From positions 1,516,220 through 1,580,219 of the forward strand of contig JBJMOW010000005.1 in assembly GCA_045803545.1 (NCBI GenBank): a stretch of DNA of 64,000 nucleotides, given 5' to 3'. Positions within the stretch are counted from its first letter, which is position 1, and each line of letters opens with the position of its first letter. Below, piece after piece: positions 1 through 64,000 of this stretch. The position numbers and the translations under genes were made by a program. The stretch is from Gemmatimonadaceae bacterium. GTDB lineage: Bacteria > Gemmatimonadota > Gemmatimonadetes > Gemmatimonadales > Gemmatimonadaceae. The notes under the pieces were generated by a model. That model was not told the origin of the DNA, did no database searches, and saw nothing but the letters and a program-made list of their open reading frames with translations.

Positions 1-1
1 C

Positions 2-418
2 GACAATCACACCAAGCGCAACGTCTTCGACGTCGTCGCGATACTCAAACCGACCAATCGGCTGACGCTCGGCGTCAACGGTGATTACGGGATCGAGGAC
101 GGCACCAGTCGAGTGAATCCCGGCTCTGATGCGATCTGGAAAGGCATCGCCGGCTATGCCGTGCTCGGACTCAAAGAAAATCTCTCCGTCGGTTTACGCG
201 GCGAGACCTTCCACGACGACGGTGGCGTCCGACTCGGCACCGATACGAAAGCGAGATTGTCGGAAGCTACGCTCACACCAGTCTACAAGTTCACCAATCA
301 CGTACTGGCGCGCGGAGAAGTTCGCTTCGACAAGGCGAACCAACCAATCCTCGCCAAGCGCGGAACGCTGAGCGACAAGCAGACGACGATCGGCCTCAAC
401 GTGATCTTTGTGTATTGA
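2..418 (+). CDS. Outer-membrane beta-barrel porin (BBP2/DUF1597-like), 5'-truncated by the window
   Basis: Frame open from the window edge. Alternating beta-strand pattern (LSVGLRGE, EATLTPVYKF, RGEVRFD) and a C-terminal aromatic residue (VIFVY). Confidence 0.7.
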   Translation, partial: DNHTKRNVFDVVAILKPTNRLTLGVNGDYGIEDGTSRVNPGSDAIWKGIAGYAVLGLKENLSVGLRGETFHDDGGVRLGTDTKARLSEATLTPVYKFTNHVLARGEVRFDKANQPILAKRGTLSDKQTTIGLNVIFVY

Positions 419-428
419 TGAGGCCGCA

Positions 429-1721
429 ATGATCCAGGCCGACACACTCGCCCCGGTGGTGCTGGCGTTGGCGATCGTCCTCGCTTCGGCAAAGCTCGGC
501 GGCGACGCCGCCGAGCGTGTGGGGCAACCGGCGGTTCTTGGCGAGCTCGTCGTCGGGGTGCTTGTCGGCAACCTCACCCTCGTTGGCGTGGACTGGTTCG
601 GATTCATCACCACCAACGCCACCGTCGGAGTGTTGGCGCAGCTGGGCGCTGTCATCCTGCTCTTTGAAGTAGGACTCGAATCCACGGTCCGCGACATGAT
701 GAAGGTCGGAGTGCGTTCGCTGGTGGTGGCTGTGCTCGGCGTCGTCACGCCGTGGGCGCTCGGCTGGTGGGTCGGTGCGCTGCTCCTCCCGCAGCAAAGT
801 GTCTACGTTCACGCCTTCATCGGCGCGGCGCTGACCGCAACGAGTGTCGGCATTACGGCGCGAGTGCTCAAGGATCTGGGGTACGCACAATCGGCGGAAG
901 CGCGCATCATCCTCGGCGCGGCGGTGATCGACGACGTGCTCGGCCTGGTCGTTCTCGCCGCTGTTGCCGCGTTCATTTCAGCCGCCGACAGCGGCGCCGG
1001 TTTATCGTACGGCGCGCTGGTGATCGTGCTCGGCAAAGCGATTGTCTTTCTGTTCGGCGCGCTGTCGCTCGGCGTCGTTTTCTCGCCGCGGCTATTCGGC
1101 TTCGCGTCACGACTCCGCGGAAGCGGTGTGCTGCTGGCGACGGCGCTCGTCTTCTGTTTTACGCTAGCGTGGCTGGCCAGCGTCATCGGCTTGGCGCCGA
1201 TCGTCGGCGCTTATGCTGCGGGGCTCGTCCTCGAAGACCTGCACTACCGCGACCTTATGGCGAAGGAGGAGAGGCGACTCGAGGAACTCGTTCGACCGAT
1301 CTCGTCGTTTCTGGTCCCGGTCTTTTTTGTTTTGATGGGAATGCGCGTCGACCTGAGCGCATTTGCGCGACTGGAGATCGTCGGTCTGGCGGCGGCACTC
1401 ACCGCTGCGGCGGTGGTGGGCAAGCAGGCATGCGCGATTGGCGCGATTGGTGCGAAGCTCGACGCGTTGTCGATCGGAATCGGCATGATCCCGCGAGGCG
1501 AGGTTGGGCTCATCTTCGCCAATATCGGACTTACGCTGGTCGTCCGCAACGAGCACGTTGTCGATTCGGCGACGTTCTCTGCGGTCGTCATTGTGGTGAT
1601 GATGACGACGCTGATAACGCCGCCCGCGCTGAAATGGAGTCTTGGTCGGGGAGCCCGATCACAAACCCTGAGGGAGGACGTGCGATGGAGGACGGAGGCG
1701 GCGAAGCGGGCGGCGGGATAG
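429..1721 (+). CDS. Cation:proton antiporter (CPA2/NapA-KefB type Na+/H+ exchanger)
   Basis: About 12 TM segments with motifs GQPAVLGEL, LLFEVGLE, TATSVGIT, AAVIDDVLG and GMIPRGEVGLI. Start placed at ATG 429. Confidence 0.92.
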   Translation: MIQADTLAPVVLALAIVLASAKLGGDAAERVGQPAVLGELVVGVLVGNLTLVGVDWFGFITTNATVGVLAQLGAVILLFEVGLESTVRDMMKVGVRSLVVAVLGVVTPWALGWWVGALLLPQQSVYVHAFIGAALTATSVGITARVLKDLGYAQSAEARIILGAAVIDDVLGLVVLAAVAAFISAADSGAGLSYGALVIVLGKAIVFLFGALSLGVVFSPRLFGFASRLRGSGVLLATALVFCFTLAWLASVIGLAPIVGAYAAGLVLEDLHYRDLMAKEERRLEELVRPISSFLVPVFFVLMGMRVDLSAFARLEIVGLAAALTAAAVVGKQACAIGAIGAKLDALSIGIGMIPRGEVGLIFANIGLTLVVRNEHVVDSATFSAVVIVVMMTTLITPPALKWSLGRGARSQTLREDVRWRTEAAKRAAG

Positions 1722-1725
1722 CGGA

Positions 1726-1830
1726 GTGACCCGTAGCGCGTAACCCGTAACGCGTAACCGGTAACGCGTTACCCGTTACCCGTTGCCCGTTGCCCGTGGC
1801 CCGTGGCCCGATACCAGTTACCAGTTACGG
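1726..1830. repeat. Degenerate heptamer tandem array (15 units: GTAAC[CG][CG], then GTTACCC/GTTGCCC/GTGGCCC), internally palindromic
   Basis: Read directly in 7-nt register from 1726. Fills the gap between the antiporter stop and the four-helix-bundle stop. Confidence 0.95.
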
Positions 1831-1833
1831 GCG

Positions 1834-2196
1834 TTAGTTCGAGTCGCCCCGCAGTTTTTTCAGAAGACCGTGCAGCATCTTGCGGACATCGATGATGCGA
1901 GGGAGAAGGCTCGTGAAATCCTGCTCGGTCATCAGCTTAAGATCGCGAGCGAGTTGAACGTGTCCCTCGAGTTCGGTTGCTGAAGCAATGGCGTAACCGA
2001 GATAACGCGCAAACTCACGGGGACTCGTATGCGCGCTGCCCTCGACGATATTCGTCGGCACCGACATCGCGGCGCGCAAGAGTTGGTCGCGCACCGTGGC
2101 GCTACGAGTTCCGCGCATGCGCGCAGTGACTCGCTCCGCATCAATCGCGACCTGCAGCGCCGCCTCCCAGACACGAAGTTTCCTGAAGTCAGCCAC
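1834..2196 (-). CDS. Four-helix-bundle protein (23S rRNA IVP / Avd-like family)
   Basis: 120 aa with family motifs F.KL.VW, DQLLRAAMSVPTNIVEG, EFARYLGYAIASATEL and RKMLHGL. Confidence 0.92.
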   Translation of the reverse strand: MADFRKLRVWEAALQVAIDAERVTARMRGTRSATVRDQLLRAAMSVPTNIVEGSAHTSPREFARYLGYAIASATELEGHVQLARDLKLMTEQDFTSLLPRIIDVRKMLHGLLKKLRGDSN

Positions 2197-2270
2197 GCCG
2201 AACCCTACACCGCAGCCCGTCCGGCGCTTCCATCATTTCCCCGCTCCAATCAGCGGAAATCTGGCCGCAG

Positions 2271-2438
2271 CTATCGGGCTTCGGACATCGAACTTCGGAT
2301 GTCGGGCTCCGGGTAACGCGCAACGCGCAACGGGTAACGGGTAACGGGTAACGGGTAACGGGTAACGGGTAACGGGTAACGGGTAACGGGTAACGGGTAA
2401 CGCGTTACGGGTTACGCGTTACAGGAAACGCATTACGT
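2271..2438. repeat. Heptamer tandem array (24 units: NNNTCGG-like, then GTAACGG x9 perfect, then GTTACG[GC])
   Basis: Continuous 7-nt register up to the leuB stop. Its distal part is the reverse complement of 1743-1782. Confidence 0.95.
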
Positions 2439-2439
2439 G

Positions 2440-3555
2440 TTATCCGCGGACAACCAATCCCTCAATCTCCTCTCCAACCTCCACCGTCGAGCACGCCCTC
2501 CCTCCTATCTGCACAATGTCCGCAGTAACGCAGCCCTTCCCGATTGCCGCACCGACAGCAGTCTCCACCGTCACCGCCTCCCGCTCGAGCCCGAAAGAAT
2601 ACCTGAGCATCATCGCCACGCTGAGAATCGTCCCGATCGGATTCGCAATTCCCCGCCCCGCAATATCCGGTGCCGACCCGTGAATCGGCTCATACAGTCC
2701 GCATCGCCCGCCTGCGCCCTTCCGTCTCGCGTCTCCCGCCTCGTCGCCCAACGACGCCGACGGAAGCACGCCGAGCGACCCGGCGAGCATCGAGGCTTCG
2801 TCGGTGAGAATGTCGCCGAACATGTTCTCGGTCACGATAACGTCAAAGTCCCGCGGCTGGCGCAGCAGCATCATCGCACACGCGTCGACCAGCACGTGTT
2901 CCAGCGCCACGTCAGGGAATTCCTCCCGCAAAACACGCGTGACGGTCGATCGCCACAGCCGCGACGTCTCGAGCACGTTCGCCTTGTCGACCGACGTCAG
3001 CTTGCGCCCGCGTGAGCGCGCCAGCCGCGCGGCGACACGCGTGACACGCTCGATCTCGCCGGTCGTATAAGAACAGACGTCGACCGCCCGCTCACCGCCA
3101 TCAACTCGCTCGCGCCGCTTGTCGCCGAAGTAGATGCCGCCCGTCAGCTCGCGCACGACGATGAAATCAACCCCCACGATCAGCTCGGTCCGTAGCGGCG
3201 ACCGGGCCGCGAGCAAAGGATGAACTGTTACCGGGCGAAGATTGGCGTACACCCCCAGCTCCCGCCGCAAGCCAAGTAGTCCCTGCTCCGGGCGCATGTG
3301 CGCGGCGGGATCGTCCCAACGCGGACCACCAACCGCCCCGAGCAGGACGGCGTCGGCGCTCAGACAAAGATCGATGGTTTCCGGCGGGAGCGGGGTTCCG
3401 CGTACGTCGAGCGCGGAGCCGCCGATCAACCCCTCCTCCAGCTCGATCGTATGACCGTATCGTGATGCCACCGCGCGCAGAATTCGCACGCCTTCGGCGA
3501 CAACCTCCGGTCCGATGCCATCGCCGGGAAGGACGGCAATCTTTAGAAACGCCAC
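2440..3555 (-). CDS. leuB: 3-isopropylmalate dehydrogenase
   Basis: Motifs LPGDGIGPEV, VRELTGGIYFG, VDKANVL, ENMFGDILTDEAS and EPIHGSAPDIAG. Confidence 0.97.
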   Translation of the reverse strand: MAFLKIAVLPGDGIGPEVVAEGVRILRAVASRYGHTIELEEGLIGGSALDVRGTPLPPETIDLCLSADAVLLGAVGGPRWDDPAAHMRPEQGLLGLRRELGVYANLRPVTVHPLLAARSPLRTELIVGVDFIVVRELTGGIYFGDKRRERVDGGERAVDVCSYTTGEIERVTRVAARLARSRGRKLTSVDKANVLETSRLWRSTVTRVLREEFPDVALEHVLVDACAMMLLRQPRDFDVIVTENMFGDILTDEASMLAGSLGVLPSASLGDEAGDARRKGAGGRCGLYEPIHGSAPDIAGRGIANPIGTILSVAMMLRYSFGLEREAVTVETAVGAAIGKGCVTADIVQIGGRACSTVEVGEEIEGLVVRG

Positions 3556-3577
3556 GAGCGGCGAGGAAGTCTGACTG

Positions 3578-4198
3578 TCAGCGTGTCGAGACGCGCGCGG
3601 GATGCGCCGCCTCGTAGGCGGCGATCGCCGTCTCCTCGCCGAGCAGGAATCCGAGCTCGTCGACCCCGTTCAGCAGACAGTGTTTCGCGAACGGATCCAC
3701 GGGGAACGAGTGCATTGACCCGTCGGGTAACGTCGCCGTCAGCGTGGTGAGCTCTATCGTGACGCGGGCTTGCGGCGACTTGGCGAGCTGGTCCCCCAGA
3801 CTAACGTGCGCAGCCGGGGTAAGGACGACGGGGAGCAGTCCGTTCTTGAGCGCGTTGCTGCGGAAGATGTCCGCGAAACCGGTGCTGATGATGGCGCGAA
3901 AGCCGAAATCGAGCAGCGCCCACGGCGCGTGCTCGCGCGACGAGCCGCAGCCGAAGTTGTGGCCGGCGACGAGGATTGATGCCTCGAGCGCGTCGGCGGA
4001 GTTGAGCGGAAAGTCGGCGCGGGGCTGGCCGCGTTCATCGACTCGCCAATCGGCGAACAGATGCGCGCCGAGTCCGCGACGCTCGATCGTCTTGAGAAAG
4101 CGCGCCGGAATGATCTGATCGGTGTCGACGTTGTCGGCCGGCAGCACGACGCACGAAGACGTGAGCCTCGTGAATGGTTGCATCACCGTCTCGATCAC
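3578..4198 (-). CDS. leuD: 3-isopropylmalate dehydratase small subunit
   Basis: Motifs [13 protein letters not shown] and [18 protein letters not shown] start overlaps the leuC stop; alternative ATG at 4183. Confidence 0.97.
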
Positions 4199-5607
4199 GA
4201 CAGGCTCCGCACGTCTGCGATCGCTCCGGTCACCGCGGTCGCCGCTGCTGTCAGCGGACTTGCCAGGAAAGTGCGGCCGCCTTTGCCCTGGCGTCCTTCG
4301 AAGTTGCGATTGCTGGTGCTAACCGCGCTCTGGCCCGGCGCGAGCTGATCGCCGTTCATCGCAATGCACATCGAGCAGCCTGCTTCACGCCATTCTGCGC
4401 CGGCTTCCTTGAACACTCGGTCGAGCCCTTCCGCTTCTGCCTGACTTTTGACATTGCGCGAGCCGGGCACGACCAGCATCCGCACTCCGGGTGCAACCCG
4501 ACGTCCACGCATTACCGTTGCCGCCTCGCGCAGATCGGAGATACGCGAGTTAGTACAGCTCCCCACGAACACCACGTCGACAGCGCGGCCGAGCAGTGCC
4601 TGCCCCGGCTCGAGCGCCATGTAGCGGAGCGCCTTGTCGAGATCGGCGCGCTCGGTCCCGCTCGCCGCAGAGTCGGGGTCAGGAACACGTCCGTCGATGG
4701 GAATCGCCATCGACGGGTTGGTGCCGAAAGTAATCATTGGAGCCAGGCTGTCTGCCCGCAGATTCAGCGTGCGATCGTACGACGCGTCATCGTCGCTGAC
4801 GAGTTGCCGCCAGCGATCGACCGCACCATCCCAGTCGCCGCCCGCCGGCGCAAACGGCCGGCCGGCTATGTACTCGGCAGTCGTGTCGTCGGGCGCAATG
4901 AGGCCGGCGCGCGCGCCTGCCTCGATCGACATGTTGCAGATGGTCATCCGGTTTTCCATCCCTAGCGCGCGAATCGCTGAACCGGTGTACTCGAGCACGT
5001 GTCCGGTTGCGCCCCCGACGCCGATCCTGGCGATGATGGCGAGGATGATGTCCTTTGCCGTAACCCCGGGAGGAAGCGTTCCATCGATGGACAGCTGCAT
5101 GCTGCGCGGCTTGCGCTGCAGCAGCGTCTGGGTTGCGAGAACGTAGCCCACTTCCGACGTCCCGATTCCAAACGCCAGCGCGCCAAACGCGCCGTGGGTG
5201 CTGGTGTGACTGTCACCGCAGACGATGGTCATGCCCGGCTGTGTAAGCCCCTGCTCCGGTCCGATGACGTGAACGATTCCCTGCCGACTGTCTTCGAGTC
5301 CGAACAGGCTAATGCCGAATTCGTCGCAGTTCGTCTCAAGCTGCGTGAGCTGCGCCGCCGCCTGGGAATCGAGCACCTGCAGACGGCCATGCGCCCGGGG
5401 CGTCGTCGGCGTCGAATGATCCATCGTCGCCAGCGTCAGCTCGGGTCGCCGCACCCCAACACCGCGACGCCGCAACTCGGCGAACGCCTGCGGCGACGTC
5501 ACCTCGTGCACGAGATGCAGATCGACGTAAAGTACCGCCGGCGTGCTCTCGGTCTCGGCCCGAGCGACGTGGTCGTCCCAAATCTTGTCGACGAGTGTTT
5601 GTGGCAA
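4195..5607 (-). CDS. leuC: 3-isopropylmalate dehydratase large subunit
   Basis: Motifs [34 protein letters not shown] and [12 protein letters not shown]. True start inferred at TTG 5607 (PQTLVDKIW); the in-frame extension upstream is translated repeat. Confidence 0.95.
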
Positions 5608-5732
5608 AGCGGGAAGCGGGAAGCGGGAAGCGGAAAGCGGGAAGCGGGAAACGGGCAACGGGCAACGGGCAACGGGCAACGGGCAACGGGCAACGGGCAA
5701 CGGGTTACGCGTTACGCGTTACGCGTAACGGA
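5607..5732. repeat. Heptamer tandem array (18 units: AAGCGGG-type x6, AAACGGG, CAACGGG x7, TTACGCG x3, TAACGGA)
   Basis: Read directly. Fills the space between the attenuator terminator and the leuC start codon. Confidence 0.95.
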
Positions 5733-5766
5733 AAAAAAAAGGCCCCTCGACATTTTCCGGGGGCCC
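5732..5766 (-). terminator. Intrinsic terminator of the leu attenuator
   Basis: Minus strand GGCCCCCGG-aaaatg-TCGAGGGGCC followed by 9 T. Confidence 0.88.
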
Positions 5767-5790
5767 GTCTGCCGCAATTCGCGAGAAATC

Positions 5791-5868
5791 TTATACGCGC
5801 ACAGACAGACCGCCCCTATCAACGAGGTTCGAAATAAGAATAGAAAGTCGGGAGCCCGTAGCGCGCAT
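5791..5868 (-). CDS. Putative leader peptide of the leuCDB attenuator (MRATGSRLSILISNLVDRGGLSVRV)
   Basis: 25-aa ORF with a Leu/Ile/Val cluster (L-S-I-L-I-S-N-L-V), ending ~25 nt upstream of the terminator. Its 3' part (GGGGCGGTCTG) can pair with CAGACGGGCCCC as an antiterminator. Confidence 0.75.
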   Translation of the reverse strand: MRATGSRLSILISNLVDRGGLSVRV

Positions 5869-6002
5869 TGAACGAATGTCGAAGCAGGAAACGCAAGCCG
5901 CCGTCTGCCGGTTGCGGATTGGGAATGTATTTGTCGCTAACGGGTCGGTCAAGCGTTGTCGGCGCAGACCCTCAAATAAGAATCGTAGTTGCGGCTTGTA
6001 GC

Positions 6003-6263
6003 TTAGCGATTCCGCGAGCCGAACGTAGTGAAGCGGCCGAACAAATCGCTCCAGCCTTTGGTGCTCGTCTTCCACGATTGCTCGTTGCGCGCACGCAGCC
6101 GCGCCTCGGTCAGCCCGATCGTGCGGTTGACGCGCGGTGGCTTGTCCGCGGTCGTCTCTGATTCGTTGACGCTGGCCAGCGTTTTCTCTTTCCTGGCCGC
6201 AATGTCGTCATCGCGGTGCTTATTCTTTAACCCAAACAGTCGCTCCCTGAGGCTCTTTTTCAT
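6003..6263 (-). CDS. Small basic hypothetical protein, paralog of 10415-10675
   Basis: 86 aa. Abuts the upstream stop. Shares KSLR..LFG and RV.R.IG.TE.RLRARN..SW with its paralog. Confidence 0.7.
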   Translation of the reverse strand: MKKSLRERLFGLKNKHRDDDIAARKEKTLASVNESETTADKPPRVNRTIGLTEARLRARNEQSWKTSTKGWSDLFGRFTTFGSRNR

Positions 6264-6602
6264 TCAGTTCTCTCGAGTGTGAAATTGCCCGGGTTGGCGT
6301 GGCGCGCGTTCCTCATCGATTCGCCTGTATGCTTCGACACACCATGCGTCGGCCTGCTTGGCGATGGCGCGGAATTCCGGTGACGGGCGCTCTCCCGATT
6401 GCCCGGCCGAGTCCTCACTGAGGCTTATCATCTCACGCACGTGGATCACGATCTCGGCGAACGGCACTCCCCGATTCTGATCCGCCGCGACTCGCGTCTG
6501 TACCGCCAGCCGCAACGTTCTTATAAATGCGAAAATGCCGCCGCCGTCGTTGGACACGAGGCGACGCGAGAGTGGTGGGATACTGTTCGGCGGCTTGTTC
6601 AT
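6264..6602 (-). CDS. Hypothetical helical protein (LR.AV...G...W...Y family)
   Basis: 112 aa. Operonic with the kinase. Motif similarity to 23747-24076 and 24101-24409. Confidence 0.65.
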   Translation of the reverse strand: MNKPPNSIPPLSRRLVSNDGGGIFAFIRTLRLAVQTRVAADQNRGVPFAEIVIHVREMISLSEDSAGQSGERPSPEFRAIAKQADAWCVEAYRRIDEERAPRQPGQFHTREN

Positions 6603-6624
6603 AAGCGCTTTGGCACAGGCGAGA

Positions 6625-7755
6625 CTACGACTGACGTGGGAGATGGACCGAAAAAACCGTCCCCCGCTCGTCGGACGACATCACTTCAATTCTTCCCTTG
6701 TGCGCGTGGGCGATTCGATCTGCGATGTAGAGTCCCAACCCGAGGTTAGCCGAGGGCCCAGTGGATTGGTTCGGCGTTGTCTGCATCTTCATCGCGTTGA
6801 AGATCCCATCCAGCTGCTCTTCAGGAATAGCAGTGCCGTGATTGTGCACGGCGATGGTGACCTCGTCATCGCTTCCCTGCACATCGACGGAGACGGTGCT
6901 CCGCTCCGATCCATGCTCCAGCGCGTTACCAAGCAGATTGGTCACCGCCTGCGACATTCGCTCATAGTCCCAGTGGCCCGTGAGCGCACCGCGAGCGTTG
7001 ACCTTGATTCTGCGCTTTGGATGCGCGGCCAGAACCTCGTTCACCACCTCGTGCACCAGCTTACCCATGTTCATGCTGGCACGGGTGATCGGAATACCAC
7101 CGCCGAGCCGGCCGCGCGTGAAATCGAGCAGAGCGCCAACCATGTTGTTCATGCGCGTGGTCGCGCTGACTATGCGGGTGGTTAGCGTCAGATGCGGCTC
7201 CTCGAGCTCCTTCGTCTCGAGCATGAACTTCGACGACGTCAACACTGCTCCGATCGGCGATCTGAGATCGTGACCGAGGATCGCGAGGAACATCTCCTTG
7301 GACCTGTCGAGATCCTCAGTGAAGCGCATCACCGACTCGGCGAGTGATTGGTCGATGGCTTCGTTGAATCGTGTCAGGTCGTCGAGGTCGGTCTGGGTTG
7401 GTTGCGACTGACCGCGTATCCAGAGACGGATCACACTGGCGCGCAGCGCGCGGTACTCCGCTACCATCTGGTCGATGGTGAATCCACTTTCGGCCCTGCC
7501 GGTGCCGTGCTTTTCGGCAGCGGTTCGCTCCATGGAGGTTGGCAGCGGAGCGAGCCCTCTCGATTTTGCCGACTGCTCGAGATCGCCTTGCGGTGTCTGA
7601 AGATCCCTTGCAATCACCATCAGCATCTCGCTGGCGTGGTCGCTGAGCGCAGTAATACCCATCGATGCGCTCGCTGGAGCGCAGGTCTTCGCGAACGCCC
7701 CCCACTCCGCCAGAATGAGTTCGCGATTTCCGAGTATGAAATCGGCCAGCCGCAT
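6625..7755 (-). CDS. Sensor histidine kinase with RsbRD_N-like N-terminal domain
   Basis: N-terminus MRLADFI..IL.EW..FA and HGTGRAESGF..MVAEYRALR. H-box LGHDLRSP, N-box NLLGNALEH, G-box GLGLYI. Confidence 0.9.
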   Translation of the reverse strand: MRLADFILGNRELILAEWGAFAKTCAPASASMGITALSDHASEMLMVIARDLQTPQGDLEQSAKSRGLAPLPTSMERTAAEKHGTGRAESGFTIDQMVAEYRALRASVIRLWIRGQSQPTQTDLDDLTRFNEAIDQSLAESVMRFTEDLDRSKEMFLAILGHDLRSPIGAVLTSSKFMLETKELEEPHLTLTTRIVSATTRMNNMVGALLDFTRGRLGGGIPITRASMNMGKLVHEVVNEVLAAHPKRRIKVNARGALTGHWDYERMSQAVTNLLGNALEHGSERSTVSVDVQGSDDEVTIAVHNHGTAIPEEQLDGIFNAMKMQTTPNQSTGPSANLGLGLYIADRIAHAHKGRIEVMSSDERGTVFSVHLPRQS

Positions 7756-7858
7756 CGTATTGGCCGCGGCGGTTGCCGTCTGTGGCATGAGTGCGGGCGC
7801 GGGTAGTTGCAAGGAATTCAGGTCTGTGTGTAGCGGGCGGTCAGATAACCCATGGATG

Positions 7859-8278
7859 TCATTGGTCGTTTACTTCGGTCCCGGACATGCGCGTCGCGCG
7901 CTGGGCCGTAGCGCGCTTGGCAAGTTCCTGAGAAACGGTGGACAGAAAATCCTTGTAGGAAAGCGGTTTCGCGATGTAGCCGTCACAGCCCGCGGCGCGA
8001 ATCCGTGCCTCATCGCCTTTCATCGCCAACGCGGTCAGGGCGATGACGGGAATCTCGCGGGTGACGAGGCCGGCCTTGAGCAGCGCAGTCGCCTTCAGGC
8101 CGTCCATGCCGGGAAGTTGAATATCCATCAGAATGAGATCGGGCTGCTCGTTGTCTGCCAGCGCAACTCCTGCCTCCGCATCGAGTGCTTTGAGCACCGT
8201 GTGTCCCGCGTTCTCGAGCAGGAATGTGGCGAGGGTCATGTTGGCGGGGTTGTCTTCGACTACCAGCACTTTCGCCAT
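7859..8278 (-). CDS. Single-domain response regulator (CheY/DivK-like)
   Basis: Motifs VLVVEDN, LILMDIQLPGMDG, VIALTA and GCDGYIAKP. Confidence 0.92.
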   Translation of the reverse strand: MAKVLVVEDNPANMTLATFLLENAGHTVLKALDAEAGVALADNEQPDLILMDIQLPGMDGLKATALLKAGLVTREIPVIALTALAMKGDEARIRAAGCDGYIAKPLSYKDFLSTVSQELAKRATAQRATRMSGTEVNDQ

Positions 8279-8279
8279 A

Positions 8280-10409
8280 TCAAACTGCCGCGTGGCGATG
8301 GGAGATGGCTCGCCGGACTTCGCTCGCGAACTGACCGCCGGTGAAGTCACCTTTTTCCAGAATGGTGGCTACGAGTCCGTTCAACTTGCCTCGATCCTCG
8401 GCGGTGATTGTCTTGGACGTGACGATCACGATCGGTATGCTCGCGGTGCCGACGTGCTCATGAAGCGCTGCTACGACGTCGAAGCCGGTCACGTCGGGCA
8501 TCATCAAATCGAGCACGATCAGATCGGGCAGCTCTCGTCGCGCGATTTCAATCGCGTCGCCGCCGCCGTAAGCGCGCAGGACATTGCTCGCGAGCCCCTC
8601 AACGTGGAATGCGACCAGGTCCACTGCGCGAGGGTCGTCGTCGACGATCAGGATCTTGAGCTGTGCGCCAGTGTTCAGCGGAACCAGCCCCAGTGCGACG
8701 AGCGATTCATACAGCTCCTGACGTGACAGCGGTTTTTGCATCACCGCCGCGGCGCCGAGCGCGAATCCCTTATTTCGGTCGGCGACTATGGAGACTATCA
8801 CGATCGGTACGTGCTTGAGCGAGGGCATCTGCTTCAGGCGCCCGAGCAACTCCCAGCCATCCATCCCTGGCAGCATGAGATCGAGGGTGATCAGCGATAG
8901 CGCTTGCTGTTCGGCAAGGACGAGCGCCACTTCCGCACTCGGGGCGTGAAGGATCGTGAACCCCTCGGCTTCGAGCTGAACTCGAATGAGCTCGGCGGAC
9001 TTGAAATCATCCTCGATGACGAGAGCGATGCGATCGCTTGGCAGAAGCTCGACGGCGACGGTTACGTTGATTTGCTCTTCAACGGCTTTCTCGTCCTCGG
9101 ATCTCAAGGGAAGCCATACCGTGAATCGCGAGCCTTTGCCCTCGGTGCTCTCCACGGCCAGCGTTCCACCATGGAGCTCTGAGAGCAGCTTGATCATCGC
9201 CAGGCCAAGTCCTGTTCCCTGATACTTCCTGGCGAGACCGCTGTCGATCTGACTGAACGGCTTGAACAACGCCTCCATGCCCTCCGGCGTGATGCCGATT
9301 CCAATGTCAGTGACGCTGATTTCGAGAAACTCAGCGAAGCCATTGTTGGCCAGCGGAAAGACGCGGCCGGTCGCGTCGTACTGGAGACGGCCAACCTCGG
9401 CTCTCGAAACGCGGCTCGCTTGCAGTGAGACTTCGCCGCCGTCGGTGCTGAACTTCACCGCGTTGGAGAGCAGGTTGTAAACGATCTGCTTTACCTTCCG
9501 CGCGTCGGCGCGAATGGAACCGAGCTCACGCGGCGCATTCAAGGTGAGCCTGATGTGGCGCGCCTGCGCTTTTTCCTTGACGATCGACAGGCTGTTCGCG
9601 AACAGGGACGATATCTGCACTGGCTCCAGATCCAGCATCATCTTCCCGGCTTCAACCTTCGAAAGATCCAGGATGTCGTTGATCAGGGACAGCAGATGCT
9701 TGCCGCTGCTGAAGATGTCGCCGATGAATTTTTTCTGTTGATCGGTGAGGTTTCCGATCAGGCCGTCCCCCAGCACCTCTGAGAAACCAATGATCGCGTT
9801 GAGCGGTGTTCTCAGCTCATGCGACATGTTGGCGAGAAATTCGGACTTCATCCGGCTAGCTTCCTCGAGCTCGACGTTCTTCTGCTGCAGCCGCTGTTCG
9901 AGCTTTCTGCGTTCGTCCTCGATCTGCTTGCGGGCAGTATTGTCTGTCCCAATCAGCAGGTATCCGATAATGATGTCCTTCACGTCGCGCAGTGCGGTTA
10001 CCGACACCACGGCCGGAAAGCGGCTCTTGTCCTTACGGATGTAGGTGAGCTCATAGATGTCCTCGATGCCACGCGAGGCCTTGAACACCAACGCCTCGAA
10101 GCCGGGCGCGATCTCCGTTCCGACTTCGGCGCTCAGCGCTCTGGCACGAGCGACGATTTCCTGCGCGTCGGAGATGTCGGCAGGCGTAATCTTGTTCACC
10201 ACTTCCACCGCTTCGTAGCCAAGCATGCGCTCGGCGCCAACATTGAAGATCTGGATCACCCCGTTCGCGTCGGTGGCGATACTGGAGAAGTTGGCGCTGT
10301 TGAAGATTGCGTTCTGTAGAGCGTCAGCGCTGAGAACTGCCGCGGTACGACGGCGCCACAGGTTGAAGACGCCGTTACCGTTACCGTTGGTGTGCGGGTG
10401 CGTGGTCAT
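8280..10409 (-). CDS. Hybrid PAS histidine kinase with two receiver domains
   Basis: PAS domain (FNVGAERMLGY), [29 protein letters not shown], and two REC domains (TLDLMLPGMDG; VLDLMMPDVTG). Confidence 0.93.
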   Translation of the reverse strand: MTTHPHTNGNGNGVFNLWRRRTAAVLSADALQNAIFNSANFSSIATDANGVIQIFNVGAERMLGYEAVEVVNKITPADISDAQEIVARARALSAEVGTEIAPGFEALVFKASRGIEDIYELTYIRKDKSRFPAVVSVTALRDVKDIIIGYLLIGTDNTARKQIEDERRKLEQRLQQKNVELEEASRMKSEFLANMSHELRTPLNAIIGFSEVLGDGLIGNLTDQQKKFIGDIFSSGKHLLSLINDILDLSKVEAGKMMLDLEPVQISSLFANSLSIVKEKAQARHIRLTLNAPRELGSIRADARKVKQIVYNLLSNAVKFSTDGGEVSLQASRVSRAEVGRLQYDATGRVFPLANNGFAEFLEISVTDIGIGITPEGMEALFKPFSQIDSGLARKYQGTGLGLAMIKLLSELHGGTLAVESTEGKGSRFTVWLPLRSEDEKAVEEQINVTVAVELLPSDRIALVIEDDFKSAELIRVQLEAEGFTILHAPSAEVALVLAEQQALSLITLDLMLPGMDGWELLGRLKQMPSLKHVPIVIVSIVADRNKGFALGAAAVMQKPLSRQELYESLVALGLVPLNTGAQLKILIVDDDPRAVDLVAFHVEGLASNVLRAYGGGDAIEIARRELPDLIVLDLMMPDVTGFDVVAALHEHVGTASIPIVIVTSKTITAEDRGKLNGLVATILEKGDFTGGQFASEVRRAISHRHAAV

Positions 10410-10414
10410 GGCCG

Positions 10415-10675
10415 CTACTCCTTCGCCGGTGTCGTATCGCCAGCCATGAATTTCTTCCATGCCCGCGCGCTCATCATCCAGGAGCCCTGATTACGCGCAC
10501 GAAGGCGCTGTTCCGTCACTCCGATGATGCGTGGGACACGGCGTTTGTGCAGCGTGGTTCCGTTTTCGTTGAAGACCGCGGGGGCCGATTTCGGGCTGGC
10601 AGCAGCGGCGGCTTTCCGTTGATCGAGAAAGCCGAATAGGGTCTGTCTTAGACTCTTCCTGTTGTTGCTTTTCAT
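10415..10675 (-). CDS. Small basic hypothetical protein, paralog of 6003-6263
   Basis: 86 aa from ATG 10675. First gene of the kinase operon. Confidence 0.7.
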   Translation of the reverse strand: MKSNNRKSLRQTLFGFLDQRKAAAAASPKSAPAVFNENGTTLHKRRVPRIIGVTEQRLRARNQGSWMMSARAWKKFMAGDTTPAKE

Positions 10676-10923
10676 TTGTGCGCCTGGCATGGAGGGCGTC
10701 GCCAGTAGCGCCGGATGCTGCCTTAATCGAGGCAGATCGAAATGCGGGCTGGTGGGATCTTCCCGCACACATTCTTCATGAGAACGTGTGCTAAATATAA
10801 CTCATTACACGCTTTGGTGGGCTTATTCCGACTGAAATACACAGGCCTGCTCCATCATCAAATCACGGAACAAGACGTGCGCTGACTCTGTCAATACCTG
10901 TAGTAACTCGCCTGACGCGTCCG

Positions 10924-11445
10924 ATGCCCGCATCCAGAAACAAACCCCCGAAACCAGCCAGCCGCACCCGCATCGGCGATCGGCTTCGACACGATCTTCC
11001 GACCCTCGTCGTGCGGTATGTGGACCGGCTGCGCACCGATCCGTTGTTCTCGAGAGCGGAGTCGCTGCCCAATCCGGTTCTGGAAGCCCACGCAATGAGC
11101 TTCCTCGGCGATCTCTTCCAATCGCTCGTGGTGCTCGAGAACGCTGAAGGACTCGATGATGCCGATGAATCAGAGCTGCTGGCCGAAGGCAGCCGGATCC
11201 AGCGTTTCATTTCCGAGCTGCACGGTCGCCAGCGACACCGGCTTGGCTGGACAGAGCACGCACTCGAACGTGAGTATCAGATCCTCAGAGAGGAAGTCGA
11301 CTCGCTGGTGCGACGACACGCGCCGGATGCGGATCGCGCCGGTGATTTCAGCTGGGCGATCGATGTACTAAACCTCCGGCTCAACAACGCGCGCGCCGCG
11401 AGCGTCGCCGCCTATGAGACGGCGGCGAGCGAGAGTCGAACCTAG
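10924..11445 (+). CDS. Stand-alone RsbRD_N-like (globin-like sensor) domain protein
   Basis: Motif ELHGRQRHRLGW...LEREYQILREE. Clear paralog of 34394-34894. Confidence 0.7.
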   Translation: MPASRNKPPKPASRTRIGDRLRHDLPTLVVRYVDRLRTDPLFSRAESLPNPVLEAHAMSFLGDLFQSLVVLENAEGLDDADESELLAEGSRIQRFISELHGRQRHRLGWTEHALEREYQILREEVDSLVRRHAPDADRAGDFSWAIDVLNLRLNNARAASVAAYETAASESRT

Positions 11446-11744
11446 GCCAGCGCTTCCCTGTCTTCTGTCCCGCGCTCCACCGTCGCTTCATGACTCCACA
11501 AACCGAGCGGCTGCAGCGCGTGCTGCGCGATAAACCCACAGTGCTGGCAAACGATCATCACCGCCGGAATCGTCACAGTGCTCGCGCCGTTGCGCGCGCT
11601 CGTCTCCTGCACCTCGATGCGTGAGTACTCACTCACCGTCCACTGACTGTCGTCGCAACGCGGACAACCGCCGGCGCCACGCGACTTGAGTGCGCTGACG
11701 ATTCGCTGCTTGTCGGTGCTCGAGATTCCCTTGTAATTCGACAT
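11442..11744 (-). CDS. Small zinc-ribbon protein
   Basis: CPRC and CQHC pairs. AAGGAG RBS upstream. Confidence 0.7.
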   Translation of the reverse strand: MSNYKGISSTDKQRIVSALKSRGAGGCPRCDDSQWTVSEYSRIEVQETSARNGASTVTIPAVMIVCQHCGFIAQHALQPLGLWSHEATVERGTEDREALA

Positions 11745-12016
11745 CTGTGCTCCTTGGTTCGAATGACGCGTGTCAATCCGGTCTGGTCGATCGAAGATTG
11801 CAACGGCGACAATTTTGGGCGTCGCCAGGATCGCCAGGGCGCTGTCTCAGTGAGACCGCGTAGAGCGCCGGCTGGTGGGAGACGTCCGGCGCAGGAACCA
11901 TTCACACTTAATCTACGCTAAAGCGCAGCGTAACGCTTCGAGAATCACGCCGCTCGCCTCTTCTTATAGTAGCAGGCTCGCCCAAACCACGATCGATCTT
12001 GTAGTTTTTCAGCACT

Positions 12017-12553
12017 ATGATGCGTGCGCTGTTCGGCTCGGCGAGCCTGTTGCTGTGCGTTGCGCCCAACATCTCCTGGGCGCAAGGCTATCCGCCGAGT
12101 CAGCGCGGCTCTGTCTCACAGAATGTCGCCTATACTACGATTTCGATCGCCTACGGCCGCCCAGTCGCGCGCGGCCGAGCGTTGTTTGGCAGTCTGGTGC
12201 CGTGGGATCAGATATGGCACCCGGGCGCTGACTCGGCGACACGCATCACTTTCAATCACGACATCGTCGTCGAAGGCAAGCCGCTGCGCGCGGGTGAGTA
12301 CACGCTGTGGCTGATTCCGCGACAGACTGCGCCGTGGACGCTCATCTTCAGCCGCGCCGCGCACGTCTTTCACAAACCGTATCCCGGTGAGCGCTACGAA
12401 GTTCTGCGCGTCGACATCAAACCCGAGCAAGTCTCGCACGTCGAGTCCTTCACGATCTACTTCCCTTCCGTTCTCCGCGACGAAGCGGTGATGCAATTGC
12501 ACTGGGGAACGACGGCGATTCCAGTCCACATCACCGCGCCGTACACGCCCTAG
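12017..12553 (+). CDS. DUF2911 family secreted protein
   Basis: Signal peptide, then motifs PSQ...VSQ, I.YGRP.ARGR.LFG.LVP..QIW.PGAD.AT.I.F and AGEYTLW.IP. Confidence 0.85.
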   Translation: MMRALFGSASLLLCVAPNISWAQGYPPSQRGSVSQNVAYTTISIAYGRPVARGRALFGSLVPWDQIWHPGADSATRITFNHDIVVEGKPLRAGEYTLWLIPRQTAPWTLIFSRAAHVFHKPYPGERYEVLRVDIKPEQVSHVESFTIYFPSVLRDEAVMQLHWGTTAIPVHITAPYTP

Positions 12554-12565
12554 CAGGGTCACTCA

Positions 12566-14218
12566 CTACTGCGCGCCCGGGACTCCCTGCGCGCTTTCGG
12601 CGGTAATCGTGTAACTGTAATCCCCTGACTGACAGTCATGCCCTGTGAAGGTACCGGCATCATAGTCCTCGCAGCGATAGGGGAACGAGATTACGGTGTG
12701 AAAAGTCGTCGCGTGGATCGTACCCGATGCAATCTTGGTCTGGTCCGCCCCAAAGATCTTGAACACGAACGAGTAGTCGTTGCCGAATTTGAGATTGCCG
12801 TACATGTACTCGACGTCACCGTTGAAAATGTGGGTGTTGTCGAAATTCGGGTCGGGATCGTCGACCTGCTGAAAATCCTCCGTGTAGTACGAGACGTCGC
12901 CCGCATTGGTGCCGTACTGGAAGTCGGTGAACGCGCGGTCGGGAATGGGGCCAGCTGCGCTGGTGTGGGTTTGACTGCAAACCCTGACGAAAGCGGGTGA
13001 GACGTTCACAGTGAAGCCCTCGAAGACGATCGGCTCCAGGCGCATCTCGTCGATGCATTCGATGTGCTGAGCGACAGTGCCGAAATCGGGATCTTCGTAG
13101 GTTCCGTTGAACTCCAGGTAACTCGCTGTCGCGGGATCGAACTGGAAGTCGGTGAGCAATTGTCCGTCGACTTCGTCGCGGAACGCGAACGTCAACGGAC
13201 CGGTCATGAGAGGCAGATGACCGCTGACGTTGGACTGCCAGCTTTCGTTGCGGCGCCAGTTCTCCAACACGCGATAATCGGTGCGAGCGCCGTTATCGGT
13301 GAAGATGTAATAACCCTCGCTGAATTTCGTCCCGACGTAATCCCTCAGGCTGAAATACGAGCCGAACCAGGTGAAATCGTTCGGCACATAGATGTTGATC
13401 GCCTGGGTAGTGCTGTTGTTCGACGCATCCCAGTCGCCCGGATTCACAGATTCAGCGCGCACTGTCAGCTGCTTCGTTCCCCGCTCGGTGAAGATGTGAT
13501 TGAAGATGCACGACACACTGCGACCGGCATCGACCCAGACTCCGCTCCCGCGGCCAACGTCCACTCCGTCCACCGCGAGGACACAGACAGTATTCGCGCC
13601 GACGTCGCCGTTCTTCTCGGAGATCAACGCCGAGATCTGGATCGGCGTCTCCATCCGCGCCTGCCCCGGAGCGAAGATGCGATCGACCGAGACGTCGGGC
13701 CGCAGCTTCACGGTTTCAGTCGCCGAGACAATGTCGCTGTGCTTGCCATCGACGCCGACAACAGTGCCCTGCACTCCCAGCTTGCTGCCGCGCACTCTCC
13801 CGGCCAGCGTCGTTTGATAGGTCGGCGAGCTCAGGTTTTTGTAGCTCGTCGTCGTCTGCAGCGTACCGTTCGGCGCGAATTGTTTGAGCTGAATCTTGTT
13901 AAGCAGTCGCGACGCGTCGGGGTTATCGATAGTCCCGGTGGCAACGTCGAGGGTCGTGCTGCCATTGATACCGAGGAGCGCCCTCGCCTCCAGACTCGCC
14001 GCCCCGGCAAACCCACGCGCGTTCTTTTTCCCCTTGTCGCGATACTTGATGCTATTGGCGAAGCGTGTCGGGCCTCGTCGAGCCGTGGTGGCTGAAACGT
14101 CGCGTCGCAGGTGCGAGGGCGGGCTGATCGGTGCGGTCACGGAGTTGTCCGCGCAAGCGGCAGCTGCGATGAGGGCTCCGAGCAGAGCAAACGATCTGAC
14201 CCAAGTGTTCGACTCCAT
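12566..14218 (-). CDS. Large lipoprotein with CARDB/Ig-like domain
   Basis: Lipobox AAAC, CARDB-like segment (RPDVSV...PGDWDASNN) and a beta-rich C-terminus. Confidence 0.7.
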   Translation of the reverse strand: MESNTWVRSFALLGALIAAAACADNSVTAPISPPSHLRRDVSATTARRGPTRFANSIKYRDKGKKNARGFAGAASLEARALLGINGSTTLDVATGTIDNPDASRLLNKIQLKQFAPNGTLQTTTSYKNLSSPTYQTTLAGRVRGSKLGVQGTVVGVDGKHSDIVSATETVKLRPDVSVDRIFAPGQARMETPIQISALISEKNGDVGANTVCVLAVDGVDVGRGSGVWVDAGRSVSCIFNHIFTERGTKQLTVRAESVNPGDWDASNNSTTQAINIYVPNDFTWFGSYFSLRDYVGTKFSEGYYIFTDNGARTDYRVLENWRRNESWQSNVSGHLPLMTGPLTFAFRDEVDGQLLTDFQFDPATASYLEFNGTYEDPDFGTVAQHIECIDEMRLEPIVFEGFTVNVSPAFVRVCSQTHTSAAGPIPDRAFTDFQYGTNAGDVSYYTEDFQQVDDPDPNFDNTHIFNGDVEYMYGNLKFGNDYSFVFKIFGADQTKIASGTIHATTFHTVISFPYRCEDYDAGTFTGHDCQSGDYSYTITAESAQGVPGAQ

Positions 14219-14271
14219 AAGCACCTCTCGGCAAAAGCGATGATTACTCATTTCGCTCACATTGGGTCACT

Positions 14272-15870
14272 CTAGACCGATTGCGACAATCCAATCAGAA
14301 TCGCCGCGCGATCCGCCGTGATCGACTTCCCGGTTTGCGCCTGCAGCGTTGCGCGATAGTCCTTCAGCTTCGCGTCGGCCTGTTTCGTCTTCCCGTTCTC
14401 GCGGGCTTGCTGCGCCTGCGCTAAATCGCTCGCAAGATCGTCGGCGACTCCCTTGTTGGTGACGAAGCGGCGCGTCAGGTTCGTCAGGCTGGCGAACGTC
14501 ACACTCACGGTGAATGTCGTCGATGCAGTGGCCGTATTGCCGGCGTTGTCAGTCGCCGTCGCCGAGTACGTGTGCGGTCCGAGGCCGAACACGTAGGCGT
14601 CACCATCGATCGGCGCACAGGTATTCGATGCGATGCCGGATTCCGCGTCGCTCGCCGTACACGTGATCGAGACGTGCGCGTCGACGCTGTAATCGGCAGG
14701 GTGGGTCGAGTAAGAAATCGTTGGTGGCGTGGCATCAGCAACTGACACGCGCCACAGCACGGCACCGCTCGTATAGAACCCGCCGGGCGTCCACTGAACC
14801 TGCGCCTGGCCGACGATCAATCCGCGATTGTTGATGCCGTGTGCGTCGGCGGCAGGTCCGGAGCGCGGCACACCCAGGTCAGTCAAAGTGCCATCGTGCG
14901 ACCAGAGCACCGGAGCGAAGTTGAAGGTCCCAAACGATATGCCGACGACATCGCCTGCTTCGTTCAGACCGTACGCCCGCGAAAAGGACTGGGATGCGCC
15001 TGGCACCATCGGCAAAGTCTCGAATGCGCCATGTCTGAACACCATCGCGCGCCCGAAATAGTACTGGATGGTGCCTGCCATCTCTGCGAGAAAATCTCCG
15101 GCGTCATTGAACATTTGCCCGGTCGCAATGTCCGCCCCTACCGGGCCCACACCTGCTGGCAACGTGATTTCCGTCGACGTGCCGCCAGACCAGATCTGCG
15201 GCCGACCAGAAGCTACGCCATAGTTAAGACTTTGCCCGATGATAGTCCCCGCGGCATTGATTCCCGTCGCCCAGGCCAAGTCTGTCCCAGGCAGTTTCCC
15301 GAGATCCACGACGCCGCCCTCGGCGGGCCATAGAGCGGCGCTCGGACCGGTGAAGTCGTCGAAACCGTTGCCAACGATGTCGCCGTGCTCGTTGATCGAT
15401 TGCGCTCTGCTGCTACCATAAGGGTTGTACGGTGCCAGTGTTGGGAGCGCCCTGATGACTCCATTTTCCCATACCACTGCCGAATAACGCCCGTCGGCGT
15501 CCTGCGACTCGCCTACGATCACCCCGGCATTATTGACCTGGTACGCTCGAGAGAAATGTCCGCCAAGCGTGCCGAGGTCAGTGAAGACTCCGTTCTGCCA
15601 ACTGATCGCCCGCTGCTCCTGACCGTCCGGCGTATAGCCCCAACCGACGGCGAGCCCGTTGTCGTTGATGTCAACGAGCATCGTGTACTGGCCGTTGAAT
15701 TGGCCAATCGCGACGACGTCGATGCCGGTGGAGCTCTTCTCCCAGGTGACATTGGTGATCTGCTGCCGCCCGCCCGAAGAATCCACACGCAACGACTGCT
15801 TCGGTGCAACGGGGCTGTCCGTGCATGCAACGATGAGCAACGCAGACGCAACCAACGTGAAACGACGCAT
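14272..15870 (-). CDS. Lipoprotein with HAF-family extracellular repeats, Ig-like domain and FIMAH-like C-terminal helices
   Basis: Lipobox IVAC. Repeats DLGTLGG..S.A..VNN.G.IVG. Ig-like segment DATPPTI...ATDNAGN. Confidence 0.78.
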   Translation of the reverse strand: MRRFTLVASALLIVACTDSPVAPKQSLRVDSSGGRQQITNVTWEKSSTGIDVVAIGQFNGQYTMLVDINDNGLAVGWGYTPDGQEQRAISWQNGVFTDLGTLGGHFSRAYQVNNAGVIVGESQDADGRYSAVVWENGVIRALPTLAPYNPYGSSRAQSINEHGDIVGNGFDDFTGPSAALWPAEGGVVDLGKLPGTDLAWATGINAAGTIIGQSLNYGVASGRPQIWSGGTSTEITLPAGVGPVGADIATGQMFNDAGDFLAEMAGTIQYYFGRAMVFRHGAFETLPMVPGASQSFSRAYGLNEAGDVVGISFGTFNFAPVLWSHDGTLTDLGVPRSGPAADAHGINNRGLIVGQAQVQWTPGGFYTSGAVLWRVSVADATPPTISYSTHPADYSVDAHVSITCTASDAESGIASNTCAPIDGDAYVFGLGPHTYSATATDNAGNTATASTTFTVSVTFASLTNLTRRFVTNKGVADDLASDLAQAQQARENGKTKQADAKLKDYRATLQAQTGKSITADRAAILIGLSQSV

Positions 15871-15980
15871 GGCGACCTCGGGTGGGTGAGTCTTGGGGAT
15901 TCTGATAAGCTCAGCCGTTTGGCCGCGGGTCCAAGGTATGTCAGTAAACAAATCGCGCCAGAGGGAGATGCTTTGCTGCA

Positions 15981-16107
15981 GACTGAGGCCTGAGGACTAA
16001 GTGCATCGATCATCGCGGACTAAGTGAGGATTGCAGCCTAAAGCGCTTTAGTCATCAATCATCGATTAGTCAGCAATCACAGATGCCTTTAGTCATCAGG
16101 CCTCAGT
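15981..16107. repeat. Palindromic intergenic element (family A), full copy
   Basis: GACTGAG GCCTGAG GACTAAG TGCATC ... GATGCC TTTAGTC ATCAGGC CTCAGT. Homologous to 23549-23697 and 26954-27087. Confidence 0.85.
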
Positions 16108-16111
16108 TCAG

Positions 16112-16141
16112 TTGAAATATGTCTAGTTACTAGACATATTT
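16112..16141 (+). promoter_or_regulatory. Sigma70-like promoter overlapped by a perfect 27-bp palindromic operator
   Basis: TTGAAA (16112) with a 17-nt spacer to CATATT. AAATATGTCTAGT-T-ACTAGACATATTT at 16115-16141. ATG follows at 16146. Confidence 0.7.
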
Positions 16142-16145
16142 GGTC

Positions 16146-16670
16146 ATGATCGCAAGGCAGACGGCGGCGGCGGCGCGGGCAGACCTGAAATGGCTGACGA
16201 ACTCAGCCGCGCTGCTGCGTCGGCGGCTCCGCCACACCCCCGAGGAAGCACAGTGGTGGGGTCTGGTGCGGCTGCTCGTTACCGACCTCGAAATGACGCT
16301 CGCAACAGCAGCGGAAGTCGCAACCGCTGCACTGCGCTCCTTGCCGGAGACCAACCGCAGACGACCACGCCGACACGCTCCGACCCCGGCCAAACAGGAT
16401 CCGACTGGCACCGCTGCAATAGTGATCGATCTCCCGCGCTATCAATCGACTTTTCTTGCCAATCTGTCCCGTGCGCTCATCCTCGAGACTCCCCGTCGCC
16501 GTGGCCGAACCAGCGAAGTCACTCGCGGTAACGCCGTCGAGGCAGCCCGCGATTATGGAATCGATGTCGGCTTGTTGCGTTCGGCACTAAACCGAACGCC
16601 GAGCGAGCGTCTGCAACTGCTGGACGCAAATCTGGAATTCGTTCGCGCGGCATCGCGCCAGTCAAAATGA
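16146..16670 (+). CDS. Putative DNA-binding antitoxin-like partner of the nucleotidyltransferase
   Basis: C-terminal GIDVGLLRSALNRTPSERL resembles small partners found upstream of NTase genes. ATGA overlap with the next gene. Confidence 0.6.
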   Translation: MIARQTAAAARADLKWLTNSAALLRRRLRHTPEEAQWWGLVRLLVTDLEMTLATAAEVATAALRSLPETNRRRPRRHAPTPAKQDPTGTAAIVIDLPRYQSTFLANLSRALILETPRRRGRTSEVTRGNAVEAARDYGIDVGLLRSALNRTPSERLQLLDANLEFVRAASRQSK

Positions 16671-17149
16671 GCTTCGCTTCCATGCTCGGCGGCCTCACGA
16701 AAATAAAGATTCGGTTCGTCGTCATCGGCGGCGTCGCCGCCGCAATCCACGGTTCGTCGCGAGTGACGAATGACCTCGACATTTGCTACGACGCTGGAGA
16801 TAGAGCGAATGTCGCCGCGCTCGCCAGGCTACTCGCAGGGTGGAAGGCTTATCCGCGCGGTGTCGAGCAAGATTTGCCATTTATCATGGACGACCGCACG
16901 ATGCGGGGCGCTCCCATAATGACACTGGCAACTACCGAGGGAGACCTCGACATCATGGATCGGGTGGCCGGAGTCGGCGACTACGCAATCGTTCGCAAGC
17001 ACTCGCAAGAGATCACCGCACTCGGTTTGTCTTTTCAGGTCATCGACCTGGCGTGGCTCATAAAGGCCAAGCGCGCGGCGGGCAGACCGCGCGACTTCGA
17101 TCACCTTCCGGAGTTGGAGGCGCTGCTGGAGCTCCGCAAAAAGCCGTAA
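16667..17149 (+). CDS. Nucleotidyltransferase (Pol-beta superfamily)
   Basis: Motifs FVVIGGVAA..HG..RVTNDLD and LIKAKRAAGRPRD..HL.EL. Confidence 0.85.
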   Translation: MSFASMLGGLTKIKIRFVVIGGVAAAIHGSSRVTNDLDICYDAGDRANVAALARLLAGWKAYPRGVEQDLPFIMDDRTMRGAPIMTLATTEGDLDIMDRVAGVGDYAIVRKHSQEITALGLSFQVIDLAWLIKAKRAAGRPRDFDHLPELEALLELRKKP

Positions 17150-17219
17150 GGCGTATGCAACTGTGGCACTGGTCGACCATCGCTGCCCCTTCGGGGGGTT
17201 GCCGAAACGTAATTTGCTC

Positions 17220-17274
17220 TTGACGCGCGCCCCGCGGAGATGCTAGTGTATTAGCACCTGCTAGTGTGCTAGCA
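17220..17274 (+). promoter_or_regulatory. Promoter with tandem palindromic operators for the BlaI-family repressor
   Basis: TTGACG (17220) with an 18-nt spacer to TAGTGT, preceded by TGc. Two TGCTA-N6-TAGCA palindromes at 17241-17256 and 17259-17274. Confidence 0.72.
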
Positions 17275-17296
17275 GGTCGATACCCCGTTCAGTGTC

Positions 17297-17728
17297 ATGG
17301 CCGCGGTCCTCAGGAGGCCGATGTTGGGAAAACGCGAAGGAAAGCAACTTTCACTGGACGCACTCGGAGCGCGCGAGCGGGAGATCGTCGAGACGTTGTT
17401 CGCCCAACAGGAAGCGACGGTCGCCGACGTGCTTGGCAGCCTCCGGTCTCCACCCAGCTACTCCGCTGTGAGAGCGATGCTCACCCTCCTCGAGCAGAAG
17501 GGTTACGTAAAACACCGTCGAGATGGACTCCGCTACGTCTACTCGCCCACTGTGAACACGGCTGACGCGAAAGGCCCGGCGCTGCGGAAACTGGTCGATA
17601 CCTTTTTCGGCGGCTCACCCGCCCGCGCGGTAGCGACACTATTGGAGCTGCCGCAGGGCGCAGACGAAGAGCTGACGATCAAGGATCTGCGGAAAGCGGT
17701 GCTCGCCGCAAGGAAGCAAGGGCGATGA
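17297..17728 (+). CDS. BlaI/MecI/CopY family transcriptional repressor
   Basis: Motifs LGARERE.V, PPSYSAVRAML..LEQKG and LVDTFFGGS. Alternative start at 17321. Confidence 0.92.
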   Translation: MAAVLRRPMLGKREGKQLSLDALGAREREIVETLFAQQEATVADVLGSLRSPPSYSAVRAMLTLLEQKGYVKHRRDGLRYVYSPTVNTADAKGPALRKLVDTFFGGSPARAVATLLELPQGADEELTIKDLRKAVLAARKQGR

Positions 17729-18984
17729 CCGGGCAGCTTCTGATCACGCTCGCAATTCGCACGGGCGCCATCGCGGCGCTCTCGCTCGTCGCGGGTGTGG
17801 TGCTGCGAAAAGCCCGGCCGAGCACCCGCAGCGTGCTCTGGAATTCGGCGCTGTTTGCTTGCCTGATTACGCCGCTCGCGTGGATCGCCGCGCCGCCGGT
17901 AACTGTATCCGTGCCCGCGCGATTCGTCTTTCAACACCTGGACGCGGTGTCCCCAACGACAATCGCGTCGCTCGCACCTGCTGCTAGGAATGCCAAGGTA
18001 TCGGATGCGACCCAGCGGTTCTCCGACCCTGAAGGCTTCGAGACAAACGGTCAGGCGCTGATCGCCCTTTGGTTGGCGGGGGTGGTGCTGGTCGGGTTCC
18101 GATTCGTTCGCCAGGTGCTGGCCGCGCGTAGACTCGTGCGTGGCGCCACCGCGGCCAAACATGCGCTGTTGCGCGATATACTTGCCCAAGCGAGAGCATC
18201 TCTCGAAATACAAAGAGACGTAGCGGTGCTCCATTCCACGCAGATCGACATCCCTCTCGCCACTGGCATTCTGCGACCGGTAATTCTCCTGCCAGCGTCG
18301 GTCAGCGAATGGAGTGCGGAGGAGCTGCGCATCGTTCTTCTCCACGAGCTTGCGCACGTCCGGCGGGCCGACATCGTTGCCCGCGTGGCTGCGATGTGCG
18401 TCTGCGCTATTCACTGGTTCAATCCCCTCGTCTGGCTGCTGGGCAACCTTTCCACTCGCGACGCCGAGCTGGCTGCCGACGATCTCGTTCTTTCCGCCGG
18501 CGTTCGGCCCTCCACTTATGCCGATGCGCTTCTCAACGTCGCCGGCAGTGTGCTCCGGTTGCCCCTGATCCAGCCGGCGGTGCCATTGGCTCGGCGCGCT
18601 TTTCTGGCGCACCGGGTCCACGCCATCCTGCGTGAATCGAAGCGTCGTGGAGAAATCGGCCGCGCCGCGGGAATGCTCGTGGTCTCAGCCACATGCGCTG
18701 CAGCTTTGCTGGCAGCCTGCGTGAGGCTTTCGCCCCAGTCAGCGGCCGCTTTCACGACGACCTCAGATAATTCAACCTGGATCGGCGGTGCAGCCGACGA
18801 GTTGATTCGGGCGCTCGACGACGCGAGTCCGCAGGTGCGGATGGCAGCCGCGCACTCACTGGGACAGCTCCACGCCCAGCGTGCGCGCCCACGGCTGCTC
18901 GATCTCGCCAACGATGCAGACAAAAACGTCCGCTACGAGGCCAATCTGGCGCTCAGCGCACTCGATGCCCGGCAATCACCATGA
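17725..18984 (+). CDS. M56 (BlaR1-type) membrane metallopeptidase with C-terminal HEAT repeats
   Basis: Motifs LLHELAHVRR.D, HWFNPLVW and ELAADDLV. HEAT repeat ALDDASPQVRMAAAHSLG. Confidence 0.9.
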   Translation: MTGQLLITLAIRTGAIAALSLVAGVVLRKARPSTRSVLWNSALFACLITPLAWIAAPPVTVSVPARFVFQHLDAVSPTTIASLAPAARNAKVSDATQRFSDPEGFETNGQALIALWLAGVVLVGFRFVRQVLAARRLVRGATAAKHALLRDILAQARASLEIQRDVAVLHSTQIDIPLATGILRPVILLPASVSEWSAEELRIVLLHELAHVRRADIVARVAAMCVCAIHWFNPLVWLLGNLSTRDAELAADDLVLSAGVRPSTYADALLNVAGSVLRLPLIQPAVPLARRAFLAHRVHAILRESKRRGEIGRAAGMLVVSATCAAALLAACVRLSPQSAAAFTTTSDNSTWIGGAADELIRALDDASPQVRMAAAHSLGQLHAQRARPRLLDLANDADKNVRYEANLALSALDARQSP

Positions 18985-20270
18985 CATTGAAACTGTTCCT
19001 CGCCGCTCCGGTGATCATAGCGACATTCGCGCTCCATCGGGGATCGACGAGTGCGTCGCCGGTCGCAGCGCAGCCTGACTGCGGCTGCACCGATGATCCT
19101 CCGTTCGTCCGCAACCCTTTTCGCGTCAAGCCAACGCGCGCCGATCTCGCGCGAATCACCGACGACCTGGCGCGTGATTGTGCGACCGCAGCAATTGCCT
19201 CGCGTAAACTCGGGATGGTCGCAGATGCGTCCTCCGTCGCACCGCTGATCAACGCGCTCCATCACAAGTCGTGTCGGGTGCGGACGGCGGCGGCGGACGC
19301 GCTCGGCGAACTCCGCGATCGGCGCGCAGTAGCTGCGCTCGTCGCCGCGCTGGCCGATTCCGACCCCCGCGTCCGCTCGAGCGCCGGGTGGTCGCTGGCA
19401 AGCATCCCCGATTCTACGGCGGTCCCGGCGTTGTTGATCGCCGTGACGGACAGCGAGAAACACGTGCGGCAGGCGGCGGCCTCGGCACTTGGCGCAATCG
19501 GTGATCCGCGCGCCGGCCCGGCGCTGACGAAAGCTTTACGCGATTCGGAGAAAGACGTTCGACAAGCTGCCGCGCAAAGTCTCGGTCAGCTGCGGCAACC
19601 TGCAGCGATCGCTCAGGCAAAGGAATCTCCCGCCGAGCGTTGCGCGTGGGAGGGCTGGCTGCCGCCCGCGAGAGGGCGCGAGCGAGTGCGCAACTCGAGG
19701 CGACTCGATGCCGCTTCAGTCAATCGTCTCACCGTGCTCACTCGCACGGGCGACAAAAACTCGAGGATGCTCGCGGCGGAGGAGCTAGCTGCGGCTCAGG
19801 ATCCAGCGTCGTTGCAGTCGCTGATCGACATGACCGCCGATTCAGATCCGATGGTTCAGGAGGCAGCCCTCAGGGCGCTCGGGAGGCGCGGCGTGACGTC
19901 GGCGACTCCGATCGTCGCGCGTTTCGCTCAGTCGTCGAACTCGCACCTGCGTCAGGCGTCCATCTGGTCGCTGGGTCAGCTTCAAGATCCGTCCGCAATC
20001 AATGCCGTTATCGCAGCGAGCCGAGACACCAGCAAGCACGTACGCAACGAGGCAGCGTGGGCTCTCGGCCTCATCGGTGGGTCGCGCGCGCTATCGCCGA
20101 CGAGGCAACTGGCCTACGACGACAATCCGCAGGTGCGAATGGCAGCCGCGTGCTCTCTGGATATGATTCACGTCGATGATCCTCAGGTGCGCGGAACTCT
20201 CATTCGCCTGGCGAGCGATAGTGATGCAGTTGTGCGGGAGGTCGCGCGCTGGACACTAACACGCATGTAA
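18981..20270 (+). CDS. Secreted HEAT-repeat (PBS lyase-like) protein
   Basis: Signal peptide and about 10 repeats of L.D....VR..AA.ALG. Confidence 0.88.
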   Translation: MTLKLFLAAPVIIATFALHRGSTSASPVAAQPDCGCTDDPPFVRNPFRVKPTRADLARITDDLARDCATAAIASRKLGMVADASSVAPLINALHHKSCRVRTAAADALGELRDRRAVAALVAALADSDPRVRSSAGWSLASIPDSTAVPALLIAVTDSEKHVRQAAASALGAIGDPRAGPALTKALRDSEKDVRQAAAQSLGQLRQPAAIAQAKESPAERCAWEGWLPPARGRERVRNSRRLDAASVNRLTVLTRTGDKNSRMLAAEELAAAQDPASLQSLIDMTADSDPMVQEAALRALGRRGVTSATPIVARFAQSSNSHLRQASIWSLGQLQDPSAINAVIAASRDTSKHVRNEAAWALGLIGGSRALSPTRQLAYDDNPQVRMAAACSLDMIHVDDPQVRGTLIRLASDSDAVVREVARWTLTRM

Positions 20271-20300
20271 GGGTGGAGCTGTGCACGATTGCGCAGAGCG

Positions 20301-22967
20301 TCAATGTCCCACGCGCCCTGCGGCGGCTTGATCCTCGATCAGCGCCTGGACCCGCGGATCCTTCATTCGCCATGCGAACTCGGGATCCTTCAACTCCGCG
20401 ATCGCATATCCGTTTGCGCTCGTAAAGCACCGCTCGAGAAATGGCATCATCGCCTCGGCGTCGCCCAGAAATCCGTAGACCGCTGCCTTGGTGCACGACA
20501 GCTGGATCGCCTCGACACCCCTCGGATACATCGCGATCGTCTGACTAACGCTCGCTTTCTCGAGCAGATCGAGCGCGGTCGTGCGATCGCCGTACAACGC
20601 AGCCAACCACGCCAATACCTCATACTGACCGCGGCGCACGTAGGCAGACTGGTTCGGATCGTCGGTCATCCGCTTCTCCAAACGCCACGCTGAATCGGCC
20701 AGCGTCCTCGCACGCTTGTAATCGCCACGGCTGGCGAACAGCTCCGCCTTCTCCGCATAAAAATTGACGCTGTCCAGAGCTGACCCGGGCGCGAACGACG
20801 ACAATGGCGTCGTTGCCAGCTCGTTCTGCAGCGCGGCGTCGCCGTGCCGCAGCATCTCACCGTCGGCTGCTCCGATTCTTCCGCCGCGCGCCCTCAGCTC
20901 TCGCACAGCGCGCGACACGCCTGCCACATCACCAACGTGTTCGGCGAGGGTCGCCGCGTGATAGATGGGACCCGTTCCAACAGGGTCCAGCGTTCGCTCC
21001 CGCGCCACCATGTTCGCGGCATCGCCGTATCGCCGCAGCGCGATCGCTGTCGCGAAGCTCATCGCGAGTACGTATTTCGACGCCGGCGCGAGCGGCAGGA
21101 TCCGCTTCACCGCTTCCCACGCCCCGGCGGAATCGCCGACGACGAGCAGTGCATGCTGCTCGTGGACGAGGAGCTCGATACTCGACGGATTCTCGCGCAA
21201 CGCGCGTCGCAGAATCGCCAGTGCTTCCGCAGGTCGATTGAATCCACGGAACGCGAGAGTAGCCACCGCGTTCGGCTGATTTGGATCGAGCTCCAATGCG
21301 CGACGCGCGACGGCCGCCGCGGAGTCGAGCATCTTCGTCCCGCCCGAGTACGACATGATCGCCAGCGCCTGCGACGCGAGGCCGACCGCGTCGGCATAAT
21401 TTGGATCGCGCCGATACGCGTACTCGAACTCGCGCAGGGCCTTCTCGTACTCGGCGTACGACGCGGTGGTGTTTTCCTCATAGATGCGCTTCCCACGCAC
21501 GACGGCGGCGAACGCTCCGGTGTCAGCCGTCGCGCGCATCGCCATCGTCGTCCGCTCGCGCGGCGCCATTGCCACGTCCAGCGCCTCGGCTACTCTCGTC
21601 GCGACGCGGGACTGAATGGTGAATGGATCCGCGGGCGAGACGATCTCCGGCTCACCGGCCCACTGCGTCGTCGCGTCGGACACGCGTATCAGCTCGGGCG
21701 TCACCCGTACCAGCGGTTGATTGTCGGCGCCCTTGGCCCATCGCACCGACGCGCGCAGCAGGTAATCGGCGCCCAGCGATTTGCCCAGTTGTTGTACGCT
21801 CGTGCCGGAGGAAGTCGCCAATGACGACACGCTCTTGCGATCGATCACGCTCAAGCCCTCGAGTCGCGCCAGCTTGCCGCTGATTGCGTCGCGGAGCCCG
21901 TCAGCGAAGCTGGGATCGGCGCCGTCACCTGCACTCTCGAATGGCAGCACTGCGATTAGCGGCGGGTGATCGTCCGCTGCGGATCGCGCCCGCCAGATCG
22001 CTCCACCACCGAGTACGAGCGCGACGATGAGCGCGGTGACGAGCACGCCGAACCGGCGGCGCGATGGAATCGCCGCGCGGGGGATTCGAATCCGCGATGG
22101 ATTGTCGATTGCCGAGAGCAGCTCGACTCCTGACGCCGGCCGATCTGACTTCTGTTTCGACAGGCACACCGATACGAGATCGGAAATCGCGCGCGGGACT
22201 TTCGAGCCGGAGTTAGAGAGTGGTCGAGGGGTGTCTGACATCTGCGCCGTCAGCAGATTCTGCGGCGACGAGATGTGATCGCCGAATGGATGCTTCCCCG
22301 AGATCAGCTCGTAGGCGACGATGCCCCACGCATAGACGTCCGCGCGCTGGTCAGTTCCCGGATCACCGGCCGCCTGTTCCGGCGCCATGTACATCGGCGT
22401 GCCGACGTTGTCGCCCGGCTGGGTTATCTGCGCCGCGCTTTGCCTGGTGAGAGGAAGCGCTTCTTTCCTCGCCGCCGAGACGGCCTTGGCGATCCCGAAA
22501 TCGGTGACGACCGCGGTGCCTTCGCTCAGCAGAATGTTCTCGGGCTTGATGTCGCGGTGGACGATTCCCTGCCTGTGCGCGTAGGCAAGGGCGGCGGCGA
22601 CATCGCGCAGAACGGCCAGACTCTCGTCGAGCGGAATCGTCCCTTTTCTGATCCGATCGCGCAGCGACTGTCCGCGCACGAACGGCATCGTATAGTAGGG
22701 ATATCCTCCCGCCGTCTGACCCGAGCTGAGCACCGGCAGGATGTGCGGCTCCTGGAGCGCTGCGGCGAGCTTTACCTCGCGCGCAAATCGCGCCGCCGAG
22801 AAGGCGAAGGTAAGCTCAGGTGGCAGGACTTTGACGACGATCTCGCGGCCGAGCGCTTCGTCGCGGGCGACGAAGACGCGCGCCATTCCGCCCGCGAGCA
22901 GCTCTTTGGTGATGGTGTAGTGGCTGCTCCCGAATTCCTGCTGGATTTGGTCGTAAAGGTCGTCCAA
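20301..22967 (-). CDS. Hanks-type Ser/Thr protein kinase with TM, TolB_N-like and TPR domains
   Basis: Motifs GGMARVF, HRDIKPEN, DFG and GTPMYMAPE, then a TM helix, IAVLPF and TPR-like helices. Confidence 0.93.
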   Translation of the reverse strand: MDDLYDQIQQEFGSSHYTITKELLAGGMARVFVARDEALGREIVVKVLPPELTFAFSAARFAREVKLAAALQEPHILPVLSSGQTAGGYPYYTMPFVRGQSLRDRIRKGTIPLDESLAVLRDVAAALAYAHRQGIVHRDIKPENILLSEGTAVVTDFGIAKAVSAARKEALPLTRQSAAQITQPGDNVGTPMYMAPEQAAGDPGTDQRADVYAWGIVAYELISGKHPFGDHISSPQNLLTAQMSDTPRPLSNSGSKVPRAISDLVSVCLSKQKSDRPASGVELLSAIDNPSRIRIPRAAIPSRRRFGVLVTALIVALVLGGGAIWRARSAADDHPPLIAVLPFESAGDGADPSFADGLRDAISGKLARLEGLSVIDRKSVSSLATSSGTSVQQLGKSLGADYLLRASVRWAKGADNQPLVRVTPELIRVSDATTQWAGEPEIVSPADPFTIQSRVATRVAEALDVAMAPRERTTMAMRATADTGAFAAVVRGKRIYEENTTASYAEYEKALREFEYAYRRDPNYADAVGLASQALAIMSYSGGTKMLDSAAAVARRALELDPNQPNAVATLAFRGFNRPAEALAILRRALRENPSSIELLVHEQHALLVVGDSAGAWEAVKRILPLAPASKYVLAMSFATAIALRRYGDAANMVARERTLDPVGTGPIYHAATLAEHVGDVAGVSRAVRELRARGGRIGAADGEMLRHGDAALQNELATTPLSSFAPGSALDSVNFYAEKAELFASRGDYKRARTLADSAWRLEKRMTDDPNQSAYVRRGQYEVLAWLAALYGDRTTALDLLEKASVSQTIAMYPRGVEAIQLSCTKAAVYGFLGDAEAMMPFLERCFTSANGYAIAELKDPEFAWRMKDPRVQALIEDQAAAGRVGH

Positions 22968-23002
22968 GGAGCCCTTTGAGGCTGGCGACCAAATGTAGGG
23001 AC

Positions 23003-23050
23003 GGGAGGCGGGAGGCGGGAGGTGACTGAGGGCCGATGACTAAGGGCATC
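23003..23050. repeat. GGGAGG[CT] x3 fused in register to a 28-bp left arm of family A
   Basis: GGGAGGC GGGAGGC GGGAGGT GACTGAG GGCCGAT GACTAAG GGCATC. 23023-23050 matches 23549-23576 at 27/28. Confidence 0.9.
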
Positions 23051-23114
23051 GGCCCGCAGTCTTATCCGTTTAGCAACGGTGTGATTGGCTGGGCGTCAAA
23101 GGGGTCCGTGGTTT

Positions 23115-23555
23115 ATGGCGACCTCAGCGCATCTTCGCGCAATGTCGCATTTCGGGCCGCCCATTTCGCACGAGACGGCGAACGATCCTCTCTTCCGGAT
23201 GCGAGCCTACTCGCTGGCGGCTGACCTGGTCAAGTTGGCTTGGGAAGACGCGAAGAGCCTGAGCGCTGAGGCTGTGAGCGAGCGCATCGCGGGTCAGCTG
23301 TACGCGGCGGTGAATTCCATCACTGCGAATATTGGGGAAGGGTACTCGCGCAGCTCAGGAAAAGACCGAGCGCGCTTTTTCGAGTACGCACTCGGATCTG
23401 TGCGCGAGAGCATGAGTTGGTACCAGGGCGCGCGGCCAGTGCTGGGAGATGTCGTGCGCGGCCGACTCGACTCTCTGGAGGAAATTCGGCGGATGCTCAT
23501 CGCCATCATTCCCAGGGAGAGAGGTGCTGGTATTCGCCGTAGAGCGTCTGACTGA
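23115..23555 (+). CDS. Four-helix-bundle protein (IVP/Avd-like), second divergent copy
   Basis: Motif QLYAAVNSITANIGEGYSRSSGKDRARFFEYALGSVRE. Start uncertain (ATG 23115 or 23142). Stop codon lies inside the repeat. Confidence 0.9.
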   Translation: MATSAHLRAMSHFGPPISHETANDPLFRMRAYSLAADLVKLAWEDAKSLSAEAVSERIAGQLYAAVNSITANIGEGYSRSSGKDRARFFEYALGSVRESMSWYQGARPVLGDVVRGRLDSLEEIRRMLIAIIPRERGAGIRRRASD

Positions 23556-23697
23556 GGGCCGATGACTAAGAGCATCTATGGTTGCTGACTAATCGATGAG
23601 CGAGGACAATCGAGGATTAGGGCCGTTGTCCTCGATTGTCCTCAATTCTCACTTAGTCCGCGATGATCGATGCCGTTAGTCATCGGCCCTCGGTCAG
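23549..23697. repeat. Palindromic intergenic element (family A), full copy
   Basis: TGACTGAGGGCCGATGACTAAGAGCATC ... GATGCCGTTAGTCATCGGCCCTCGGTCA terminal inverted repeats, with an inner GAGGACAATCGAGGA/TCCTCGATTGTCCTC stem. Confidence 0.9.
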
Positions 23698-23746
23698 CAG
23701 ATCCCCTTCCCCGTCTATAGATTGCGAAAGCCAATTGGATGCATCG

Positions 23747-24076
23747 ATGTCAGATCGGGAAGTCGCCAGAGCAACAGCAAAATCACACATCACGCGTGAG
23801 ACCACACGCGAGTTCGACGTAGCGCTGCACGGTGCGGCGACGTCCAGCATCGAGTCAATGGCGGTGCTTCGCAGCGCCGTTTGCAGTTGTGTCAACTCAA
23901 TGAGAGATGGAGACGTCGGCATCGTTGAAATGATTCTGGCGATGAAGACGTGCGCGCTCGATAGCGCTGCGAGATACCAGCCGGAGTTCGACGAGATGCC
24001 GGTCTCGAGTGTCAACACATTGATGGATCAAATCGTAAAGTGGGCAATCGCGGAGTACTACACGACGCGGTCTTGA
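23747..24076 (+). CDS. Hypothetical helical protein (LRSAV...W.I.EYY family)
   Basis: Start moved to ATG 23747, outside the repeat. Paralog of the next ORF. Confidence 0.7.
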   Translation: MSDREVARATAKSHITRETTREFDVALHGAATSSIESMAVLRSAVCSCVNSMRDGDVGIVEMILAMKTCALDSAARYQPEFDEMPVSSVNTLMDQIVKWAIAEYYTTRS

Positions 24077-24100
24077 TAGAGTTCATTTCCGAGTGAGCCA

Positions 24101-24409
24101 ACGTCCAATTCAACAGAAGGAAATCGCAAACTTTCTCTGCCAGCGGAGCTAGAGCTCGCGCTGGGGCACGCTACCTCGGATGCTCTGAGCGCGCTGCAAT
24201 CTTTGCGCAGCGCCGTACGCGCCCACGTCAACAACGAGTGCTCGCGGGGTTGCAGCCAGAATGAGATCGACTCCGGCCTGCGGTCGCTGATCGACTCGTG
24301 TGGTCCCTCGCTCGGCCACATCGACTACTCCGCGGAGCGGGCGGACGAAGTCACGATTCAGGTCTTGAAGTGGAGCGCGTCTTTCTATAACCCCGCCGCT
24401 AATAGCTAA
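24101..24409 (+). CDS. Hypothetical helical protein, tandem paralog; probable non-canonical start
   Basis: Frame is open 24080-24409. Similarity to the upstream gene extends 5' of the first standard start (TTG 24203). ACG at 24101 follows GAGTGAG. Confidence 0.55.
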   Translation, partial: TSNSTEGNRKLSLPAELELALGHATSDALSALQSLRSAVRAHVNNECSRGCSQNEIDSGLRSLIDSCGPSLGHIDYSAERADEVTIQVLKWSASFYNPAANS

Positions 24410-24518
24410 TCCGGAAGCCTGCCGCTGATAGCTAATCCGGCGCGGTCCCCAGTGGGATCGAACCCAGCGCGCCAAGTGCCGGATGGCAGAGAATTTGAAG
24501 CTCTGCCCCTGAAGTACC

Positions 24519-25583
24519 ATGATCAATATTCCAACCGAGCCGATCGGGAGCATCCCGAGACCGCCCGAGCTGATAGAAGCGGTCGCCAGCGGCACGATCC
24601 CAGATCCGAATCTGGATCCCCAGTACGAAGCGGCGGTCAAAGACACCATCGAGCGCTTCGAGGCCACTGACTCGCCGATCATCACCGACGGCGAGCAGCG
24701 GAAGTACCACAATTTCTGGACTTACTCCGTCGAGGGACTGCCTAACACCGCGCCCGACGGCTTCAAGATCCCGTTCTCCGCGGGCCACACCCGACGGATG
24801 CCGCGCCTCACGGGCGGCCCGTTTCACTACAAGCGCTACGCCGACAGCTATCTGGACGTCGCACTCAAGTACGCGCATCGCCCGCTCAAGCAGGCGGTCA
24901 TTGCACCATCCGCACTTAGCCTGATGTACCCGGCGGATGACGTCCCCGGTTATTCGCGCGACGAGTTCATCGAGGACCTGCTCGCTGAGCATGAGAAGGA
25001 AATCAGGCGCTGCCTCGAACGCGGCGCGGCGAAGGTACAGATCGATTTCACGGAAGCCCGTTTCGCAATGAAGCTCGATCCATCCGGCGAGTTGCTCGGC
25101 ACCTTCATCGATCTCAACAACCTGGCGCTGGAAAGATTTTCCGACGCAGACCGCAAGCTGATCGGCGTCCATACGTGCCCGGGCGGCGATCTGGATTCGA
25201 CCCACAGCGCCGAGGTCGATTACGCCGAGTTCCTGCCAACTTTGTTCCAGCTCGAGGCTGGCTACTTCTGTATCGCGCTCGCGGGTGAAAAAGATCGACC
25301 GCGAGTGCTGCAGATCATCCGCGATTCCCTGCGACCGAATCAGCAGGCGTTCGTCGGTGTCGTCTCGCCAATCGACCCGCATGTCGACCGGCCGGACGAG
25401 ATTTGCGCGCGCGTGCTCGAAGCATCGAAGTACATCCCCGTCGAGCAGCTCGGTACCACCGACGATTGTGGGTACGCGCCGTTCAGCGATGACAGATCCA
25501 CCACGCGTGACAAAGCATTCGCCAAGATTCAGGCGCGGGTCGAAGGCACCGCCATGGCGTCGCGGATGATCAACGGCGAATGA
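24519..25583 (+). CDS. Cobalamin-independent methionine synthase II-like protein (MetE C-terminal domain only)
   Basis: Motifs [24 protein letters not shown] and TTDDCGY (Zn ligands). Confidence 0.85.
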
Positions 25584-26959
25584 ACATCGATCCGGACGAA
25601 GAGCGAGAGTTGCAGACTGCGGCGCTGCGGACTGCTACCAGCGTCGTGATGGCGCGGCACCGCGCCGAGCAGGAGCGCGATCGCGCGCGCGCCGAGGCGG
25701 AGGCAGCGCGTAGCGAGCTCGAGGCCCTGAACCGAATCGGAACCGCGCTGGCTTCGCAGCTCGACGTCGAGAAAATCGTGCAGACGGTAACCGATGCGGC
25801 GACCAAGCTGACCCGCGCTCAATTCGGCGCGTTCTTCTACAACGTCGTTGACAAACAGGGCGAGAAACTCACGCTCTTCACATTGTCGGGCGCACCACGG
25901 GAAGCTTTCGAAGGTTTTGGTCATCCGCGCGCGACGCCGATTTTCGCTCCGACTTTCTATGGCACAGCCATCGTGCGGAGCGACGACATCACCAAGGACC
26001 CAAGCTACGGCCAGTGGGAACCCTTTCACGGAATGCCACCAGGTCATCTGCCGGTGCGCAGCTATCTCGCAGTGCCTGTGACGTCCCGTACGGGCGATGT
26101 CCTGGGAGGCCTCTTCTTCGCGCACTCGAAAGTGGGCGTCTTCGACGAACGGGCCGAGCGATTGGTGCAAGGGATCGCCGGCTGGGCGGCGATTGCGATG
26201 GACAACGCGCGCCTCTATGAAGCCGAACGAAGTGCGCGAGCGCAGGCCGAGGTCGCCAACGAGGCGAAGTCTGAGTTCCTCGCCAACATGTCGCACGAAT
26301 TGCGCACACCGCTGAACGCGATCGGCGGCTACGCGGATCTGATGATCGGCGAGGTTCGCGGCCCGATAACAGAAGCACAGCACGCCGATCTCGAGCGGAT
26401 CAAGCGCAACCAGCAGCATCTACTCGGCCTGATCAACGACATTCTCAACTTTGCCAAAGTCGAAGCAGGTAGCGTCCAATTCGATCCGATCGAAGTGTCG
26501 ATGAACGAACGCCTCGGAGAGCTGGAGGCGCTGATCGCACCGCAGGTGCAGCAGAAGGGATTGCACTACGAGTATATCTGCTGCGATTCGAAGTTCACCG
26601 CTTACACCGATCCGGATCGGTTGCAGCAGATCCTGCTCAACCTTCTCTCGAACGCGATCAAGTTCACGCCGGTGGGCGGAAAGATCGCCGTGGTGTGCAG
26701 AGCGACCAAGGATTTCATGAAGGTCCGGGTAACGGACACTGGACCCGGCATCCCGCGCGACAAACTCGATCACATCTTCGAGCCTTTCGTCCAACTTGCG
26801 CGCGGCCGTTCGGCGGCCGTCGTCGGAACCGGGCTGGGGCTCGCGATCAGTCGCGACCTCGCGCGGGCGATGGGGGGTGATCTCACCGTCCATAGCAGGG
26901 TGGGACGGGGATCGACGTTTATACTGAGTTTGCCGAGAGGTCGGACGCGGGAAGATTGA
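25580..26959 (+). CDS. GAF-domain sensor histidine kinase
   Basis: GAF domain ([16 protein letters not shown]...GGLFF), [24 protein letters not shown] and GTGLGL. Confidence 0.93.
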
Positions 26960-27087
26960 GGCCCGAGGACTAAGTGCATCGATCACCGAGGATTAAGTGA
27001 GGGCCGAGTACAACCGAGGATCCTCGATGGTCTGCAATCCTCACTTAATCAGCAATCATAGATGCCCTTGGTCCTCCGCCCTCAGTC
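26954..27087. repeat. Palindromic intergenic element (family A), full copy
   Basis: GATTGAG GCCCGAG GACTAAG TGCATC ... GATGCC CTTGGTC CTCCGCC CTCAGTC. Overlaps the kinase stop and lies between convergent genes. Confidence 0.85.
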
Positions 27088-27092
27088 AGCTC

Positions 27093-28166
27093 CTACGGTG
27101 CATCGGCGTTCGTCAACGGCGGCGCGGTCGTCGGTCCGATAGCGGATCCGCCTAGCGGTGGCAACGTCGCGATTCGATTGAGAAATGCCTGGAGCGTGAT
27201 GCTCTCGGTCGCGATGCGCCAGGTGTAGCGCGAGTTGTCGAAGCGCGCGCCCGAGTACCATAGACTTACCGATTGAGAGGTCTGATCGAAGAGCAGGCTG
27301 GAGCGATAGACGATATCGTCGAACGCGGGAATCGCTCCGCGTGTCAGCACCGATCCCGGCGCGACGTCCCAGTGAACGCCGTCGACGCTCTTCGCGAAGT
27401 GGAGTGCCGCGGTCGTGCACGATCCGGGAACTTTCACATTGTAAATCGCCCAGAACTCACTTCGCTCGGGAATCCACTGCACGTCGATATGCCACGCAAA
27501 GGCTTCCGCCTCGGTCAAATCGGTGGTGATGGGATCCGACCAGTTTACACCGTTCGCGGATCGGCGTAATTCCACGGTAGTCGAGTTACTCGTGCAGCCG
27601 GTGGTGCCACTGTTGACCGACCACATTAGCCAGTCTCCCTGACCGCGCCGAACCACGGTTGGCGAAACGACGGTGTGGTTGATGCCGTGCACTACCAGTG
27701 TTGGCGCACTCCACGACGCAGGTGCTCCACCCTTGATCAGAAAGATCTGGTTCTCGGTGTTGACCGCGCGATAATAGAGCCAGAGCTCGTTCGTTTCCGG
27801 ATTGAATACCTGGTCGGGATCTGACAGATAGCCCGCATCCGGCCGCGCGATCGGATTCATCACGCCTGCCGGCACGAACCAATCGAGCGGAGAGCGCCTG
27901 GTGTAGAGTGAAGGATTCTCCTTGCTCGCGTCTCCGTTTGGATACGGAGTCGCGAACAACTCGGCGTCGCTTCCACCCCAGACCGATGGCGTGATCGCCG
28001 CGTCAGGGTGCACTGCCTGACCCGATCCATCGAATGTCTCCAGCGCGAGCAGGTGCACCGACGAGAGCGGAACCTTGGTTGGGCCCGCTGCATCGGCACA
28101 GGCAATCGCAAACACTGCGAGCGCCGCGCGAGATGACGTGAGAATCCTAAGGAATGTCGACGGCAT
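27093..28166 (-). CDS. Lipoprotein with 5-bladed beta-propeller glycosidase-like fold
   Basis: Lipobox AIAC, motifs HPD, SDPD and SPTV, and Asp-box-like S.NG.NWS and S.DG.HW. Confidence 0.65.
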   Translation of the reverse strand: MPSTFLRILTSSRAALAVFAIACADAAGPTKVPLSSVHLLALETFDGSGQAVHPDAAITPSVWGGSDAELFATPYPNGDASKENPSLYTRRSPLDWFVPAGVMNPIARPDAGYLSDPDQVFNPETNELWLYYRAVNTENQIFLIKGGAPASWSAPTLVVHGINHTVVSPTVVRRGQGDWLMWSVNSGTTGCTSNSTTVELRRSANGVNWSDPITTDLTEAEAFAWHIDVQWIPERSEFWAIYNVKVPGSCTTAALHFAKSVDGVHWDVAPGSVLTRGAIPAFDDIVYRSSLLFDQTSQSVSLWYSGARFDNSRYTWRIATESITLQAFLNRIATLPPLGGSAIGPTTAPPLTNADAP

Positions 28167-28284
28167 CGCTGACTTAGTCAGGGTAGCAGCGAAAACCGTT
28201 GCCGGCGAGAATCAATTATGTGAACAATTTGTAACGCACACCTTCCATGCCCGCGCCATTAGAGGAGCGCTCTGCGATCAGGCC

Positions 28285-28815
28285 TTAGTCGAGCGACACG
28301 GCGAAAACGCGGTCGGTCTGGATGTCGGTGCCCAATATGAAGTCGTGAGAACCGACGTCACGGAATCCGCATTTCGTGTAAAACGCCTGGGCTCGTCGAT
28401 TGTGCTCCCACACACCGAGCCAAAGCGTCTCGCCGCCGAGGTCTGACGCGATCGCACGCACTTCGGCCATCAGCCGCTGCGCGATGCCTCGACCCTTCCA
28501 CGCTGAATCGACATAAAACCGAAGCAGCTCGATCGGCGACGGCCCGGCGACGCAGGGTGGCGGTGGATCGCGTCGGAGCTGCGCATAACCAGCGAGCGAT
28601 CCATCGATCTCTACCAGCAGCGTGGCGTACGCAGCGTCGGCGATCTCGCGCGCTTGATGCTCGGCGCCGAACGTCGACTCGAGAAACAGCGCCATGTCCT
28701 CCGGGCGATTGTCGGGACCGAAAGTCTCTGCGAATGTCCGCGCCGCAAACTCCGCCAGCGCATTAGCGTCGGATACCGACGCCCGGCGAATCATAGCGTC
28801 ACCAGAGCGAATCAT
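28285..28815 (-). CDS. GNAT N-acetyltransferase (PaiA-like)
   Basis: Motifs RFYV...KGRGIAQRLM and LWLGVWEHN.RAQAFY.K.GF. Alternative start at 28794. Confidence 0.9.
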   Translation of the reverse strand: MIRSGDAMIRRASVSDANALAEFAARTFAETFGPDNRPEDMALFLESTFGAEHQAREIADAAYATLLVEIDGSLAGYAQLRRDPPPPCVAGPSPIELLRFYVDSAWKGRGIAQRLMAEVRAIASDLGGETLWLGVWEHNRRAQAFYTKCGFRDVGSHDFILGTDIQTDRVFAVSLD

Positions 28816-28826
28816 CGCGCGCGCGC

Positions 28827-28860
28827 CGCTTCCCGCCTCTCGCTTCCCACCTGCCGCTTC
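28827..28860. repeat. Degenerate GCTTCCC/GCCTCTC heptamer remnant
   Basis: CCGCTTCCCGCCTCTCGCTTCCCACCTGCCGCTTC is the reverse complement of GGGAAGC-type units and follows the upstream stop. Confidence 0.6.
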
Positions 28861-28861
28861 A

Positions 28862-30526
28862 CTACCGCAGCCCGTACACTACCACGCGATTCGAGAACGT
28901 CGGAAGGTAAACGTGACCGTTGGCGATCGTTGGCGCGGCGAACTTCGCATATGTGCCGGCTGCATCGCGCGGGTCCTGGAGGTTGTTCCACAGCTCCTTC
29001 GTGACGTCGTCGGCGTCGAACGCCCTCAGTATTCCCGGACGCACATCGTGCTCGGCGTCGCCGTTCGCGGCGTAGGACGCCCAGAGAATTCCGGTGCCGG
29101 TTTGATTGCCGTTCGATGAGACCGACAAGATCGCGCCGCTTTGTCCGACTGGACCCGGCGCGGTCGCCAATGTTTGACTTTGTGGGCTGAGCATATTGCT
29201 CGCGCGGTCGAATGGAATCGCGCGCAGAGGATCGTTCTCCGACCACACGTACACGAACTCCTTCGAGCTTCCTTTGTAGTAGGCAGCCTGACAATGCATG
29301 TTGATGTCGTTGCTGCCGAGGGTAACGATTTGTTGAACGTTGTTGGAGGAGGGCCGGTAGCCGCCCATGTCGTCCTTGTTCAGCAAATACAGGTTCCCAT
29401 CCTTCCCACCGGTCAGATAAAGATTCGAGTTGGGAATGAGCAGTGCGCCCATTCCTCCGTAATCGAGATCGAAATCGTTGAGGAACTGGTAGTTGTAGGG
29501 CGTGAAATAACTGGCGACGCTCAACGACGCACCGCTCGGCGTGAGCTTGAGTGCGCTCGAGCCGCGATTCGTCGGATCGGTTGGATCACCGTTGTCTCCA
29601 ACAGTGCCGTTGCCGGTGACGACGTAGAGATTTCCCTGGGCATCTGCGGCCATCCCCATGCCGCTTTCCCACAGGCCGCCCGCATAACCGTTGGGCGTGT
29701 CGTTGTAGACGACTCTTGGATTCAGAGACGCGGGGTCGTACCCGAGAATCCATCCGTGAAACGGCCCCCAATCGCAGTGCGATGAAAACGTGACGTACAC
29801 GCTGCCGTTGACGAGCGTCAATCCCTGCCGCTGGTTCTGTTTCTGAGCGTCGAAGTCGATCGAGCCATTGGCGCTGCCGTCGCCAGTGCCGTCGTAATTG
29901 GCGGTGATCTGCTTCGGACTGCCGATCGTCTCACTGCCGTCGATGATGTTCACGGCGTGTAGATGCTGAACGAACGTCGTGCCCGTCGTGCTCCGAGCTA
30001 CGAAATAAATCTTGCCCGTTCCAGCATCGATCACGGGCGTACCGACAATACCGATGTTGAAACTGAAATCCTGGTACCCGCCACTACACGCGCCTGTCAT
30101 GTCGAATCGTTGCGGCGGGCGCATTCCCGGCGCGGTGAAATTCTTCTTCCAGTAGAGCGTGCCGTTGTCGCCGTCAAACGCGTAGACGGTGTTGTTGACG
30201 GTAGCAATGATGACGATGTTGCGATAAGTGCCGTTGATGAGAACGTGTCCCGCGACCAGCGGCTGCGCATAGACCTGATCGTCAACCACCAGCGTGAACA
30301 CCAATCCAAAGTGCTGAAGGTTGACGTTGGCGGTGGTCAGCTCCTTTTCACTGTCATTCCAGCCCGAACGATTGTTGTCGTTGTGCTGGGTGAGCACCGA
30401 CACCGACTGGTTGGGTGGTGGCGGAGGTAGAGGATTGCCTCCGCTGCTGGTCGGCGCTTCGCTATTTCGACAGGCGGCGAACAGCAGAGAGGCGAGCGGG
30501 AGCGCGAGTCTCCTGAATCGTCTCAA
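28862..30526 (-). CDS. PQQ-like beta-propeller lipoprotein
   Basis: Lipobox FAAC, a poly-Pro linker, and motifs VLTQHNDNNRSG, GIVGTPVID and PTIANGHVY. Confidence 0.8.
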   Translation of the reverse strand: MRRFRRLALPLASLLFAACRNSEAPTSSGGNPLPPPPPNQSVSVLTQHNDNNRSGWNDSEKELTTANVNLQHFGLVFTLVVDDQVYAQPLVAGHVLINGTYRNIVIIATVNNTVYAFDGDNGTLYWKKNFTAPGMRPPQRFDMTGACSGGYQDFSFNIGIVGTPVIDAGTGKIYFVARSTTGTTFVQHLHAVNIIDGSETIGSPKQITANYDGTGDGSANGSIDFDAQKQNQRQGLTLVNGSVYVTFSSHCDWGPFHGWILGYDPASLNPRVVYNDTPNGYAGGLWESGMGMAADAQGNLYVVTGNGTVGDNGDPTDPTNRGSSALKLTPSGASLSVASYFTPYNYQFLNDFDLDYGGMGALLIPNSNLYLTGGKDGNLYLLNKDDMGGYRPSSNNVQQIVTLGSNDINMHCQAAYYKGSSKEFVYVWSENDPLRAIPFDRASNMLSPQSQTLATAPGPVGQSGAILSVSSNGNQTGTGILWASYAANGDAEHDVRPGILRAFDADDVTKELWNNLQDPRDAAGTYAKFAAPTIANGHVYLPTFSNRVVVYGLR

Positions 30527-31122
30527 TTAGTGAGTCGTGCTCTCGCTGCGCGCGCTCTGGCCGCAAACGCTTTGGCGTCCTCGGGACTGAAACTCTCCAT
30601 TAATGGAGTGTTGTCGATCTCGACATCACGGAAAACCTCTTCGCCATTCGATCGCGTCAGCTGGAGACGACCGTCATCGTATTTCGCGTCGGCAAGATCA
30701 CGCAGGTTATAAGCGATTCCGTGATCGAACAGCGATCCGACGGCAGCGATCGCCATCTTCGCGAAGATCCTGTTCATGGTGCTCTGGGTCGAGTCTTTCG
30801 AACCCTGCGAATTCATGTGCTGGAGACCGCGGTCGGTCATTTGAGCGACGATGGTGGTGTCCATCAACAGCAATGCCGCGTCTCCGTTCTCGCTCACGAT
30901 CGCGAAGCGGGCGCGAGCGGTCGTCACGCGGTCGACTACGTGGGCGATCGAGTCGTGAACGCTGATCGACACGTGCATGGACGAGGTGTCCTGCGCGGCG
31001 ACGGGTAGGGCGATCGTCGTTGCGATGAGCAACAGGCCGTGTATCGGAAGCCTGGCGATTTTCAAACGGTACTCCGGATGGGGGCTAACGAGTCCTACGC
31101 CGTTTGCTCCCTGCAGTTTCAT
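30523..31122 (-). CDS. Secreted hypothetical protein
   Basis: Hydrophobic signal-like segment ending in AAQ. Overlaps the next gene. Start uncertain. Confidence 0.55.
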   Translation of the reverse strand: MKLQGANGVGLVSPHPEYRLKIARLPIHGLLLIATTIALPVAAQDTSSMHVSISVHDSIAHVVDRVTTARARFAIVSENGDAALLLMDTTIVAQMTDRGLQHMNSQGSKDSTQSTMNRIFAKMAIAAVGSLFDHGIAYNLRDLADAKYDDGRLQLTRSNGEEVFRDVEIDNTPLMESFSPEDAKAFAARARAARARLTN

Positions 31123-31171
31123 TGGCTATGGCTTGCCACTCATCTTGGCACCGGGGCGCCATTGCCGCCAG

Positions 31172-32566
31172 TCAATCCGCGCGCATCAGGTCGCGCGTCG
31201 CGTGCCAGCTCCGTCTCACGGAATCTCGTCTCGTCGAGTCCGCCTTGTATTCGCTGAGACTATCCCATTGAGCCTGGCGTTGCTGTTGATCGAGCCGCGC
31301 GGGTTTCAATCCATTCAACCGATCGCGTGCGGCGGATAATTCGTCCGGGAGAGGCGAAGGGTCGGCGCGCGTTGCGTCGCGATTGCCGCCTCGCGCGTGG
31401 ATGGCGCCTGTCTCATCGAGCAGGTAGCTGCGGAATCGTTCGCCGAGCCGGGTGTTGAATGGAGCGAGCGTCGGTCGCGATGAGCTCGGAATCAACAGCG
31501 TGTACGATGCGATCTTCCCCGCTGCATTGCGACGCGGAATGTAGACCATGTGACGACGTTCCACATAGGCGTCTGAAAGCCGCCCCGGATATTCGCGGTG
31601 CGGTTTCTTAGCCGCGTAATCCTCTAGTCGATGTTGCGCGACCAGCAGGTCCGCGAGCGGCGCTGCATTCACAACGTGCACCGAATCGAGCTTGCCATCT
31701 ATATCCACGGCTTCACGCAGAACCCCGGTCTGATCGACCCAAAGCTTGTGCACCGGACTGCCGCTGCGGGTTTTCTCCACCAGCGTCAACAGGAATTGCG
31801 CCTTGCTGGGCCGCGCGTAGTCCACTGTGTACGCACGATCGGGAATCCGGTCGAGGGTCTTTCCACAATTGACGCCGCGCTCGGTTGCGCTCGCCGTGCG
31901 CAAGGCGCTGAGTGAGTCCGGAAAGCCGCGGCTCAGCTTGGCGTCGTTGCCGAATGACCACAGGCAGAGATAGAGCGGCTCGATGGTCTCCGCAGTCTGA
32001 TCACTTCTATAGTATGGCCCGGTATCGGAGTCGTAGCTGTGGACCATGTTCCACGCCGACTGGTATCCGGCGAGCGAGAGCAGCGCGAAACCGGCCAGGG
32101 CGCCCAGGTGGGGTCGCGCGCGAGTCACGCCAAGTGATGCGCGAACGGATTTGTACATCAATCGCAGCAGCGTCGGGATCATCAACCACAGAAACAAAGC
32201 CCACGCCGGACTGGTGAAGAAGAACAGAAAACTGTAGACGATTCCCATCTGCGTCTCGCTCGATCCGTGGACGTACGAATCGACGACGCTGTAGAGGAAA
32301 AGGAGAACGACGGTCGCGGGGAATGCGATGCCCATCGCCAGTCCCTTCTCTTCCGGCTTTCGTCGCAGTGCGTACACGACGAACGCGAAGCACCCCAGGA
32401 AGAACAGCGCCGCGGGTAGCAGAACTCGCAGTGATTTCCAGAGTGGCCCGGTGTCGTCGTTCTGAAAGAAGGCGACGAAATAGATCAACACCGTCAAGAC
32501 CATTCCAAAGAGCGCGGTGTTCCTGGCGGAAACGTGTGGCGGTTTGTTGCCGAAGAATCCGTCCAT
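31172..32566 (-). CDS. Hypothetical membrane protein (about 5 N-terminal TMs plus a soluble domain)
   Basis: Long ORF with hydrophobic N-terminal helices. Confidence 0.6.
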   Translation of the reverse strand: MDGFFGNKPPHVSARNTALFGMVLTVLIYFVAFFQNDDTGPLWKSLRVLLPAALFFLGCFAFVVYALRRKPEEKGLAMGIAFPATVVLLFLYSVVDSYVHGSSETQMGIVYSFLFFFTSPAWALFLWLMIPTLLRLMYKSVRASLGVTRARPHLGALAGFALLSLAGYQSAWNMVHSYDSDTGPYYRSDQTAETIEPLYLCLWSFGNDAKLSRGFPDSLSALRTASATERGVNCGKTLDRIPDRAYTVDYARPSKAQFLLTLVEKTRSGSPVHKLWVDQTGVLREAVDIDGKLDSVHVVNAAPLADLLVAQHRLEDYAAKKPHREYPGRLSDAYVERRHMVYIPRRNAAGKIASYTLLIPSSSRPTLAPFNTRLGERFRSYLLDETGAIHARGGNRDATRADPSPLPDELSAARDRLNGLKPARLDQQQRQAQWDSLSEYKADSTRRDSVRRSWHATRDLMRAD

Positions 32567-32679
32567 ACATCCCGGACGAATTTCTGAGTGAACGCGATAC
32601 CGAGCAGCGCCCGAATTGATTTCGAATTTCTCTTATCTGCTTTGTGTGCTCACTGTGGTTTGTGATTGGGCGGGATAAG

Positions 32680-32707
32680 GGGAGGCGGGAGGCGGGAGGC
32701 GGGAGGT
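32680..32707. repeat. GGGAGGC x3 plus GGGAGGT heptamer array
   Basis: Read directly. Lies next to the hydrolase stop and has the same ending (GGGAGGTGA) as 23003-23025. Confidence 0.9.
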
Positions 32708-32709
32708 GA

Positions 32710-34329
32710 TTATGGCTGCAGCTTTAGAGTGAGCCAATCGGCGATCACGCCCAGAACGACGGGATCAACTTTGTTCGTAGTGAGATTCGAGTAGTATCTC
32801 GGATTGCCGGTGGGATCCGTGATGAAAAGGTGATTGTGGTCGGGGAACACACGGACAGTGACGTCCCGATTGCCACCCGCACGAAACGCGGCCGCGAGTT
32901 TCTCCGCTTGTTCCGCTGTCACTTGCCGGTCGGTTGCTCCCTGAAGAATCAGCACCGGCGCCTTTACTCTCTTCGCCGTCGTGTCGGGCGCATAGGTCAA
33001 AAAGAACTTCATCCACGGATTTCTCGCACCAAGCGAATCGATCTGGATAGCTCCAAGTCGCAGCAGCGAATCTCGTTTGGCCGCAGTTAGCGTAGTATCG
33101 TGCTCGACTGCGTAACGCTGCTGGTAGCGAATGATGTCCCTCCCGTTATAGGCGGAGCCGGCCATCAGTACGATCGCCTTGACCTTTGGATCCTTCGCAG
33201 CGACGAGCGGCGCGATCAGGCCACCTTCGCTGTGGCCGATTAGAGCAATCCGTGCTGGATCGATGTCGCGTCGGCTCCTCAGATAGTTTACCGCAGCACT
33301 GATGTCACCGGCGAAATCCATACTGGTGCTCGTCGACGGATTGCCCGTGGAGCTGCCTACGCCGCGATCATCCAATCGCAACACTGCGATTCCACGGCGG
33401 CCAAGGGTGTCTGCAATTTGGCGAAACGGGCGATAACCACCGGCGATGGGGAGATATTCGTCGCGATCCTGCTGACCCGATCCGGTTATCGTAACGACCG
33501 CTGGAACGGGAGCTTTTGCGTTCTTCGGCAGGGTGAGTGTTCCGCCGAGGATCACATCTGGCCCATTGGGTATCGATACATTCTCGGCCGTGTACGGAGC
33601 GCCGGCGGGGGCCGAGTAATCAGGTTTGCCAAATGTGAGGCTCGCCGCAGTTGCCTGATCAACGCGCGAAATCGACACGGCCATTGCCGGCGCGACGCCG
33701 CCGAGTATGCGGCCGACGGGATCGACCTTGAGGCGATATTCCTGGCCGGCGACGGTCACGACCATTGAATCGGTGCCGACGGAAATCACCGTCGCATTCA
33801 TGGTGACGCCGCCAGCAGTCGCGAAGACTGGAACCGTGAATGGATGGCTTGACTCGACGCCTGTGTTGGGGGCTGACCGGGCTTTCATCGTCAGTTGCTC
33901 GAAGACAGTCATGGAAGAAGGTGCGAGCATCACGGCACCGGCAGTTGTCTTGATGCGTTGCGTCTGCGATTGCCCACTGCCACCGCGGATCTCGGCGATT
34001 GCGCTGTCGCCTTTCATTGTGATCACCGCGGTTTGGGCGGGAGGAGCATCGGCCGCTGCGTTCAGCAAATAGACCTGAAGGGTCATCTGCGGAATCGTAA
34101 AGTCCTTCGCCGTTTTGGCTACGTAGACGAACCGTGCCTGGGTTTTGACGGTGAGATCGACGTTGATCGAGTCCGGCGTGCGCGTAAATCGCTCGATGGC
34201 GCCGGTATCGCCGCGCTGAATCATCACGAAGGCGCCACGATCGGACACTGCTTGCGCAAAGGAGGTAGCGGCCAGAAGCGACGCGGAGATTGCGGAGAGC
34301 AGCACTGCGCTGAAGAGCCTTGATTTCAT
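32710..34329 (-). CDS. Secreted alpha/beta hydrolase (S9/DUF3887-type)
   Basis: Signal peptide, motif ITGSG.QDRD, GHSEGG nucleophile, QGATD.QV and NHLF. Confidence 0.88.
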   Translation of the reverse strand: MKSRLFSAVLLSAISASLLAATSFAQAVSDRGAFVMIQRGDTGAIERFTRTPDSINVDLTVKTQARFVYVAKTAKDFTIPQMTLQVYLLNAAADAPPAQTAVITMKGDSAIAEIRGGSGQSQTQRIKTTAGAVMLAPSSMTVFEQLTMKARSAPNTGVESSHPFTVPVFATAGGVTMNATVISVGTDSMVVTVAGQEYRLKVDPVGRILGGVAPAMAVSISRVDQATAASLTFGKPDYSAPAGAPYTAENVSIPNGPDVILGGTLTLPKNAKAPVPAVVTITGSGQQDRDEYLPIAGGYRPFRQIADTLGRRGIAVLRLDDRGVGSSTGNPSTSTSMDFAGDISAAVNYLRSRRDIDPARIALIGHSEGGLIAPLVAAKDPKVKAIVLMAGSAYNGRDIIRYQQRYAVEHDTTLTAAKRDSLLRLGAIQIDSLGARNPWMKFFLTYAPDTTAKRVKAPVLILQGATDRQVTAEQAEKLAAAFRAGGNRDVTVRVFPDHNHLFITDPTGNPRYYSNLTTNKVDPVVLGVIADWLTLKLQP

Positions 34330-34393
34330 CGATTTTGTCGGGTGTTTGGCTATTACCAAGGTAACGGGAACATTACGTGCTAAATCGGCACTC

Positions 34394-34894
34394 ATGTTAG
34401 GTGAGCGCCTTCGGGATCGTGCTGAGGAGTTGATCGCAAAATACGTGGCGCGGATGCGCAGCGAGCCGAGGATCCCCAACGCAAAAGAGCTCTCTCAGCC
34501 AGTGCTGGAAGACCACGCCATGAGCCTCCTCGGCGATGTTTTCCAGTCGATCGTCATCCTCGAGCGGGCCACCGAGCTCAGGCATCTCGACGAGTCGTAC
34601 CTGCTGAAAGACGGCAGTCAGATCCAGCGCCTGGTCGCCGAGCTGCACGGCCGGCAGCGGTTTCGTATGGGCTGGACTCAGGACGCTCTGAACCGGGAGT
34701 ACGAGATTCTGCAGGAAGAGACCAGAGCGCTGTTGAAGCGACAGTCACAACCCGATGTCGCCGAGCACATGGGGTGGGCGCACGAGTATATGAAGCATCT
34801 TCTCGATCGCGCGCATAAAGCCAGCTATGCCGCTTTCGGAGCGGCGGCGAAAGAATCACCGGAGCACGCGGACGCGACACCTACGGCTGTCTAG
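34394..34894 (+). CDS. Stand-alone RsbRD_N-like domain protein
   Basis: Paralog of 10924-11445 (motifs HAMS.LGD.FQS and ELHGRQR.R.GWT). Confidence 0.7.
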   Translation: MLGERLRDRAEELIAKYVARMRSEPRIPNAKELSQPVLEDHAMSLLGDVFQSIVILERATELRHLDESYLLKDGSQIQRLVAELHGRQRFRMGWTQDALNREYEILQEETRALLKRQSQPDVAEHMGWAHEYMKHLLDRAHKASYAAFGAAAKESPEHADATPTAV

Positions 34895-34944
34895 CAACTG
34901 GCATTTGCTTGACCGCGCCGGATGGTCAGTGTAATTCCTTAGAT

Positions 34945-35850
34945 ATGTTCCGAAAGCCACGCGACTCCGAGATCGACGTCTTCGGTATGACTCACGTCGG
35001 ACTCAAACGGCCGAGCAATCAGGATCACTTTCTGATCGGATCACTACGGCAGCGATTCAACGTATGGCAGTCGAGCCTGCCCGATTTTTCAGAACTGCCG
35101 CTGGTCGAAGACAGGCTTGCGTCGCTGATGATGGTCGCGGACGGAGTCGGTGGGGGTCGCAAAGGCGAAGAGGCGAGCCAGCTCGCCGTCGCAGCGCTCA
35201 CCAACTATATCACCGAAAGCGTGCGGTGCTACTACAGCGCCGCGCGCGGCGATGCGGATTTCACTGCGGCGCTCGAGCAGGCCGCGTACCGCTGTCACAA
35301 CACCGTTGTCGAGGAAGCGTCGAAGCACCCTGAGTTCGAGGGGATGGCGACGACGCTGACGCTGTTCATCGGGGTGTGGCCGTGGTGCTATTTGCTGCAG
35401 GTCGGCGACTCGCGTTACTACCAGTATCGCCAAGGTCACCTGATCCAGATCTCGCGCGATCAGACGATGGCGCAGGAGCTGATCGACAGCGGCATGTTTG
35501 CCGCGGCGGTGAACAAAACGGGGCTTACCAATATCCTTTCGTCGTCGATCGGTGGACCTGAGACGATGCCTGTCGTGAAACGGCTCCCGAATTCGTGGAA
35601 CACCACGCATCTGCTTTGCACTGACGGTCTCACCAAGCACGTTTCCGACGCTCGCATCGCCGAGCGCCTGGGGGAGATGAGGTCAGCGCAGCAGGCGTGC
35701 GAAGCGCTATTGCAGGATGCGCTCGATGCTGGCGGGACGGACAACGTTACCGTCGTAGTCGGGCGGGCTGTGCCGACGGCCAGCATCGACGTGATGGATA
35801 CCGGCGAAACTCCAGCCGTTAGCGCCGGCGCTGAGAGCACCTCGCGGTAG
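34945..35850 (+). CDS. PP2C-family Ser/Thr protein phosphatase
   Basis: Motifs THVG.KR.SNQD, VADGVGG, VGDSR, LCTDGL and GGTDNVT. Confidence 0.93.
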   Translation: MFRKPRDSEIDVFGMTHVGLKRPSNQDHFLIGSLRQRFNVWQSSLPDFSELPLVEDRLASLMMVADGVGGGRKGEEASQLAVAALTNYITESVRCYYSAARGDADFTAALEQAAYRCHNTVVEEASKHPEFEGMATTLTLFIGVWPWCYLLQVGDSRYYQYRQGHLIQISRDQTMAQELIDSGMFAAAVNKTGLTNILSSSIGGPETMPVVKRLPNSWNTTHLLCTDGLTKHVSDARIAERLGEMRSAQQACEALLQDALDAGGTDNVTVVVGRAVPTASIDVMDTGETPAVSAGAESTSR

Positions 35851-35853
35851 CGC

Positions 35854-35906
35854 GTTCAGTTCCAGGCGAAGAGTTCGGTTCCAGGCGAACCGTTCAGTTC
35901 CAAGGG
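35854..35906. repeat. 19-bp tandem repeat (GTTCAGTTCCAGGCGAA..), about 2.7 copies
   Basis: Units start at 35854, 35873 and 35892. The last unit carries the aldo/keto reductase stop codon. Confidence 0.8.
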
Positions 35907-36862
35907 AAGCTGCTCCGCGCTCGCCAGTAGTCGTTCGAGCTAATCGCTAATTCTCGCAACTGATCCTCCAGGTCCGCCGAGTATTCGAGCTCACGTAGGA
36001 CGCTGGTCGCCTGGACCTGACCTACCGTCGCCGCGCCGCTCAGTACGAAATTCGCCCATGGGCGGGCGAGGGCAGCGGCGAGAGAGAGCATTTCTATAGT
36101 AGTGCCGCTCTTTTCGGCAATTTCTCTGATTCGCTGAATGCCGTGGGAGAAAACGGGATCGATGTTTGGATTGCTCTGAGTCAGTCGCCCGTTCGCCAGC
36201 GCTTCCTTGATGACGATGGTCATCCCGGCGTTGTGCGCTTTCACCAGCGCCGATTCGGCCCCGCGCTCCAACAAGTTCCAGGTCGCCTGCGCTGAGTCGA
36301 AAACGCGTCGACCGTCGCGTTGCACGTCGATGGCCTTGAGAATCGCGTCTGCCTGGTCTGGGCCGCTGGTGGTGATGCCAGCTCTGACTCCCTTCTCCGT
36401 CAACCGCGCGATTGCATCGATCAGAGCAGCATCATCAAGGGTTTTGCTCTCAGCCGTCACCGAGTGGATTTGGTAGAGCGACAAATAGCCGTTCAATCGC
36501 TGTCGAGTCTCGCTGATTTGTCGATTGAAAGTCGACACGGAGTGATCCTTCACCTCGTGCCGCTCGGCGCGCGTCGCCCAGCCTGCGGTGTAGGTGTATC
36601 CCCACTTCGACGCAACGGTCACGTCACCGGGCGCAAGCTTCCGCTCCTTCAGCCACGACGCGAAAAAGTCTTCCGCTTTTCCGTATGAGCGCGCCATGTC
36701 GTAGTAGCGGATGCCCGCATGATACGCGGCATCCAAAACTTCGTGGGCGTGCGATTCCATCGCAGCGGGATCGAGCTCCCCGCCGAGGTCGGCGGCGTGG
36801 GTGAGTGTGACGTATCCAGGGCGCCCGAGAGCTGCCATGCCGAGTCCGAGCTGCGCGGTCAT
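35894..36862 (-). CDS. Aldo/keto reductase
   Basis: Motifs LGLGMAALGRPGY, YDMARSYG.AE, ASKWGY and LYQIHS. Confidence 0.9.
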   Translation of the reverse strand: MTAQLGLGMAALGRPGYVTLTHAADLGGELDPAAMESHAHEVLDAAYHAGIRYYDMARSYGKAEDFFASWLKERKLAPGDVTVASKWGYTYTAGWATRAERHEVKDHSVSTFNRQISETRQRLNGYLSLYQIHSVTAESKTLDDAALIDAIARLTEKGVRAGITTSGPDQADAILKAIDVQRDGRRVFDSAQATWNLLERGAESALVKAHNAGMTIVIKEALANGRLTQSNPNIDPVFSHGIQRIREIAEKSGTTIEMLSLAAALARPWANFVLSGAATVGQVQATSVLRELEYSADLEDQLRELAISSNDYWRARSSFPWN

Positions 36863-36968
36863 TGCAGGAACATAGCGTGTCAGCCCCGCGCGCTCTAACG
36901 CGATGGTTCGCCGGGAATTAGTTTCGGTTTTCTCGCTGGCCCGACCCTCAAATTCGCAGTCCATTACG

Positions 36969-39410
36969 ATGACAAAGACTCGCTTGTCGTTCGCCGTCGC
37001 AGTTTTCTCCGCGCTAGTGCCGATCGCGCTCGCCGCGCAAGCCGGCAATCGTTACGTCTTCCTTGGCAACGTGCGCAGCTACGATCGAACGCCGTCCGGC
37101 GTAGTGGTGCACGCCGACAACGGCACCATGTCGATCGAAACAATCGCCGGAGTTGGCGCGCGCGTACGCACTCGGTTCGGCGGAGCGACCGCGACGTTTC
37201 CTGCGATTCACTCCGTCGCCACGGGTGATGTTGCACCGGGTCTCGGAACGGCAACGGTACGAGAGGCTGGTGACACGATTCTTGTCGCCGGTGAAGGCGT
37301 GGTTGTCCGCGTCGCAAGGAACCCGGCGCGGATCAGTGTCACTGATGCTGACGGTCGTGAGTTTTTCGCCGAGACATTCGGCGGCGGGACGTGGGAGAAT
37401 CGAATCACCCACATCGTCCGTGATCCCGGCCGCGTCGCCTACTATGGATTGGGCGAGCAGCCGATGCCGCTCATTCGGAACGGCAACGTCTATCCTCTCT
37501 GGAACACCGACGCGTTCGGATACGGAGTCGGGCAGATGCCGATCTACTCGTCGATTCCGTGGTACATCGGCGTCCGCGATGGTCGCTCGTACGGAATCCT
37601 CTACGACAATCCGTTCAAAGCCGAGTTTGATTTCGGGGCGCGAATGCGCGACGCAGTTGCGTACAACGCCGATGGAGGGATCGATGGCGGCGAGCTGCGC
37701 TACTACGTGATTCCGGGCCCTGGTCTCGATAGCACTCTCGCCCGCTACACTCGGCTCACCGGACGCACTTCGCTTCCACCGCGCTGGTCACTCGGCTATC
37801 ACCAGTCGCGCTACAGCTACTATCCCGACTCGATGGTCGAGAATCTCGCGCGCGAATTCCGGCGGCGCGACATCCCGGCCGATGTGATTCATCTCGACAT
37901 CCACTACATGAATGGTTATCGGGATTTCACTTTCGATCCGCAGCGCTTTCCGCAGCCCAAGCGGCTAATGGATACGCTCACCGCGGAGGGATTCAAGGTT
38001 GTCACCATCGTCGATCCTGGCCTCAAGATCGACAGCGCGTGGGCCGTGTACCGCGATGGTCTCGCGCGAAATGCGTACGTGACAATGCCGGATGGCAGTC
38101 CGTACGTGGCGATCGTTTGGCCGGGTCGCAGTGTGCTGCCGGATTTCTCGCGCGCCTCCGTGCGTCAGTGGTGGGGCGCGCAGCATAGCGCATTGGTTGA
38201 TGCCGGCGTGCGGGGAGTATGGAACGACATGAACGAGCCCGCGTCGTTCGGCGGCAAGACGATTCCCGACATCGCGCAGTTTGAGGGCGATGGTCATCCC
38301 GGTACTCATCTCGAGTACCACAATCAGTATGGCACGCTGATGGCGCGCGCTGCGTTCGAAGGTTTCAAAGCGTTGAGACCCGATCGGCGCCCGTTCATCA
38401 TCACACGCGCGGGCTACGCCGGTGTGCAGCGCTACGCGACGATCTGGACGGGCGACAACAACTCGACGTGGGATCATCTGCACGTATCGCTGCCGATGAT
38501 CATGGGACTTGGTCTCTCGGGGATTCCGTTCGCGGGCAGCGACATCGGTGGCTTCAATGGTGCGCCTGACGCCGAGCTCTACTCGAGATGGCTGCAAGCG
38601 GCATCGCTCGTTCCGTTCATGCGCACCCATGCAATGATCGAGACACCAAGGCGCGAGCCGTGGAGCTACGGCGCCGAGCACGAGCGCGCGAATCGCGCGA
38701 CAATAAGACTGCGGTATAGGATGATGCCAGCGTTGTACACAGCGTACGATCAGCACGTCCGCAACGGGTCGCCCGTCATACGCCCCATTTTCTGGAGCTC
38801 GCTGACCGATTCGACCGCGATGCTTACCGACGATGAGTTCATACTCGGCGATCATTTACTCGTCGCGCCGGTGGTGGAGCACAATCAAAACACGCGCGGC
38901 GTCTATCTACCGGCCGGCCGCTGGTATCGCGTTGGGAGCGGAGACGCGTACAACGGTGGTCAGCGCGTGACGGTGAACGCGCCGAGGGTAGAGAGTGATG
39001 GCGGCGACACGACGGCTCTGGTCGGACTGCCGGTGTTCGCGAGAGCGGGCGCGGTGATTCCGTCGGCGCCGGTGGTGAAGTACGAGGGGCAGCGGAAGAT
39101 CGACACGCTTACGCTCGACATCTATCCGGGAGCAGCGACGAGCGAGCTGTACGAAGATGCGGGTGACGGATACGCATACCAGCGTGGTGAATTCCGTCGC
39201 ACCACTTTCACGACGTCGGGACAATCGGTGACGATGTCGCGCACGGGAACGTATGCGGGAGTGAGAACTTTCAACATCATCATGCACGATGCAGCGCGTC
39301 CGCAGCGTGTAGTGGTCGACGGCCGGGCTGCGCGTTTCGATTACAACGATGCGCGTCGCGAGATCCGCGTGGTGATTCCGGCGACGGCCAAGTCAGTGCG
39401 CGTTGAGTGA
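36969..39410 (+). CDS. Secreted glycoside hydrolase family 31 (alpha-glucosidase-like)
   Basis: Signal peptide, motif GYHQSRYSY, WNDMNEP nucleophile, WTGDN and GSDIGGF. Confidence 0.95.
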   Translation: MTKTRLSFAVAVFSALVPIALAAQAGNRYVFLGNVRSYDRTPSGVVVHADNGTMSIETIAGVGARVRTRFGGATATFPAIHSVATGDVAPGLGTATVREAGDTILVAGEGVVVRVARNPARISVTDADGREFFAETFGGGTWENRITHIVRDPGRVAYYGLGEQPMPLIRNGNVYPLWNTDAFGYGVGQMPIYSSIPWYIGVRDGRSYGILYDNPFKAEFDFGARMRDAVAYNADGGIDGGELRYYVIPGPGLDSTLARYTRLTGRTSLPPRWSLGYHQSRYSYYPDSMVENLAREFRRRDIPADVIHLDIHYMNGYRDFTFDPQRFPQPKRLMDTLTAEGFKVVTIVDPGLKIDSAWAVYRDGLARNAYVTMPDGSPYVAIVWPGRSVLPDFSRASVRQWWGAQHSALVDAGVRGVWNDMNEPASFGGKTIPDIAQFEGDGHPGTHLEYHNQYGTLMARAAFEGFKALRPDRRPFIITRAGYAGVQRYATIWTGDNNSTWDHLHVSLPMIMGLGLSGIPFAGSDIGGFNGAPDAELYSRWLQAASLVPFMRTHAMIETPRREPWSYGAEHERANRATIRLRYRMMPALYTAYDQHVRNGSPVIRPIFWSSLTDSTAMLTDDEFILGDHLLVAPVVEHNQNTRGVYLPAGRWYRVGSGDAYNGGQRVTVNAPRVESDGGDTTALVGLPVFARAGAVIPSAPVVKYEGQRKIDTLTLDIYPGAATSELYEDAGDGYAYQRGEFRRTTFTTSGQSVTMSRTGTYAGVRTFNIIMHDAARPQRVVVDGRAARFDYNDARREIRVVIPATAKSVRVE

Positions 39411-39523
39411 AGCGACGAAATAGTTGACCTGTGCCAAGCGACTGTCCGGCGACATTTGCGAATCGCACAGCGGTTCTGCAAACTGCGGCAAAATGGCTGG
39501 TTTAGGGGTTTTCGCCTAGTGAG

Positions 39524-39770
39524 CTAACTAACGGCGAGCCAACGGGTTACGAAGATCACAGCCCTCTTTACCAACCTCATATAATGCCGGTTGCCTGCGT
39601 CGGGTTTGTTGGTCTTCATAGCGACGTGCCAAATCGCTTGGCACCCCGAAATTTTGAGGAGCGCTATCACACCAGCAACAAGAAGGACGAACGGTGTGAT
39701 TACGTGCACCTGATTCAGTTAGTTGGGTAGGAGAGAGACGGGGGCGCACTGGGGCGTCCCCGTTTTTTTT
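39524..39770 (+). ncRNA. Candidate structured non-coding RNA (alternatively a 48-aa ORF at 39584-39730)
   Basis: Several complementary segments, pairing ends and a strong terminator in an orphan intergenic stretch. I recognise no family. Confidence 0.35.
39738..39770 (+). terminator. Intrinsic terminator
   Basis: ACGGGGGCGC-actggg-GCGTCCCCGT followed by a T run. Confidence 0.85.
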
Positions 39771-39774
39771 GTGC

Positions 39775-39985
39775 AGCTGCGGACTGAGGGCTTAGAAGCG
39801 CAATACCGCACTGGTAGCTAATAGCAGCAGGCTGTTAGCTAATGGCTGCCTGCAACCAGAGAGATCTCATGGCATAGGGGCGAACAGAACGCCTTTCCTC
39901 TGACTCTAGCGCTATCTGTCCGTCGCCTGCAGCGAGTAGCCATCGGCTGCCATCAGCTGCCAGCGCGGTACTTATCAGTTCAGTC
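39775..39985. repeat. ~210-bp palindromic element (family B), copy 1
   Basis: Reverse-complement homolog of 42584-42806. Confidence 0.85.
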
Positions 39986-40004
39986 TGAAACCGGCGAGAT
40001 GCAG

Positions 40005-40367
40005 CTAGATCCCCAGCCACTCTCTCGCCTGTTCTGAGTCGCGAAATACCTGAATCGTCTGCCCCAGTCCCTCAGCCCTCAACGCGAACATGCGGGCCAT
40101 GCCGAAGACGGCGTCGTCGGTGGCGACGAAGGCGCGACGAGTGCCGGGCTCGAAGAATTGATCCAGCGATGTTTCGTTGATCATGCTGGTGCTGACGCCG
40201 ATGCTCGTGATGCCCGTCATGTCGACCAGCTGCTGGTACGTGGGATCGAACTTCGGATCTGTGCGCAGTGTTCTGTTGTGCTCGAGTATCTCGGGGTCCG
40301 TGACTGCACCCCAGATGCGAGTCGTGACGAGCCGTCGCTGAGGATCGATTTCGTATGAACCTGGCAA
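40005..40367 (-). CDS. Hypothetical protein, STAS/SpoIIAA-like
   Basis: Motif RRAFVA.DD.VFGMARMF...QVFRD..QAREWL. Confidence 0.7.
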   Translation of the reverse strand: MPGSYEIDPQRRLVTTRIWGAVTDPEILEHNRTLRTDPKFDPTYQQLVDMTGITSIGVSTSMINETSLDQFFEPGTRRAFVATDDAVFGMARMFALRAEGLGQTIQVFRDSEQAREWLGI

Positions 40368-40536
40368 CTCTCTCTCAGGTAGGTGGGACGAATAGAACGG
40401 CGGTGGAAAGAGTCATTGTAGTGGAGGTGCGTTGGGCGCGCATCCCGTCATCTGTTTCTTCTCGAACTTAATTCGCTTTGCTCGCCCGCCGCTTTCGTTT
40501 GCAGCAAGACCGCAAACGCACACCCTCCCCGGCAAT

Positions 40537-41469
40537 ATGTCTAACTTGGCGACTGTGATGCGACAACTCGTGGAGATGAACATCGGCGATCAAGCCGACC
40601 TCGCGCGCCTGCAGCTGCGCGGGGGCGTGCCGCACATCGTCACCACGCGCGCTTTCGACTGGCCCGGCATTCGACTGGAAGCCGGAATGAACAACATCGT
40701 CAGTGTCGACGAAGTCTCCGGAATGCATCACTACGTGTCGATGAATCTAGACGACAGGCCGGTCACGCTCGAAGTAAAGGAACAGGGAGTATTCCGTCGC
40801 GTCGTCTTGCGTCGCGGTACGGCGTGGTTCGTCCCTGCGGGCGACGACGTCACGGTGCGCGTCAACAGCAATTTCCGTTACATCCGGATATCGATCGATC
40901 CGATCTACTTCTCGCGCCTCGTCGGCCGCTCGGACAGCGCGCCGATCGAGCTGCACCGCAACTATTGCATCGCAAAATCACAGATCGGACACATCCTGGA
41001 TGCGTTGGTCGCGGAAGCCGATGCGGGTAACCCGGGAGGACTCGCATTCGTCGAGGCGCTGGCAACCGGACTCAGCCATCAGATCACGCTGCACGCCGCG
41101 GAACCGGAGCGCGTGGACAAGTTGCGCGGCGGACTTACGAGTGCGGCGAAGCGTCGCACTCTCGAGATCATGGAAGCACATCTCGGCGCGCACCTGACGG
41201 TGGAGCTGCTGGCGCATGAAGTGGGCTTGTCACCCGCGCATTTCTCGCGCGCGTTCAAGGAGACGATTGGACGTGCGCCGCATCGTTATCTGTTGACGAT
41301 GAGACTGGAGAAAGCGCGGCGACTGCTCGAGAAACCCGACGTCTCTCTATCGGATGTCGCCCAGCGTACCGGCTTCTCCGATCAGGCACACCTGACTCGT
41401 CTGTTCAAGCGAGAGTTTGGAACGACACCGGGGTCCGTTCTGCGCGCGCGTATCAAAGCTTCGAACTGA
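40537..41469 (+). CDS. AraC-family transcriptional regulator
   Basis: Motifs LA.EVGLSPAHFSRAFK and VAQRTGFSDQAHLTRLFKR.FG.TP. Confidence 0.93.
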   Translation: MSNLATVMRQLVEMNIGDQADLARLQLRGGVPHIVTTRAFDWPGIRLEAGMNNIVSVDEVSGMHHYVSMNLDDRPVTLEVKEQGVFRRVVLRRGTAWFVPAGDDVTVRVNSNFRYIRISIDPIYFSRLVGRSDSAPIELHRNYCIAKSQIGHILDALVAEADAGNPGGLAFVEALATGLSHQITLHAAEPERVDKLRGGLTSAAKRRTLEIMEAHLGAHLTVELLAHEVGLSPAHFSRAFKETIGRAPHRYLLTMRLEKARRLLEKPDVSLSDVAQRTGFSDQAHLTRLFKREFGTTPGSVLRARIKASN

Positions 41470-41613
41470 AGCGTCGCGCCAGGGCCATCACGTTTTCGGC
41501 GGCCTCAAACAGCATCTTCCTTCAAAAAGTCGCAACGCAATCATTCAAGACACCGCCGCGCGTGCGAGCGAGATTGCGCAGGTCAACAATCACCCCAGAA
41601 CGCGGACGTATAT

Positions 41614-41982
41614 ATGATGAGAACAATCCTGGCAGCATCGCTGGTACTCGGGATCGCTGCATGCGGTGGTGCCGGTGGCTATGGCGGAACGGTCGCACCT
41701 CCTCCGCCTCCCCCGCCGCCTCCTTCCGGAACGGTGGACGCGAACACCAACGACACCTTCAACCCGCGCCAGACGACGATCCGAGCGGGTAGCACGGTGA
41801 CGTTTGTATTCAAAGCGGTCGGCCACAACGTCAACTTCGACACCCAGAACGCGGGCACGCCCGCGGACATTGGCGGCGTGAACGCCAACATATCGGTGCA
41901 GCGCACGTTCAACGTCGCCGGCACATATCAGTACCACTGCAATATCCACCCGGGCATGAGCGGCTCGGTGGTCGTACAATGA
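41614..41982 (+). CDS. Plastocyanin/cupredoxin lipoprotein
   Basis: Lipobox IAAC, poly-Pro linker, and type-1 Cu ligands GHNV...YHCNIHPGM. Confidence 0.9.
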   Translation: MMRTILAASLVLGIAACGGAGGYGGTVAPPPPPPPPPSGTVDANTNDTFNPRQTTIRAGSTVTFVFKAVGHNVNFDTQNAGTPADIGGVNANISVQRTFNVAGTYQYHCNIHPGMSGSVVVQ

Positions 41983-42581
41983 TGCTCAGCGAACAGGACG
42001 CGATCGTCGATTACGCTCAGGACGTGTCCGTTCGGGTAATCGCCGCACCGGAGTTGGTTCAGGTCCTCAACGATCTGACCGAACGGCTGGTGGAGACAGT
42101 CAACGACGGGTCGCCACTCGGCTTCATGACGCCAATCGACAGCGACATGGCGCGCGATTATTGGATCTCAATGCTTCCCGACTTGCGCTCGGGCAAGCGG
42201 GTCCTGCTCGTCGCCATGTCGGAAGGCATTGTGCTTGGCAGCGCACAGTTGGTGCCTTCGCACCGGGCCAACTCTCCCCATCGCGCGGAGATTGAAAAGG
42301 TATTCGTGAACCGCGCGGTGCGGAAAATGGGAGTCGGTTCGGCGTTGATGAAAGCGATCGAATCGCTCGCTCTGCATTATGGTCGCACGCTGTTGTTGCT
42401 CAATACGCGGCAGGACCAGCCCGCACATAACTGGTACAGGTCGCTTGGCTATAGCGACGCCGGCGTTGTGCCGGGTTGGACGATCGGCCCGAATGGCGAG
42501 CAGTACGATCACGTCACGATGTATAAGCACCTCGATTCATCGACGGCGGAGGGGGAGGTACGATCACGCCGCCATGTTTAA
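41979..42581 (+). CDS. GNAT N-acetyltransferase
   Basis: Motifs HRAEIEKVFV, RKMGVGSALM and WYRSLGY. Confidence 0.88.
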   Translation: MMLSEQDAIVDYAQDVSVRVIAAPELVQVLNDLTERLVETVNDGSPLGFMTPIDSDMARDYWISMLPDLRSGKRVLLVAMSEGIVLGSAQLVPSHRANSPHRAEIEKVFVNRAVRKMGVGSALMKAIESLALHYGRTLLLLNTRQDQPAHNWYRSLGYSDAGVVPGWTIGPNGEQYDHVTMYKHLDSSTAEGEVRSRRHV

Positions 42582-42583
42582 AG

Positions 42584-42806
42584 AGCTGCGGAGCAAGGAC
42601 TGAACGGATAAGTACCGCGCTGATAGCTGATGGCAGCTAGCTGCTAGCTATTGGCTGCAAGCGTCGGGACAGGTCGGTGTTGATCTAGAGGAAACGCGTT
42701 CAGTCCGCGTTCATGCCATGAGATCTGTCTGGTTGCAGGCGGCCATTAGCTATCAGCCTGCTGCCATCAGCTACAAGCGCGGGTTTTCAGTCCTCAGTCC
42801 GCAGCT
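42584..42806. repeat. ~220-bp palindromic element (family B), copy 2
   Basis: Ends AGCTGCGGA/TCCGCAGCT. Heptamer-periodic arms (GCTGATA GCTGATG GCAGCTA GCTGCTA GCTATTG). Lies between convergent genes. Confidence 0.85.
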
Positions 42807-44055
42807 ACTTTGCCCGCCACTCCACCACGGGCGCGTCCTCAATCGCCCCCATCACCGCATTCCCAATATCTCGCCGAAGCGCCTCGTGACGCAGGTTCGC
42901 GCGAGTGGGATTCACGCGGTTGGTAAGTAGCACTACGAACACCCCGCGCTCGGGATCCATCCAGATGCTGGTGCCTGTGAATCCAGTGTGGCCGAATGAG
43001 CGGGGAGAAAAAAAGCGGCCGGCGCTGGAGTTCTCGCTGGGCGTATCCCAACCGAGGGCGCGGCTCGATTTGTTCGATTGGCGCGCGGTCCAGCGTGCGA
43101 CCGTCGTCGGCTGAATCAATCGCACACCGTTGTACTCTCCGCCGTTGAGCATCATCTGGGAGAAGACTGCGGCGTCGCGCGCGGATGAGAACAGGCCGGC
43201 GTGGCCGGCGACTCCGCCGAGCGCGCACGCGTTCTCGTCGTGGACGATGCCGTGGATTTTGATGTGGCGGAACGCGGTGTCCATCTCGGTGACCGCGATG
43301 CGAGTTAGTGTCGGATTGTCCCGCCGAAAGGGCGCGGTGCAGATGCTGTCGGGCGGAACTGGTCCAAGCGGATTGAATCCGGTGTCGTGCATGCCGAGTG
43401 GCTGCCAGATGCGCGTTGCGGTGAACTGATCGAGCGTCATGCCGCTGATTCGCTCGACGATGAGTCCGGCGAGAATGAAATCCCAATCACTGTAGATGGT
43501 ACTGTCGCCGGGATTGTAAACGAGCGGCCGGGTGTTGATTTGCGCGAGGTAGTCGGCTCGCCCCTTGTGCTCCCGCCACAGCGCAGCGAACGCCTCGAAG
43601 CCGGCGCTGTGAGTGATGATCTGGCGGACGGTGATCTTCGCTTTCGTCGAGTCGGTCAGCTCCGGGATGTAAGAACGAACGGTTGAATCGAGGTTGAGCC
43701 TGCCTTCATCCTCGAGCATCATCAGCGCCGTCGTCGTCGCCACGACTTTGGTCAGCGACGCCATGTCGAACATCGTCGAGTCGCTGACGGGCGGAGAATC
43801 ATTCGTGTTATCGATGTGGCCGTATGCCTTGAGATGCACGAGCCGGCCGTATCTACCGACGGCGAGCGCGACTCCGGGTGCGGCACCCTCCGCCATCGCG
43901 ACGGTGACGATGGAGTCTAGGCGGGCATTTAGATCACGCAGCATGTAGACGGCCGCTGGTTCAGCGCGAGTGAGAATCGGGAGTGCTGTGAGATGCAATT
44001 GGGGGTGCGTCGTAGCGCAGGCGACGAGGATCAGGCAGAGGGCGAGGTTTCTCAT
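42805..44055 (-). CDS. Serine hydrolase, beta-lactamase/AmpC-like lipoprotein
   Basis: Motifs SLTK (SxxK), YSD, GHAGLFS and GHTGFTG. Confidence 0.9.
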   Translation of the reverse strand: MRNLALCLILVACATTHPQLHLTALPILTRAEPAAVYMLRDLNARLDSIVTVAMAEGAAPGVALAVGRYGRLVHLKAYGHIDNTNDSPPVSDSTMFDMASLTKVVATTTALMMLEDEGRLNLDSTVRSYIPELTDSTKAKITVRQIITHSAGFEAFAALWREHKGRADYLAQINTRPLVYNPGDSTIYSDWDFILAGLIVERISGMTLDQFTATRIWQPLGMHDTGFNPLGPVPPDSICTAPFRRDNPTLTRIAVTEMDTAFRHIKIHGIVHDENACALGGVAGHAGLFSSARDAAVFSQMMLNGGEYNGVRLIQPTTVARWTARQSNKSSRALGWDTPSENSSAGRFFSPRSFGHTGFTGTSIWMDPERGVFVVLLTNRVNPTRANLRHEALRRDIGNAVMGAIEDAPVVEWRAK

Positions 44056-44059
44056 TGAG

Positions 44060-44118
44060 GACCGAGGGCTTGGACTAACGGCATCGACAATCGCTGACTA
44101 ATTGAGAATCGAGGACGA
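44060..44118. repeat. Family A half-element
   Basis: GACCGAGGGCTTGGACTAACGGCATCGACAATCGCTGACTAATTGAGAATCGAGGAC. Confidence 0.7.
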
Positions 44119-44137
44119 CTGTTGGGATGGTGAATCC

Positions 44138-44296
44138 GAGTTTCGAGCTAAGTCCGAGATACGAACCTACTGCGAAATACGAACCTAGTGCGAAATACGA
44201 ACCTACTGCGAAATACGAGCTCTTTGCATTTCAAAGCGCGTCCAACGTGGCTCGCATCTCGAAATAGGCTCGTAATTCGGTCTTAGCTCGCACCTC
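44138..44296. repeat. Imperfect palindrome containing an 18-bp tandem repeat (CGAAATACGAACCTA[CG]TG, 3.5 copies at 44155-44217)
   Basis: Units start at 44155, 44173, 44191 and 44209. CGAGCTAAG.CCGA..TACGA.CCTA pairs with TAGGCTCGTAATTCGGTCTTAGCTCG. Confidence 0.85.
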
Positions 44297-44346
44297 AGTC
44301 TCATTCCTCATTGGCGAACCCTTGCCAGCCCAGTGATTCCCCTCGC

Positions 44347-45810
44347 ATGATTTCCTCCATGATTACCTCAACTCTGCGGCTCACCTGCCTCGTCGCGCTG
44401 ACAGTCACTGGCTTCGCCGGCTATCAACAAAGCGCCCCCAGAGCCAGAACCGAAAACGGCACCGTCCAGGGCGTTGTCGATTCTGCATCTGGCATCCTCG
44501 TCTTCCGTGGAATCCCATACGCCGCGCCACCAGTCGCAGATCTGCGCTGGCGCGCGCCTCGTCCCGCTGCAAACTGGTCGGGAGTGCGGGACGCGAGCAA
44601 GCTCGGCCACAACTGCATGCAGCATCAGCCGTACGATGACATCGATCCGTTCACTGCCGGCGTCTCAGAAGATTGTCTCTACCTGAACGTGTGGACTTCG
44701 TCGCTCACTCCGAAAGTGAAGCGACCCGTGATGGTGTGGATCCACGGCGGCGGATTCTGGGCCGGGTTCGGCGGCGAAGAACGACACAACGGTGCGCCGC
44801 TCGCAAAAAAGGGCGCGGTCGTCGTCACGCTCAACTATCGTCTCGGTGCGTTTGGGTTCCTCGCGCATCCTGCGCTCGCCGGCAGCTCCCGTGATCCCAT
44901 CGGCAACTTCGGCCTGCTCGATCAGATCGCCGCACTCAAATGGGTAAAGCACAACATCGCTCGCTTCGGCGGTGATCCGAATCGCGTCACCATCTTCGGC
45001 GAGTCGGCCGGCGGCATGAGCGTTGGCTCCCTGATCGCATCGCCACTCGCCAAAGGACTCTTCCAGCGCGCCATCCTCGAGAGCGGCACCGGAGTCAGCG
45101 GACTCGGCGTCTTTACGCGTGACACCGCGCAGGCGATCGCTACAAAATTCGTCGATTCGCTCCACCTCACGGGCAGCGGCGCCGATCTCGCGAGGCAGCT
45201 CCGCGGCGCGGACGCGAAGGATGTGCTGAACGCTTCGCTTCATCTCGGCCCAGCGTACTCGCCCAGGTTCTTCCCAGTCGTCGACGGCACTGTGCTGCCG
45301 CACGCTGTCGACACTGCATTGATGAATGGAACTGCCAATCTCGTTCCCGTGATCGTCGGCACCAATCGCGATGAAGGCGATGAGTGGATGGCTGCGCCAT
45401 CGCGCGCATTTGCGCGGCTCGTCACATCGCACAACGTGCCCGCCTACCTCTACATCTTCTCACGCGTCGGAGCTGACAGCGTCAATCAGAAACGCGGCGC
45501 ATACCACAGCGCAGAGATCACCTTCGTCTTCGGTCGGCCGACGCCCCTTCAGCCCAGTGCGGGCACGACGTCGTACGACGCAACAGTCGCCGATGCGATG
45601 AGCGATTACTGGGTCGCGTTCGCGAGCTCGGCGAATCCCAATGCGGCGCCGGCCCGCGGCAAGTGGCCGATGTGGCCGAAGTACGACCCGAAGACCGATG
45701 CGCTGCTGGAGATTGGCGCGGACATCGGCGCGCGCACCAACTTCAAGCGGGCTGTCTATGACTCGCTAGATGCGATTGCGCGCTCGCGTGGCAGGTTGCG
45801 GCCAGACTGA
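44347..45810 (+). CDS. Carboxylesterase type B (secreted)
   Basis: Motifs FRGIPYAAPP, SEDCLYLNVW, WIHGGG and GESAG. Confidence 0.95.
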   Translation: MISSMITSTLRLTCLVALTVTGFAGYQQSAPRARTENGTVQGVVDSASGILVFRGIPYAAPPVADLRWRAPRPAANWSGVRDASKLGHNCMQHQPYDDIDPFTAGVSEDCLYLNVWTSSLTPKVKRPVMVWIHGGGFWAGFGGEERHNGAPLAKKGAVVVTLNYRLGAFGFLAHPALAGSSRDPIGNFGLLDQIAALKWVKHNIARFGGDPNRVTIFGESAGGMSVGSLIASPLAKGLFQRAILESGTGVSGLGVFTRDTAQAIATKFVDSLHLTGSGADLARQLRGADAKDVLNASLHLGPAYSPRFFPVVDGTVLPHAVDTALMNGTANLVPVIVGTNRDEGDEWMAAPSRAFARLVTSHNVPAYLYIFSRVGADSVNQKRGAYHSAEITFVFGRPTPLQPSAGTTSYDATVADAMSDYWVAFASSANPNAAPARGKWPMWPKYDPKTDALLEIGADIGARTNFKRAVYDSLDAIARSRGRLRPD

Positions 45811-45823
45811 CCGCGGCCTGGTT

Positions 45824-45873
45824 GACCGCCCGAGGACAAACGGCATCTATGATCGCGCACTAAGTGAGGATCG
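45824..45873. repeat. Family A half-element
   Basis: GCCCGAGGACAAACGGCATCTATGATCGCGCACTAAGTGAGGATCG. Its GAGGA may serve as the RBS for 45881. Confidence 0.7.
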
Positions 45874-45880
45874 ACGACGT

Positions 45881-47146
45881 ATGAAGCGCAGAGAGTTTAT
45901 TCAGCGCGGGGCGATCGCGGCGGGTGCAGTTGCGCTTACCGTCAAGTCTTCGTCTGGCGCTGCGCAGGGAATCACCGAGCTTATACCGGCGTCCGATCGC
46001 GCGAAAACGCGCGCGGATGCGCCGGCACCGATTAGCGAAGCCGAGCGGGAGCAGCGTCGCGAGAAAGCGCGCACCTTACTGCAGCAACTCGGCTTCTCAG
46101 CGATGCTGATCGAGCCGGGTGCGAACATGGAGTACTTCGCCGGTATCCAGTGGGGCCGCAGCGAAAGATTGTTCGCGTTCATTCTTCCCGTTACCGGCAA
46201 ACCCGTCGTCATCTCGCCTGCGTTCGAGCAGCAGCGTGCGGAGGATCAGGTCAGCGGACGATTCGATGTGCGAGTGTGGCAGGAAGATCAGAACCCGGAA
46301 GCCCTCGTCGCACAAACGCTGACCGACCTTGGCTTTGCGTCGGGCCGGCTGGCTGTTGATCCGAGCGCGCGGACTTTCGTTTTCACCGAGCTCGCCGTCG
46401 CGCGGCCATCGATGCAGATGGGCAACGCAGCCATCATCGTCAATCAATGTCGGGGCGTGAAGTCGGCGCACGAAGTCGAGATCATGCGCTTCGCCAATCA
46501 GACGACTCTCTCGGCGTATCGGGAAGCACTCAAGTCGCTGCGCGTCGGGATGACGCAGGCGCAGCTGGCCTCGAATGTGTCCGCCGAGATGAAGAAGCTG
46601 GGCTATGACGGCGGCGCGTTGGTATTGTTTGGCGAATCGTCAGCCTATCCCCACGGTTTGCCGCACCCGCGGGAGCTGCAGGAGAATCAGGTCGTGCTCG
46701 TCGACGGTGGCCTCAGTGTCCACGGTTATCAATCGGACATGACGCGCACAGTGGTGTTTGGAACTCCCGCACCCGAAATGCAGAAAGTCTTCGACATCGT
46801 GCATGAGGCCCAGGGGCGCGCGCTCGCTACAGCCGCGCCGGGAAAGAAAGCCGGCGATGTCGACGCCGCCGCGCGCAAAGTCATTACCGACGCCGGCTAC
46901 GGTCCCGACTATCGCACTTTTACCCACCGACTCGGTCACGGTATCGGGCTCGAAGGACACGAGTGGCCCTACTTCGTCCGCGGCAGCACCGTGATTCTCG
47001 AGCCGGGCATGACCTTCAGCGACGAGCCCGGGATTTATCAGTACGGAAAATTCGGGATTCGCCTCGAGGATATCCTCGCGATTACGGAAGACGGCGCCGA
47101 GATGATGACGCCGAGACAGACTTCGCTGCGCGCGGAGACCCTCTAA
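45881..47146 (+). CDS. Xaa-Pro peptidase (M24B) with Tat signal
   Basis: Tat motif MKRREFI, then motifs LVDGG..SDMTRT, HRLGHGIGL.GHE, SDEPGIY and IRLED. Confidence 0.93.
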   Translation: MKRREFIQRGAIAAGAVALTVKSSSGAAQGITELIPASDRAKTRADAPAPISEAEREQRREKARTLLQQLGFSAMLIEPGANMEYFAGIQWGRSERLFAFILPVTGKPVVISPAFEQQRAEDQVSGRFDVRVWQEDQNPEALVAQTLTDLGFASGRLAVDPSARTFVFTELAVARPSMQMGNAAIIVNQCRGVKSAHEVEIMRFANQTTLSAYREALKSLRVGMTQAQLASNVSAEMKKLGYDGGALVLFGESSAYPHGLPHPRELQENQVVLVDGGLSVHGYQSDMTRTVVFGTPAPEMQKVFDIVHEAQGRALATAAPGKKAGDVDAAARKVITDAGYGPDYRTFTHRLGHGIGLEGHEWPYFVRGSTVILEPGMTFSDEPGIYQYGKFGIRLEDILAITEDGAEMMTPRQTSLRAETL

Positions 47147-47190
47147 CTGCAACTGCTTGCCGGCCAGCAAGCAGCTGCAGTGGACCTCAG

Positions 47191-48846
47191 TTACGGCAGC
47201 CCGTACACCATGATCCGGCTCTGACTCGCCCCACCCGGCCAAACCGGCGATTTCATTCCCGCCGCTACACCCACAAGTTGCTTTCCGCCGGCGGTATAGG
47301 TGACGATGCCCCCACCGGTCGACAATCCGGTATCGGTCTGCCAGAGAATGCGACCGGATGCGGCGTCGAACGCGTAGAGTGTTCCGCCCATATCCGCTGT
47401 GAAGACAATTCCGCCAGCGGTTGGAGTCACTGCAGCGAGAATCGGCTTCGGCGCCTGATACTTCCAGCGTGCGGCACCGGTCTCGGCGTCGAACGCAGTC
47501 ACCCATCCGCGCGCGTTTGCCGGCGGATCCATGATCTGCGCTTGCGGAGTCTCGGCCCCGAACCAGACTTGGCCGGCCTGCGGGATTTTGAGGGTGTCGC
47601 CAACCAACTGCACGTTGGCGCACCAATCGACTGCGCCTGTGTAAAGCAGATTGGTCTCGGGACTGTACGCCGCGCCGTTCCACTCATTGCCGCCCTGAAT
47701 TCCCGGACAGAAGTGCGTCACGCTGTCTCGCGACAGCGGTGTGTTGACGTTCAGCCGGGTCGTAGTCGGAGTCTGCGAAAGAAGTCTCAAGTCGCCCAAT
47801 AAACCAGCCGGATCGTGTACGACCCGGGAGCGATCGAGTATCGACAGCAGTCCATCCTTGTTCGCCGAAGCAACGATTTGGCGACCCGAACGCGTGGTCA
47901 CCAGAGCTGGCGGACTGTCGACATCCCAGTCGTGCGCGTCGCGCTTCACGAGCTGATTGTACGCGAGCATTCGACCGCTGCGCGGCGAGATGGCGATCAC
48001 GGAGTTGGAGTAGAGATTTTCGCCGGTTCGCACTGCGATGTCGAAATCGGGAGCTGGATTCCCGGCCGGTACGTAAAGAATTCCGTTGTACTCGTCGACC
48101 GTGAACGACGTCCAGAATGCTCCACCGGATAGCGGCAGTCTTGAATTGCGCCACGTCGAGCGCGCTGGGCCCGACGCTGGCACCACGTCGAACTTCCACA
48201 CGAGACGTCCGTCGACCGCCTCGATCGCATACACGTGACCCGTCACCGTCGCGATATCGCCGCCGGCGTTGCCGATGTACACCCGACCGTTATAGGCGAT
48301 GGGCGCCATCGGAATCGAAACGCCGGGGCCCTTCACATCGAGCTCGCGATCCCACAGCGTCTGGCCGGTGGTCGCATCGAGCGCGACCACATGCACGTCA
48401 GAAGTGCCACGGAACAGCCGGCCATCGGCGTAGGCGAATCCGCGATTCACACCGAGCGCGCTCGGTGTCTCACTGTGGCGAACCTTGCGCCACTTTTCCT
48501 TGCAAGTCGCCGCGTCGATCGCGTACGAAATGGTGTCAGTCGTGAAATACATCGAGCCGTTGACCACGATTGGCGCGGTCTGCAGCGAGGTTACCTCGGG
48601 CAACGTGTAATTGCAGATGCTGCGCAGCTGCGCGACGTTGCTGGTGTTGATGTCTTTGAGCGGCGAGAATCGGTCGCCTGCAAGCGTGCGATTGTAGGCG
48701 GGCCAATCACCCGCGCCAATCGCTGCGATCGGATACGCACCCACAGTGGTCGGCTCGCCCGGATAAGAATTGAGCGTTCGGTGTGAGCAAGCGAGCGTCG
48801 TGGCGGCAGTGACTGCAGCAGCAAAAGCGATTGTGTCGTATCTCAT
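47191..48846 (-). CDS. PQQ-dependent dehydrogenase-like lipoprotein
   Basis: Motifs GDW..YNR...GDRFSPL..IN..NV..L, NRG, HDWDV and CPG..GG.EW. Confidence 0.88.
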   Translation of the reverse strand: MRYDTIAFAAAVTAATTLACSHRTLNSYPGEPTTVGAYPIAAIGAGDWPAYNRTLAGDRFSPLKDINTSNVAQLRSICNYTLPEVTSLQTAPIVVNGSMYFTTDTISYAIDAATCKEKWRKVRHSETPSALGVNRGFAYADGRLFRGTSDVHVVALDATTGQTLWDRELDVKGPGVSIPMAPIAYNGRVYIGNAGGDIATVTGHVYAIEAVDGRLVWKFDVVPASGPARSTWRNSRLPLSGGAFWTSFTVDEYNGILYVPAGNPAPDFDIAVRTGENLYSNSVIAISPRSGRMLAYNQLVKRDAHDWDVDSPPALVTTRSGRQIVASANKDGLLSILDRSRVVHDPAGLLGDLRLLSQTPTTTRLNVNTPLSRDSVTHFCPGIQGGNEWNGAAYSPETNLLYTGAVDWCANVQLVGDTLKIPQAGQVWFGAETPQAQIMDPPANARGWVTAFDAETGAARWKYQAPKPILAAVTPTAGGIVFTADMGGTLYAFDAASGRILWQTDTGLSTGGGIVTYTAGGKQLVGVAAGMKSPVWPGGASQSRIMVYGLP

Positions 48847-48977
48847 CGGCGGTACTCCTTTGCACCTAGGGAATGCAAAACCTTCGCCTGGCTATGCGGA
48901 CTTGACACGACTTGGCCCGGTGGGATAAAACAGTGGCAACCCACCCGCGACCATTGACCTCCCGTTCCGAGGCCCGC

Positions 48978-51101
48978 ATGCGCCCTTCCCGAATCGTTCT
49001 CGCCCTCGCTGTACTACCTATAGTAGGAACCTTTGGCTCGCGGGCTACGGCTCAGGCGCCGACGCTAATGCCGCCGGTGGCGACAGCGAAGGCAAGAGTC
49101 GACACGCTGCACGGCGAGATTCGCACCGACAATTACTTCTGGATTCGGGAGAAGACCAATCCCGACGTGATCGCGTATCTCAACGCCGAGAATGCGTACA
49201 CGGAAGCGAAGATGAAGCACACCGAGGCGCTGCAGCAGAAGCTTTATGACGAGATGCTGTCGCACATCAAGGAGACGGACGTCTCGGTCCCGTTCCGCGA
49301 CCACGGCTACTACTACTGGAACGCGACCGAGAAAGGCAAGGCATATACGATCTTCATGCGCCGGAAGGCGACACCCGGATCGAAGGAAGAGGCTTATCTC
49401 GACGCCAATGCGCTGGCGGTCGGGAAGAAGTTCTCCCAGGTGGCCGGGATCGAAATCAGTCCCAGTGGCACTCGCGCGGCGTATCTGCACGACACCACCG
49501 CACTGCGTGTCTACACGGTTTATGTCAAAGACCTCACCACCGGAAAGCTGCTCGCCGATACGATTTCACGCGTGGTACCATCGGTGGCCTGGGCAAACGA
49601 CACCGTTCTGTTTTACCAGACACCGGATTCTGCCCGCCGATCGGACGCCGTGTGGCGCCACATAATCGGTCAGCCGCGGTCGAGCGACGTCGAAGTATTC
49701 CACGACAAGGACGTGCTGAACAACGTAGGTGTTGGCCGCACGAAGGATGACAAGTACATCGTCATCAGTGACGATGGATTCACGTCGTCGGAATGGCGCG
49801 TGGTGCCGGTCAGCAATCCGTTTGCAACCCCGACGGTGATCGCGCCGCGGAAAGCCAACGTCGAGTATCAGGTCGATCACATCAACGGCGCGTTTCTGAT
49901 GACGACCAACGAAGGGGCGCAGAACTTCAAGGTGATGCGCATCGCCGACGCCGACCTCGGAACGAACAAATGGACCTCGTTCATTCCGGTCAGCGACTCG
50001 GTGTTCATCGAGTATCTGGAGCCGTTCAAGAACAATCTCGTCGTGGTGCAGCGCTCGGGCGGATTGCGCCGGCTGCGCGTGATGGATCTCAAAACGAAGC
50101 GCGCGGATTACTACATCACATTCCCAGAGCCGGCGTACGCCGTCGGCCCAACCGGCAACGCCGAGTTCGACTCGGACACACTGAGATTCAACTACCAGTC
50201 GATGCTGACTCCTTCCTCGACCTACGACTACTCCTTCTCGAGTCGGCAACGAGTCCTGAAGAAGCGGGTCGACGTTCCCGGGTTTGACGCGTCGAAGTAC
50301 GACGTCAAGCGCTTCATGGTGAAAGCGCGTGACGGCGCGATGGTGCCGGTATCGATGATCGTGTCGAAAACGTGGAAGCAGGATGGGACCCATCCGCTGC
50401 TCGAGTACGCCTACGGCTCGTATGGCGCGACGACGGAAGCCACTTTCAGCTCCAGCGTGCTGAGTCTGGTCGATCGCGGGTTTGCTTATGCGATCGCGCA
50501 CATTCGCGGCGGTCAGGAAATGGGGCGCGCCTGGTACGATCAGGGCAAGATGATGAACAAGAAGAACACCTTCAACGATTTCGTCGACGTCGGCCAGTAT
50601 CTGGTCGACAACAAGTACACGTCGACAGATCGCCTGATCGCCAACGGCGGCAGCGCCGGCGGATTGTTGATGGGCGCGGTGGTCAACATGCGACCCGACT
50701 TGTTCAAGGCAGTCGTCGCCGATGTGCCCTTTGTCGACGTCATCAACACGATGATGGATGCTTCGATCCCGTTGACCGCGCAGGAGTGGCAGCAATGGGG
50801 CGATCCGCATGATCCGGCGCAGTACGCCTACATGCGGTCGTACTCGCCGTACGACAACGTCGAGCGGAAAGCCTATCCGTGGATGCTTGTCACGACGTCA
50901 CTAAACGACTCGCAGGTAGGCTACTGGGAGCCGGTGAAATGGGTCGCGAAGCTGCGCTCGATGAAAACCGACAACAATCCGCTCTACATCAAGATCAACA
51001 TGGCGGGCGGACACGGCGGATCTTCAGGCCGCTACGATGTTCTGCACGAGCGAGCGTTCAGATACGCGTTCATGCTCGACGCCGTCGGCATAACGCAGTA
51101 G
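48978..51101 (+). CDS. ptrB: Oligopeptidase B (S9A)
   Basis: Motifs DNYFWIR, YGSYG, GGSAGG, VPFVDVINTMMD and GHGG.SGRY. Confidence 0.9.
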   Translation: MRPSRIVLALAVLPIVGTFGSRATAQAPTLMPPVATAKARVDTLHGEIRTDNYFWIREKTNPDVIAYLNAENAYTEAKMKHTEALQQKLYDEMLSHIKETDVSVPFRDHGYYYWNATEKGKAYTIFMRRKATPGSKEEAYLDANALAVGKKFSQVAGIEISPSGTRAAYLHDTTALRVYTVYVKDLTTGKLLADTISRVVPSVAWANDTVLFYQTPDSARRSDAVWRHIIGQPRSSDVEVFHDKDVLNNVGVGRTKDDKYIVISDDGFTSSEWRVVPVSNPFATPTVIAPRKANVEYQVDHINGAFLMTTNEGAQNFKVMRIADADLGTNKWTSFIPVSDSVFIEYLEPFKNNLVVVQRSGGLRRLRVMDLKTKRADYYITFPEPAYAVGPTGNAEFDSDTLRFNYQSMLTPSSTYDYSFSSRQRVLKKRVDVPGFDASKYDVKRFMVKARDGAMVPVSMIVSKTWKQDGTHPLLEYAYGSYGATTEATFSSSVLSLVDRGFAYAIAHIRGGQEMGRAWYDQGKMMNKKNTFNDFVDVGQYLVDNKYTSTDRLIANGGSAGGLLMGAVVNMRPDLFKAVVADVPFVDVINTMMDASIPLTAQEWQQWGDPHDPAQYAYMRSYSPYDNVERKAYPWMLVTTSLNDSQVGYWEPVKWVAKLRSMKTDNNPLYIKINMAGGHGGSSGRYDVLHERAFRYAFMLDAVGITQ

Positions 51102-51106
51102 CCGAC

Positions 51107-51150
51107 TCGGCGTAGAGTCTCAGCCAGTAGTTGGGCGGACTCTACGCCGA
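51107..51150. terminator. Hairpin between convergent genes (probable bidirectional terminator)
   Basis: TCGGCGTAGAGTC ... GACTCTACGCCGA, a perfect 13-bp stem. Confidence 0.7.
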
Positions 51151-51154
51151 AGCT

Positions 51155-51676
51155 TTACTGCCGTCGCCAATCAATGAATTGCTGCCTGATCTGCCAGCGC
51201 TCTTTCCAATCGTCGAATCGAAGTACGAATAGCGACTGAACGAAGACTGGCTTGGCGTCGTCCGGCGACAGCGGGGCGATGAGGACGGCTGACACGAATG
51301 CCATGTCGCCGCTCATGTCGAAATCTTCGACCGTGATGTCGACGTGCGCGCCCGCCAGAGTGGTGGTGAACATCTGCGAGACGACGCCGAGCGGCGTCGA
51401 GCCTTCGGGCTCGCGACCGATTACCGAGCGCGCGTTCGGGGTGTAATTCGCGGCCAGCGCGACTGAGTCTCTCCGTTCGATTGCCCTGGCCCACTGCTGC
51501 AGCATCGCACCAATCTGCTCGCGGACCCTGGCGTGGTAGCGGGCGGTCTCGGAGTTTGCGCCATCGTGGGGCACCACCATATCAACGATGCCCTGCGCGG
51601 CGACGGGGGCGGCGGAAACTATTAGAGATAGCGCGATGGGAATCGTTCTCTTCAGCTTTCTACTGGAAAAGCGCAT
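51155..51676 (-). CDS. Secreted NTF2-like (DUF4440/SnoaL) protein
   Basis: Signal peptide, then W..AI...D...LA..Y..NA and C-terminal W.I. Confidence 0.7.
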   Translation of the reverse strand: MRFSSRKLKRTIPIALSLIVSAAPVAAQGIVDMVVPHDGANSETARYHARVREQIGAMLQQWARAIERRDSVALAANYTPNARSVIGREPEGSTPLGVVSQMFTTTLAGAHVDITVEDFDMSGDMAFVSAVLIAPLSPDDAKPVFVQSLFVLRFDDWKERWQIRQQFIDWRRQ

Positions 51677-51789
51677 GCAATTTGATCTGATTCTGGGACA
51701 GGTTGTTGAAATTTGACACTGAAGAAGGGTCAAAAGTTCAGCCAGCGTGGGCAAATTGTTAACATTCTTTCTGCACTACGGATCCGCTC

Positions 51790-52671
51790 ATGAGAATTCT
51801 TCTGACCGCTGCCCTCACCTTCACCGCCGCTTCTCTCGGTGCGCAGTCGAACAGTGCGACGGCGTCAGCGCCGCTGGTAGCTCCCAACTTGCCGCGCATT
51901 CTGTACGAATCGCCGAGCGGCGGCAAGAGTCAGCTCTGGCTCATGGACGGCGACGGCAACGACGCGCGCCAGTTGACGAGTGAGGCGGCTGGTGTGAGCG
52001 GGGCGCACTGGGCAGCGGACGGGAACTCGCTCTTCTACTACGTGACGGAGGGCGACCGCAGCGCGGTGTACGAGCTGTGGCCCGACAGCGCCAGACAGCG
52101 CCAGATCGGCGTTTTCCCTGGGCGCGCAGTGCACGTCGCTCCCGGTCGGGCACAGGTCATCTACGATGTCGGTCCCTGGACGGCGTCGCACCTCGTCATG
52201 ACCGACATCAATCAGCGCACGAGTCGTCAGCTGACGAGCAACGACCTCGTGGTCTGGATGGGTGTCTGGTCACCGGACGGCACTCGCATCGCCTACACCG
52301 CCCGCGACAAAAGTGGCCTCGCTGTCTGGGTGATGAATGCCGACGGATCCAACCCACATCGCGTGAGTCATCTAACGCCGCAGGAAGGCTCGGCGCAGAT
52401 GCCGGCGTGGAGTCCCGACAGTCAGCTGCTCGCGTTTCAGGCGAACTCACTGACTGCGCGCGGCAAAGCAACACTCTGGGTGATCGATCTGCGCACCCTC
52501 GGTGAGCGGCAGATCATTCCGCACCAGTCGATCTTCCTCGACGAAATGCCGAGCTGGTTTTCCGACGGCACTCGCGTCGCGTTCCAAAGCAATCGGTCGG
52601 GCAGAATGGAGATTTGGGCCGTGAACGCCAACGGCACCGACCTCCGTCAGCTCACCGGTCGCACGAAATGA
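51790..52671 (+). CDS. TolB-like WD40/PD40 beta-propeller protein
   Basis: Repeats WSPDG.RIA and QLT. Confidence 0.88.
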   Translation: MRILLTAALTFTAASLGAQSNSATASAPLVAPNLPRILYESPSGGKSQLWLMDGDGNDARQLTSEAAGVSGAHWAADGNSLFYYVTEGDRSAVYELWPDSARQRQIGVFPGRAVHVAPGRAQVIYDVGPWTASHLVMTDINQRTSRQLTSNDLVVWMGVWSPDGTRIAYTARDKSGLAVWVMNADGSNPHRVSHLTPQEGSAQMPAWSPDSQLLAFQANSLTARGKATLWVIDLRTLGERQIIPHQSIFLDEMPSWFSDGTRVAFQSNRSGRMEIWAVNANGTDLRQLTGRTK

Positions 52672-52680
52672 GAGGCGCGC

Positions 52681-53064
52681 ATGGTTACGATTTCTGTTTC
52701 TGATGATCGCATCCACTTCGACGTCGAAGGCATTGACCGGATGTGGGCGCTACGCAGTCAACTGGAATTTCCGCTGTCGCACATCCGCAGCGTCCGCGTC
52801 GACCCGGAAGCCGCGAAAGGCTGGTGGCACGGCATCAGGCTGTGGGGCTCCAACATCCCGGGCATCCTCACCGCCGGCATTTTCTACCAGAACGGCCGCG
52901 TAGTCTTCTACGATGTCCACGACCCCGAGCGCACGATCGTGATCGAGCTGGATCACGAGCATTATGATCGGATGGTGGTGGAGGTCGAGGAGCCGGAGGT
53001 TGAGGCGAAGAAAGTCGAGAAGGCGATCTCGGCGTCGGCGCGGCGTACGGGTCGCGGCGGATAG
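52681..53064 (+). CDS. Hypothetical protein (bacterial PH-like)
   Basis: Motif PLSHIRSV...GIRLWG..IPG...AG.F...IVIEL....Y...VVEV. Confidence 0.7.
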   Translation: MVTISVSDDRIHFDVEGIDRMWALRSQLEFPLSHIRSVRVDPEAAKGWWHGIRLWGSNIPGILTAGIFYQNGRVVFYDVHDPERTIVIELDHEHYDRMVVEVEEPEVEAKKVEKAISASARRTGRGG

Positions 53065-53871
53065 CTACGCGACGGGTACCGTACTCCGAGGAGCCCGCTT
53101 CCTCAACCCTGTCGCGGCCACCATAACCACCATCAGCACCGCAATCGCAACCGACGCAGCGATTCGACTGATGTTGAGCCCACCCTGCGCATTCGGTTTC
53201 GTGAGCAAGTCGCCCAACGTAGCCCCGAGCGGTCGTGTCAGCACATAGGCTGCCCAGAACGTGACACTCGTCGGTAGCCGACTGAAGAAGTGCAGTCCAG
53301 CGACGATGAGAATAAGTGCAGTGAAAATCAGTGCTCCGCGCTCGAAGCCGAACCCAAGCGTGTCGGCGACATAGTCACCCAGCGCCGTGCCCAGGGTGTT
53401 CGAGACCAGAATCGTCACCCAGTAGAAAACTTCGTCGGTTCGATTCGTCACGCGATCGACTACGATTCTTCCCGTCGTGACTCGCCAAACGACCAGGATG
53501 ATGATCACCAACGCCAGCAAGCTGAACGACGATCTCACGTACCCGACTTTCAGCGTGCGGTCGATGTAGTCTGAAGTCGTGGTTCCAACGGTCGTGGTCG
53601 CGACCACCACCGCCCAGTAGAAAACGGGGTGATAGTGCCCCGAGCCCACCTGCGCGATCAGAGTGACGATGAAGAATCCGAGGAAGATCAGGGTGCTGAC
53701 GGCGTAGCCGAGGTTGAGCTGCATCGACAGCGCGTCGCCGCCAGTCTCGCCGAGCGTGGTCGCGAGGACTTTGACAACCCAGAAGACCAGCGTGACGCGG
53801 GGGACTTTGCTGAGCGTTTCTTCCCAGGAAGGAGCCTCGGATGTTTGATACGCGGTGGTGTCTATAGCCAT
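53065..53871 (-). CDS. COG4705 (DUF347 repeat) membrane protein
   Basis: Repeats TTLGETGGD, TTVGTTTSD, NTLGTALGD and RPLGATLGD. Confidence 0.9.
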   Translation of the reverse strand: MAIDTTAYQTSEAPSWEETLSKVPRVTLVFWVVKVLATTLGETGGDALSMQLNLGYAVSTLIFLGFFIVTLIAQVGSGHYHPVFYWAVVVATTTVGTTTSDYIDRTLKVGYVRSSFSLLALVIIILVVWRVTTGRIVVDRVTNRTDEVFYWVTILVSNTLGTALGDYVADTLGFGFERGALIFTALILIVAGLHFFSRLPTSVTFWAAYVLTRPLGATLGDLLTKPNAQGGLNISRIAASVAIAVLMVVMVAATGLRKRAPRSTVPVA

Positions 53872-54542
53872 TTGAAAGTTCTTGCAGTGCGGCTGAGCGC
53901 GTGCACATCGGCGCCCACGGGTGCCCACCAGGTCAGCCAGCCGACCGTTCCGTTGTCGAAAAACAGATAGGCCGTATTCTGCAAACGGACTGCCTTACTC
54001 GACGCATCAGGCTCGGAATTCGACGAGTAGTCGATCTCGACGGCGTTTCCGCCAGGCTCTTTCACCGATTTTACGTTCTCGATCTTGACAGCACGCCCCT
54101 GCGCCTGAATCAAACGGGCCTCGTTGTCGCGCACACTTGACGCCGTCGGCGGAGAGTTGGAGCTCGAGATCGCCACGTTGATACCGTCGTACTTGCTCAC
54201 GAAAGTCACGTTTGGCCCGTTCTCGGTGCTCACCCAATCCTTGGGCACATCAAGCTGATATCCGCCAGAAGCTGATTTGTACGCAACAAAGCTCTCGTTC
54301 TTCGGAATCGCGCCTGATGGATTCTTTTCGGCAGGAATCGCTTTCTCGCTCGCAGGTTCCTTGATGTTTCTGCCACTGGTAGACATCGCGGTCTCGGACG
54401 ATGCAACCGTCGTCCCCGAATCCGAATCCTTGGACTGACAACCGAGAATCACCAGAAACGAAACCGCGATGAGCTGGGCGACGGGCAGTCGGAGACGGCG
54501 CTGCGCATTCGCTGTGGAGGAGAGCTCGCTAATGAGATGCAT
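53862..54542 (-). CDS. Lipoprotein, PsbP/Mog1-like
   Basis: Lipobox ILGC and motif GYQLDVPKDW. Confidence 0.65.
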   Translation of the reverse strand: MHLISELSSTANAQRRLRLPVAQLIAVSFLVILGCQSKDSDSGTTVASSETAMSTSGRNIKEPASEKAIPAEKNPSGAIPKNESFVAYKSASGGYQLDVPKDWVSTENGPNVTFVSKYDGINVAISSSNSPPTASSVRDNEARLIQAQGRAVKIENVKSVKEPGGNAVEIDYSSNSEPDASSKAVRLQNTAYLFFDNGTVGWLTWWAPVGADVHALSRTARTFKWL

Positions 54543-55299
54543 TGGGACGGGTGAGTTGAATCGTAAATGAGTCGGCGGTGCCCGGGACGGTCGGACGTCG
54601 TTCGAACACGACATCGTTTCCGACGCGGACGCGGAGCTCGTGCAACGATCGTGGAACTGTCAGCTGAAATCTGGCGGGCGTCGATTGCTCGACAGCGATG
54701 CGGTTCGCGCTTACGCGATAAATCGCACCAGCACTCGGCGAGCTGAGGGAGATCCGATCCAGGTCGATAATGTGCACATCAAGCGTTCCTCCGACACTGC
54801 TGCCGCTAAATGAAACCTCCAATGCCGCGCCAGGCTTCGCTGCCAGCGACACTGCAGGCGACACTGGTTGGGGTTCAGGTGTTCTTGGAGTCGACCCGGA
54901 TTCCACGTTGAAGCTTCCCGAAGAGCGGAGCGCCGTAAGGAGCAGTCGGTGGAGTGGCGAAAACGGAATCGCTGCCGCAGCAGCGGTGCCCGCAACGATG
55001 AGAAGTCCGACGACTGCGGCAGCCCGACGCCAGCCAAATGCGAATCCATTCTTCTGTAGACGCGCTGCACGAATGATGGAATCCGCGGACTGAGACGGAG
55101 GGGGCACGTCCAGCGACGCCAGCAGGCTTCCCGTGTCCCGATCCGCATCGCGCAGCGTTCCGATCAGCCGCGTGCATTCGGCGCAGATCGCAAGATGGGA
55201 ATACGCGCGCCGCTCGAGATCGCGATCCTGTCCGACGGTGTAGATGAGCGCGGCCGTCTCTGATTCGTTCAAATGCGGTGAGGACAGCACGTCGGTCAC
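54529..55299 (-). CDS. Zinc-binding anti-sigma factor (ZAS) with TM and periplasmic domain
   Basis: HLAICAEC (HxxxCxxC) and one TM helix. Overlaps the sigma gene. Confidence 0.8.
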   Translation of the reverse strand: MTDVLSSPHLNESETAALIYTVGQDRDLERRAYSHLAICAECTRLIGTLRDADRDTGSLLASLDVPPPSQSADSIIRAARLQKNGFAFGWRRAAAVVGLLIVAGTAAAAAIPFSPLHRLLLTALRSSGSFNVESGSTPRTPEPQPVSPAVSLAAKPGAALEVSFSGSSVGGTLDVHIIDLDRISLSSPSAGAIYRVSANRIAVEQSTPARFQLTVPRSLHELRVRVGNDVVFERRPTVPGTADSFTIQLTRPNASH

Positions 55300-55832
55300 G
55301 ATTTCTTTCCCTTGTAGGCGGTGTGAAACAACGCCGTCGCACGGAGCAACAACGTTCCCACGCTCGTCTCGCTTACGCCGACGACGTGGGCGATCTCGCG
55401 ATAGCTGTAGCCCTCCTGTCGCAGCAACAGCATCCGGCGATCACGATCGCTCAGCCTGTCGAGCGCCGCGCGTACCTGCCGCCGACGTTCTTCGCCAAGC
55501 ACCTTTTCGTCGGCGGCGACGGCGCTCGTCCGCTCCAGATCAAGCGGGTGGGCCTGGATCAATTGGAGACGGCGTTTGCCGGTTCGCTTTTCGTCGCGCA
55601 GCAAATTGTGCGCAACGGTCGCCATCCAGCCTCGCACATCATCCGGCAACGATCCACGCTGGTACAGCCTCACGAAAACCTCCTGCGCCAGATCCTCAGC
55701 GGCATCCGGCTCTCCCGTCAGCCGCTGGAGATAGCGGAAGAGCGATGCATACTGTGCGTCGAACAGCCGTCGAAACGATTCCTCGAAAGCCGGAGGAGTC
55801 TCGTCAGTCTCGTCGCGCGAGCGGACGGTCAT
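55296..55832 (-). CDS. ECF RNA polymerase sigma factor
   Basis: Motifs AEDLAQEVF, W..TVAHN and GYSYREIA..VG. Confidence 0.93.
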   Translation of the reverse strand: MTVRSRDETDETPPAFEESFRRLFDAQYASLFRYLQRLTGEPDAAEDLAQEVFVRLYQRGSLPDDVRGWMATVAHNLLRDEKRTGKRRLQLIQAHPLDLERTSAVAADEKVLGEERRRQVRAALDRLSDRDRRMLLLRQEGYSYREIAHVVGVSETSVGTLLLRATALFHTAYKGKKS

Positions 55833-55913
55833 CCGGTGAGGAGTCGATCGATCTGGCACGTGACTCCTGATGGAGCGCACCAGCGAGGAAATTGTGACAG
55901 CGGGAGGAAGCGC

Positions 55914-58217
55914 CTAAAAACGCAGCCCGACGCCGAAGGAGATGGAGCGCGGCATCATCCCGAGAGTGCGCGTGCCGGCCCCCGACGGATCCTCGACCAG
56001 ACCGGCAGCGTTACGCCTGGCCAGCAGGTTGTCGACGTTGAGATACGCCGAGCTCCGCAGCGATCCGAAGGTGAATTTGTGGCGGATGCCGACGTCGACG
56101 CGCACGTACGGCTCGAGGCGGCCAGCCCCCAGCGTTGATGGAGAGTACTCGGGGCTGCCACTTACTTCCCGCTGCGAGGCCAGCACGTCCTGCCACTCGA
56201 AGGCAACACCTCCCAACAGCGGCGACGTTGAGCGCAATGCCGACATGAATCCGGAAGCGCGGAACAACGTGTTGTCGCCCAGCTGGTAACCCGCCGCAAT
56301 TAACGCAGCGTGACTGGGCGCGAAGGTCGGTCGATACGAGCGCTCCCCTGCCCACTCACGGGACACGATCGACATCGAGTAGGTGCCCTGCAGATTGAGC
56401 CGGCCCAGTTGCTCGCGCGCGTTGAGTGCGGTGCCGTATGCTGTGCCGTGACCGGATGTGAATGCAGTGGCCGCGAACGGGTCACCGCCCGCCGCACCGG
56501 CGAGAATCAGCGCGTCGAACGTGCGGAGGTAGGTGCTCGCTGTGATAAGCGCCGACGATCCGACCGGAATCATGAGCTGCAGGGAGCCTGACGTCGATGT
56601 CGCAATCGGAACTCCGGCGCTCCCCGCAATTACCGGCGCCTCGAGAGCGGCCATCGCATCGACGATTGACTCGTCGTTGTAGAGCGACTGGGTGTATTGA
56701 TGCGTGCGCGCGAACGCGCCGGAAAGGCTCACACCCCTGAATAGCGACACACCGAACGCCGCTCTCGGCTCCATCAACAGACTGCTCTGGCCGACTACCG
56801 CGATCCGCTCGCCGAGCGTCGCAGTGAATCGCCCCAGCTCTCGTGAATGTTCGATGAACGCCGACACAACCCCCAGGTGAGAGTGGATGCCCAGGAAGGA
56901 CATTGCATCTGCCTGCGCCGTGTCGGCGACGGAGTACCCGCCGCGGAGTTGTTCGAACGAACCGCCGATGGTGGTGACGGCGCCGACTTCGCCCCACGAT
57001 GCGCTGGCGGCAGCGGCAGTCTGAGTGAACTGATTGGCCATGCGCATCTCACTTTCCGATGCTGGAATCCAGTCGACCCCGACTGAAGTTCCTGACTGCC
57101 AGACGCGTGCATCTACCGAGAATCCGCCGTCCGCTGCGCGCCTCTGCCAGGTCAACCCGCGCGCATCGCTTGTCCAGCCGAATCGGTTCCCCCTCCCGGA
57201 GGGAAGATCCGCGGCAGCATCAAAGCTGATCGCGTCGCTCGACGAGATGAACAGTCCAGTCAGAGATCCACCGCCGAATGGAACCGACGCTGTGGCGAAG
57301 ACATCGGTGGGGCGTAGCGTCACGGGCTCGCGCTCGTCGCGCTCCAGTGGTCTGGCATAGTTCCGGCGCGCGCCGATCAGCGCTGAGCCACCAGTGAACT
57401 GCAGCGCGGTGAGCGCGCGGATTCCGGTCGGCCAGATGGATGTCGTGACGTGCTCGGAGTCAGGAAGCGCTCTGCGCGTGTTGACCTCGACGACGCCGCC
57501 CAGTCTGTCGCCAGTACGAGCCGGCGCCTCGCTGTAAGACGTGATGTCGGCGACGGCGTCGGGATCCATCGCGCTCGGATGATCGCCAGCGTGGACCGCG
57601 TTGTAGAGTGGGATTCCGTCGACGAGCAGCAGGGTGTGGTTGGTTGCTCCGCCCTGAAGATGCAAACCGCTGCTCGATTCAGGTCCCGCAAGAGCCTGCG
57701 GCGAGGTTCCGACCGCGCGAATCACGTCGGGGAAGTCGAGGCTCGACAAGGTGCGCATGCGATTGCCGTCGAGGCGCCAAGGCTGATAAGCGCCAGTCGT
57801 CACAGGATTGTCTCGAATGCGCGGCGTCGCGTCGCTCGCCAGTACCTTGATCGTCTTCATCGTTGGGGGCGCGGGGTCGAGCGAGATGTCCAGGTGGACC
57901 GCCCCGTGCTCCGGCACGCGCACATCGAGGCTTAGCGTCACATAGCCAGCTCGAATAAAGCGAAGCGTGTAAACCCCGCCGGCCAATCCAGTTAACGAAT
58001 AGGAGCCTGAGTCGTCTGCCGTCAGTTGCCGCGGAACAGCGCCCGGTCCGGCGATGTCGATGATGACGTAGCTTATCGGCGCCAGAGCCGGAGCGATCGA
58101 AGCCAGGAAGGTCGTGTCGGCCGACGTGATCTTTCCGTAGATCGAAGCGTCATACTGCAGCGTGTCCTGCCTCGGGAGTGCAAGACCGATCGTTAGCACC
58201 AGCGGATGAAAGATCAT
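55914..58217 (-). CDS. TonB-dependent receptor with carboxypeptidase-regulatory-like N-domain
   Basis: Plug motif GG...HTL.LVDGIPLYN, C-terminal NVDNL and GLRF. Start at ATG 58217. Confidence 0.88.
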   Translation of the reverse strand: MIFHPLVLTIGLALPRQDTLQYDASIYGKITSADTTFLASIAPALAPISYVIIDIAGPGAVPRQLTADDSGSYSLTGLAGGVYTLRFIRAGYVTLSLDVRVPEHGAVHLDISLDPAPPTMKTIKVLASDATPRIRDNPVTTGAYQPWRLDGNRMRTLSSLDFPDVIRAVGTSPQALAGPESSSGLHLQGGATNHTLLLVDGIPLYNAVHAGDHPSAMDPDAVADITSYSEAPARTGDRLGGVVEVNTRRALPDSEHVTTSIWPTGIRALTALQFTGGSALIGARRNYARPLERDEREPVTLRPTDVFATASVPFGGGSLTGLFISSSDAISFDAAADLPSGRGNRFGWTSDARGLTWQRRAADGGFSVDARVWQSGTSVGVDWIPASESEMRMANQFTQTAAAASASWGEVGAVTTIGGSFEQLRGGYSVADTAQADAMSFLGIHSHLGVVSAFIEHSRELGRFTATLGERIAVVGQSSLLMEPRAAFGVSLFRGVSLSGAFARTHQYTQSLYNDESIVDAMAALEAPVIAGSAGVPIATSTSGSLQLMIPVGSSALITASTYLRTFDALILAGAAGGDPFAATAFTSGHGTAYGTALNAREQLGRLNLQGTYSMSIVSREWAGERSYRPTFAPSHAALIAAGYQLGDNTLFRASGFMSALRSTSPLLGGVAFEWQDVLASQREVSGSPEYSPSTLGAGRLEPYVRVDVGIRHKFTFGSLRSSAYLNVDNLLARRNAAGLVEDPSGAGTRTLGMMPRSISFGVGLRF

Positions 58218-58347
58218 TCTGGAAGTCGCGCCCTCTAAGTGATGCTTCCTGTCGTCCCGATTACACCAACAATGAACCGCGAGTAAACGTGGTACACCGG
58301 TACACACTGTCCTGTCACGTTCCGCGGCTTGAGGCGCTCCATCTGCC

Positions 58348-59730
58348 GTGACGGTCCCAACGCCAGCTATTCCCATAGCAAGAATCGGGTCGGAAGCGCC
58401 GGAGCTAATCATACCTTCGGCTCCGCCGCTCGTACTCGTTCGCGACTCAGCGACCGTGATTCCGCGCGCTGGTTGGATACCACTAGTTGGTAGCGCATTC
58501 GTCATTGCCACCGCATTCTTCGCCGAGCCCGCGCTCACCGACAGCATGAGTGGCAAAGTTGCCGCTGGTGCCGCGCTCAAAATCTCATTCGCGTACAAAG
58601 CGCTCGCACCACTCTGCGATACGCTCGATACGATCTCACTGTTCTCTCAACGCCAACACGCCGCCTTTCTCATTACTTACGCGCTGGCGTTTGCCCTGTG
58701 GCGCGTGCTCCGCAAGCGAACTCCCTGTTCGTTGGGTACGTCGTTGCGCTGCGAGCTGGCCACCGCCGTCAAAGGGCTACTTGTGCTGCTGGGGATCTAC
58801 CTGGTTGGCGCACTGGTGCCGCGGCCGACGGCGCGTCTCGCAATGTCATCGTCAGACGACATCGTCGTTGATTTCCATTCGCACACCCGTTACTCGTGGG
58901 ATGCTCGATCCGCGTTCTCTCCCGAGGAAAGTCGGCGCTGGCACTATGCGTCCGGATTCGACGTTGCCTACATTACCGACCACAGCACGTTCGCTGGCGC
59001 TGAGGAAGCCGCGGTCAACAATCCGGCGCGCGCTGGCGACGGCACGGTGATGCTGAGCGGCATCGAGGTCAGAGATCGTGGCAACCACCTGGTCGTACTC
59101 GGCACCGATGGCGGCGATTGGAGATCCTACACTGCCGGCGATCTTCAGGAAGCCATCTTCCAGCGAGACATCGCCGCACGATCGGTGCGTCCCGTCGTGC
59201 TGTTCACTCTGCCGGGTAATTTGAAAAGAGAGAAAGGCATGGCGATCGACGGCATCGAGCTCTCCGACGCAGCGCCGCGCGGACTGTCTCAGAGTGACGC
59301 GGAGAGCGGAACCGTTGGCCAGCTGGCGCGCGATCAGAACAAGGCACTCGTCGCGAGCTCGAACAATCATGGCTGGGCCAGCGCGTCGCCGGCGTGGAGC
59401 GTGATGCAGATCCCGAACTGGCGCGCAATGACTCCAGCCCAGCTGGACGTCGCCGTCCGCAGCGAGATTCTACGCGGCGGATTGAATGCAGTTCGAATCA
59501 TCGATCGTCGCACGCCTGGGCCTGTCGCTTTCGCCGGAGTAGCGCTCACCGTTCCCGATGCTGCCTGGCGGATGCTGACCACGATGTCGTGGCCCGAGCG
59601 CGTGTCGTGGCTGGGCTGGATCTGGTTGACATATGTCATCGCACTCGCGATCGGCAGCCTGAAGCGTTCCGATTTCCAGGCCGTCGAAGACGCGCGCGAC
59701 TGGAAGCCCGCTCCGGCGCTGATCAGCTAG
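58348..59730 (+). CDS. Membrane-anchored PHP-domain phosphoesterase-like protein
   Basis: Motifs DFHSHT.YS.D, ITDH, GIE and SSNNHG, with flanking TM helices. Start uncertain. Confidence 0.8.
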   Translation: MTVPTPAIPIARIGSEAPELIIPSAPPLVLVRDSATVIPRAGWIPLVGSAFVIATAFFAEPALTDSMSGKVAAGAALKISFAYKALAPLCDTLDTISLFSQRQHAAFLITYALAFALWRVLRKRTPCSLGTSLRCELATAVKGLLVLLGIYLVGALVPRPTARLAMSSSDDIVVDFHSHTRYSWDARSAFSPEESRRWHYASGFDVAYITDHSTFAGAEEAAVNNPARAGDGTVMLSGIEVRDRGNHLVVLGTDGGDWRSYTAGDLQEAIFQRDIAARSVRPVVLFTLPGNLKREKGMAIDGIELSDAAPRGLSQSDAESGTVGQLARDQNKALVASSNNHGWASASPAWSVMQIPNWRAMTPAQLDVAVRSEILRGGLNAVRIIDRRTPGPVAFAGVALTVPDAAWRMLTTMSWPERVSWLGWIWLTYVIALAIGSLKRSDFQAVEDARDWKPAPALIS

Positions 59731-59834
59731 TTCTCAAGGCAAGTTCCGGTCGCACTTGCGTTCGATGCCGAATGCCGGTTCATTGTGCGACGGTGTCTTC
59801 GGAATAAAAAAGAAGTGTCACGCGACTTTTCTCG

Positions 59835-60728
59835 ATGCATAGCCTGCGTCGGCTGATCATCAACGCCGACGACTTCGGCATATCGCGCAGCGTAAACGAC
59901 GGCATCTTCGAAGCCGCGTGCGCCGGCGGAATCACCTCGACATCACTGATGGTCAACCTCCCCGACTCTGCCGACGCAGTCGCGCGCGCCCGCAAGTGTA
60001 CTCGCATTTCAGTCGGGCTTCATTTCAATCTCACCGTCGGCAACGCGCTCACTGGCCCGTCTTCGCTGACCCAGGGTAAGACCGCCGAGTTTTATCCATT
60101 GTCGCGCCTCCTCGCTGCCGCAGCGCTAGGCATGGTCGACGCGAACGACGTCGAGCGCGAGTGCCTGGCGCAGATCGACCGCATGACTCGCGCTGGATTC
60201 CCGCCCACCCATCTCGACAGTCATCGCCACATTCACACTCATCCGTCGATCTACCCATCGGTACTCCGCGCAGTTCAGCAGCGCCGGATCCCGCACCTCC
60301 GGATTCCCTGCGAGCCGCTCGATGTAAACGCCGGTGCGCTCGGTGCGACGATGAAGAAGAGCTTACTCCTGCTCAGCACGCGCCGCTCACGCCGCTCGAA
60401 CATGGACGTGCGCTCTGCCGCGTCACCGGCGGACATCACCGGGTTCGTCGGTATTTCTCTACATGGTGCCTCGACTTTCGGCGATCGACTCTTCGCACTC
60501 GTTCGCGACCTGCCAACGGGCACGACGGAGTTGATGACTCACCCGGGTTACGCCGACGCCGACCTGGCGAAGCGCGATACGTATACGGTGGAGCGCGAGG
60601 TCGAGCTGAAGGTTCTATGCTCTGGCGAGTTCCACGACGTTTTGCGGCACAGCCGGGTGTCGCTAGCGAATTTCGGCGATCAGACCTCGATTGTCACCGG
60701 GGAGCACGAGCTAGCCGAGTACTGCTAG
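59835..60728 (+). CDS. ChbG/HpnK (YdjC) family deacetylase
   Basis: Motifs IINADDFG, GLHFNL, HLDSHRHIH and ELMTHPG. Confidence 0.92.
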   Translation: MHSLRRLIINADDFGISRSVNDGIFEAACAGGITSTSLMVNLPDSADAVARARKCTRISVGLHFNLTVGNALTGPSSLTQGKTAEFYPLSRLLAAAALGMVDANDVERECLAQIDRMTRAGFPPTHLDSHRHIHTHPSIYPSVLRAVQQRRIPHLRIPCEPLDVNAGALGATMKKSLLLLSTRRSRRSNMDVRSAASPADITGFVGISLHGASTFGDRLFALVRDLPTGTTELMTHPGYADADLAKRDTYTVEREVELKVLCSGEFHDVLRHSRVSLANFGDQTSIVTGEHELAEYC

Positions 60729-61444
60729 CGAGCGCGCAACGCTTTCGCGAATCCGGCTCGTCTCCGTCTCGATACAGGAATCCTCGCTCCGTTCGCCAGC
60801 ACAGCCAGCAACAACCCGTCCGCAGTCCGTCGCAGCTCCCTCACTCCGCCGATTCGCACCAGCGCCTTTCGGTGAGCGCGCACGAAGCCGTCGCCGGCAA
60901 CTTTCTTTTCCAGTGCGTCGAGCGATTCGCGCATCAGATAGCTGCGACCGTTCGACCAGACCCGCGAGTAATAATCTGCCGCCTCGATCCAGTCGATTTC
61001 GTGCAGTGGAATCACCACCGCGCCACGCGTCGTAGGCACGACGATCGATTTGTCGCGCGCGTTCGGACCATCTGACAGTCGACGTGTGAGGCGACGCATC
61101 GTAGCCGCGAAACGACTTTCGGTGACCGGCTTGAGCAGGTAGTCCTGCGCTTCGGCCTCGAACGCGCGGATCGCGAATTGATCGTAGGCGGTGAGAAACA
61201 CAACTGCGGGCATCTTTTCCGCCGATTTGCGCCGGATGACCTCGAAGCCGTCGACCTCCGGCATCTGAATGTCGAGGAAGAGCACGTCGGGTTTGAGTGA
61301 ATCCAGTGCGGCGAGGACTTCGCGCCCATCTCTGCACTCGCCGACGACGATGAACTGCGCGAACGGCGTCAGCAGCTGCCGCACGCCTCGACGCGCGGCC
61401 GGCTCGTCGTCGGCGACGAGCACTTTCCATCTAGGCGCTGACAC
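60725..61444 (-). CDS. LytTR-family response regulator
   Basis: REC domain (VADDEP, FLDIQMP, DYLLKP) plus LytTR domain (FVRAHRK, IPVSRR). Start at GTG 61444. Confidence 0.92.
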   Translation of the reverse strand: MSAPRWKVLVADDEPAARRGVRQLLTPFAQFIVVGECRDGREVLAALDSLKPDVLFLDIQMPEVDGFEVIRRKSAEKMPAVVFLTAYDQFAIRAFEAEAQDYLLKPVTESRFAATMRRLTRRLSDGPNARDKSIVVPTTRGAVVIPLHEIDWIEAADYYSRVWSNGRSYLMRESLDALEKKVAGDGFVRAHRKALVRIGGVRELRRTADGLLLAVLANGARIPVSRRRRAGFAKALRAR

Positions 61445-62537
61445 TGCCGCCTCCGGGAGTCGCGAGCTCATGGAATGGGATCCGTAAGCGCGCGATGGTG
61501 CCGCCGCCCATCGCCGAAAAAACCTCGAGGGTTGCAGCAGTGCCGTGCAGCGTGCGCAATCTTTCGCGGGTGTTGTCGAGGCCGTGTCCGTCAACATCGC
61601 CAGCACCCACTTTGATGCCCGGCCCGTCGTCTTTGACTGTGACTTCCAGGATGTCACCGTCGCGTTTCGCCGCAATCCCAATGCGACCCGCATCGGAGCG
61701 GCGCGCAATTCCGTGACGGATCGCGTTCTCGACGAGATGCTGCACCGAGAACGAGGGGACGGCCGCGAATAGGGTGTCGGCCGGGATGTCGAATACTGGA
61801 CGCAATCGATCGGAGAAGCGCGCACGCTCAACTTCGAGATACTGGCGCACCAGCTCCAGCTCGTCCTCCAGCGTCACTTCGTTCTCGTTGTTGCGACTGA
61901 GTGTCAGTCGCAGCACGTCACTGAGCTGTTCCATCACTCGGGTCGCACCATCGTTGTCGCCTTCACGCATCAGCACCGCAATAGTGTTCAGCGCATTGAA
62001 GAGAAAATGCGGATTGAGTTGCGCCTTGAGCGATGAGAGTCGCGCGGTGGTGAGCTGCTCGGATAGTCGCACCATTTGCACTTCTCTCGTGCGCGCCTCG
62101 GTGAAGTATCTGATCGCGTGCTCGACGCCGACCATCCCGAGGTAGAGTGCGCACCCGAACGGTAGCGTACCGACGAACCAACTCACCGCGAACTGCGCGA
62201 CGCCGTGTTGGAACGAATTGGGCTGAAACAACAGCTTGAGCAGAGTCCCGCCTCCTGCCCACAGCGCTGAGAAAATGATCGACAGCGCGATGTGCAGCAC
62301 GGTGCGCCCGACGAGATGCGGTCGCGTGATCGGCCAACGTCGCGCGAAGAAGAAAACCCCGGGCGTCAGCAGCGCGTAGAGCAGCCAGTCGCTGCTGTAG
62401 AAGAACGCTGCGCGCAAATTCATCGGCTCGCCGAAGATGTGCGCTTCGCCGAGCGAGGTGATGAACCCGAGCAACGCCGGGCCGAGCCAGGCGAGCGAGA
62501 CGAGCATCCACGGTTGGAGGCGGCGAGATCGTTCCAC
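61431..62537 (-). CDS. LytS/YehU-type sensor histidine kinase
   Basis: TM helices, then motifs AQLNPHFLFNALN, ENAIRHG and DDGPG. Confidence 0.93.
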   Translation of the reverse strand: MERSRRLQPWMLVSLAWLGPALLGFITSLGEAHIFGEPMNLRAAFFYSSDWLLYALLTPGVFFFARRWPITRPHLVGRTVLHIALSIIFSALWAGGGTLLKLLFQPNSFQHGVAQFAVSWFVGTLPFGCALYLGMVGVEHAIRYFTEARTREVQMVRLSEQLTTARLSSLKAQLNPHFLFNALNTIAVLMREGDNDGATRVMEQLSDVLRLTLSRNNENEVTLEDELELVRQYLEVERARFSDRLRPVFDIPADTLFAAVPSFSVQHLVENAIRHGIARRSDAGRIGIAAKRDGDILEVTVKDDGPGIKVGAGDVDGHGLDNTRERLRTLHGTAATLEVFSAMGGGTIARLRIPFHELATPGGGSVSA

Positions 62538-62666
62538 GGCCCCACGCTACCGCGAGCCGCGACGGCGCGCAATCACGCCATGGCTTCTTGACCGCTTGCG
62601 GCAGCGTCCGCGCCGTTCGCCGCTGATTGGTAGCGTTGGAGAATTGCGCGTGCGACTTTCTGCGTC

Positions 62667-63908
62667 GTGCAAACGGTCGCTGTAAAGGACGGCTTCACTC
62701 CGAGTCAATACACGCCGGAGACGTCGGCTCCGCCATCACCGACTACCCGACGCGTTTTCTCGATCGACGTCGCGCGCGGCGTCGCCATGATTCTGATGGC
62801 GATCGACCACGTGCGCGTTTACGCCGGGGTGCCGGCGGGTGGGCCACGCCCCGGCGTTTTCTTCACGCGCTGGATCACCAACTTCGTCGCGCCCGCGTTC
62901 GCGTTTCTGTCCGGCACTTCCGCTTACTTGCTCGGGCGGAAACTCGGCAGCACACGCGCTCTCTCGCGTTATCTGCTGACGCGCGGACTAGTGCTGGTCG
63001 TTCTCGAGCTGACTGTGATCCGCGTCGCATGGACCTTCAACTTCCACTTTGGGGAGTATCTCCTCGCTGGTGTGATCTGGATGCTCGGATGGTGCATGGT
63101 GCTGATGGCAGCGCTGGTCTGGCTACCGGTCGCTGCGATTGGCGCGTTTGGCGTCGCTGTCATCTTCCTGCACAACGTGATGGACATCGTCGCTCCGCCT
63201 TCCGACGGCATCACGCAGAGCGCGCTTGGCTGGCTCTGGCAGATTCTCTACTACGGCGGCCCCATCCAGCTCGGTGCGCACGGGCCGACGTTGGCGGTCT
63301 TGTACTCGATCGTTCCCTGGATCGGCGTGATGGCGGCCGGTTACGCGTTTGGAGCGATCATTACGATGGAGCCAACGAGACGCGATCGTCTGTGCGTGCT
63401 GATTGGCCTGGGTGCGATCGCCTTGTTCTTCGTTCTGCGCGCGCTCGACGTATACGGCGATCCCCGGCACTGGCACGGGACCAGTCCAACGCCAATTCCG
63501 ACGTTCTTCCGGTTCATCAACACCAGCAAGTATCCCGCGTCGTTGCAATTCCTGTTGATGACCCTGGGCCCGATGTTCCTGCTGCTGCCCTTGTTCGAAC
63601 ATGCACGCGGAAGGCTCGGCGAAATCGTGGCGACCTACGGGCGAGTGCCGATGTTCTACTATCTGCTGCACATTCCTGCTATTCATTTGGCAGCGGTGAT
63701 CGTCTCACTGTTTCGTGAAGGTCGAGTGGATGGCTGGCTGTTCGAGAATCACCCGATGATGAGCTCACCGCCGCCACCTGGCTACACGTGGTCGCTAGGC
63801 ATGCTCTACTTGGTCTTCGTGATAGTCGTCGTAGCCCTGTACTTCCCGTCTCGCTGGTATTGGCGACGGAAGTCGACCGAGCCAGCGGCCTGGATGCGGT
63901 TTGTTTGA
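62667..63908 (+). CDS. DUF1624 / heparan-alpha-glucosaminide N-acetyltransferase-like membrane protein
   Basis: Motifs SIDVARG..MILMAIDH, TRWIT, KYPASL and GRVPMFYY.LH. Confidence 0.88.
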   Translation: MQTVAVKDGFTPSQYTPETSAPPSPTTRRVFSIDVARGVAMILMAIDHVRVYAGVPAGGPRPGVFFTRWITNFVAPAFAFLSGTSAYLLGRKLGSTRALSRYLLTRGLVLVVLELTVIRVAWTFNFHFGEYLLAGVIWMLGWCMVLMAALVWLPVAAIGAFGVAVIFLHNVMDIVAPPSDGITQSALGWLWQILYYGGPIQLGAHGPTLAVLYSIVPWIGVMAAGYAFGAIITMEPTRRDRLCVLIGLGAIALFFVLRALDVYGDPRHWHGTSPTPIPTFFRFINTSKYPASLQFLLMTLGPMFLLLPLFEHARGRLGEIVATYGRVPMFYYLLHIPAIHLAAVIVSLFREGRVDGWLFENHPMMSSPPPPGYTWSLGMLYLVFVIVVVALYFPSRWYWRRKSTEPAAWMRFV

Positions 63909-64000
63909 GGGAGGCGGGAGGCGGGAGGCGGGAAGCGGGAAGCGGGAAGCGGGAAGCGGGAAGCGGGAAGCGGGAAGCGGGAAGCGGGAAGCGGGAAGCG
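63909..64000. repeat. Heptamer array GGGAGGC x3 plus GGGAAGC x10, truncated by the window end
   Basis: Starts immediately after the TGA stop. Confidence 0.95.

Follow-up and report, generated by a model that had tools for sequence, protein, structure and literature searches.

Four-helix-bundle genes enclosed by their own families of 7-nt-periodic hairpins in a Gemmatimonadaceae genome

Each of the eight PF05635/TIGR02436 genes in the genome of this Gemmatimonadaceae soil bacterium is enclosed by locus-specific inverted arms (8/8), compared with 3 of 3369 other genes in the control, and the arms of each locus match only their own partner among the eight. The enrichment of repeats next to family members that a preliminary description of this DNA had proposed as a check is thus present genome-wide. 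On this analysis, we hold it to be roughly an even bet that genes and arms form an undescribed, transposase-free protein-plus-repeat system with a REPIN-RAYT-like pairing, in which the protein would bind the arms and take part in their mobilisation; such a system may account for the 7-base repeats that have long been a puzzle in many bacteria. To our knowledge, the stand-alone PF05635 family has had structures solved since 2006 and no function assigned. The tie between gene and repeat family therefore joins two puzzles, heptamer repeats and PF05635 function, and the eight orthogonal protein–repeat pairs of this genome constitute a specificity panel.

The arms are 60–170 nt long and 7-periodic, with ragged ends. 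Genome-wide, 97 TRF rows scoring at least 50 have period 7, against 1, 0, 6, 1 and 2 rows for periods 6, 8, 9, 10 and 11, and clustering took in 88 long gene-free elements. Of 372 arm hits, 344 are intergenic. Each gene, sharing 19–66% identity with the other seven, is single-copy and occupies the loop of one of its family's hairpins; the remaining 5–65 sites per family are gene-free hairpins or solo arms (the anchor span in family B is mostly 175–181 nt). Seven genes are each linked to 2–23 gene-free hairpins of a single family and never to another gene's arms. The eighth, gene 1 below, pairs with arrays I/J: the arms of its 92% identical orthologue in genome G044 hold both unit types, and all other sites of subtype J (5/5) lie within 20 kb of gene 1.

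Cassettes and gene-free elements in the window

The window, the 64,000-nt stretch of one contig that was analysed, holds two of the eight genes, which use different repeat families and whose flanking repeats are mutually inverted. The preliminary description had taken both for four-helix-bundle genes beside unrelated neighbours, bounded by repeats in 7-nt register, and both points were borne out by profile matches and by the repeats themselves, arrays at gene 1 and a degenerate 7-periodic arm at gene 2.

Gene 1 (1834–2196, minus strand, 120 aa) matches PF05635 with an E-value of 2e-25, and also TIGR02436, and is flanked by a Na+/H+ antiporter gene and leuB. Its downstream arm, a family I/J heptamer array at 1721–1828 (period-7 array 1729–1828), is inverted relative to 2341–2447 over 108 nt with 83% complementarity. 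The upstream arm (2310–2447; period-7 array 2310–2436) comprises 15 units of CGGGTAA and variants and lies right behind the leuB stop region, and the cassette as a whole folds with its arms paired (z -11.3). The leader of gene 1 (2197–2309, minus strand) carries an AAnGATG-like conserved motif about 35–41 nt ahead of the start and no Shine–Dalgarno match, and it probably holds an internal promoter. A leaderless sigma-70 promoter was considered and rejected, as a TAnnnT box occurs in just 14/90 leaders (all genes: 6%) and a scan of the leaders gave no sigma-70 consensus site.

Gene 2 (23115–23555, plus strand; start codon uncertain within 23085–23142) matches PF05635 (E 2e-12) and TIGR02436, and lies between a Ser/Thr kinase gene and an ORF without a Pfam match. 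Ahead of the cassette is a short family-I array of three units (23002–23022), followed by a partial family-A arm (23023–23051, plus strand) that is inverted to 23668–23697 and is also a 28-nt direct repeat (96%) of 23549–23576, within a complete family-A hairpin (23548–23697) that overlaps the stop of the gene. These repeats form a degenerate 7-periodic arm, not a tandem array (match at lag 7 of 0.45 vs a mean of 0.26). At the same site G014 has the gene-free hairpin alone, compared with arm, gene and hairpin with the 28-nt direct repeat here. Among the 15 of 94 joints listed over 7400–27300 in the contigs of four soil runs, which are too fragmentary to be informative, none excises gene 2 or a whole hairpin.

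Gene-free sites of the same families had been reported before and are confirmed, together with three that had been missed, at 39781 and 42597 (family B) and 44135 (family C). A single family I/J array at 5607–5730 abuts the leuC start codon behind a leu attenuator-like hairpin, with shorter arrays at the same site in G075 and G115. Family-A hairpins lie at 15981–16107 (fold z -8.0) and, between convergent genes, at 26953–27087, and a solo arm of that family at 45828–45881 (plus strand). Related repeats that are not in tandem were seen at 15980, 23023, 23549, 26953, 44058 and 45820. Family-I arrays occupy 32680–32706 (period 7), where G014 has an A-like hairpin instead, and 63909–64000, directly behind a stop codon and running off the window. 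The family-B hairpin at 39781–39985, whose cognate gene is at C4:382346, is absent in G060; the second, at 42597–42804, is inverted relative to the first and has a clean empty site in G060 (gap of 25 vs 279 nt). The composite at 44060–44296, a family-A arm followed by the family-C hairpin with 18-nt units, likewise faces an empty site in G060. The idea that the gene-free copies are empty sites does not hold for the hairpins, which are themselves elements, present or absent among congeners. No Rfam matches were found in the window.

Relocation, inversion and the search for partner enzymes

Inverted arms were found at 107/119 loci in relatives (12/119 fell under the arm thresholds) and at 56/78 loci across phyla (22/78 under thresholds), and gene–arm pairing extends to many bacterial phyla and to viral contigs. 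Conserved synteny of the genes without repeats was not obtained. Gene 1 orthologues share an outer flank in 1/78 pairs and two other clades in 0/45 and 0/55; in clade 1, to which gene 2 belongs, 19/190 pairs share a flank, so that this clade moves less. With leuB as the reference, gene 1 has the opposite orientation in G044. Matched arm pairs surround a resident membrane-protein gene in 3/15 genomes, and in the present one this gene is inverted. Filled and empty alleles were distinguished as had been suggested, orthologous sites in congeners being empty or occupied by other families.

Arms are shared by 148/261 protein pairs at 65% identity or more vs 21/6175 pairs below 55%, a covariation that could stem from physical linkage. 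Across 109 genomes, two or more copies of the family-B motif occur only in the present genome (G000), G060 and G014, and the latter two carry the two closest homologues of the family-B cognate gene; this co-occurrence could stem from kinship, G014, G060 and G075 being the closest relatives. In each of ten genomes with 66–71% identical homologues of that gene, the family-B motif matches once at most. The family-E motif occurs 17 times in G075 and three times in G060, genomes 86–87% complete in which no close cognate gene was found. Genome-wide homogenisation of arms gave a mixed result and is not general, since the identity between hairpins 39781 and 42597 in this genome (77%) is no higher than that to their G014 orthologues (77%), with the G014 pair 88% alike. 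When a generic pattern of period 7 was applied to four relatives, it proved too noisy at this GC content.

We think it very unlikely that arms spread by slippage or by some other host or mobile enzyme, with the gene riding along in an unrelated function. Arms do enclose ordinary genes (the 3/3369 above), and linkage suffices for arm–protein covariation. Array-rich genomes without the gene also exist: profile searches gave no PF05635/TIGR02436 match in the array-rich cyanobacteria G142 and G175. Among cyanobacteria, the family is carried by 14/16 array-rich genomes vs 11/45 others, an association that favours the protein-plus-repeat system and is weaker above 5 Mb (14/16 vs 5/11, p 0.03). Passive carriage is, however, difficult to reconcile with the pairing in 8/8 divergent genes and in many phyla and viral contigs, with one gene per family, or with a fixed unit consensus and orientation that replicate in an independent set. 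Selection on these genes is purifying (median dN/dS 0.08, maximum 0.20, in the 33 of 36 pairs that were computable, pairs that are not independent).

A reverse transcriptase or HUH partner acting in trans, as envisaged in the preliminary description, receives no support. No RVT_1 match was found in the present genome (93% complete), and none for the Y1 transposase PF01797, the family that the genome-wide transposase search covered. The reverse transcriptase family is present in 23/109 congeneric genomes (9/31 near-complete ones) and the Y1 transposase in 12/109, against PF05635 in 23/24 congeners. Among 49 hairpins, a direct repeat of at least 5 nt near both ends was found in 14% vs 11% of shuffled controls, and one of at least 2 nt abutting the ends in 2% vs 6%; because the elements are old, target duplications may have eroded. 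A retro-element, in which the protein would chaperone hairpin RNA to a reverse transcriptase in trans, as Avd does for the DGR enzyme, and the cDNA would integrate, gains from the Avd fold and from elements that are short, structured and at the 3' ends of genes, yet it is a very unlikely account given the enzyme counts, the missing target duplications and the inversions, which it leaves unexplained. The earlier view of a mobile or self-propagating unit holds to the extent that genes change sites together with their arms; amplification of the unit by itself, as in a transposon, does not apply, because each gene is single-copy.

Unit consensus, protein fold and possible mechanisms

The arm unit has the consensus R-G-N-Y-N-Y-N, which is strand-specific relative to the gene (the sense strand fits better in 39/47). 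A code linking Tyr at profile column 58 to G at unit position 3 appeared in 24/24 cases at first and in 17/24 with an unbiased register, and was discarded after failing replication (2/6 vs 4/28, p 0.28). Counts at column 50 replicated, with Gln accompanying T in 12/15 and 13/14, Cys accompanying C in 5/11 and 8/12, and an aromatic residue accompanying G in 18/27 and 8/16. Tree-independent pairs are few (4, 2 and 3), and among them only Gln/T leaned the expected way, so that a column-50 recognition code is a hint only.

The gene 1 product is modelled as all-helical (pLDDT 96.6), with a TM-score of 0.88–0.91 to 2GSC, an Xcc0516-like fold, and of 0.78 to Avd at 12% identity. 2GSC and 2RLD have five chains each, and a homopentameric ring in the family is described in work cited in PMC4990558. 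From Xcc0516, BT_0352 and Avd, we infer that the PF05635 product is an Avd-like pentamer.

In the protein-plus-repeat system that we favour, each PF05635 subunit would recognise its own family of arms, probably by reading a single R-G-N-Y-N-Y-N unit of nucleic acid in single-stranded or hairpin form, and the protein would bring the arms together or make them more stable. Arms could then be copied to new sites by recombination of the host or by template-switching during replication, and the same process would keep paired arms matched and invert the enclosed DNA. The single gene would move from hairpin to hairpin, its inversion, relocation, gain and loss being seen by comparison. A dedicated nuclease or reverse transcriptase would be unnecessary, which the ragged ends and absent target duplications fit. 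If the protein drives copying or inversion, the system would form a new class of mobile DNA and could rearrange the ends of genes. A bolder version, which we put forward tentatively and think rather less than evenly probable, assigns to PF05635 pentamers the role of the trans-acting factor so far missing for bacterial heptamer repeats. They would be rings that read repeats by a code decipherable in part (the residue directly after the NIxEG motif vs unit position 3); they would spread the hairpin families that belong to them, shift their own genes to other sites, and enclose and invert host genes, needing neither transposase nor reverse transcriptase. DGR Avd and rRNA intervening sequences (IVSs) would then be offshoots.

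The location of the arms would also fit an action on RNA. The stop-side hairpin end lies within 30 nt of a stop codon in 50/62 cases, hairpins are enriched between convergent genes (19/49 vs 104/1118), and the arms fold strongly as RNA. Together with the sense-strand consensus, this raises an alternative that we judge unlikely, though it deserves weight: the pentamer would bind transcribed hairpins in 3' UTRs or leaders, affecting RNase III shielding, mRNA stability or translation, with the gene kept as regulator or antidote, while host processes that have nothing to do with it spread the repeats. All five protomers of the Avd pentamer are described as binding an RNA stem-loop of their own element via flipped-out bases (10.1101/2023.10.23.563531), and MacGregor (2015) proposed a mobile repeat-binding regulator (PMC4679880). 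The 23S IVS of Coxiella burnetii, in helix 45, is described as having an S23p ORF, a 28-bp stem and GACAGAT heptamers, and as being cut by RNase III (PMC4990558). An action on RNA alone, however, leaves unexplained the place of each gene in a loop of its own family, its relocation and inversion, and the eight parallel families beside unrelated genes; the position near stop codons would also be expected if insertions into promoters and genes are selected against. If the protein does act on RNA, it would represent a new family of ring-shaped RNA-binding proteins that look programmable.

Known systems and published heptamers

MITEs and insertion sequences have inverted ends, gene-bearing and gene-free forms, and patchy presence at orthologous sites. 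The present elements share these traits and differ in lacking a target-site duplication, in their ragged ends and in a single-copy gene without a transposase fold. REPINs, in the account of Bertels and Rainey (10.1101/2021.07.10.451892), are non-autonomous inverted doublets that fold into hairpins and lie outside genes. As described there, the likeness lies in extragenic inverted-doublet populations, a single-copy gene flanked by its own repeats and several populations per genome; the cognate gene there is an IS200-like Y1 transposase, whereas here it is a four-helix bundle, the arms here are 60–170 nt and 7-periodic, and RAYTs stay in one extragenic space, whereas the genes here relocate and flip. 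With DGR Avd the likeness is one of fold (PDB 4DWL, 8UB7–8UBE), set against the low identity and the lack of a reverse transcriptase, template or variable repeat noted beside the window genes, or of an RVT_1 match in the genome. The Coxiella IVS, as described, likewise carries a member of this protein family in a loop closed by a terminal inverted repeat, heptamers lie 5' of the ORF, and GACAGAT reads A-G-A-T-G-A-C in the present register. The cassettes here lie between protein genes, outside 23S and 16S rRNA genes, and have longer arms, each with gene-free relatives. We infer that the rRNA IVS is one landing site of the present system, not its defining form.

Our full-text search, which covered few subscription papers and no supplements, found no paper that connects PF05635 genes with families of intergenic repeats. 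Heptameric repeats are described as over-represented in many bacteria without explanation, among them GGGAATC of Xanthomonas and GGGGA(T/C)T of Nostoc, with 70 convergent pairs for the Xcc heptamers (PMC4692102), and TAACTGA is described from Beggiatoaceae, Cyanobacteria and Bacteroidetes (PMC4679880); the main texts of both papers contain neither 'helix bundle' nor 'S23'. As described there, these heptamers resemble the arms in being intergenic, close to stop codons on the 3' side and often in convergent pairs. One PF05635 gene from cyanobacteria (L534) is flanked by GGGACTG, and two others (L473, L476) have AGTTATC, the complement of TAACTGA, at their flanks; by sequence comparison the published heptamers of Beggiatoaceae and Nostoc match arm units.

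Cognate pairing of genes and repeat families

The window belongs to a 3.7 Mb genome (G000; 60% G+C, 6 contigs, 93% complete), and the sequencing runs containing it are soil metagenomes. Both four-helix-bundle genes of the preliminary description, gene 1 (1834-2196, minus strand, by leuB) and gene 2 (~23115-23555, plus strand, by a Ser/Thr kinase gene), match the PF05635/TIGR02436 profiles, and all the repeats that it listed are present in the window sequence. The predicted structure of gene 1 (pLDDT 96.6) resembles Xcc0516 (TM about 0.9), also matches BT_0352, and aligns with the DGR accessory protein Avd at TM 0.78 and 12% identity.

G000 holds nine PF05635-family matches at eight loci, one of them frameshifted. 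At 8/8 loci the two flanks of the gene are reverse complements of each other (local scores 48-241), forming a cassette with mutually inverted arms; arms from different loci do not match one another (scores 17-29), and 3/1500 random segments reach a score of 50. Inverted arms enclose 3 of the 3369 other genes predicted by a simple gene caller, which bears out the repeat enrichment beside family members anticipated earlier. Period 7 is the dominant short tandem repeat genome-wide (97 rows scoring 50 or more), and the top self-match lag is 7 or 14 in 8/9 seed sets, family C favouring 18.

Self-comparison of G000 yielded about 90 palindromes without a gene, each 95-350 nt long (hairpins). When 88 were clustered with the eight cassettes, seven genes were tied to 23, 14, 7, 4, 3, 3 and 2 hairpins; each linked gene's hairpins form one family, and no gene is tied to another gene's arms. 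Gene 1 had no doublet match in this clustering, but it belongs with the GGGAAGC/CGGGTAA arrays, because the arms of its 92% identical orthologue in G044 bear both unit types and the array at 5607 passes gradually from one type to the other. Eight genes therefore map onto eight families, with about 5-65 further sites each; mutual identity among the seven proteins compared is 19-66%. The frameshifted gene (G000:C6:61416-61731) belongs to family G, which keeps about 11 other sites and offers a natural test of repeat decay once the protein is lost. A 343-nt palindrome at G000:C4:354549-354891 is unrelated to the eight families.

Spread across relatives, phyla and viruses

PF05635 was found in 38/41 related genomes. 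From 128 loci collected there, the 119 with full flanks were scored, and 107/119 reach an inverted-arm score of 40 or more, versus 2.2% of mismatched pairs; roughly a quarter of the loci had been chosen because their DNA resembles the window cassettes, a bias toward arms. Arm score 30 is reached by 56/78 cross-phylum GTDB loci (80 collected, two left out for short flanks; shifted controls 1/147) and by 37/48 viral loci, some duplicated in the set (shifted controls 0/88); among cyanobacterial loci the figure is 18/25. A tandem heptamer is common to both arms at 71/138 loci and then at 47/104 new loci, where the upstream unit reads R-G-N-Y-N-Y-N on the sense strand; the second set has a purine at position 1 in 47/47 and G at position 2 in 46/47, the sense strand fitting better than the antisense in 39/47. 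Arm similarity tracks protein identity (148/261 pairs at 65% or more, 21/6175 below 55%), and a median dN/dS of 0.08 shows purifying selection on the genes.

Among 61 cyanobacterial genomes the family occurs in 14/16 rich in R-G-periodic arrays versus 11/45 others (14/16 versus 5/11 above 5 Mb). G142 and G175 have no PF05635 or TIGR02436 match despite hundreds to over a thousand array matches; another arm-enclosed gene may fill the family's role there. Two or more copies of the family-B motif occur only in G000, G060 and G014, the latter two carrying the two closest homologues of its cognate gene, and the family-E motif occurs in G000, G014, G075 and G060 with a close cognate homologue found only in G014, kinship being a confounder in both cases. 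The preliminary description had allowed for an enzyme acting in trans, such as a reverse transcriptase (RT) or HUH nuclease; neither RT nor Y1 transposase was found in G000 at 93% completeness, and RT occurs in 23/109 and Y1 in 12/109 congeners, a pattern that does not support such a partner. The tallies over 109 genomes take in seven marked unpublished (G050-G054, G117, G118), on which no sequence-level claim rests.

Relocation, inversion, gain and loss

Genome comparison establishes, besides cognate gene-family pairing and selection, relocation, inversion, gain and loss. Orthologues lie mostly at differing sites. The filled and empty alleles envisaged earlier for the leuB and kinase loci are indeed found, congeners being repeat-free, hairpin-only or occupied by other families. 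Nineteen congeners have readable sequence behind leuB; judged by eye, one has the gene flipped, seven have other-family hairpins, two have short arrays and nine show no evident repeat. Upstream of the kinase, the congeners listed are bare or carry family-A hairpins or half arms, or other families, and among them G078 has a different four-helix-bundle cassette. In G014 the kinase and next ORF are still neighbours, separated by a family-A hairpin alone, whereas G000 has arm, gene 2 and hairpin with a 28-nt direct repeat, as if, judging from the two sequences, the gene moved into or out of a hairpin by recombination. Sites 39781, 42597 and 44060 are empty in G060 and hold hairpins in G014.

At locus L542 (G000:C4:1137705-1138417) an ordinary 128-aa membrane-protein gene, inverted relative to congeners, lies between 112-nt family-C arms that are 90% complementary; arm pairs there are matched but lineage-specific in 3/15 genomes (G000, G060, G075), G014 has one upstream arm and 11 others have none.

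The porin-antiporter block by leuB (window 408-2440; loci L033, L035, L043) takes several orientations in congeners, with breakpoints coinciding with repeat sites. At 39781-42804, a potentially invertible segment lies between two inverted family-B hairpins; its three or four small genes include those for an AraC regulator, a cupredoxin and a GNAT protein, and in G014 a pilin-like gene adjoins the left hairpin (39781 site). A 19-nt tandem repeat at 35854-35902 (2.6 copies, between convergent genes) is single-copy in G014 and G060.

Placement, possible mechanism and known systems

Arm hits are intergenic in 344/372 cases. Among 49 anchored hairpins, 50/62 stop-side ends lie ≤30 nt from a stop codon, 19/49 lie between convergent genes (background 104/1118), and no target duplications rise above the shuffled level. 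The main rival reading, that the protein acts at the RNA level, draws on this location behind stop codons and on the Coxiella intervening sequence (IVS), which is reported to be cut by RNase III (PMC4990558). We envision instead, by analogy with Avd, a pentamer that would read repeat units, the arms being copied by host recombination or template switching; in Avd, all five protomers hold one stem-loop (10.1101/2023.10.23.563531). The invariant polar residues Q38, R41, S45, N49, E52, R64, S72 and E75 could form a putative binding site. In two data sets, the residue that follows NIxEG varies together with position 3 of the unit, though not demonstrably independently of the tree.

The mode of working is similar to that of REPIN-RAYT, but the Y1-transposase cognate gene and immobile gene site that define it are absent; the window cassettes lie outside rRNA genes, unlike rRNA IVSs, and neither the RT of DGRs nor the target duplications of MITEs were found. 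In the literature searched, heptamers are linked with S23p for the Coxiella IVS alone (PMC4990558), and MacGregor 2015 guesses at a repeat-binding protein as a possible mobile element, naming no protein (PMC4679880); no description of such a gene-plus-repeat-family system was found in the main texts searched. On sequence evidence, the system is real, general and not yet filed under a known class.

Within 5607-5870, a 17-unit array takes the place of a ribosome-binding region: on one side of it is a leucine-attenuator-like hairpin with its leader ORF, on the other the leuC start codon. G075 and G115 have shorter forms of this array. The ACGGGTA/ACGCGTT subtype has five sites other than gene 1, all of them ≤20 kb from that gene (G000:C4:1501930-1521945) and within a cluster of amino-acid biosynthesis genes; the other families show about threefold enrichment ≤50 kb from their own gene (16 versus 5.4 expected).

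Follow-up and report, generated by a model that had tools for sequence, protein, structure and literature searches.

Integrative elements with an att core or a target-site duplication carry their cargo between direct repeats, and their empty sites keep one repeat. The ORF-bearing intervening sequences (IVS) of 23S rRNA, of the S23p type, hold the ORF between inverted repeats whose 28-bp stem has a single mismatch and a single bulge. The part of PMC4990558 that deals with them leaves open their origin, spread and mobility, together with the role of the four-helix-bundle protein; the S23p family member Xcc0516 is stated there to form a homopentameric ring. REPIN/RAYT systems place many extragenic hairpin doublets in each genome, in several families, each linked with a single-copy gene (for a tyrosine transposase), and at sites that are partly inherited (PMC3337134, in the part relevant here). 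PF05635 is described as Avd-like in the relevant part of PMC10053308, Avd belonging to diversity-generating retroelements (DGRs). The parts of PMC5524665 that are relevant here hold annotation tables only.

The locus described here lies in a 64,000-nt stretch of DNA (the window, to which coordinates without a contig prefix refer) from the genome that we call G000. It reads hairpin–gene–hairpin, a layout also present in relatives, and lies between host genes K and D; X and Y denote the neighbor genes of a second locus. The hairpins belong to a dispersed family, family A. The features are as follows.

20301 to 22967, minus strand: kinase gene K (Ser/Thr kinase with TPR repeats, 888 aa; PF00069, 135 bits), the left host gene, outside the element
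23003 to 23022, plus strand: GGGAGGC heptamer run abutting the left copy; comparable runs abut other family A copies
23023 to 23050, plus strand: left 28-mer, the outer end of the left family A hairpin and a 27/29 inverted match to 23669–23697, the far end of the right element
23024 to 23061, no strand: 38-bp mini-hairpin (the stub), probably the left family A hairpin minus ∼108 nt of its interior; 15-bp stem (14/15), 8-nt loop, junction at CATC(G)
23062 to 23141, plus strand: leader from the stub to the likely start codon, conserved in metagenome contig L041
23142 to 23555, plus strand: four-helix-bundle gene, TIGR02436/PF05635, 137 aa; likely ATG at 23142, stop two codons into the right hairpin
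23549 to 23576, plus strand: right 28-mer, the left end of the full right hairpin, matching the left 28-mer
23550 to 23695, no strand: full family A imperfect palindrome, 146 bp, arms ∼77% complementary
23663 to 24076, plus strand: ORF D, the right host ORF, outside the element, with no Pfam or NCBIfam family
15981 to 16108, no strand: family A hairpin without a gene (fold and similarity)
26954 to 27087, no strand: family A hairpin without a gene (similarity)

The cassette resembles an ORF-bearing IVS in layout, yet it is not one, being outside rRNA. The protein family is the same and the ORF sits inside inverted repeats (27/29 outer, 14/15 inner), but unlike the IVS of PMC4990558, as far as that source describes them, it lies between protein genes, each flank is itself a hairpin, and the arms recur without the gene some 25 times. 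The traits of REPIN/RAYT given above are shared, but the flanked gene encodes a four-helix bundle rather than a tyrosine transposase, and the gene itself changes site and orientation (compare the relevant part of PMC3337134). Profile searches of G000, which is 93% complete, gave 0 matches to Y1 transposases (Y1_Tnp, PF01797) and 0 to RVT_1 (PF00078), the two families that our search for copying machinery covered. The likeness to Avd comes from PF05635 and from a weak match of the predicted model to chains of a DGR complex (PMC10053308, in part). Unlike DGRs, however, G000 has no RVT_1 and no template/variable repeat pair was seen; arm variation is not confined to adenines, the A columns being conserved among 55 arms (at least 52/55) while the C, G and T columns vary. 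The cargo lies between direct repeats (27/28) as in att or target-duplication elements, but it includes no recombinase, what repeats is the terminus of a dispersed palindrome, and solo hairpins have no target duplication. Family A is like a MITE in its terminal inverted repeats and lack of coding capacity, but not in target-site duplication, which was rejected for the solos: one of 21 elements has at least 4 nt, in line with the null (2.6%). The literature within reach of our search, which most subscription journals fall outside, held no description of such cassettes outside rRNA; a term search of the main text of 10.64898/2026.10.21.760802 gave 0 matches, and its supplements could bear on novelty.

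A preliminary description of this DNA had read the locus as a four-helix-bundle gene between direct repeats, and much of that stands. The repeats at 23023–23050 and 23549–23576 match at 27 of 28 positions with a spacing of 526, the GGGAGGC run precedes the left copy, the TGA of the ORF (23553–23555) falls within the right copy, and that copy extends into a full, imperfect palindrome with a fold z of −9.9 (folded as 23545–23694). The pair was also said to be closer than most family A arms, and it is, though not uniquely so: 67 of 1456 inter-element arm pairs (4.6%) differ at no more than 1 of 27 bases. The left copy, on the other hand, is not the isolated arm that had been described. Its continuation, CATCGGCCCGCAGTC, reverse-complements the first 15 bases of the copy (14/15); together they fold into a 38-bp hairpin with z = −7.2, equaled by 0 of 200 shuffles. 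The predicted RNA fold of the locus favors two local hairpins over a single enclosing stem. ORF D as listed begins within the right hairpin, and its true start is probably further on. Scanning 22940–23780 for sigma-70 promoters and intrinsic terminators gave 0 and 0 matches; an Rfam scan of 22900–23800 returned three weak rows (mir-4782 twice, SOX2OT), far under their gathering scores and taken as chance, and no rRNA match. The notion that an att site supplied the stop codon was rejected, relatives stopping before or inside the arm at varied places.

The nearest relative of the locus is on L041, where the gene is 97.6% identical over 293 nt (96% aa) and a full hairpin (∼146-bp family A) is joined directly to the same leader. 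Aligned to it, the window shows 27 nt, a single 108-nt gap, then 11 nt and the leader. One sequencing-run contig, 96% identical, matches 23047–23616 and leaves the window at exactly 23047, the predicted stub junction, with 19 unmatched letters beyond (not displayed). Another 38-bp stub, gene-free, is present in G000 at C2:193393; the orthologous position holds full hairpins in G014 and G078, a palindrome of another family in G090 and no palindrome in G106. A third sits before the gene in L151. Searching the genus (109 genomes) with two mismatches allowed gave only the two G000 stubs, that of L151 differing in sequence and so being missed; an exact search for the stub pattern in genome contigs gave 0 matches. 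The alignments make it quite probable that the left hairpin shrank from ∼146 to 38 bases, by slippage or a template switch at the CATC(G) microhomology, and the stub is probably a hairpin remnant rather than a target duplication. Fold-back artifacts do occur at contig ends of other loci (L148, L037), but an assembly or sequencing artifact at the hairpin is a very improbable source of the stub: it stands mid-contig, two further 38-bp stubs are known, and 22536–23315 is covered by a run contig with no differences, 23382–23659 by a second run contig. The first of these indicates that the stub is real DNA in at least one run, although the runs may be the source sample. At L148 and L037 the inverted repeats extend into flanking genes; they were set aside as cassette features, being probable fold-back misassemblies, a hazard for calling cassette orientation.

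In L041 the gene runs the other way and the hairpin is connected to ORF D; the kinase side is absent from the contig. Either the inversion is true or the assembly has flipped, and inverting the gene alone in a window-like allele would lead to the same arrangement. The latter is relevant to the model of the preliminary description, in which a 526-bp circle of stub and gene entered a resident hairpin through a crossover in its 28-mer and duplicated the 28-mer. Its arithmetic fits, removal of 526 bp leaving one intact element; the two copies agree marginally better as direct repeats (27/28) than as inverted ones (27/29), G014 has a gene-less site, and L041 could have arisen when the gene alone was later inverted between the inner inverted repeats of 15 bp. 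We nevertheless consider this model improbable. A 28-bp target or att copy predicts a short left copy in sister alleles, but L041 has the full hairpin, to which the left copy aligns with one 108-nt gap (inversion or assembly flip being possible there), the run contig parts from the window at the stub junction, and the same 38-bp stub stands gene-free at a site that is full-length in relatives. The four-helix-bundle ORF is the sole ORF with a family match in the 526 bp, and ORF calling with Pfam and NCBIfam profiles found no integrase or transposase there. Contigs of four low-depth runs contain no joint skipping the 526 nt and no circle junction. As for the empty allele proposed earlier as a check, the K-D site of G014 is gene-less; a base-exact allele was not found, the G014 hairpin being of another subfamily and without a GGGAGGC run.

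The flanks of homologous loci explain why a direct repeat is seen. We scored 55 loci (all 30 of one set, the best 14 of 80, and 11 of 20), of which three without a flank were dropped. Inverted repeats flank 49 of the remaining 52, compared with 227 of 2652 swapped pairs, some loci being mutually orthologous and non-independent; the three under threshold are the window locus, L151 and the mis-anchored, truncated L019. Direct repeats occur at 10 of the 52 loci, each of which is bordered on one side or both by a whole palindrome. Two palindromes that share ends always yield both direct and inverted repeats. The earlier expectation of similar direct repeats at other family members is borne out to that extent, but 0 of 52 loci have them without a whole palindrome, which speaks against both the circle and a target or att duplication. 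L036 is flanked by palindromes yet falls under the direct-repeat threshold. It follows that a direct repeat next to a palindromic element is not necessarily the scar of an integration.

The same survey largely refutes the independent insertion of two family A copies on both sides of an ordinary gene. It is true that 4.6% of unrelated arm pairs are equally close, but inverted repeats flank 8 of 8 family genes of G000 and 49 of 52 close homologs, and there are only ∼27 family A sites in 3.7 Mb; this explanation has hardly any probability left. The layouts range from arm–gene–arm through arm–gene–hairpin (L147, L149, L150) to hairpin–gene–hairpin (L144, L146, L152, L042, L044, L048), and mirrored arrays of a 41-bp unit flank the gene in L037–L040. 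The link between gene and inverted repeat is not universal, since it is seen in 2 of 17 more distant homologs (L049–L065; 42–60% aa). The hairpin–gene–hairpin cassette of L048 has a gene with an internal deletion; the orthologous L044 is intact. Immediately upstream of related Ser/Thr kinase genes in other genomes there is often a whole cassette or a palindrome, of one family or another (L003, L004, L005, L044, L048, L149, L150).

Family A in G000 amounts to 55 arms at up to 7 mismatches, or 27 BLAST sites, with ∼21 full elements delimited. Arms are found in 23 of 109 genomes (G070 and G072 of the 23 are unpublished, as are other genomes in the denominators). A homolog scoring at least 195 bits is present in 14 genomes, all 14 of which carry family A arms, and in 0 of 86 arm-free genomes, these genomes being kin and non-independent. 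Three of the remaining nine arm-positive genomes (G010, G011, G131) have truncated or broken copies of the gene. Gene and family A hairpins travel together. A boundary recurs at GCATC, 27 nt from the hairpin end: the 28-mer repeat, the stubs and three terminal tandem duplications end there or within a base. The duplications, at C4:228286, C4:247886 and C2:905903–905962 of G000, are family A elements with a second terminal 27-mer head to tail after a 3–5 nt spacer, and L016 and L147 have similar terminal duplicates. By eye, the hairpin interior lies in opposite orientations in different strains when judged against its ends or flanks (L044 versus L048, L041 versus window 23550–23695), a flip-flop pattern.

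Among 27 other genomes (of 109) that match D, only G014 preserves K-D synteny. Its K ortholog is 87% identical (aa), and the order there is kinase, hairpin, ORF D, without the gene. Eleven homologs of the gene (7 genomes, 4 metagenome contigs; 72–87% aa) instead adjoin X, which encodes a glycoside hydrolase, or Y, which encodes a small membrane protein, both neighbors being retained only in G095 and G097. X and Y are adjacent in G000 with a gene-less family A hairpin between them (C4:1373837–1373983), and beside Y in G014 stands hairpin–gene–hairpin. The filled and gene-less states are swapped between the two genomes at the two loci. DNA and protein trees place the window gene as sister to the Y-linked gene of G014, inside a group that is mostly X- or Y-linked (ultrafast bootstrap 70 for DNA, 84 for protein); the gene at the X-Y site of G097 comes from another clade. 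From this we consider it likely that the gene relocated to K-D from X-Y. The gene points to Y at three of the linked loci and to X at eight. The longest exact arm match is only 17–20 bp in G095, G125 and G128, and flipping is therefore at least partly real. Mobility, as claimed in the preliminary description, is partly upheld in that the gene appears and disappears at family A sites, absent from K-D in G014 and with its nearest relatives at X-Y, which is hairpin-only in G000; the base-exact allele and the circle were unseen. The locus supplies dated natural states of such a gene outside rRNA, namely occupied and unoccupied sites that are swapped, a reversed gene, and arms that have collapsed.

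The hairpins themselves are often resident. Twenty-four G014 sites could be mapped, drawn from 30 loci of 63 matches, and 12 carry family A sequence at the orthologous G000 site, against a background of 2 in 400 random windows. L038 is a second filled site with a solo hairpin at its G000 counterpart. Yet of the 15 junctions in G000 whose orthologs are filled, only 2 contain a family A hairpin; the other 13 have none, several being clean, so whole cassettes also enter fresh sites. An alternative history is that the whole cassette, arms and gene together, entered a clean K-D site in the common ancestor of G000 and G014, after which G014 lost the gene there and G000 lost that at X-Y; the left hairpin would still have collapsed, and the gene would never have hopped into a resident hairpin. 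Besides the clean sites, this history is supported by the X-Y hairpin of G000 not being especially close to the right hairpin (84/110, in a range of 65–95 over 20 elements) and by divergence from G014 at four-fold sites, which is 0.66 for the gene compared with 0.48 for X, 0.49 for Y and 0.38 for K. The higher value makes an older paralogy possible, though it is equal to that of D (0.66). Two independent gene losses and a duplication near the split are demanded, however, the gene must still have moved from X-Y, and a resident hairpin is plausible given that about half of the G014 family A sites are common to G000. We regard it as unlikely, if a genuine competitor.

Gene X (L173:56–1180, C4:1372755–1373879 in G000) extends into the family A hairpin, within which it terminates. 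X and Y are apart in G014 and G079, each ending at a family A hairpin or arm (L144, L179, L150, L175). This suggests rearrangement at the hairpins, and family A hairpins may be breakpoints of genome rearrangement.

The protein was correctly described as a four-helix bundle. It scores 58.6 bits with TIGR02436 (cut-off 24) and 47.5 with PF05635 (33.8). ATG 23142 is the likely start (MSHFG, common to close relatives), longer in-frame starts lying at 23085 and 23115. The predicted structure has four long helices (pLDDT 85.7). The top 10 Foldseek rows are all 2rld and 2gsc (TM 0.61–0.69, best E 1.3e-3), with 2gsc also matched by sequence (E 8e-4), and the model conforms to a predicted S23p-type four-helix fold. 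Against the chains of the DGR complex (PDB 8ub7/8ub8) TM is 0.62–0.63 with a weak E of 0.55–0.64. Comparison with L041 gives dN/dS ∼0.12 (0.009/0.073), synonymous sites being saturated for other relatives, and by this measure the gene is under purifying selection. G000 holds eight genes of the family, one split over two frames, and the inverted repeats that flank all eight are 29–166 bp long, each of its own sequence. The arms of five of six other cassettes tested are also present elsewhere in G000 as gene-less palindromes.

On balance we favor a history in which the gene sits between two dispersed family A hairpins, the left one likely collapsed from ∼146 to 38 bases, and likely reached its site from a different locus marked by a hairpin, with hairpins recombining through host functions. 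The route could run as follows, though we would give it rather less than an even chance. Recombination between like-oriented hairpin ends would release a circle of hairpin and gene and leave one hairpin behind; the circle would recombine into a different hairpin; and recombination between opposed ends would flip the gene. Host recombination or template switching might also collapse a hairpin to a stub. The arrival of new hairpins or cassettes at clean sites lies outside this route. Here the protein could perhaps play a part, which we put forward with some doubt by analogy with Avd: a predicted non-catalytic, Avd-like bundle might bind hairpin nucleic acid and help a host enzyme copy the hairpin to new sites. 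Most likely it would bind its own hairpin and recruit the host enzyme.

More tentatively still, genes for four-helix bundles of the IVS/Avd-like kind and their hairpin families might together constitute a putative transposase-free, two-part mobile system. The protein would chaperone the copying of its own hairpin to new sites and the scattered hairpins would act as landing pads; the gene would excise as a hairpin-bearing circle, re-enter another hairpin, flip and swap alleles, cuts or template switches would cluster at GCATC, 27 nt in from the hairpin end, and rRNA intervening sequences would be landings in 23S genes. Mobility becomes a testable claim with defined substrates: the 146-bp hairpin, the 38-bp stub and the 137-aa protein.

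Several related arrangements were seen elsewhere. Another four-helix-bundle gene (∼1852–2172, minus strand) lies at 1710–2450 of the window between inverted GGGTAAC/GGGCAAC heptamer arrays, and a related array without a gene is found at 5600–5745, 3.3 kb from that cassette. The gene in two frames, at C6:61428–61746 of G000, is still within 70-bp inverted repeats, and there are five gene-less palindromes of its family. Diverged family A-like sequence occurs at 44058–44208 and 45820–45869 of the window, the first adjoining an 18-bp tandem repeat, and a 138-nt inverted repeat (77%) has its copies 2.7 kb apart at 39784–39921 and 42667–42804.
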